A stretch of 17,560 nt of DNA from a virus. Positions 1 through 17,560 of this stretch are shown piece by piece. Each line of letters begins with the position of its first letter. The first letter of the stretch is position 1. The notes below the pieces were generated by a model. That model was not told the DNA's origin. It searched no databases and was given only the letters and a program-made list of their open reading frames with translations. The stretch is taken from the IMG/VR virus record IMGVR_UViG_3300045988_177976; one strand, given 5' to 3'. The position numbers were made by a program, and so were the translations under genes.

Positions 1-66
1 GGTCGTGCGTGCGTGCGGGTGCTTCCCCCCCTGGTGCCGCGTCTTCTTTCATTGTCTTTTTCTTTC

Positions 67-169
67 TTTGTTTTGTTTGTATTTTGTTTTTTGTTGTTTG
101 TGTTTATTGTTTGTTGTTTTGTTTGGTGGTGTTTGGTGGTGTGGTTGGTGGTTGGGTGGTGTTGGTTTT
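67..169 (+). repeat. Near-pure G/T low-complexity tract inside ITR-L, graded from T-rich to G-rich
   Basis: Between C66 and C170 there is no C and only two A (A81, A106). A C/T-rich stretch (41-66) precedes it. The tract runs from T-rich (70-120) to G-rich (121-165). It contains an exact tandem 10-mer gtttggtggt x2 at 121-140 and ten GG dinucleotide tracts within 125-165. Confidence 0.95.
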
Positions 170-194
170 CGGCGTGTCGTGTTCTGGTTTTCGC

Positions 195-200
195 TATAAT
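195..200 (+). promoter_or_regulatory. -10 box (TATAAT) of an inward-firing promoter in ITR-L
   Basis: Exact TATAAT (cgcTATAATtg) lies 34 nt upstream of the ATG at 234. The leader carries a strong SD (aaaggaaggag, 6-nt spacer). No convincing -35 element is present. Confidence 0.55.
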
Positions 201-233
201 TGTTTTATCAACCAAGAAAGGAAGGAGATTACA

Positions 234-569
234 ATGCAGTACACACCTCGTGCCATTGCCACTGTCGCCACCGAGGCCGTGCGGCGTTATATCGACACCG
301 CCCGGGCTTGTGACCGGGAGCTGGTTGCCCGTGTCTGGGCCGACCTTACCCATGAGATCGTCTTCGATCCCTTCACCGGCCGCGTCCGGCGTGTCCAGGA
401 TGCGTCTTCCTGGAATTCCGTGCTCCGCCGGGTCGAGAAGAGGTTCGATTCCTGGCTTTGGCTTCATGGTCTCCATGGGTCTCTTGTCGAGCGTGTGGGT
501 CGTGTTGTTCTGGATTCGTGTCGCTCGTTTGTGGGTCTCGAACGACGCCGTGAACGCGGGGAGGTTTGA
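234..569 (+). CDS. Hypothetical early protein (111 aa), left-end gene
   Basis: The ATG at 234 is preceded by GGAAGGAG with a 6-nt spacer. The longer track ORF from base 9 runs through the G/T tract and is an artefact. I recognise no family. Confidence 0.7.
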   Translation: MQYTPRAIATVATEAVRRYIDTARACDRELVARVWADLTHEIVFDPFTGRVRRVQDASSWNSVLRRVEKRFDSWLWLHGLHGSLVERVGRVVLDSCRSFVGLERRRERGEV

Positions 570-574
570 TTGTC

Positions 575-796
575 ATGTCCGACCTGTCCATGATCATCAT
601 CGCCTTTGTCTCTCTCATCGCTGTCCCCGTCGACCTCGTGGTTTTCGTCCATCTCGTCACCGCCGTGGTGTCGTCTGAATTGAGGTCACAGCGTGGTGGG
701 GAGCCGGACACCTACCGTACGGTCATGTGGTGTATCGTCTGGGTTGCGGTCGCCGTCGTCGCCGTTGTCGTTGTCGGCGTTGCCTCCGCCCTGTGA
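575..796 (+). CDS. Small membrane protein with two predicted TM helices (73 aa)
   Basis: The ATG at 575 sits 11 nt after GGGGAGG (557-563). The TTG at 566 used by the track is too close to the SD. The protein has two hydrophobic stretches (MIIIAFVSLIAVPVDLVVFVHLV and MWCIVWVAVAVVAVVVVGVA). Function unknown. Confidence 0.6.
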   Translation: MSDLSMIIIAFVSLIAVPVDLVVFVHLVTAVVSSELRSQRGGEPDTYRTVMWCIVWVAVAVVAVVVVGVASAL

Positions 797-817
797 GACC
801 TGTCCGTCCCCTTATAT

Positions 818-862
818 GGCAAGTCGCCGGCACCATGGGTGTCATGGTGTCGGCGACTTGCC
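818..862. terminator. 20-bp stem-loop at the convergence point of the plus and minus transcription units (candidate bidirectional terminator)
   Basis: ggcaagtcgccggcaccatg (818-837) pairs with catggtgtcggcgacttgcc (843-862) with one mismatch and a 5-nt loop, ggtgt. It lies 22 nt after the stop at 796 and about 80 nt after the endolysin stop at 942. Neither strand has a clean U-tract after it. Confidence 0.5.
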
Positions 863-941
863 GGGCCCCTATATTACTATAAGGGTTTCTACTTCTCCAA
901 TTTAATAATATCACATGACACTCACGTGTCAAGTTGGCGTG

Positions 942-1700
942 TCATTTCAGCTTCCGGTCGATGCTCTCCAGCAGGTCGAGCGCCCGCGTGACCTTGTCGT
1001 ACATGTTGAGGTTGCGCTTGTCACCCTTGTAGTGGTATTGCCAGATGCCCGCGGGGATGTTCGCGGTGCGTTTGAGCAGTGTCTGCAGGTCGGCGAGGAT
1101 GCCGACGATGCGGTTGTACATGTTGCGCTTGTCCTTGTCCGGGCCGTAACGGTATTCCCAGACGCTTTTCGGATCGACTGCCATATTGGTGCCTCCTGAT
1201 GATTGTCCCAATAGTTGGTTTGCCTTGTTGATGACGTAATTGACGTCAAGTCCGTTGGGTGCGAGGTCGGGGCATGTGGTGTGCGTGGAACCGGGTATCT
1301 CCCGGTGCAGGTACACGTTGCCCCTCACCCCGTCATGCCAGAGCCGTTTCCATCCGTGGCGTCTGGCGATGTCGGCGCAGAGTCTCGCCGAGGCGTCCAT
1401 GCACGCGCGGGTGCACCTGGCCTGCGGCAGTCCGCCCTCATGTTCGATGCTGATGCCGGTCTGGTTGGACAGCCAGTCCGAGTCGCTCCATGGCGTGTCC
1501 GTCTCGCGCACGTACTGGTGGATCGTGCCGTCGGCCCCGATGCCATAGGTGGCTGACGTGCCGCGTGATGCGTCCTGGAACGTGGCGTCCGTGCCGGCGA
1601 GGTACCCCGCCATGATGTGCAGGGTGATGTGGTCGACGTGGTTGCCGCCTCGTCCCGGCGTGCAGTTCGGTGTGCCTATCCATGTGATCCGGTCGCCCAT
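942..1700 (-). CDS. Endolysin: N-acetylmuramoyl-L-alanine amidase (amidase_2/PGRP type) with a C-terminal tandem-repeat domain
   Basis: The N-terminal 165 aa carry amidase_2-like signatures (HITLHIMAG, GISIEHEG, GSTHTTCPD with Zn-ligand His/Cys spacing as in T7 lysozyme). It lies directly downstream of the holin. The C-terminus has two copies of a roughly 33-aa repeat. Confidence 0.88.
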   Translation of the reverse strand: MGDRITWIGTPNCTPGRGGNHVDHITLHIMAGYLAGTDATFQDASRGTSATYGIGADGTIHQYVRETDTPWSDSDWLSNQTGISIEHEGGLPQARCTRACMDASARLCADIARRHGWKRLWHDGVRGNVYLHREIPGSTHTTCPDLAPNGLDVNYVINKANQLLGQSSGGTNMAVDPKSVWEYRYGPDKDKRNMYNRIVGILADLQTLLKRTANIPAGIWQYHYKGDKRNLNMYDKVTRALDLLESIDRKLK

Positions 1701-1706
1701 GTCGTG

Positions 1707-2078
1707 TCATTTCCTTTCTCCGTGTTTGGGCTCCACCTTGGAGAAGATGGCGCCGATGGGTGAGTCCGCCAATCGTGGTTCCACCGCGCATGCGTTCTCG
1801 AGGATGCTGGAGCATTCGATCGCGATGATCGCCGTGGCGCAGATGATGGAGAGGTCGAAGGGGAGGCCGATGCTGCCGCTGATGCCGAGTATGTCGGCGA
1901 CGGAGGCGAGCACGAGGATCAGCATGTACACGCTCTTGTGCAGCAGCCCTTTCTTCATCATGTGCGAGGTGACGGTCTGGGTGTGGATGGCGGCGATGAT
2001 GCCGGTCAGCCAGTCCACGACCATGCATGTGAACGAGAACCCGATGAACCCCATGGCGGTGTGTGACAGTGTGTGCAT
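1707..2078 (-). CDS. Holin (multi-TM, phage_holin_4-like)
   Basis: A 123-aa protein with 3-4 hydrophobic helices and the IECSSILEN motif typical of the holin_4/TcdE-like family. It sits immediately upstream of the endolysin. A GGAGGA sequence lies upstream of the ATG. Confidence 0.8.
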   Translation of the reverse strand: MHTLSHTAMGFIGFSFTCMVVDWLTGIIAAIHTQTVTSHMMKKGLLHKSVYMLILVLASVADILGISGSIGLPFDLSIICATAIIAIECSSILENACAVEPRLADSPIGAIFSKVEPKHGERK

Positions 2079-2079
2079 G

Positions 2080-3138
2080 CTATATCAATCCTCCTATGAG
2101 TTGTTGGAACGATGATTTGGCGGCCACGGTGTCGAAGCGGAGCGCCCCGGCGTCATAGGTGGCGCGAAGCCGGCGGATGAACGGCGTGGATCGGCTGACC
2201 AGCTGCGTGTGCTCGTCCACGGCGTGCGGGTCGAAGGTGACACGCTCGGCGGGGGAGGGGAGGCGTCGTGTGATCCAATGCGAGACCACGCCGTCGGTGT
2301 CGTCCACGTAGAGCCCGAACTCGCCCATGGAGGGCGTGTGGATGCGGATCGACCCCACGGCCGTCGGGGGGATGGGGGAGACGAGCGCTTCGCCGCCGTC
2401 CTGGAACGTGTTGCCGATGGCGTATTGCGCGTAGTCCTCGTCGTATGCGGTGATGAACCGGCCGAAGCGTGTGGAGGCGACCTTGGTGCTGAACCCCCCG
2501 TAGTCGGCGAGCTCGACGCAGAAGAACCCGTCGCAGTAGGTTCTGAACTGCTCCATGCGGGCGAGCTGGCTGGCGACGTCGATGCGGTAGCGTGCGAAAT
2601 ACGGGTTCGCCAGTGTCACCGCGTTGGCGAGCATGACGACGCGCGTCTTGTCCTTCCACCGGTCGATGGTGGAATACAGCTCCGAGAACTGCTTGGCCTC
2701 GTCGGGCAGGAACCTGAGGTTGTTGGGGATGGCCTCATCGAACACCAGCAACGTGACCAGCGGGTAGGGGATGGATTTGATGTTGCCTGCCTGCGAGAGC
2801 GCGCCGAACCAGCAGCAGGTGCCCCACTCCAGCGAATCCCCGCCACTGTCGCGTCGGGCGATCTCGCCCCTGTTGCCGTTGACGCGGAACTCATGATCGG
2901 GGAAGAACTCCCGCAGGTCGTCGAAGAAGGATTCCTTGCCGTGCTGTTCGGTGTCGTAGCGTCGCAGGTAGAAGAACTGCTCGCCGGTCTTCAGGTAGTT
3001 CCTGACCCCCCGGCGTTTGAAGGCGAACGTCTTGCCGAGGCCGCGCGCGCCGACGACCATGTTCCACATCGCGTTCCGTGAGAGGATGCGGTGCGGCGAG
3101 TAATAGTCGTCGGTGGTGAGCACGCTGTTTTCGGTCAT
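2080..3138 (-). CDS. DNA encapsidation ATPase (phi29 gp16-like)
   Basis: Walker A GARGLGKT and Walker B LLVFDE are present. Size (352 aa) and overall pattern fit podovirus gp16-type packaging ATPases. Confidence 0.88.
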   Translation of the reverse strand: MTENSVLTTDDYYSPHRILSRNAMWNMVVGARGLGKTFAFKRRGVRNYLKTGEQFFYLRRYDTEQHGKESFFDDLREFFPDHEFRVNGNRGEIARRDSGGDSLEWGTCCWFGALSQAGNIKSIPYPLVTLLVFDEAIPNNLRFLPDEAKQFSELYSTIDRWKDKTRVVMLANAVTLANPYFARYRIDVASQLARMEQFRTYCDGFFCVELADYGGFSTKVASTRFGRFITAYDEDYAQYAIGNTFQDGGEALVSPIPPTAVGSIRIHTPSMGEFGLYVDDTDGVVSHWITRRLPSPAERVTFDPHAVDEHTQLVSRSTPFIRRLRATYDAGALRFDTVAAKSSFQQLIGGLI

Positions 3139-3150
3139 ATGTCCATTGTA

Positions 3151-4455
3151 TTACACGTACCGGCGTATCTCCCACATGACCGCCCCCTGCATCTGGGTGG
3201 CGGCGTCCTTGTAGACCGGCCCCATGCCGGGGCCGCCGTGGCCGATGCATCGCGGCCCGCCGGTCATCATCTCCACATGGTCGTAGGAGGGGTTGCGCCG
3301 GCTCCACGCGAGCAGCAGCAGGTCGCCGGCATGGCTTCCGGCGATCGCCTCCGCCACGCCGTCGCGGTCGGAATGGTACACCTGCGTGCCCTTGCCGACC
3401 ATGGCTCCGGTCCATGTGCCGACATCGATACCCAATGAGTCCTGGTAGGCGCGCCAGATGGTGCTCGAGCAGTCCCCGTAGCCGGTGTTGAGCGGGTCGA
3501 GGCGTCCCCCGGCCTGCGAGTAGGCGAACCGCCCCTCCCATGATTCGTATAGCTTCAGCACCTTGTCGCCCTTGGAGTCGCCGGGCTCGGGTGTGGGGTC
3601 GACCGGCTCGGCCGGTTTCTGCCCGCCCTCGATGGGTTTGCCCGCCTCGCCGGCGTACAGCCATGTCTGCGAGACGGTCTTGCGGTATTGGCGCACCTTG
3701 TTGCCCTCGTGGAGGTAGAGGCAGTCGCCCTGTGCCTGTATCCACGACTTGGCGGCGGGTGTGGGCTGTTGGGCGGGGGGCTTGTTGCCGCCCTCGTTCG
3801 GTTTGACCACCTGCGTGTCGGACACCTGTCCGAAGTCCGGTGGCGCCGACCGTTCGTCCCAGTCCCTGAGCATGTCGTAGGCGGTGGTGTACCGGTTGGC
3901 GTATTGTCCCAGCACGCCGTTGTTGAGGCAGGTGGTGTGCAGGAGCTGCAGTCCTGCGGTGGCGGAGCATCCGCCGATGACCTGCAACGCGTATTTGGGC
4001 CCCTGGTGCCACATGACCATGAAGTAGATGCGCTCCGCGATGTTGTCCGCGGGGAACCCGTACTGGTCGCACACCTGCTCGTACCCGGCGCAGTCCTCGG
4101 TGAACTGGTGCTGCTGCACCGCATGCTGCTCGTCCCGGCCGGCCCATGCGATGAACGCGTTGCCCTCGGCGGCGGTGATGTAGTAGTGCGGCCAGTCGAG
4201 GTCGTTCGCCTCCACGTGCGCGGCCAGTGACGGTGCCGCCGTCTTGAACGCCGCCCACCCGTCGGGATCCTCGGTGCGCCCGCGGTTCAGCAGCCCGTGG
4301 GCGCGTGCCCCGTACCATTGCATCATGCCGAGCGTGATGGGGTCATGGTAGTTGACAGCCGTCCATGTGTGGTTCGATTCGACCTGTCCGATGACGTACA
4401 TGGCGTACATGGTCTGATTCACGGTGAAGCCCATGCCCCCTATTATAGCGGGCAT
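3151..4455 (-). CDS. Tail-associated peptidoglycan hydrolase: N-terminal lytic transglycosylase-like domain plus C-terminal NlpC/P60-type cysteine peptidase (functional analogue of phi29 gp13)
   Basis: The N-terminus has IGQVESN...TLGMMQW (an SLT-like E-S / GxMQ pattern). The C-terminus has GYGDCSSTIWRAY (catalytic Cys) and YDHVEMM (His). The start is uncertain, either ATG 4455 or ATG 4434. The track ORF from 4584 overlaps the upstream fibre gene and is rejected. Confidence 0.82.
   Translation of the reverse strand: MPAIIGGMGFTVNQTMYAMYVIGQVESNHTWTAVNYHDPITLGMMQWYGARAHGLLNRGRTEDPDGWAAFKTAAPSLAAHVEANDLDWPHYYITAAEGNAFIAWAGRDEQHAVQQHQFTEDCAGYEQVCDQYGFPADNIAERIYFMVMWHQGPKYALQVIGGCSATAGLQLLHTTCLNNGVLGQYANRYTTAYDMLRDWDERSAPPDFGQVSDTQVVKPNEGGNKPPAQQPTPAAKSWIQAQGDCLYLHEGNKVRQYRKTVSQTWLYAGEAGKPIEGGQKPAEPVDPTPEPGDSKGDKVLKLYESWEGRFAYSQAGGRLDPLNTGYGDCSSTIWRAYQDSLGIDVGTWTGAMVGKGTQVYHSDRDGVAEAIAGSHAGDLLLLAWSRRNPSYDHVEMMTGGPRCIGHGGPGMGPVYKDAATQMQGAVMWEIRRYV
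4442..4447 (-). promoter_or_regulatory. Exact TATAAT 7 nt upstream of the in-frame ATG at 4434 (possible internal promoter giving a leaderless start)
   Basis: The minus strand reads ATGcccgcTATAATagggggcATG. The context cgcTATAAT matches the ITR -10 box. Confidence 0.3.
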
Positions 4456-4483
4456 GGGCCCCGTCGGGTGTCTGTGGCGTCGG

Positions 4484-5443
4484 TCAGTTGCCGGACGACC
4501 AGTTCTCCCCGGCGGCACGGGCGCCACTTGCGAAGGTTCGTGTCGTGGTGGCGTCGGCGAGTTTGATGAACGAGATGGCCGCATGGTTGATGCGTCCGGT
4601 GATCGGGTGTGCGGCGCCCATGTGTGCGGCGTGCAGGCGCAGGCGGATGTGCTGCAGCCTCTCCACCGATTCGACGATGGAGAGCGCGGCCCCCTGGACG
4701 GCGCCGGACAGTACGGCGTCGTTGTTGGATTCCTTGACGAAATACGTGTCGACCTGTCCGAGGACGGTCGGTGCCGAGCCGGCCATGTCGGAGATCTCGC
4801 ATCGGATCGCCGTCTTGTATTCCTCGCCGCCCGCCGCGACGTTGATGAGCCTGAGTTCGAAGTTGACCTGGTAGACGCCGGGGGTGAGGGCGATGTCGGC
4901 CTTGTTGTCCCCCGACAGGGTCGCCCATGCCGGGTCGAGCCCCGTGGGGGCGTCGAACTGGACTTCCTTGTAGTCGGTGGGGGCGGTCATGGTGAAGTCA
5001 CGTTCGGTGCCGGTCTTCCATGCGGCCGCCTGTCCGACGAGGTGGTTGGCGAAATGCTCGTCCGAATATGATTTCGTGTACACGCTGTCGCTGTCGGCCT
5101 TGCCGGCCACCTGGGTGTCCAGTGTGGACAGGTGGCTGTCGGTGGTGGTCTTGTGTTGGTGGAATTCATCGGCGTTCGCGGTGATCCGGCTTTCGTTGGC
5201 CTCGGCCTTCGCCTTCGCGCCGTCGGCCGTGGCCTTCACCTGTGCGATCGCCGTGGCGTTCGTGTCGGCGGTGTTCTGCGCGTTCGTCGCGGCCGTGTGT
5301 GCGTCGGCGGCCGCGTTCGCGTTGCATTGCATGCCGCGGTCGATCTTGAGCATGTCGCCGTTGTAGTCGCCGCGCCATGTGGGCTTGTCGGCGTCGGCGA
5401 ACTGGGACAGGTTGTAATTGGTGGTCTTGATGGTGCTTGACAT
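4484..5443 (-). CDS. Tail fibre / receptor-binding protein B (319 aa)
   Basis: The ATG at 5443 is preceded by AAAAGGAGAAG. Its N-terminus (MSSTIKTTNYNLSQFADADKPTWRGDYNGDMLKIDRG) is paralogous to that of the upstream gene. An Ala/Asn/Thr-rich helical stalk follows, then a beta-rich C-terminal head (PGVYQVNFELRL). Confidence 0.7.
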   Translation of the reverse strand: MSSTIKTTNYNLSQFADADKPTWRGDYNGDMLKIDRGMQCNANAAADAHTAATNAQNTADTNATAIAQVKATADGAKAKAEANESRITANADEFHQHKTTTDSHLSTLDTQVAGKADSDSVYTKSYSDEHFANHLVGQAAAWKTGTERDFTMTAPTDYKEVQFDAPTGLDPAWATLSGDNKADIALTPGVYQVNFELRLINVAAGGEEYKTAIRCEISDMAGSAPTVLGQVDTYFVKESNNDAVLSGAVQGAALSIVESVERLQHIRLRLHAAHMGAAHPITGRINHAAISFIKLADATTTRTFASGARAAGENWSSGN

Positions 5444-5463
5444 GTCTTCTCCTTTTGGCTGGC

Positions 5464-6189
5464 TCATTGTCCGGTCGGTGGCTCCGGGGAGGGCTGCACC
5501 GAGTATTCCGTGGAAAGCCGTTCGATATCGAAGGTCAGATCGCACTGTATCTGTGCGTCGTAGGGGGCGGCCGAACCGCTGAAGGACGTTCCGAACACGA
5601 TGTCCAGGTTGCCGCCCGCTCCGTTGCATGGCACGACGAACGAGCAGGTCGCGCTGTATGCCCGTCCGTACGGGCGGTCGCCGTTGTGGACGAGCGGGAC
5701 GCGGCGGATTCCCAGGCCTGTGGTCAGTTGTATCTCCGCGAATGATATGTCCGGTGATGAATTGTACGTGGCGTTCGCCTCCACCGTGACACGGTACATC
5801 CCGCGGTCGGCGATCGCCAGTCCCGCCGCATTGCCTGTGGGGGAATCACCGGATCTCACCCATGTCCACGGGACACCGGCCGGTTCGGCGTTGCGTGTCA
5901 ACGTGGCCAGGGGGAGCTCGAAGCCGAGGGCGAACACACCCCCGTCGATGATGCCGGTGTCGACGCCCTTGTTGGAGAGCATTGCGGTCTGTCCCACGGC
6001 GCCTGCCGGGCCGATGCCCTGCTCCAGTGCCGCCACCCGGTTGAGTGCGGTGAGCGCGTTGGTCTGGGCAAGGTTGAATCCGGTGTCGATCCTGCCCATG
6101 TCCTCCGTGTAGTCGCTCACGTATGATGGATGGTCGGTGTCGTTGTATTGGCTCAGATGGAGGTGTGGCGTCCGGCCTGATGCGCTCAT
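5464..6189 (-). CDS. Tail fibre / receptor-binding protein A (241 aa)
   Basis: The ATG at 6189 follows AAAGGAG and overlaps the upstream stop (ATGA). Its N-terminus (MSASGRTPHLHLSQYNDTDHPSYVSDYTEDMGRIDTG) aligns without gaps to that of fibre B. The track ORF from 6714 is an Arg/His-rich artefactual extension. Confidence 0.7.
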   Translation of the reverse strand: MSASGRTPHLHLSQYNDTDHPSYVSDYTEDMGRIDTGFNLAQTNALTALNRVAALEQGIGPAGAVGQTAMLSNKGVDTGIIDGGVFALGFELPLATLTRNAEPAGVPWTWVRSGDSPTGNAAGLAIADRGMYRVTVEANATYNSSPDISFAEIQLTTGLGIRRVPLVHNGDRPYGRAYSATCSFVVPCNGAGGNLDIVFGTSFSGSAAPYDAQIQCDLTFDIERLSTEYSVQPSPEPPTGQ

Positions 6190-6845
6190 GGCGTGCTCCT
6201 TTCGAATTCGATGGCCTGTGGGTTGCGGTGCATGTACGTCGCCTCGGCCTCCTCGCGGGACACCCAATGGTCGGGGTCGGCGTCGCCGATGCCGTTGCCG
6301 ATGGGGTTGCGTGGCGGGAAATGCTCGCGGCCGTCCGTGAACGCGCCCAACTGTTCGTCGATGATGTCCGTGGCGAACAGGTCGTAGCCGCGCGCGGTCA
6401 TGCCGAGCGCGTCGTACTCCTGCGCCTCGAGCCCCATCCCGTCGTAGTCCTTGGAGAAGATGGCGTGGACGCGCACGTTGTCGTACAGGTCGTCGAACAC
6501 GTGTTGGACACTGTCCTCGTGTCCGCGTACCGGCGACCATACCGTGCCGGTGGCCGATTCGGGCAGTTGCGAGCGCAGTCTCGCCTCCATGTCGGTGAGC
6601 GCCTGCGCCACGTCGGCCATGGCCTTGGCGAACGCGTCGTCCCACTTGTCGTCGTCCGATTCCATCTTGTCGATGGTGTCGTTGTACGTGGTGCGCAGGG
6701 AGTCGAGGTTGCATTGCAGGGCCTGCAGCCAGGTGAGCATGTTGAGTGTGTCACGGTAGACGAATGGTTGCACCGTGCTGTACTGCGGGTGCAACGGGGG
6801 CCGCCATGGCACCGTGGGCCAGTGCGGCGTGGGTTTGCATGTCAT
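6186..6845 (-). CDS. Hypothetical structural protein (219 aa, acidic, predicted helical middle)
   Basis: GGAGG lies 4 nt upstream of the ATG, inside the end of the collar gene. It lies between the lower collar and fibre genes and has an ATGA overlap with fibre A. I recognise no family. Confidence 0.7.
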   Translation of the reverse strand: MTCKPTPHWPTVPWRPPLHPQYSTVQPFVYRDTLNMLTWLQALQCNLDSLRTTYNDTIDKMESDDDKWDDAFAKAMADVAQALTDMEARLRSQLPESATGTVWSPVRGHEDSVQHVFDDLYDNVRVHAIFSKDYDGMGLEAQEYDALGMTARGYDLFATDIIDEQLGAFTDGREHFPPRNPIGNGIGDADPDHWVSREEAEATYMHRNPQAIEFERSTP

Positions 6846-6846
6846 G

Positions 6847-7674
6847 TTACCTCCAGCCGATCATATAGGGGTATTCCCCAGTATAGTAGGTGGCCGGTGG
6901 CATCGGGTGCGTGGTCATGGCGTCCCCGCCGCCCCATGTCTGCATGAACAGGCGTTCCAGTTCGTTGACCACCATCATGTCGATGTTGAGCACGGCGGCC
7001 CTGGCCTCCATGATGAGGGATGCGCCGGATTGGGAGCGTCCCGAGCTGTGTGTGGCGCCCTTGCCGTTGGATCTGGAGTGCTGGAAGTCCGTGCGCGCCT
7101 CGCTCGTGTTGTGCGACGTGGAATCCTGTGATCCGGTGGTGTGCGAATCGCCGTGCGAATCGGTCTGCGACGCCTCGGTGGCGTACTTCCGGAAATCGTC
7201 GAGCCGGGTCTGGGGGAACTGGCTGCCGACGGTCATGGCGGAATTGTCCGTCACCGTGTCGGATTCGGATGTGCTGTGCGTGGTGGACGACCCGTCGGAC
7301 GTGTTTTTGGCGCTCGATTCGCCGGTGTTCTCGCTGTCGGATGTGCCCCACATGTCCACGGAGACGAGCGGGTCGTATTTTTTGTCCTCCAGCGCGTACA
7401 GCTGGTTGTAGTACGGCATGACCTCGGCCATGGTGCGCCCCAGGTAGAAGACGAACGCCTGCGGTGTCTCCATGCCGATCTCGCGCAGCCGGTAGTGTTC
7501 GAGGATGCGCCGGTTGAGGGTGTCGCGGTGCGTCTCGTTGTGGAGTGGGTAGTATGCGGCGGACAGGTGCAGGTCGTCGTCCGTGGTGAGGCCCATGGCG
7601 ATGAGTGTGCCGAGTTCCATGGTGGTGTCGGCGCCGGTGTCCAGTAGTGCGAGGTCGGAGTAATCAGTGCTCAT
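6847..7674 (-). CDS. Lower collar protein (phi29 gp11-like)
   Basis: The N-terminal pattern (ILEHYRLREIGMETPQAFVFYLGRTMAEVMPYYNQLY) is typical of gp11-type lower collar proteins. A long Ser/Thr/Asp/His-rich middle follows. It has an ATGA overlap with the portal gene. Confidence 0.78.
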   Translation of the reverse strand: MSTDYSDLALLDTGADTTMELGTLIAMGLTTDDDLHLSAAYYPLHNETHRDTLNRRILEHYRLREIGMETPQAFVFYLGRTMAEVMPYYNQLYALEDKKYDPLVSVDMWGTSDSENTGESSAKNTSDGSSTTHSTSESDTVTDNSAMTVGSQFPQTRLDDFRKYATEASQTDSHGDSHTTGSQDSTSHNTSEARTDFQHSRSNGKGATHSSGRSQSGASLIMEARAAVLNIDMMVVNELERLFMQTWGGGDAMTTHPMPPATYYTGEYPYMIGWR

Positions 7675-8630
7675 GGTTCACGTCCTTCGTCGGGGGTGGT
7701 CGCATCGGTGTCGAGGGTCGCGCCCTGTCCGGTGTCGCGCCAGGTGACGGACAGGTGCATGCCGACCCGGTCGAACCAGAGCCGGTTGATCTGGTCGCAT
7801 GCCTGCTGGCGGCATTTGAGGTACGACTGTCGGTACACGTTCGTGCGTTCCTGCGCGTATTCGGCTTCGTCGGCGACGAGGCGTTCGCGTTTCTCGGTGC
7901 TGGAGTTCTGGATGCCGAGGAATGTGACCATCTCGTTCCAGATCTGGTTCTTCACCTCCAGGAGGTCTTTGGACAGGTTCGGCGTCTGGTTGGGGAAGGT
8001 GGCGAACATGCCGTCCGTGTCCATGGTGTCATACGTGTACACGTAGGGTGCGCCCTGCTCGCGGGCCTGCATCATCTGCTGCACGGTGAGCTTCTGCGTC
8101 TCCTTGGTGCGGATGATGAGCGGTATGGCGACGTTGTCCAGGTTCACGTCGATGGCCTTGTCGCAGTTGGCGAGCCGTATCGCGTAGTCGGCGACGATGT
8201 CGCGCATGGTGGCGCGCAGCGGGTTGTCCCAGACGGGCACGCAGTGCCTGCTGTCCATGGTGCCCGGATGGTACTGGGGGGCGACGGGCGTGAACCTCGT
8301 GGGGTTGTTGTAGTTGTTGAGCCCGCCGATGGCACCCCCGGACACGACGAACCGCTTCCATTCCCTGTTCGGGTGGAACAGGGCCAGGCCGTTCTCGAAC
8401 AGGGTGAGTTCGAGGTACCGTTCGTCGATGCCGTCGGGCAGGCCGTGCCATTCGAACCGGGAGACGGCCAGCATCTCGATGAGTTTCAGGTATTTCTGGA
8501 CGCGCATGGATTGGCGCATCTCGAGTGAATTGTATTGCGGTGCGGTGATGCCGCCGCCCAGCACGCGTTCGGTGACGTTGCGCGTGCACTGGGCGCGGGC
8601 CGCGCGGTTGGATTTCGTTCGACGGCTCAT
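7671..8630 (-). CDS. Portal / upper collar connector (phi29 gp10-like)
   Basis: SRFEWHGLPDGIDERYLELTLFENGLALF and FLGIQNSSTEKRERLVADE closely resemble the conserved gp10 connector blocks. Size is 319 aa and a GAAGGAG RBS is present. Confidence 0.88.
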   Translation of the reverse strand: MSRRTKSNRAARAQCTRNVTERVLGGGITAPQYNSLEMRQSMRVQKYLKLIEMLAVSRFEWHGLPDGIDERYLELTLFENGLALFHPNREWKRFVVSGGAIGGLNNYNNPTRFTPVAPQYHPGTMDSRHCVPVWDNPLRATMRDIVADYAIRLANCDKAIDVNLDNVAIPLIIRTKETQKLTVQQMMQAREQGAPYVYTYDTMDTDGMFATFPNQTPNLSKDLLEVKNQIWNEMVTFLGIQNSSTEKRERLVADEAEYAQERTNVYRQSYLKCRQQACDQINRLWFDRVGMHLSVTWRDTGQGATLDTDATTPDEGREP

Positions 8631-8663
8631 GGGACTCCTTCACGGTGACGGTGTATGTCCATT

Positions 8664-10874
8664 CTAATACCGGTATCCGGGCAGTGGCGCGTTGTCGCCC
8701 CTGTCGCAGGTGGCGATGATGTCCGGGTCGGCCCACACGGTCACGCCCTTCTCGAGGATGCCCTTGAGCGTGAGCTTGAATTCCTCGGGCATGGCCCCGC
8801 GCACCAGTTCCACGTCCTGGCATTTCCAGTACGCGAAACGGCTCATGCATTTGAGCCTGGCGGGGAGGGTCATGTAGCGTTGCACGTAGTAGCCGTAGCG
8901 CAGCCAGACCTCCCCGATGTTGCGTATGGCGGCGTCGTTGATGCGACGCAGGCGCAGGCGGCACTTGTTGTCCCCCAGTGCGATGAGCGCCGCCTCTCCG
9001 CCACTGGTCCCCACCGTGGACGGGGGGATGAGTTGCGCGTCCTGCACGCGGGCGTTGATGCCGGCGATGGTGTTGGCGTAGTCCCCGTGGGCCACTGCGA
9101 CGCCGAGGGCCCTGTTCTGGTCGGCGAACCGTTGCTGCATGGACGCGGCGTCGCTGGCCTGCGTGTAGGCGTTCTCGCTGCTGGCCGACATGGAGGCGGT
9201 GGACAGTGTGTTGTTGATGGAGGTGGCCGACGTGGCGGCGTTGTTCTGGATGGCCATGTGCTCGTATTGCGCGTTCGCCCCGATGGCCAGTGATCCCGCC
9301 TGTCCGGCCAGGGACGCTCCGGCGGCCACCGGCCCGGACGCCGAGGCGAGGGAGCCCGCGCCGGATATGATCGCCTGTGCCGTCTGCCGGGACACCGATG
9401 TGTTCGTGTTGAGTCGGTTGGCGAGGTTGCTGTTCTCGGTCTGTGCGTTCGCCGCGTCCACCTGCAGGGCGTTGAGCGTGCGGGCGAGAGTGCGGTTGCG
9501 CCCGGCGTTGGCCTGGGCGAGCGACGCGCCCTCGCTCGCCTGCGCGTAGGCGTTGTTCACGCCTTTCAGGGTCTTGTCCTGGGACCATTCGGCGTTTGCC
9601 CGTTGCTGGCGGATGCTGTTGGCATTGGATGCGAGCCATGTCTGCGACGCGTTCGTCACCCCCAGCAGCCGGGGGAAATCATCGAATCCCACGGTGATCG
9701 ACAGCCCCTCATTGCCATTGTAGGAGTCCGGGCTGATCCACATGCGCGGGGAGGGTGCCCCCAGCCATTCGAAACTGCGGGCGACAATGGTGTCCGAATC
9801 GAAATACTGCGGTTTGAGCGTGACGCACGACCCGTTTGTGGTGGACAATTCAACGACCGTGTACGGGTAGGTGAGGAATTTCCTCAGATGCCGGTATCGT
9901 GCGGGGAGCGACAGGTTCTCCATGCTGATGAAATGCTCGGCGCGCATGAACTCACGCACGCGGGTCAGCGAACCTATCTCCATGAGCTCGACGTTCCGCT
10001 CGTCGCCGAACAGGTGGAATTTGAGCCCCCATGCGGCCATGCCTGCCGGGGGTGGTGCCTGGTATGTGATGTCCGGGCACAGCCACATGGACAGCACGCC
10101 CTGCGACGCCCATGACTTGCTTTGCATCTGCCCCCAGAATTCGAACATCTCCTTCCTGCCGAACAGGGCGTACACGTTGGCGCCGTTGCTGATCGTGTCC
10201 ACAAACGATCCGTTTGCGGTGAACAGGTGCGGGTTCGAGACGTCGCCCGGATCCTGGGAGAGGTTGACCGTGGATACGATGACCAGCATGGTGTGGGTTT
10301 CGTCCGGATGTGTTTCGCCGGGGTGCGTGGTCTTTGCGAGGTAGTGCTGGTCGACCTGTTTGACGATGCGGTATTCGCTGCCGCAGTCCAATCCTTCGGG
10401 GATGTCGAGGTTCGCGCGCATATGGTATGCCATCTGGCTCTCGTTCGCGACGCCGATGTGCCCGCGCTCCACATACGCCTGCCCCCACGTGCGGTCGAAC
10501 AGGTACGTCTGCCACACGTCGAGGTACACGTTGAGCTGGGTGACGTTCGCGTTCACCTGCACGCAGTCGGTGATGAAATAATAGTAGCGTTTGGTCGTGT
10601 CGAAACCGTACGGCTGCTCGACCACCAGGTAGTTGTAGAGGCTGGCGCGGTTGAATGGCACGTCCACGCGCACCGGCGCGCCGTAGCGTTGCATGGACGC
10701 GCGCGTCACCGTGATGCCGGGCAGTTTGTCGAACCACGCGTCCTGCGCGGCGCGGTCGGTGAACTCGACGACATTGCGGTATCCGCTGTCCCATGGCACG
10801 TTGACCAGACGGAACGTGGAGTTCGGGGCCCAATACGCGTAACTGGAGTTGATGGGCAGTTCACTGGCATCCAT
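8664..10874 (-). CDS. Tail knob / distal tail tube protein (phi29 gp9-like)
   Basis: A 736-aa protein between the capsid and portal genes. The N-terminal pattern (RYGAPVRVDVPFNRASLYNYLVV...RYYYFITDCVQVNANVTQL) fits gp9-type tail proteins. It has a long internal Ala/Asn/Gln/Ser-rich region. Confidence 0.78.
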   Translation of the reverse strand: MDASELPINSSYAYWAPNSTFRLVNVPWDSGYRNVVEFTDRAAQDAWFDKLPGITVTRASMQRYGAPVRVDVPFNRASLYNYLVVEQPYGFDTTKRYYYFITDCVQVNANVTQLNVYLDVWQTYLFDRTWGQAYVERGHIGVANESQMAYHMRANLDIPEGLDCGSEYRIVKQVDQHYLAKTTHPGETHPDETHTMLVIVSTVNLSQDPGDVSNPHLFTANGSFVDTISNGANVYALFGRKEMFEFWGQMQSKSWASQGVLSMWLCPDITYQAPPPAGMAAWGLKFHLFGDERNVELMEIGSLTRVREFMRAEHFISMENLSLPARYRHLRKFLTYPYTVVELSTTNGSCVTLKPQYFDSDTIVARSFEWLGAPSPRMWISPDSYNGNEGLSITVGFDDFPRLLGVTNASQTWLASNANSIRQQRANAEWSQDKTLKGVNNAYAQASEGASLAQANAGRNRTLARTLNALQVDAANAQTENSNLANRLNTNTSVSRQTAQAIISGAGSLASASGPVAAGASLAGQAGSLAIGANAQYEHMAIQNNAATSATSINNTLSTASMSASSENAYTQASDAASMQQRFADQNRALGVAVAHGDYANTIAGINARVQDAQLIPPSTVGTSGGEAALIALGDNKCRLRLRRINDAAIRNIGEVWLRYGYYVQRYMTLPARLKCMSRFAYWKCQDVELVRGAMPEEFKLTLKGILEKGVTVWADPDIIATCDRGDNAPLPGYRY

Positions 10875-10900
10875 GCCCGCACCTTTCCTTCCAAGACAGA

Positions 10901-10926
10901 ACAGGGAGGCCGTTGGGCCTCCCTGT
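10901..10926 (-). terminator. Stem-loop after the capsid gene (partial terminator/attenuator)
   Basis: acagggaggcc (10901-10911) pairs with ggcctccctgt (10916-10926), giving an 11-bp GC-rich stem and a 4-nt loop. On the minus strand it is followed by TCTGTCTT. It sits 24 nt after the capsid gene stop. Confidence 0.5.
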
Positions 10927-10949
10927 CATTGTATCGCATCCGATGTGGT

Positions 10950-12674
10950 TCAGCCGGCCGCCACGGTGACCGTCCTGGTTGCGGTGAGCCCGTATCCGCT
11001 GGCCTTCAGCGAATCCGCGCCGGCCGCACTTGGTGCGGTGTAGGTGTGGGCGGTCATGTCCACGGTGCCATTGGTGGCGGTGACGTCCACGCTGGCGGTG
11101 ACGTCGACCGGGGTGCCGCCCGACACCTCGGCCTCCACCTTGTAGGTGTAGGCGGTGTCGGCGGTGATCTTCGCGGCGGGCTTGCCGTCATGCAGCAATG
11201 TGACGGTGAGCTCGCGGTAGAGGTTGGAGTTCCAGCCGCCGACATACGCGCCGACCACCGGCACGGACAGTGCGGCGGACACCGTCTGGTCGACCTCCGG
11301 GGTGGCGGGGTTGATGTACGTGGCCTGCGCCCTGACCATGAGCGTGGTCGCGTCCTCGTCGAGCCCGCAGGTGATGATGCCGTCGTTGTCGATGTGCGTG
11401 TGCTGGCTCTTCGCGCCCTCCAGCGTGTACGTGATGCCCTTGGGCGTGAAGTCCGCGCCGTCCGGCTGTGCGGTGATGGTGGACACCACCTGCACGCGCT
11501 GGCCGCGCGTCACGTCCTGCGGGGTCGCCTCGTCGTGGCCGAACGCCGAGAGGCGCAGCTGGAATGCAGGCGTGCCCGCGGTGGCCGAGGTCGGTGGCGT
11601 GAACCCCTCCGGCGTGCCTTCGCCGGTCCAGAAGAGGATGGCGTTCGCGACCGGGTTCGGCGTGATGCTGCCGCGGTGCTTGTAGAAGATGTTGTACTGG
11701 TTGCGGATCGGGTCGAGCGGCCCGGCCGTGGTCTCCAGCAGCTCGTCCCAGCGGAAGAGGAAGTCGGTGGTGGTGAGGATCGCCTGCACGCCGTTGATGC
11801 CCATCATGTCCGCCGGGATCGGGATGATGCGGTACGGGGCGACCGCGCGGTCGAGGTTGAACACCGACGCGAGGGCCTCGACGTCCATGGCGGCGATGAC
11901 CTCCGGGGTCGCGAACAGCACGGCCTTGGATTCGTCCCATGGGGTCACCCAGTGCGCGGCGTTGTACCGGCTCATGCCCGACAGCGGCGTGGAGCGGAGC
12001 TTGTCGGCCATCATGCGGATGCGGCGCAGCAGCACCTTGGCGTCCGCCTCGGTGGACGTGTCCGCGCCGACGTCGGGGACGTGGACGCGGTAGTAGCCGC
12101 CCTTGCGCGCGTACTCGGCGAAGCACTGCGCCGCCAGCAGGTACGTGTCGTTCGCGTCGGACTTGACGGGCGCGTCCATGAGTTCGCCGATGAGCGAGCT
12201 CAGGCCCTCCTCGCTGTCGAATGCGGTGAGCAGCGCGTCGGTGGGCACCGACACCGCGTAGTAGTGGTCGAAGGTGAGCGGGTGGTAGATGGTCTTGACG
12301 GGCGCACGGTAGTCGCCGTACACGTCACCCGCGCCGTAGGTCTTGTTGAAATTGCGGTCACGTGCCTCGAGCAGGCCGACCACGGCGTGCTCGTACACGC
12401 TGCCGTACCTCTTGAGGTTGTTGGGTTCGCCGATCTCGCGCAGCGGGTCGGCCCATGACGTGTGCGTCACCCATGTTCCGACGATCTTCTGCACCAACGC
12501 GTTGAAGAACTCGTCGCGCATGAGCGGGAAGTCGCCCATGGCGTCGGCGAAGTCACGCATGTTGCCTTGCGTCGATGCCGGGATGCGCATCTGGAACTGC
12601 GGGGACAGCATGCCCTTGAGGGCGTTGACGATCTCGGCGTTGCCGGTGCCGCTCAACGGTCTGATACCTGACAT
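10950..12674 (-). CDS. Major capsid protein (phi29 gp8-like) with C-terminal Ig-like (BIG2-type) domain(s)
   Basis: It is the largest gene after the scaffold-like gene, in the gp7-gp8 position. The C-terminal roughly 200 aa are beta-rich, Thr/Val/Ala repeats (ITYTLEGAKS..., YTYKVEAEVSGGTPVDVTASVDVTATNGTV) like the Ig-like decoration domain of gp8. Confidence 0.82.
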   Translation of the reverse strand: MSGIRPLSGTGNAEIVNALKGMLSPQFQMRIPASTQGNMRDFADAMGDFPLMRDEFFNALVQKIVGTWVTHTSWADPLREIGEPNNLKRYGSVYEHAVVGLLEARDRNFNKTYGAGDVYGDYRAPVKTIYHPLTFDHYYAVSVPTDALLTAFDSEEGLSSLIGELMDAPVKSDANDTYLLAAQCFAEYARKGGYYRVHVPDVGADTSTEADAKVLLRRIRMMADKLRSTPLSGMSRYNAAHWVTPWDESKAVLFATPEVIAAMDVEALASVFNLDRAVAPYRIIPIPADMMGINGVQAILTTTDFLFRWDELLETTAGPLDPIRNQYNIFYKHRGSITPNPVANAILFWTGEGTPEGFTPPTSATAGTPAFQLRLSAFGHDEATPQDVTRGQRVQVVSTITAQPDGADFTPKGITYTLEGAKSQHTHIDNDGIITCGLDEDATTLMVRAQATYINPATPEVDQTVSAALSVPVVGAYVGGWNSNLYRELTVTLLHDGKPAAKITADTAYTYKVEAEVSGGTPVDVTASVDVTATNGTVDMTAHTYTAPSAAGADSLKASGYGLTATRTVTVAAG

Positions 12675-12677
12675 AGT

Positions 12678-12968
12678 TTACTCCATTTCATCGAACAGGG
12701 CGGCCACGGCGTCGTCCACCGAGGTGTACTGGCGTTCGGGCTCGGGGTCGTGTACTGGCTCATTGAATATCGTATCATGCGCCTTGAGTTCGGCGATGGC
12801 CTTCTCAAGGGTGTCGAGCCGCGAGGTGATGGCGGCCAGATCCACGGACTGCCGCGCCGGTGGCTGCACCTGTGGCTGCGTTTGCTCGGGGGTTGGATCC
12901 TGTGGTGTCTCCTGTGCGTCGAGCACGTCGACATCCTCGTGGACGGTGTCTTCCGGGGTTTCCTGCAT
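12678..12968 (-). CDS. Putative scaffolding protein (96 aa, acidic, helical)
   Basis: It is immediately upstream of the capsid gene (3-nt gap, with GGAG inside its own 3' end). It is highly acidic with a predicted coiled-coil core (LAAITSRLDTLEKAIAELKA). Assigned by position and composition only. Confidence 0.6.
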   Translation of the reverse strand: MQETPEDTVHEDVDVLDAQETPQDPTPEQTQPQVQPPARQSVDLAAITSRLDTLEKAIAELKAHDTIFNEPVHDPEPERQYTSVDDAVAALFDEME

Positions 12969-13006
12969 GGCATGCCTTTCGTAGGACGGTGGATTGGTTC
13001 CCCTCC

Positions 13007-13012
13007 ATTATA
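13007..13012 (-). promoter_or_regulatory. -10 box (TATAAT) upstream of the structural (late) gene block
   Basis: The minus strand reads ttgcccTTATAATggagggg, 38 nt upstream of the scaffold ATG. It lies in the largest internal non-coding gap. No good -35 is present at 17 nt. Confidence 0.45.
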
Positions 13013-13113
13013 AGGGCAAGGAAACGGCCGCCGTTGCAATCACGCGCAGGCGGCCACTGATGCCATGAGAGCCCCGATGGTGTCGGTAGCAGGTCGAAGC
13101 CGGTCGATGCGTC

Positions 13114-13154
13114 CATGCCGCGCCGGAATCTCTTCCGTTGGCGTGTGCGGCATG
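13114..13154 (-). other. Imperfect 41-nt stem-loop in the polymerase-scaffold intergenic region (function unknown)
   Basis: catgccgc (13114-13121) pairs with gcggcatg (13147-13154). Inside are gcc/ggc and ggaa/ttcc helices, a 3-nt bulge and a tctc loop, about 15 bp in total. No U-tract follows. Confidence 0.4.
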
Positions 13155-13177
13155 CTCTGCAGTCCGACGACGCGGGC

Positions 13178-14641
13178 TCAGGACAATCCCGAGTATACAC
13201 GACCGTACCTGCCCGACGCAAACTCGTCCCACGTCGGCACCTCGTCCTCGACATAGCCGGAATGGCACCACAGGTTCCCGCCCTGCACGGTCTCGCCGAG
13301 GTACAGGTTCGACGCCAGCAGGTTCACCCGGCGGAATTCGGCCTCCACCTTGTATTCGCCCTGGCCCCGGCCCATGGGCAGGATGTCGTGCAGCCGTCCG
13401 GCATCCAGCCCGCGCACCATGAACCCGTCCGTGTTGCAGTAGAGCACCTCGCCCCCGGCGCCGCGCACCCGCGCGATGTCCCTGAGGAGGCGCAGCCTGG
13501 CCTTGCCCCATACCGCCGCCGCCAACGGGGTGTACCGCACGCTCGTGGACACGCCGCGGCCGGCGCCGTCGCGGCGGACGGTGCGGAACATGACACGCCC
13601 CCGGTCGTCAAGGCAGGGCACCACCGATACGTCCGCGTTCCGGAGGTGCGCCTGCGCGAACTTTCCGATGAACGCGTTGAGCAGCGTCTTGTACACCCCT
13701 TTGCCCGAGCGGGGGGCCATGTCCTTGAGCCAGCCGAGTTTCGCCGTCGAGGAGGCGAAGAAGGGGGTGCATGTGTCGAACGCGACGCCGCCGTGCACGA
13801 TGAGCTCGGCGTCGCAGGACAGGCGCACCGCCTCGATGTCGTCGCTGGTGAGCGTCATGGGGGCGAAGCCGTTGTCGCATGCGATCGGCGTCTCCCTGCC
13901 CCGCCTGCCGTCCGCCCGTCTGGTGAGCCAATGGGGCATGCCCGGTCGTTCCACGCCCATGACGTCCACCTCGAACACGCCCCACTGGTCGTCGCGCATG
14001 TCCTCCGGGGAGTCCACCTCGGTCGGCGTGCCGTAGGGGAGCCGGCAGGATGCCAGTATGCTCGGATACATGCTGTTCACGTCGAGGTCGATGACGTCAT
14101 GGTATACGCCTGGCCTGTCGAGCCATACCAGTCCGCCCCGGCATGCCTGCGACACCAGCTGCCCGGCGAACCCGCCGGGGGCCGGATAGGTTCGCGCGAA
14201 CCGCTCCATGTGCTTTCGTGGTATGGTCTGCGCGACGGCGGCGGAGCCGGGGGTGGGGGATGTGACCTGCAGGCCGTGGAGCGTGCGCGCGGCCTCGACC
14301 GCATTCCCCCCGTACTCGCAGTATCTGGAGATGTCGAGGAACCGTATGCGGTTCCTCCCGTCGAGCCTGACGGCCAGGGACAGGACGGTGTGGTCGGCCG
14401 AGATGCATCCCGTGCATTCGCCCAGACGCAACCGGGAGGCGTCCGGGTTCCACGGATGCCGGGCGAGCATCATGCCGAGGATGTCCAGGAGGTCGGGCTG
14501 TCCGCCGCACCATACCGTGGCCGGGCAGTCGTCGTAGGGCAATGCCCGGATGAGTTCGCGCATGGAGGACACGTGCGTGCGTTCCCCCTGCAGCCATATG
14601 AGCTCCCCGTCATGGTAGAGCACGGTCTGTGTCGTCGTCAT
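13178..14641 (-). CDS. Protein-primed family-B DNA polymerase (phi29 gp2-like), compact at 487 aa
   Basis: Motif A is DLDVNSMYPS (14060-14089). Motif B is KTLLNAFIGKF. Motif C is YCNTDG (13424-13441). A candidate ExoI is YHDGEL near the N-terminus. The genome context (ITRs, adjacent basic protein) fits protein priming. Confidence 0.93.
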   Translation of the reverse strand: MTTTQTVLYHDGELIWLQGERTHVSSMRELIRALPYDDCPATVWCGGQPDLLDILGMMLARHPWNPDASRLRLGECTGCISADHTVLSLAVRLDGRNRIRFLDISRYCEYGGNAVEAARTLHGLQVTSPTPGSAAVAQTIPRKHMERFARTYPAPGGFAGQLVSQACRGGLVWLDRPGVYHDVIDLDVNSMYPSILASCRLPYGTPTEVDSPEDMRDDQWGVFEVDVMGVERPGMPHWLTRRADGRRGRETPIACDNGFAPMTLTSDDIEAVRLSCDAELIVHGGVAFDTCTPFFASSTAKLGWLKDMAPRSGKGVYKTLLNAFIGKFAQAHLRNADVSVVPCLDDRGRVMFRTVRRDGAGRGVSTSVRYTPLAAAVWGKARLRLLRDIARVRGAGGEVLYCNTDGFMVRGLDAGRLHDILPMGRGQGEYKVEAEFRRVNLLASNLYLGETVQGGNLWCHSGYVEDEVPTWDEFASGRYGRVYSGLS

Positions 14642-14674
14642 GGCAATCCCCTTGTTCCTTTGGATGTGTTCCCG

Positions 14675-15838
14675 CTATCCCAGTCCGGCAAGTGACAGCA
14701 TCTTCTCGGCCGCATGGATGGAGGCGTCGCCTATGAGCTGGGAGAGCACCCCCATGGAGGCGATGCCGTCCGCCCCGCTGGCGCGGCGGGATTTCGGGGG
14801 TGAGTCTATCGCCGACATGACATCGGCGACGAATTGGGTGTTGCGGTGCAGGTAGTCGCGCTGCGCGGCGGTGAGGTTCCCGTACCACTGCCGGTATCCC
14901 AGCAGGTCGAGCGCCCGGAGCAGCGCCCGGGTCTGTTCCGGGGACATGCCGGGTGCGCGCATCCGTTCCACCGTCTTCGCGTCCCTCATGGCGCGCCGCT
15001 CCGATTTCGACAGGCTCCCGGGGCCTTTGCGCCCGCGTTTGCGCAGGGCCTTCTCGGATCGGAATATCCTGCGCGCCTGCTCCTCGCCGTACCCCTCCTG
15101 TGCGAGCTGGTGCATCCGCGCCTGCTGTGATGCGCCGCCCACGCCGGAGACGGACATGCCGGCCTTGCGGGCCATGCTCGCCAGGTAGATGTTGTACGTG
15201 GATTCGCTCATGGAGCCGGATTCCATGCGGCGCCTCGCGGCGGTGATGCCCTTCGCGGCGCTGCGCAGGGAGCTTTCCTCGGCGCTGGGGCCGAACGCCA
15301 CGGCATCGTCCTGTCCCGTGCCGAGGATCTTCGACGCCACCATGGCGTCGATGGCGTTGACGTTCATCCACCTCCCGTTCGCGGCGTCGTTGACACGCTG
15401 CCGGGCGGCGAGGATCCTGTTGTTGGCGTTGCGGGCGAGACGGGCCTGCCTTGGCGGCATGGACTGGATCACCGACTCGTCGGTGAGTTGTCTGGAGGCC
15501 ATGTACATGGTGTTCCGGTTCACCCTGGGGGAGGGGGTGAGCATGGCGCGCACGCGCCTGTCATGCTCCGCCTTGCGTTCGGCGCGCCGGGACGCCATGG
15601 CGTCCGCGCGGCGCTCGGACGCGCGGATGACGGCCCGTTCCAGGTCGGCGCGCTGGGATGGTGTGAGCATGGCGATGTTGTTGAGGGAGAGATGGCTGAC
15701 GTCGATATGGTGTTCCAGGTCATGCACGAGCTGTCGGTGCACCTGTGCACTGCGCGCCCTGACTTGGGCCTTCCTTGCCTCGAGTTCCCTGCGGCGACGT
15801 GCCGCACGGCGTTTCTTGCCGGATGACGGCTGTTTCAT
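14675..15838 (-). CDS. Putative terminal protein (387 aa, very basic), assigned by synteny only
   Basis: It is directly upstream of the polymerase and co-oriented with it (33-nt gap), as gene 3 precedes gene 2 in phi29. It is Arg/Lys-rich and predicted helical, with an AAGGGGG RBS. I see no sequence similarity to the phi29 terminal protein. Confidence 0.5.
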   Translation of the reverse strand: MKQPSSGKKRRAARRRRELEARKAQVRARSAQVHRQLVHDLEHHIDVSHLSLNNIAMLTPSQRADLERAVIRASERRADAMASRRAERKAEHDRRVRAMLTPSPRVNRNTMYMASRQLTDESVIQSMPPRQARLARNANNRILAARQRVNDAANGRWMNVNAIDAMVASKILGTGQDDAVAFGPSAEESSLRSAAKGITAARRRMESGSMSESTYNIYLASMARKAGMSVSGVGGASQQARMHQLAQEGYGEEQARRIFRSEKALRKRGRKGPGSLSKSERRAMRDAKTVERMRAPGMSPEQTRALLRALDLLGYRQWYGNLTAAQRDYLHRNTQFVADVMSAIDSPPKSRRASGADGIASMGVLSQLIGDASIHAAEKMLSLAGLG

Positions 15839-15852
15839 GGGTGCCCCCTTGG

Positions 15853-15890
15853 TAAAAATATAGGGAGGCAGATGCGGTCTGCCTCCCTAT
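15853..15890 (-). terminator. Intrinsic terminator (13-bp stem plus U-tract) between the early genes and the terminal-protein gene
   Basis: atagggaggcaga (15860-15872) pairs with tctgcctccctat (15878-15890) around a 5-nt loop. On the minus strand it is followed by ATTTTTACC (A-run 15854-15858 on the plus strand). Confidence 0.65.
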
Positions 15891-15937
15891 CGGATGAACC
15901 TAGGTAAGAACAGGGGAAAGAACCCTAGGTGGTTCCC

Positions 15938-15943
15938 ATTATA
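15938..15943 (-). promoter_or_regulatory. -10 box (TATAAT) upstream of the terminator/terminal-protein leader
   Basis: The minus strand reads acgggggTATAATgggaacc, in the 126-bp gap between the 138-aa gene and the terminal-protein gene. No -35 is present. Confidence 0.4.
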
Positions 15944-15964
15944 CCCCCGTTCCGTCCGGTCGGG

Positions 15965-16381
15965 CTACTTCGTGGGGAGGACCTCCATCGCGTAGTAGCG
16001 GTTGCCCTTGCGGGAGCGGCGCTCGTTGACCACGATGGTCTTCGGGCTCCTCCACGTGTCCGGGGTGCCGAAGATGCCGAACATCGTGTTCACCGACGAG
16101 GCGATGGAATCGGAGGTCGCCGAGTAGGCGCTGTTGTCCGCGGTGACGAAGATCGTGCGGATGGCGTCGCGGACTTCCCCGGTGTTGTCGTCGGTCATGG
16201 CGACCTTCTGGGACACCACGCTCCTGATCTCGAGGGGTTCGCCGAGGTGTTCGTTCAGCGGTTCCGCGTTGTTGATGGCGGTGTACAGGGCGACCTGCCC
16301 CTCTTCGGTCGTGGTGTCGATGAACGCCCGGATGGAGCCGGTGTTCTGCGGTTCCTGTGCGAGTGCGATTTCGTTCGTCAT
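15965..16381 (-). CDS. Early protein (138 aa), possibly a phage ssDNA-binding protein
   Basis: The ATG at 16381 follows AGAAAGGTGATC, an extended anti-SD match. The coding call is solid. The SSB idea rests on its position next to the terminal-protein and polymerase genes (like phi29 gene 5) and a loose resemblance to lactococcal-phage-type SSBs, recalled from memory. Confidence 0.6.
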   Translation of the reverse strand: MTNEIALAQEPQNTGSIRAFIDTTTEEGQVALYTAINNAEPLNEHLGEPLEIRSVVSQKVAMTDDNTGEVRDAIRTIFVTADNSAYSATSDSIASSVNTMFGIFGTPDTWRSPKTIVVNERRSRKGNRYYAMEVLPTK

Positions 16382-16434
16382 GATGATCACCTTTCTGTTT
16401 CTTTGGTTTCCGTCTTCTCTTGAAGACATTTTCT

Positions 16435-16462
16435 ATATTACTGATTTTTTGGATGAAGTCAA
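16435..16462 (-). promoter_or_regulatory. Near-consensus sigma-70/sigA-type promoter (TTGACT, 16 nt, TAATAT)
   Basis: The minus strand reads TTGACTtcatccaaaaaatcagTAATAT, with -35 at 16457-16462 and -10 at 16435-16440. It is about 50 nt upstream of the ATG at 16381. Confidence 0.7.
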
Positions 16463-16475
16463 GTTCGGCGTGTCG

Positions 16476-16766
16476 TTATTTTGCGTTCAACTCATGCACC
16501 TCCGTCCTCGAATAACGGCGGGCAAGCTCCACGAATTGCCCCACCTCCATGATGCCGGTCTCCTTGTAGACGGAGATCGTCTGGGGAACGCAACGCCTGT
16601 TGATGCGACGCGCCTCCTCGAAATACGCGCCGACCGAGTTGCGACGGCCGTCCACGCGCACATCCTCCTTGTCGATGCTGCCGTCCGGCCGCACCACGAT
16701 CGCATGGACGATGGCGTAATACACGGAACGCACGATGGGTTGGCGCTTCTGCAATGGAGCTACCAT
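16476..16766 (-). CDS. Hypothetical early protein (96 aa, basic)
   Basis: AAGGAAAGGGG lies 6 nt upstream of the ATG. It occupies the position of a phi29 gene 6-like DNA-binding protein, but I recognise no motif. Confidence 0.7.
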   Translation of the reverse strand: MVAPLQKRQPIVRSVYYAIVHAIVVRPDGSIDKEDVRVDGRRNSVGAYFEEARRINRRCVPQTISVYKETGIMEVGQFVELARRYSRTEVHELNAK

Positions 16767-16801
16767 AACAAACCCCTTTCCTTAGATTAATGGACAATAC
16801 C

Positions 16802-16830
16802 ATTATAAACCAAATACAGCAGTCTTGCAA
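16802..16830 (-). promoter_or_regulatory. Near-consensus promoter (TTGCAA, 17 nt, TATAAT)
   Basis: The minus strand reads TTGCAAgactgctgtatttggttTATAAT. The -10 box overlaps the TAA stop (16803-16805) of the right-end gene. It is 35 nt upstream of the ATG at 16766. Confidence 0.7.
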
Positions 16831-17327
16831 GACGGCGAGTCGCACTCCATGGACATCCAATCCTCCGCCGAAAACCGACGCTCATCAATACCCGCCATGC
16901 AAAACGCCATACGAGACGCCACACGGGTCTCGGCACCACAGAGATTCAACATGCACCGCACATCAAACTCACTGCCGCCCACCGCAATGACACACGCCAC
17001 CCAACCCATCAAAGCCATGCGATCCAGGGAGCCATCAAGCAGCATGACACCATCCATGTGATCACACACCTGGCGGACAGTGGGATAGGGAGGCAGCACG
17101 GCGCAGATATCCACAGCGGCAAGCACCGCATACCGCACAAACTCGCCACCACCATACCCCTTGTCAAGCACCGCCTTGGAGATCAGCGACGTGGCCTGAC
17201 AGGCTAGTTGGAAGTCGCCACCGGAATCAAAACGCTTCAGATCCAGACGACGCATATAGCCCTTCATGCACCGGCGAATGGCCGGGGAGTCGAAAATGCC
17301 ATCATCAAACGGAACAAGACTCGCCAT
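16803..17327 (-). CDS. Hypothetical early protein (174 aa, Cys-rich), right-end gene
   Basis: It starts at the ITR-encoded ATG (17325-17327) with the same SD and leader as the left-end gene. The track ORF from 17552 is an artefact of the G/T tract. I recognise no family. Confidence 0.7.
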   Translation of the reverse strand: MASLVPFDDGIFDSPAIRRCMKGYMRRLDLKRFDSGGDFQLACQATSLISKAVLDKGYGGGEFVRYAVLAAVDICAVLPPYPTVRQVCDHMDGVMLLDGSLDRMALMGWVACVIAVGGSEFDVRCMLNLCGAETRVASRMAFCMAGIDERRFSAEDWMSMECDSPSCKTAVFGL

Positions 17328-17360
17328 TGTAATCTCCTTCCTTTCTTGGTTGATAAAACA

Positions 17361-17366
17361 ATTATA
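17361..17366 (-). promoter_or_regulatory. -10 box (TATAAT) of an inward-firing promoter in ITR-R
   Basis: Mirror copy of 195-200. It has the same leader, SD and ATG, here serving the gene 16803..17327(-). Confidence 0.55.
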
Positions 17367-17391
17367 GCGAAAACCAGAACACGACACGCCG

Positions 17392-17494
17392 AAAACCAAC
17401 ACCACCCAACCACCAACCACACCACCAAACACCACCAAACAAAACAACAAACAATAAACACAAACAACAAAAAACAAAATACAAACAAAACAAA
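17392..17494 (-). repeat. Mirror copy of the G/T tract inside ITR-R (G/T-rich on the minus strand)
   Basis: Reverse complement of 67-169. On the plus strand it reads as an A/C-only tract (accaccaaac x2 and so on). Confidence 0.95.
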
Positions 17495-17560
17495 GAAAGA
17501 AAAAGACAATGAAAGAAGACGCGGCACCAGGGGGGGAAGCACCCGCACGCACGCACGACC

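What the first reader, a model, noticed from the sequence alone, without database searches (positions are those of the whole stretch)
1..17560. The window appears to be a complete linear genome of a protein-primed, phi29-like podovirus in a GC-rich host
Perfect 236-bp ITRs abut both window edges. A family-B polymerase with the phi29-type motifs DVNSxYPx / KxxLNxxxGKF / YCxTDx is present. A full phi29-order morphogenesis module follows (scaffold, capsid, tail knob, portal, lower collar, appendages, tail lysin, gp16-type ATPase, holin, endolysin). No integrase is present. Described phi29-like viruses come mostly from low-GC Firmicutes. From memory only, the closest analogue in size and host type is Actinomyces phage Av-1. 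This would therefore belong to a sparsely sampled actinobacterial lineage.
Basis: partly seen in the sequence, partly recalled or inferred. Interest (0 to 1): 0.7.

Follow-up and report, generated by a model that had tools for sequence, protein, structure and literature searches.

The report
Gut Bifidobacterium phi29-like phage genome
The window is the whole small linear genome of an uncultured phi29-type virus that most likely infects gut Bifidobacterium; this kind of virus is known and common in metagenomes, but it carries a conserved ~165-nt structured RNA that may be the first packaging RNA found outside Bacillus phages.

Summary
The 236-nt ITRs are perfect and abut both edges. Nineteen ORFs reproduce the phi29 replication, morphogenesis and lysis order, and there is no integrase. 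The novelty framing does not hold. The closest described viruses are Bifidobacterium phages BD811P1-3 and BP1, not Av-1: same gene order, capsid 55-58% identical, but only 12-22% of bases shared. More than 170 related contigs exist in IMG/VR and gut metagenomes, all under 20 kb. The window's own 17,560-nt contig and 96-97% identical strains are already public. It is a new, uncultured member, probably a new genus, of a known kind. Completeness and protein priming are inferred. The polymerase folds like phi29's. Relatives show physical ends. The terminal-protein candidate has no detectable homologue. Two things go beyond the finding. First, between the polymerase and scaffold genes lies an RNA gene with its own -10 box and terminator. 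It is present in every full-length relative and shows strong covariation. Its layout matches phi29 prohead RNA: a closing helix, a three-way junction and a bulge-loop contact. Second, all Bifidobacterium phi29-like polymerases lack the three exonuclease motifs.

The parts
1..236 (.). Left inverted terminal repeat, the presumed replication origin and early promoter. The top strand of positions 1-190 has only 3 A. (CGTG)x3 lies at positions 4-15.
   Evidence: Perfect 236-nt inverted repeat. Composition. ITRs are also present in BP1 and L074.
17325..17560 (.). Right inverted terminal repeat.
   Evidence: Other assemblies of the same species break inside it at their k-mer length.
170..236 (+). Inner ITR module: conserved CGGCGTGTCG (170-179), -10 TATAAT (195-200), RBS AAGGAAGGAG and ATG (234-236). 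The mirror copy lies at 17325-17391 on the minus strand, so both terminal genes share one promoter, RBS and start codon.
   Evidence: Sequence. The module is conserved in window-type and BD811-type relatives.
234..569 (+). Left-end ORF, 111 aa, function unknown.
   Evidence: ORF. The exact protein is called on 4 public contigs. No family hit.
575..796 (+). Small ORF, 73 aa, with two hydrophobic segments and a GGAGG RBS.
818..862 (.). 20-bp hairpin in the convergent gap. Inferred to be a bidirectional terminator.
   Evidence: Inverted repeat I12, 95% complementary. Sequence.
942..1700 (-). Endolysin, an N-acetylmuramoyl-L-alanine amidase.
   Evidence: Pfam Amidase_2, 1e-19. Cellular relatives are almost all in Bifidobacterium genomes.
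1707..2078 (-). Holin.
   Evidence: Pfam Phage_holin_4_1, 3e-15.
2080..3138 (-). gp16-type DNA encapsidation ATPase, 352 aa.
   Evidence: Pfam Podovirus_Gp16, 7e-43, covering profile positions 6-320 of 331.
3151..4455 (-). Tail-associated lysin, 434 aa.
   Evidence: 55% identical to the BD811P1 same-position gene. BP1's homologue is annotated as a Peptidase C51 domain protein. No Pfam or PHROG hit here.
4484..6845 (-). Three ORFs (4484-5443, 5464-6189, 6186-6845). By position they are presumed tail appendages or receptor-binding proteins. The first two share an N-terminal motif.
   Evidence: ORFs and gene calls. No family hits. No homologue in BD811P1/BP1 beyond about 37 N-terminal residues.
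6847..7674 (-). Lower collar (adaptor).
   Evidence: PHROG 3225 / 5472, 4e-29.
7671..8630 (-). Portal / upper collar connector. Its N-terminus is basic (MSRRTKSNRAARA).
   Evidence: Pfam Phage_connector, 3e-40. N-terminus compared.
8664..10874 (-). Tail knob (gp9-like).
   Evidence: Pfam Caud_tail_N and phi29_gp9_C.
10950..12674 (-). Major capsid protein.
   Evidence: Pfam Phi29_MCP, 2e-56. 55-58% identical to BD811P1-3 and BP1.
12678..12968 (-). Scaffold-position protein, 96 aa.
   Evidence: Assigned by position. Only weak similarity to the BD811P1/BP1 same-position gene.
13007..13012 (-). Late promoter -10 box (TATAAT).
   Evidence: Nearly invariant in 66 relatives. Coordinates.
13022..13186 (-). 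Conserved structured RNA gene, a candidate prohead RNA.
- Closing helix: 13186-13182 / 13064-13061; 13179-13174 / 13074-13069; 13167-13164 and 13160-13157 / 13092-13089 and 13086-13083.
- Arm 1: 13154-13147 / 13121-13114, with a 5' bulge at 13146-13138 and a GAGA-capped hairpin at 13137-13124.
- Arm 2: hairpin at 13107-13094.
- Terminator: 13055-13049 / 13032-13026.
   Evidence: Found by nhmmer in 151 of 163 loci. The covariance model finds it in the remaining full-length loci. A model trained without window-type sequences finds it as the only hit in the window, E = 7e-6. Covariation. Coordinates.
13192..13197 (-). -10-like hexamer TATACT, 5 nt upstream of the RNA's first helix. It lies inside the last polymerase codons.
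   Evidence: BD811-type genomes have TGCTATAAT at the same spacing.
13178..14641 (-). Family-B DNA polymerase of the protein-primed type, 487 aa. It lacks the ExoI, ExoII and ExoIII motifs and its motif C is YCNTDG.
   Evidence: Pfam DNA_pol_B_2. Profile against phi29 polymerase, E = 6e-50 over phi29 residues 176-501. AF2 model pLDDT 79. Foldseek to 2PYJ/2EX3, TM 0.71-0.74. Motif alignments.
14675..15838 (-). Terminal-protein candidate, 387 aa. It is assigned by position, has a basic N-terminus and is predicted to be all-helical.
   Evidence: It lies directly upstream of the polymerase gene, where TP genes are annotated in GA-1, Cp-1, the phi29-like phage and Curtobacterium phage. No homology was found.
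15860..15943 (-). A TATAAT box (15943-15938) followed by a 13-bp hairpin and T-run (15890-15860), in the gap between the SSB and TP genes.
15965..16381 (-). Single-stranded DNA-binding protein, 138 aa. An alternative start lies at 16429.
   Evidence: Pfam Phi29_Phage_SSB, 1e-18. Gene call.
16476..16766 (-). Early ORF, 96 aa, function unknown.
   Evidence: ORF and gene calls. No family hit.
16803..17327 (-). Right-end early ORF, 174 aa. Its ATG is the last triplet of the ITR.
   Evidence: 31-35% identical to BD811P1/BP1 genes.

Best explanation
The window is the complete, or complete to within a few terminal bases, linear dsDNA genome of an uncultured virulent phi29-like podovirus from the human gut. 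Its host is most likely a Bifidobacterium species. It belongs to the clade that contains Bifidobacterium phages BD811P1-3 and BP1 but forms a separate, roughly genus-level lineage.

How it most likely works, with each step marked shown or inferred:
- Replication (inferred). Each 236-nt ITR is an origin. A terminal protein, probably the 387-aa product of 14675-15838, primes synthesis by the phi29-type family-B polymerase from both ends. That polymerase has lost the exonuclease motifs (shown by alignment), so replication is probably not proofread (inferred).
- Early transcription (sequence shown, function inferred). The inner ITR carries a promoter, RBS and ATG. The same module therefore drives an inward-facing early gene at each end.
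- Right arm (shown by family hits). It transcribes the SSB, TP-candidate and polymerase genes.
- Small RNA (structure shown by covariation, expression inferred). Immediately after the polymerase stop, a -10 box and a terminator bracket a structured RNA of about 165 nt.
- Late genes (sequence and family hits shown, promoter function inferred). A TATAAT late promoter then drives scaffold, capsid, knob, portal, collar, receptor-binding proteins, tail lysin, gp16 ATPase, holin and endolysin.
- Packaging (inferred). The gp16-type ATPase docks on the connector. The conserved RNA is the best candidate for the bridging prohead RNA.
For: Identity:
- phi29-type families for 8 proteins plus the lower collar.
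- Polymerase fold equals that of phi29 polymerase, including the TPR1/TPR2 regions.
- Gene order and orientation identical to BD811P1 and BP1.

Linear, stand-alone genome:
- Perfect 236-nt ITRs.
- Other assemblies of the same species break exactly inside the ITR at k = 55, 127 or 31. This is what a true two-copy inverted repeat produces.
- No contig among the hundreds in the family exceeds 19.8 kb or carries host flank.
- About 20 relatives start at the same (GTGG)GAGGGG end. In the BP1 record an Illumina adapter is joined directly to that end.
- ITRs are also seen in BP1 and L074.
- No integrase.

Host:
- All isolates of the clade infect Bifidobacterium (PMC12694917).
- The closest cellular relatives of the endolysin are in Bifidobacterium: B. 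animalis 63%, B. pseudolongum 56% over the full length, B. bombi 68% over the catalytic domain.

Rank:
- 96-97% of bases shared with L016, L097 and L099.
- 68-74% shared with L007, L008 and L011.
- 12-22% shared with BD811P1 and BP1.

RNA: see the full report.
Against: - No reads were available, so hard coverage stops and the absence of junction reads are untested.
- Only this one contig reaches the outer 100 nt of the ITR, so a few terminal bases could be missing.
- The terminal protein is assigned by position only. No sequence, profile or fold similarity was found to phi29 TP or even to the same-position proteins of BD811P1/BP1.
- The host species is unresolved. At 63.3% GC the window is 8-13 points above the BD811-type relatives.
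- Loss of exonuclease activity is inferred from motifs. The window's own enzyme keeps D11-x-E13 and D50, which could be remnants of ExoI and ExoII.
Confidence: 0.85

Rival explanations
1. The conserved RNA at 13022-13186 is not a packaging RNA. It would instead be a regulatory or stabilising element of the early-to-late junction, for example a structured 3' UTR plus terminator of the polymerase operon, or a small RNA that controls the switch to late transcription.
For: - It lies exactly between the early and late blocks and ends in the terminator that precedes the late -10 box.
- Rfam's pRNA model does not match.
- The models R1 and R2 find nothing in GA-1, where a pRNA is annotated.
- In the window itself the bulge-loop contact is only 3 G-C pairs.
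- The single-sequence fold z-scores are unremarkable, -0.5 and -1.35.
Against: - A plain terminator or UTR does not need a three-way junction, a 5' bulge that covaries with a distal hairpin loop, or its own -10 box placed 5-7 nt before the first helix.
- The phage has a full-length gp16-type ATPase and a connector with a basic N-terminus, the two partners that pRNA bridges in phi29 (PMC12084888).
- Known pRNAs share only about 12% sequence identity (PMC5066667), so the lack of an Rfam hit is expected.
Confidence: 0.4
2. The ITRs and the apparent completeness are assembly artefacts. The real molecule would be circular, circularly permuted or concatemeric, or the contig would be a fragment.
For: - Only one assembly shows the full 236-nt repeat.
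- BD811P1 as deposited shows no ITR.
- The Eggerthella phage LE1-1 record is marked circular.
Against: - Each ITR copy continues into different unique sequence.
- Independent assemblers break at the inner ITR boundary with k-mer-length overlaps.
- Relatives show a common physical terminus, including an adapter-ligated end in an isolate.
- Contig lengths cluster at 17-19.8 kb.
- The gene set is complete and syntenic with isolates.
Confidence: 0.05
3. The host is another high-GC gut actinobacterium, for example a member of the Coriobacteriia or Actinomyces, rather than Bifidobacterium.
For: - At 63.3% GC the window is well above the 50-55% of BD811-type phages.
- The receptor-binding ORFs have no counterpart in BD811P1 or BP1.
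- A phi29-like phage of Eggerthella exists.
Against: - The endolysin's cellular relatives are almost exclusively in Bifidobacterium isolate genomes. The full-length match, including the C-terminal wall-binding part, is to B. pseudolongum, which I recall as a roughly 63% GC species.
- The Eggerthella phage polymerase is of the canonical exonuclease-positive type, unlike this one.
- The exonuclease-negative short polymerase is shared with all Bifidobacterium phages examined.
Confidence: 0.15
4. The element is a linear plasmid or a defective or integrated element rather than an infectious phage.
For: Protein-primed polymerases and ITRs also occur on linear plasmids. This rests on general knowledge, not on a test made here.
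Against: - A full virion module and a lysis cassette are present.
- There are no plasmid or integration genes.
- There is no host flank on any contig.
- Cultured relatives form podovirus particles (PMC12694917).
Confidence: 0.03

Closest known systems
Bifidobacterium phages BD811P1, BD811P2, BD811P3 (B. dentium) and BP1 (B. pseudocatenulatum): an undefined genus related to Salasmaviridae
   Same: - Identical gene order and orientation.
- Protein identities: capsid 55-58%, portal 54-55%, ATPase 50%, SSB 51-53%, lower collar 51-53%, tail lysin up to 55%.
- The same short, exonuclease-motif-less polymerase type with motif C NTDG.
- The same RNA element between the polymerase and scaffold genes.
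- A long T-rich ITR carrying a promoter that ends at the terminal genes' ATG.
   Different: - Only 12-22% of bases are shared.
- The polymerase is 25-27% identical.
- The TP-position protein is unrelated.
- The receptor-binding genes are different.
- GC is 63% against 50-55%.
- There are fewer small early genes (19 ORFs against 22-26).
Bacillus phage phi29 and Salasmaviridae
   Same: - Capsid, connector, lower collar, knob, gp16 ATPase and SSB families.
- Polymerase fold.
- TP-then-polymerase order.
- A linear genome with ITRs.
- A small RNA gene downstream of the polymerase gene on the same strand, as annotated in GA-1.
   Different: - All but two genes lie on one strand.
- The ITR is 236 nt against 6-7 nt.
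- The polymerase lacks ExoI, ExoII and ExoIII and about 40 residues of the thumb.
- No head-fibre gene or p4-like regulator was recognised.
- The RNA has no detectable similarity to Rfam pRNA.
Badaztecvirus (Bifidobacterium asteroides phages, honeybee gut)
   Same: - Capsid 38% identical.
- A short polymerase (469 aa) without Exo motifs.
- A 178-nt gap after the polymerase gene.
   Different: - Motif C is the canonical YADTDS.
- The RNA models R1 and R2 do not match its gap.
   Same: A small phi29-like genome (17,171 bp) in an actinobacterial host (PMC11476376).
   Different: It is not among the 25 best capsid matches. Bifidobacterium, Curtobacterium and Arthrobacter phages all rank above it. 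The review places it in a different cluster from BD811P1 (PMC11476376).
Streptococcus phage Cp-1
   Same: Protein-primed and phi29-like. I recall its ITR as also being 236 bp; this was not checked here.
   Different: It has a canonical exonuclease-positive polymerase of 568 aa and a low-GC host.

Membership tests
phi29-like protein-primed podoviruses | Small (about 15-30 kb) linear dsDNA genome with inverted terminal repeats | tested here: met
   17,560 nt with perfect 236-nt ITRs. Linearity is inferred from assemblies and relatives.
phi29-like protein-primed podoviruses | Family-B polymerase of the protein-primed type: polymerisation motifs A, B and C plus the TPR1/TPR2 insertions | tested here: met
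   PF03175. The profile aligns to phi29 residues 176-501, which cover TPR1, fingers and TPR2, at E = 6e-50. Foldseek TM 0.71-0.74. Motif C is YCNTDG rather than YCDTDS.
phi29-like protein-primed podoviruses | 3'-5' exonuclease motifs ExoI (DxE), ExoII (Nx3FD) and ExoIII (Yx3D) in the polymerase | tested here: not met
   There is no invariant acidic residue in the first 130 residues. The ExoIII segment is deleted and ExoI/ExoII are not conserved in any Bifidobacterium phage polymerase. Five canonical enzymes have all three motifs.
phi29-like protein-primed podoviruses | Terminal-protein gene next to the polymerase gene | tested here: inconclusive
   A 387-aa basic, helical ORF sits in the right place. 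It has no Pfam, PHROG, PDB-sequence, profile or fold match.
phi29-like protein-primed podoviruses | [quoted passage not shown] | not testable with these tools
   This needs virion DNA.
phi29-like protein-primed podoviruses | phi29-type capsid, connector, lower collar and tail knob | tested here: met
   PF25622, PF05352, PF16838 / PF20934 and PHROG 3225 / 5472.
phi29-like protein-primed podoviruses | gp16-type encapsidation ATPase without a terminase nuclease | tested here: met
   PF05894, 7e-43, over almost the whole 352-aa protein.
phi29-like protein-primed podoviruses | Prohead RNA | tested here: inconclusive
   No Rfam RF00044 match. A conserved, covarying RNA with pRNA-like topology is present, but its function is untested.
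BD811P1/BP1-like Bifidobacterium podophage clade | Shared gene order, with core structural proteins at least about 50% identical | tested here: met
BD811P1/BP1-like Bifidobacterium podophage clade | Same genus, taken here as about 70% nucleotide similarity over the genome | tested here: not met
   12-22% of bases shared, from an approximate blastn-based measure.
BD811P1/BP1-like Bifidobacterium podophage clade | Conserved RNA element between the polymerase and scaffold genes | tested here: met
   Model R2, trained without window-type sequences, hits 13020-13188(-) at E = 7e-6.
Salasmaviridae (ICTV family) | Formal family demarcation by shared orthologues or a proteomic tree | not tested
   No such tool was available here. 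PMC12694917 calls the BP1 cluster an undefined genus related to Salasmaviridae.

The most novel reading that the evidence does not exclude
The roughly 165-nt RNA encoded at 13022-13186(-) is a prohead (packaging) RNA, which would make it the first identified outside the Bacillus phi29 group. It would show that RNA-bridged packaging motors are ancestral to a much wider set of phi29-like phages. These same Bifidobacterium phages would also replicate with a protein-primed polymerase that has lost proofreading.
Probability: 0.45. Interest if true: 0.75.

Novelty: new member of a known kind. Interest (0 to 1): 0.45.

Why it matters
As a genome it is ordinary. It adds an uncultured, probably genus-level lineage to a family of small gut phages that is already well sampled in metagenomes and has four cultured members.

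Its value lies in what the comparison exposed. A 2024 review states that prohead RNA is known only in phi29 and related Bacillus phages (PMC11476376). How the other phi29-like phages dock a gp16-type ATPase on the connector is not addressed there. This clade offers a concrete candidate RNA with defined ends and more than 60 non-redundant variants for covariation. It also has cultured phages (BD811P1-3, BP1) in which the idea can be tested directly.

The exonuclease-motif-less polymerases are a natural experiment on protein-primed replication without proofreading. They are also about 90 residues smaller than the phi29 enzyme, which is widely used for DNA amplification.

Tried and rejected
- Megablast of the whole window against 50,697 phage records found no match.
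- Rfam at E up to 5 gave only three chance-level hits, none in the RNA region. No tRNAs were found.
- Terminal protein: Pfam, PHROGs, a word-indexed homologue search, an hhalign comparison with the BD811P1/BP1 same-position proteins (probability 0.2%), a PDB profile search and Foldseek on a pLDDT-69 model all found nothing.
- I tried to confirm the exact termini from other assemblies. All of them stop inside the ITR at their k-mer length, so they confirm the inner boundary only.
- The first genome scan with the endolysin found nothing. The profile-based second scan resolved the genus only.
- A CRISPR spacer search was not feasible, because collection scans need one exact pattern.
- My first RNA model contained a local hairpin (GUCGA/UCGAC). 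I replaced it with a long-range helix (UCG-ACU-GGG / CCC-UA-CGA) that covaries much better.
- Single-sequence folding energies are not significant.
- The sigma-70 scan's best hit (932-905, minus strand) lies in the convergent terminator gap. I did not pursue it.
- The models R1 and R2 found no counterpart in BadAztec1, Curtobacterium, Eggerthella, phi29-like, GA-1 or Cp-1 loci.

Full report
OBSERVATION

The two ends of the window are a perfect 236-nt inverted repeat, 1-236 and 17325-17560. Identity stops at position 237. A repeat of this length cannot arise by chance.

Nineteen ORFs cover 93% of the sequence. Two small ORFs read rightwards from the left ITR. All the others read leftwards from the right ITR. 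Pfam and PHROGs identify the following:
- amidase endolysin, holin, gp16-type encapsidation ATPase;
- connector, lower collar, gp9-type tail knob, phi29-type major capsid protein;
- family-B DNA polymerase (organellar/viral type) and phi29-type SSB.

No ORF matches an integrase or recombinase. There are no tRNAs.

WHAT IT IS RELATED TO

No deposited phage shares nucleotide similarity detectable by megablast. At the protein level the best capsid matches are Bifidobacterium phages BD811P1-3 (host B. dentium) and BP1 (host B. pseudocatenulatum), at 55-58% identity. Next come the honeybee Bifidobacterium phages (Badaztecvirus, 38%) and Curtobacterium and Arthrobacter phages (33%). Actinomyces phage Av-1 is not among the best 25.

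Gene order and orientation are identical to BD811P1 and BP1. Conservation is uneven:
- ATPase, portal, lower collar, SSB and tail lysin are 50-55% identical.
- The knob is 36-38% identical.
- The polymerase is only 25-27% identical.
- The protein upstream of the polymerase and the three ORFs at 4484-6845 have no counterpart, apart from a 37-residue N-terminal stretch in one.

An approximate intergenomic measure gives these shares of identical bases:
- 96-97% with L016, L097 and L099 (same species);
- 92-93% with L005, L017 and L098;
- 68-74% with L007, L008 and L011, which include pig-gut contigs;
- 12-22% with BD811P1 and BP1.

The window therefore represents an uncultured lineage of roughly genus rank, sister to the cultured phages.

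HOW WELL SAMPLED IT IS

The lineage is far from sparse.
- A capsid profile retrieved more than 110 IMG/VR contigs (80 kept) and 66 metagenome contigs, nearly all from human gut and every one under 19.8 kb.
- The window's capsid cluster at 90% identity has 262 member sequences, on contigs of 17.1-19.5 kb.
- The window's own 17,560-nt contig is already held by NCBI, JGI, Logan and ENA, with its proteins labelled hypothetical.
- Only four isolates of human-gut Bifidobacterium podophages are published (PMC12694917).
- A 2024 review already lists 2,115 phi29-related sequences with GC up to 65.9% (PMC11476376).

IS IT A COMPLETE LINEAR GENOME?

I had no reads, so the evidence is indirect, but it is consistent.
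1. Each ITR copy runs into different unique sequence.
2. Independent assemblies of the same species end inside the ITR, with overlaps equal to their k-mer. The SPAdes contig of 17,198 nt equals window 182-17379, a 55-nt overlap. MEGAHIT contigs have 124 nt before the ATG. Logan unitigs have about 30-50 nt. This is the behaviour of a true two-copy inverted repeat.
3. No contig carries host sequence or exceeds 20 kb.
4. About twenty BD811-type contigs begin within a few bases of the same sequence, (GTGG)GAGGGGTGTGG. In the BP1 GenBank record an Illumina adapter is ligated directly to GTGGGAGGTGCATGG. That marks a physical DNA end in an isolate.
5. BP1 has an ITR of at least 148 nt as deposited; the left arm's extra terminal sequence suggests about 230 nt. 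The full contig L074 has a 137-nt ITR.

Only this window reaches the outermost 100 nt for its own species, so a few terminal bases may be missing.

ITR ANATOMY

The ITR ends exactly on the ATG of the inward-facing gene on each side. Its inner 67 nt contain a conserved CGGCGTGTCG element, a TATAAT box and an AAGGAAGGAG RBS. This module is conserved in window-type and BD811-type relatives. One promoter-RBS-ATG cassette therefore serves both terminal genes.

The outer part is extremely strand-asymmetric. There are 3 A among the first 190 bases of the 5'-ended strand. Relatives have equally A-poor, T-rich tracts of different sequence.

REPLICATION PROTEINS

A polymerase profile matches phi29 DNA polymerase at E = 6e-50, but only over phi29 residues 176-501: palm, TPR1, fingers and TPR2. 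An AlphaFold model (pLDDT 79) superposes on phi29 polymerase over nearly its whole length, at TM 0.71-0.74. The N-terminal domain therefore keeps an exonuclease-like fold.

Its catalytic signature is gone. Five canonical enzymes all carry DFETT, FHNLKFDG and Yx3D: a phi29-like phage, GA-1, Cp-1, a Curtobacterium phage and an Eggerthella phage, all 562-578 aa. All four Bifidobacterium-phage types differ in the same way (BadAztec1 469 aa, BP1 471, BD811P1 483, window 487):
- they lack these motifs;
- they have the ExoIII segment deleted;
- they have a thumb about 40 residues shorter;
- they replace the Lys of the KxY motif.

The human-gut enzymes also have Asn for the first Asp of motif C. The window's enzyme retains D11-x-E13 and D50 at ExoI- and ExoII-like positions. 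These residues are not conserved in its 65-68% identical relatives. I infer a proofreading-deficient enzyme, at roughly 0.65 confidence.

The 387-aa ORF directly upstream is the terminal-protein candidate. The reasons are its position, its Arg/Lys-rich N-terminus and its all-helical prediction. TP genes sit in that position in the phi29-like phage, GA-1, Cp-1 and Curtobacterium records. No method found any homology for it. An invariant, low-confidence loop at residues 346-366 contains S346, S354 and S361, about 33 residues from the C-terminus. From memory, the phi29 priming Ser232 lies 34 residues from its C-terminus. I offer this loop as a speculative priming loop.

A CONSERVED RNA GENE

Every relative has a gap of 209-230 nt between the polymerase and scaffold genes.
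- A sequence profile of the gap finds it in 151 of 163 loci.
- A covariance model finds it in the six full-length loci that the profile missed.
- A second model, trained only on BD811-type sequences, finds the window's copy as the single hit in the window, at 13020-13188(-), 32.7 bits, E = 7e-6.

I tested a structure on 66 copies that are less than 92% identical to each other. It is derived partly from RNAalifold, partly from the window's own minimum-free-energy fold and partly from inspection. The results:
- 88.9% of cells are paired, against 37-46% when the 3' partners are slid by 1-3 columns.
- 39 of 51 pairs show changes on both sides, against 21.9 +/- 2.2 in column shuffles (0 of 500 reach the observed value).

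The shuffle control ignores phylogeny, and the structure was partly derived from these sequences. Even so, the margin is large. The compensations between the two subclades are also independent events: GAGCG/CGCUC against GAGCC/GGCUC, and UCG-ACU-GGG/CCC-UA-CGA against UCGG-ACU-GCAG/CUGC-UA-CCGA.

The architecture has four parts:
- A long closing helix in three segments leads to a three-way junction.
- One arm carries a 5' bulge, (G/A)CCAC, and a GAGA/GAAA-containing loop.
- The second arm is a hairpin whose loop, GUGG(C/U), is complementary to the bulge. This contact is 92% paired. All six sequences with A in the bulge have U in the loop.
- A GC-rich terminator with an invariant CGUGAUUG loop follows.

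Directly upstream, BD811-type genomes have an extended -10 box, TGCTATAAT, whose TAA is the polymerase stop codon. It lies 5-7 nt before the first helix. The window type has TATACT at the same spacing, inside unrelated codons. The element therefore looks like an independent gene for a transcript of about 165 nt.

The order of elements is that of phi29 prohead RNA domain I: closing helix, three-way junction, bulged arm, then a hairpin whose loop pairs with the bulge. In phi29 the CE bulge and the D loop pair between molecules to build the ring (PMC5066667).

Four further points fit a packaging RNA:
- Its length is close to the 174-nt phi29 pRNA.
- It lies downstream of the polymerase gene on the same strand, as in the GA-1 record.
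- A complete gp16-type ATPase is present.
- The connector N-termini have basic residues at positions 3-4 (MSRRTK, MGRRNN, MGKRNK). The indispensable pRNA-binding RKR motif occupies residues 3-5 in phi29 gp10 (PMC12084888).

Four points count against it:
- Rfam's pRNA model does not match.
- The models find nothing in other actinobacterial phi29-like phages or in GA-1.
- In the window itself the bulge-loop contact is reduced to three G-C pairs.
- The element could equally be a regulatory RNA of the early-to-late junction.

I put the pRNA reading at about 0.45. The existence of a conserved structured RNA I put at about 0.9.

HOST

All cultured relatives infect Bifidobacterium. The endolysin's nearest named cellular homologues are from B. 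animalis (63%) and B. adolescentis (59%). A genome scan returned almost only Bifidobacterium isolate genomes. The best full-length match is B. pseudolongum at 56%, and the catalytic domain reaches 68% in B. bombi. The window's 63.3% GC and its distinct receptor-binding genes suggest a higher-GC species than B. dentium or B. pseudocatenulatum. The species is unresolved.

VERDICT

The expectation of a rare lineage is not. The genome itself is a new member of a known kind and is already public as anonymous contigs. The interest lies in the candidate packaging RNA and in the exonuclease-motif-less polymerases. Both are clade-wide features, and both can be tested in the cultured relatives.

Noticed in passing
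window 13022-13197 (minus strand): A conserved RNA gene of about 165 nt with its own -10 box and terminator lies between the polymerase and scaffold genes. It forms a three-way junction with a covarying bulge-loop contact, and it is present in every full-length relative. It is a candidate prohead RNA.
   Followed up: yes
window 13178-14641 (minus strand); L001, L002, L170: All Bifidobacterium phi29-like polymerases (469-487 aa) lack the ExoI, ExoII and ExoIII motifs and have a shortened thumb. The human-gut ones have motif C as Y(C/A)NTDG and an Asn or Arg in place of the Lys of KxY. Canonical relatives (562-578 aa) keep all of these.
   Followed up: yes
window 1-190 and 17371-17560: The 5'-ended strand of each ITR has only 3 A in 190 nt (100 T, 62 G, 25 C). 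The extreme end reads GGT(CGTG)x3CGGG. Relatives have equally A-poor tracts of different sequence. The function is unknown; origin unwinding or a protein-binding array are possibilities.
   Followed up: partly
window 170-236 and 17325-17391: The ITR ends exactly on the ATG of both inward-facing terminal genes. The two unrelated genes therefore share one promoter, RBS and start codon. The module, including CGGCGTGTCG, is conserved across the clade.
   Followed up: partly
L002 (PQ571273.1, phage BP1) 1-379: The left end of the deposited BP1 record contains Illumina adapter sequence (...ACACTCTTTCCCTACACGACGCTCTTCCGATCT), preceded by sequence that does not continue the genome and may be chimeric. 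The true genome end starts right after the adapter, at GTGGGAGG. The right end as deposited lacks about 80 nt of the ITR.
   Followed up: partly
window 15860-15943 (minus strand): Between the SSB and TP genes a TATAAT box is followed by a strong terminator-like hairpin (13 bp plus a T-run) before the TP start. This may be an attenuated leader for the TP-polymerase operon.
   Followed up: no
window 797-941: The convergent gap is 145 nt, against 50-58 nt in BD811P1 and BP1. It holds two hairpins (818-862, 865-884) and a near-consensus sigma-70-like promoter on the minus strand (932-905, 11 of 12 matches with TG) that points at them.
   Followed up: no
window 14675-15838 (minus strand), residues 346-366: The TP candidate has an invariant, predicted-disordered loop (DSPPKSxRASGADGIASM) about 33 residues from its C-terminus, with three invariant serines. 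It may be the priming loop.
   Followed up: no
window 4484-6189 (minus strand): Two adjacent ORFs share an N-terminal motif (xLSQ(F/Y)xDxDxPxxxxDYxxDMxxIDxG) but differ downstream. They look like two receptor-binding proteins on a common anchor and are unrelated to the BD811P1/BP1 counterparts.
   Followed up: no
L023, L029, L033, L038 and other BD811-type loci, first ~250 nt: Many BD811-type genomes carry palindromes (TTGACACTGTGTCAA and GTTACGGTAACGTAACCGTAAC) between the ITR element and the first gene. They look like operators. The window lacks them.
   Followed up: no
window 7671-8630 (minus strand), residues 1-13: The portal N-terminus, MSRRTKSNRAARA, resembles the basic N-terminus of the phi29-type connector (MARKRNSYRS). 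The RKR motif there binds pRNA in phi29.
   Followed up: partly
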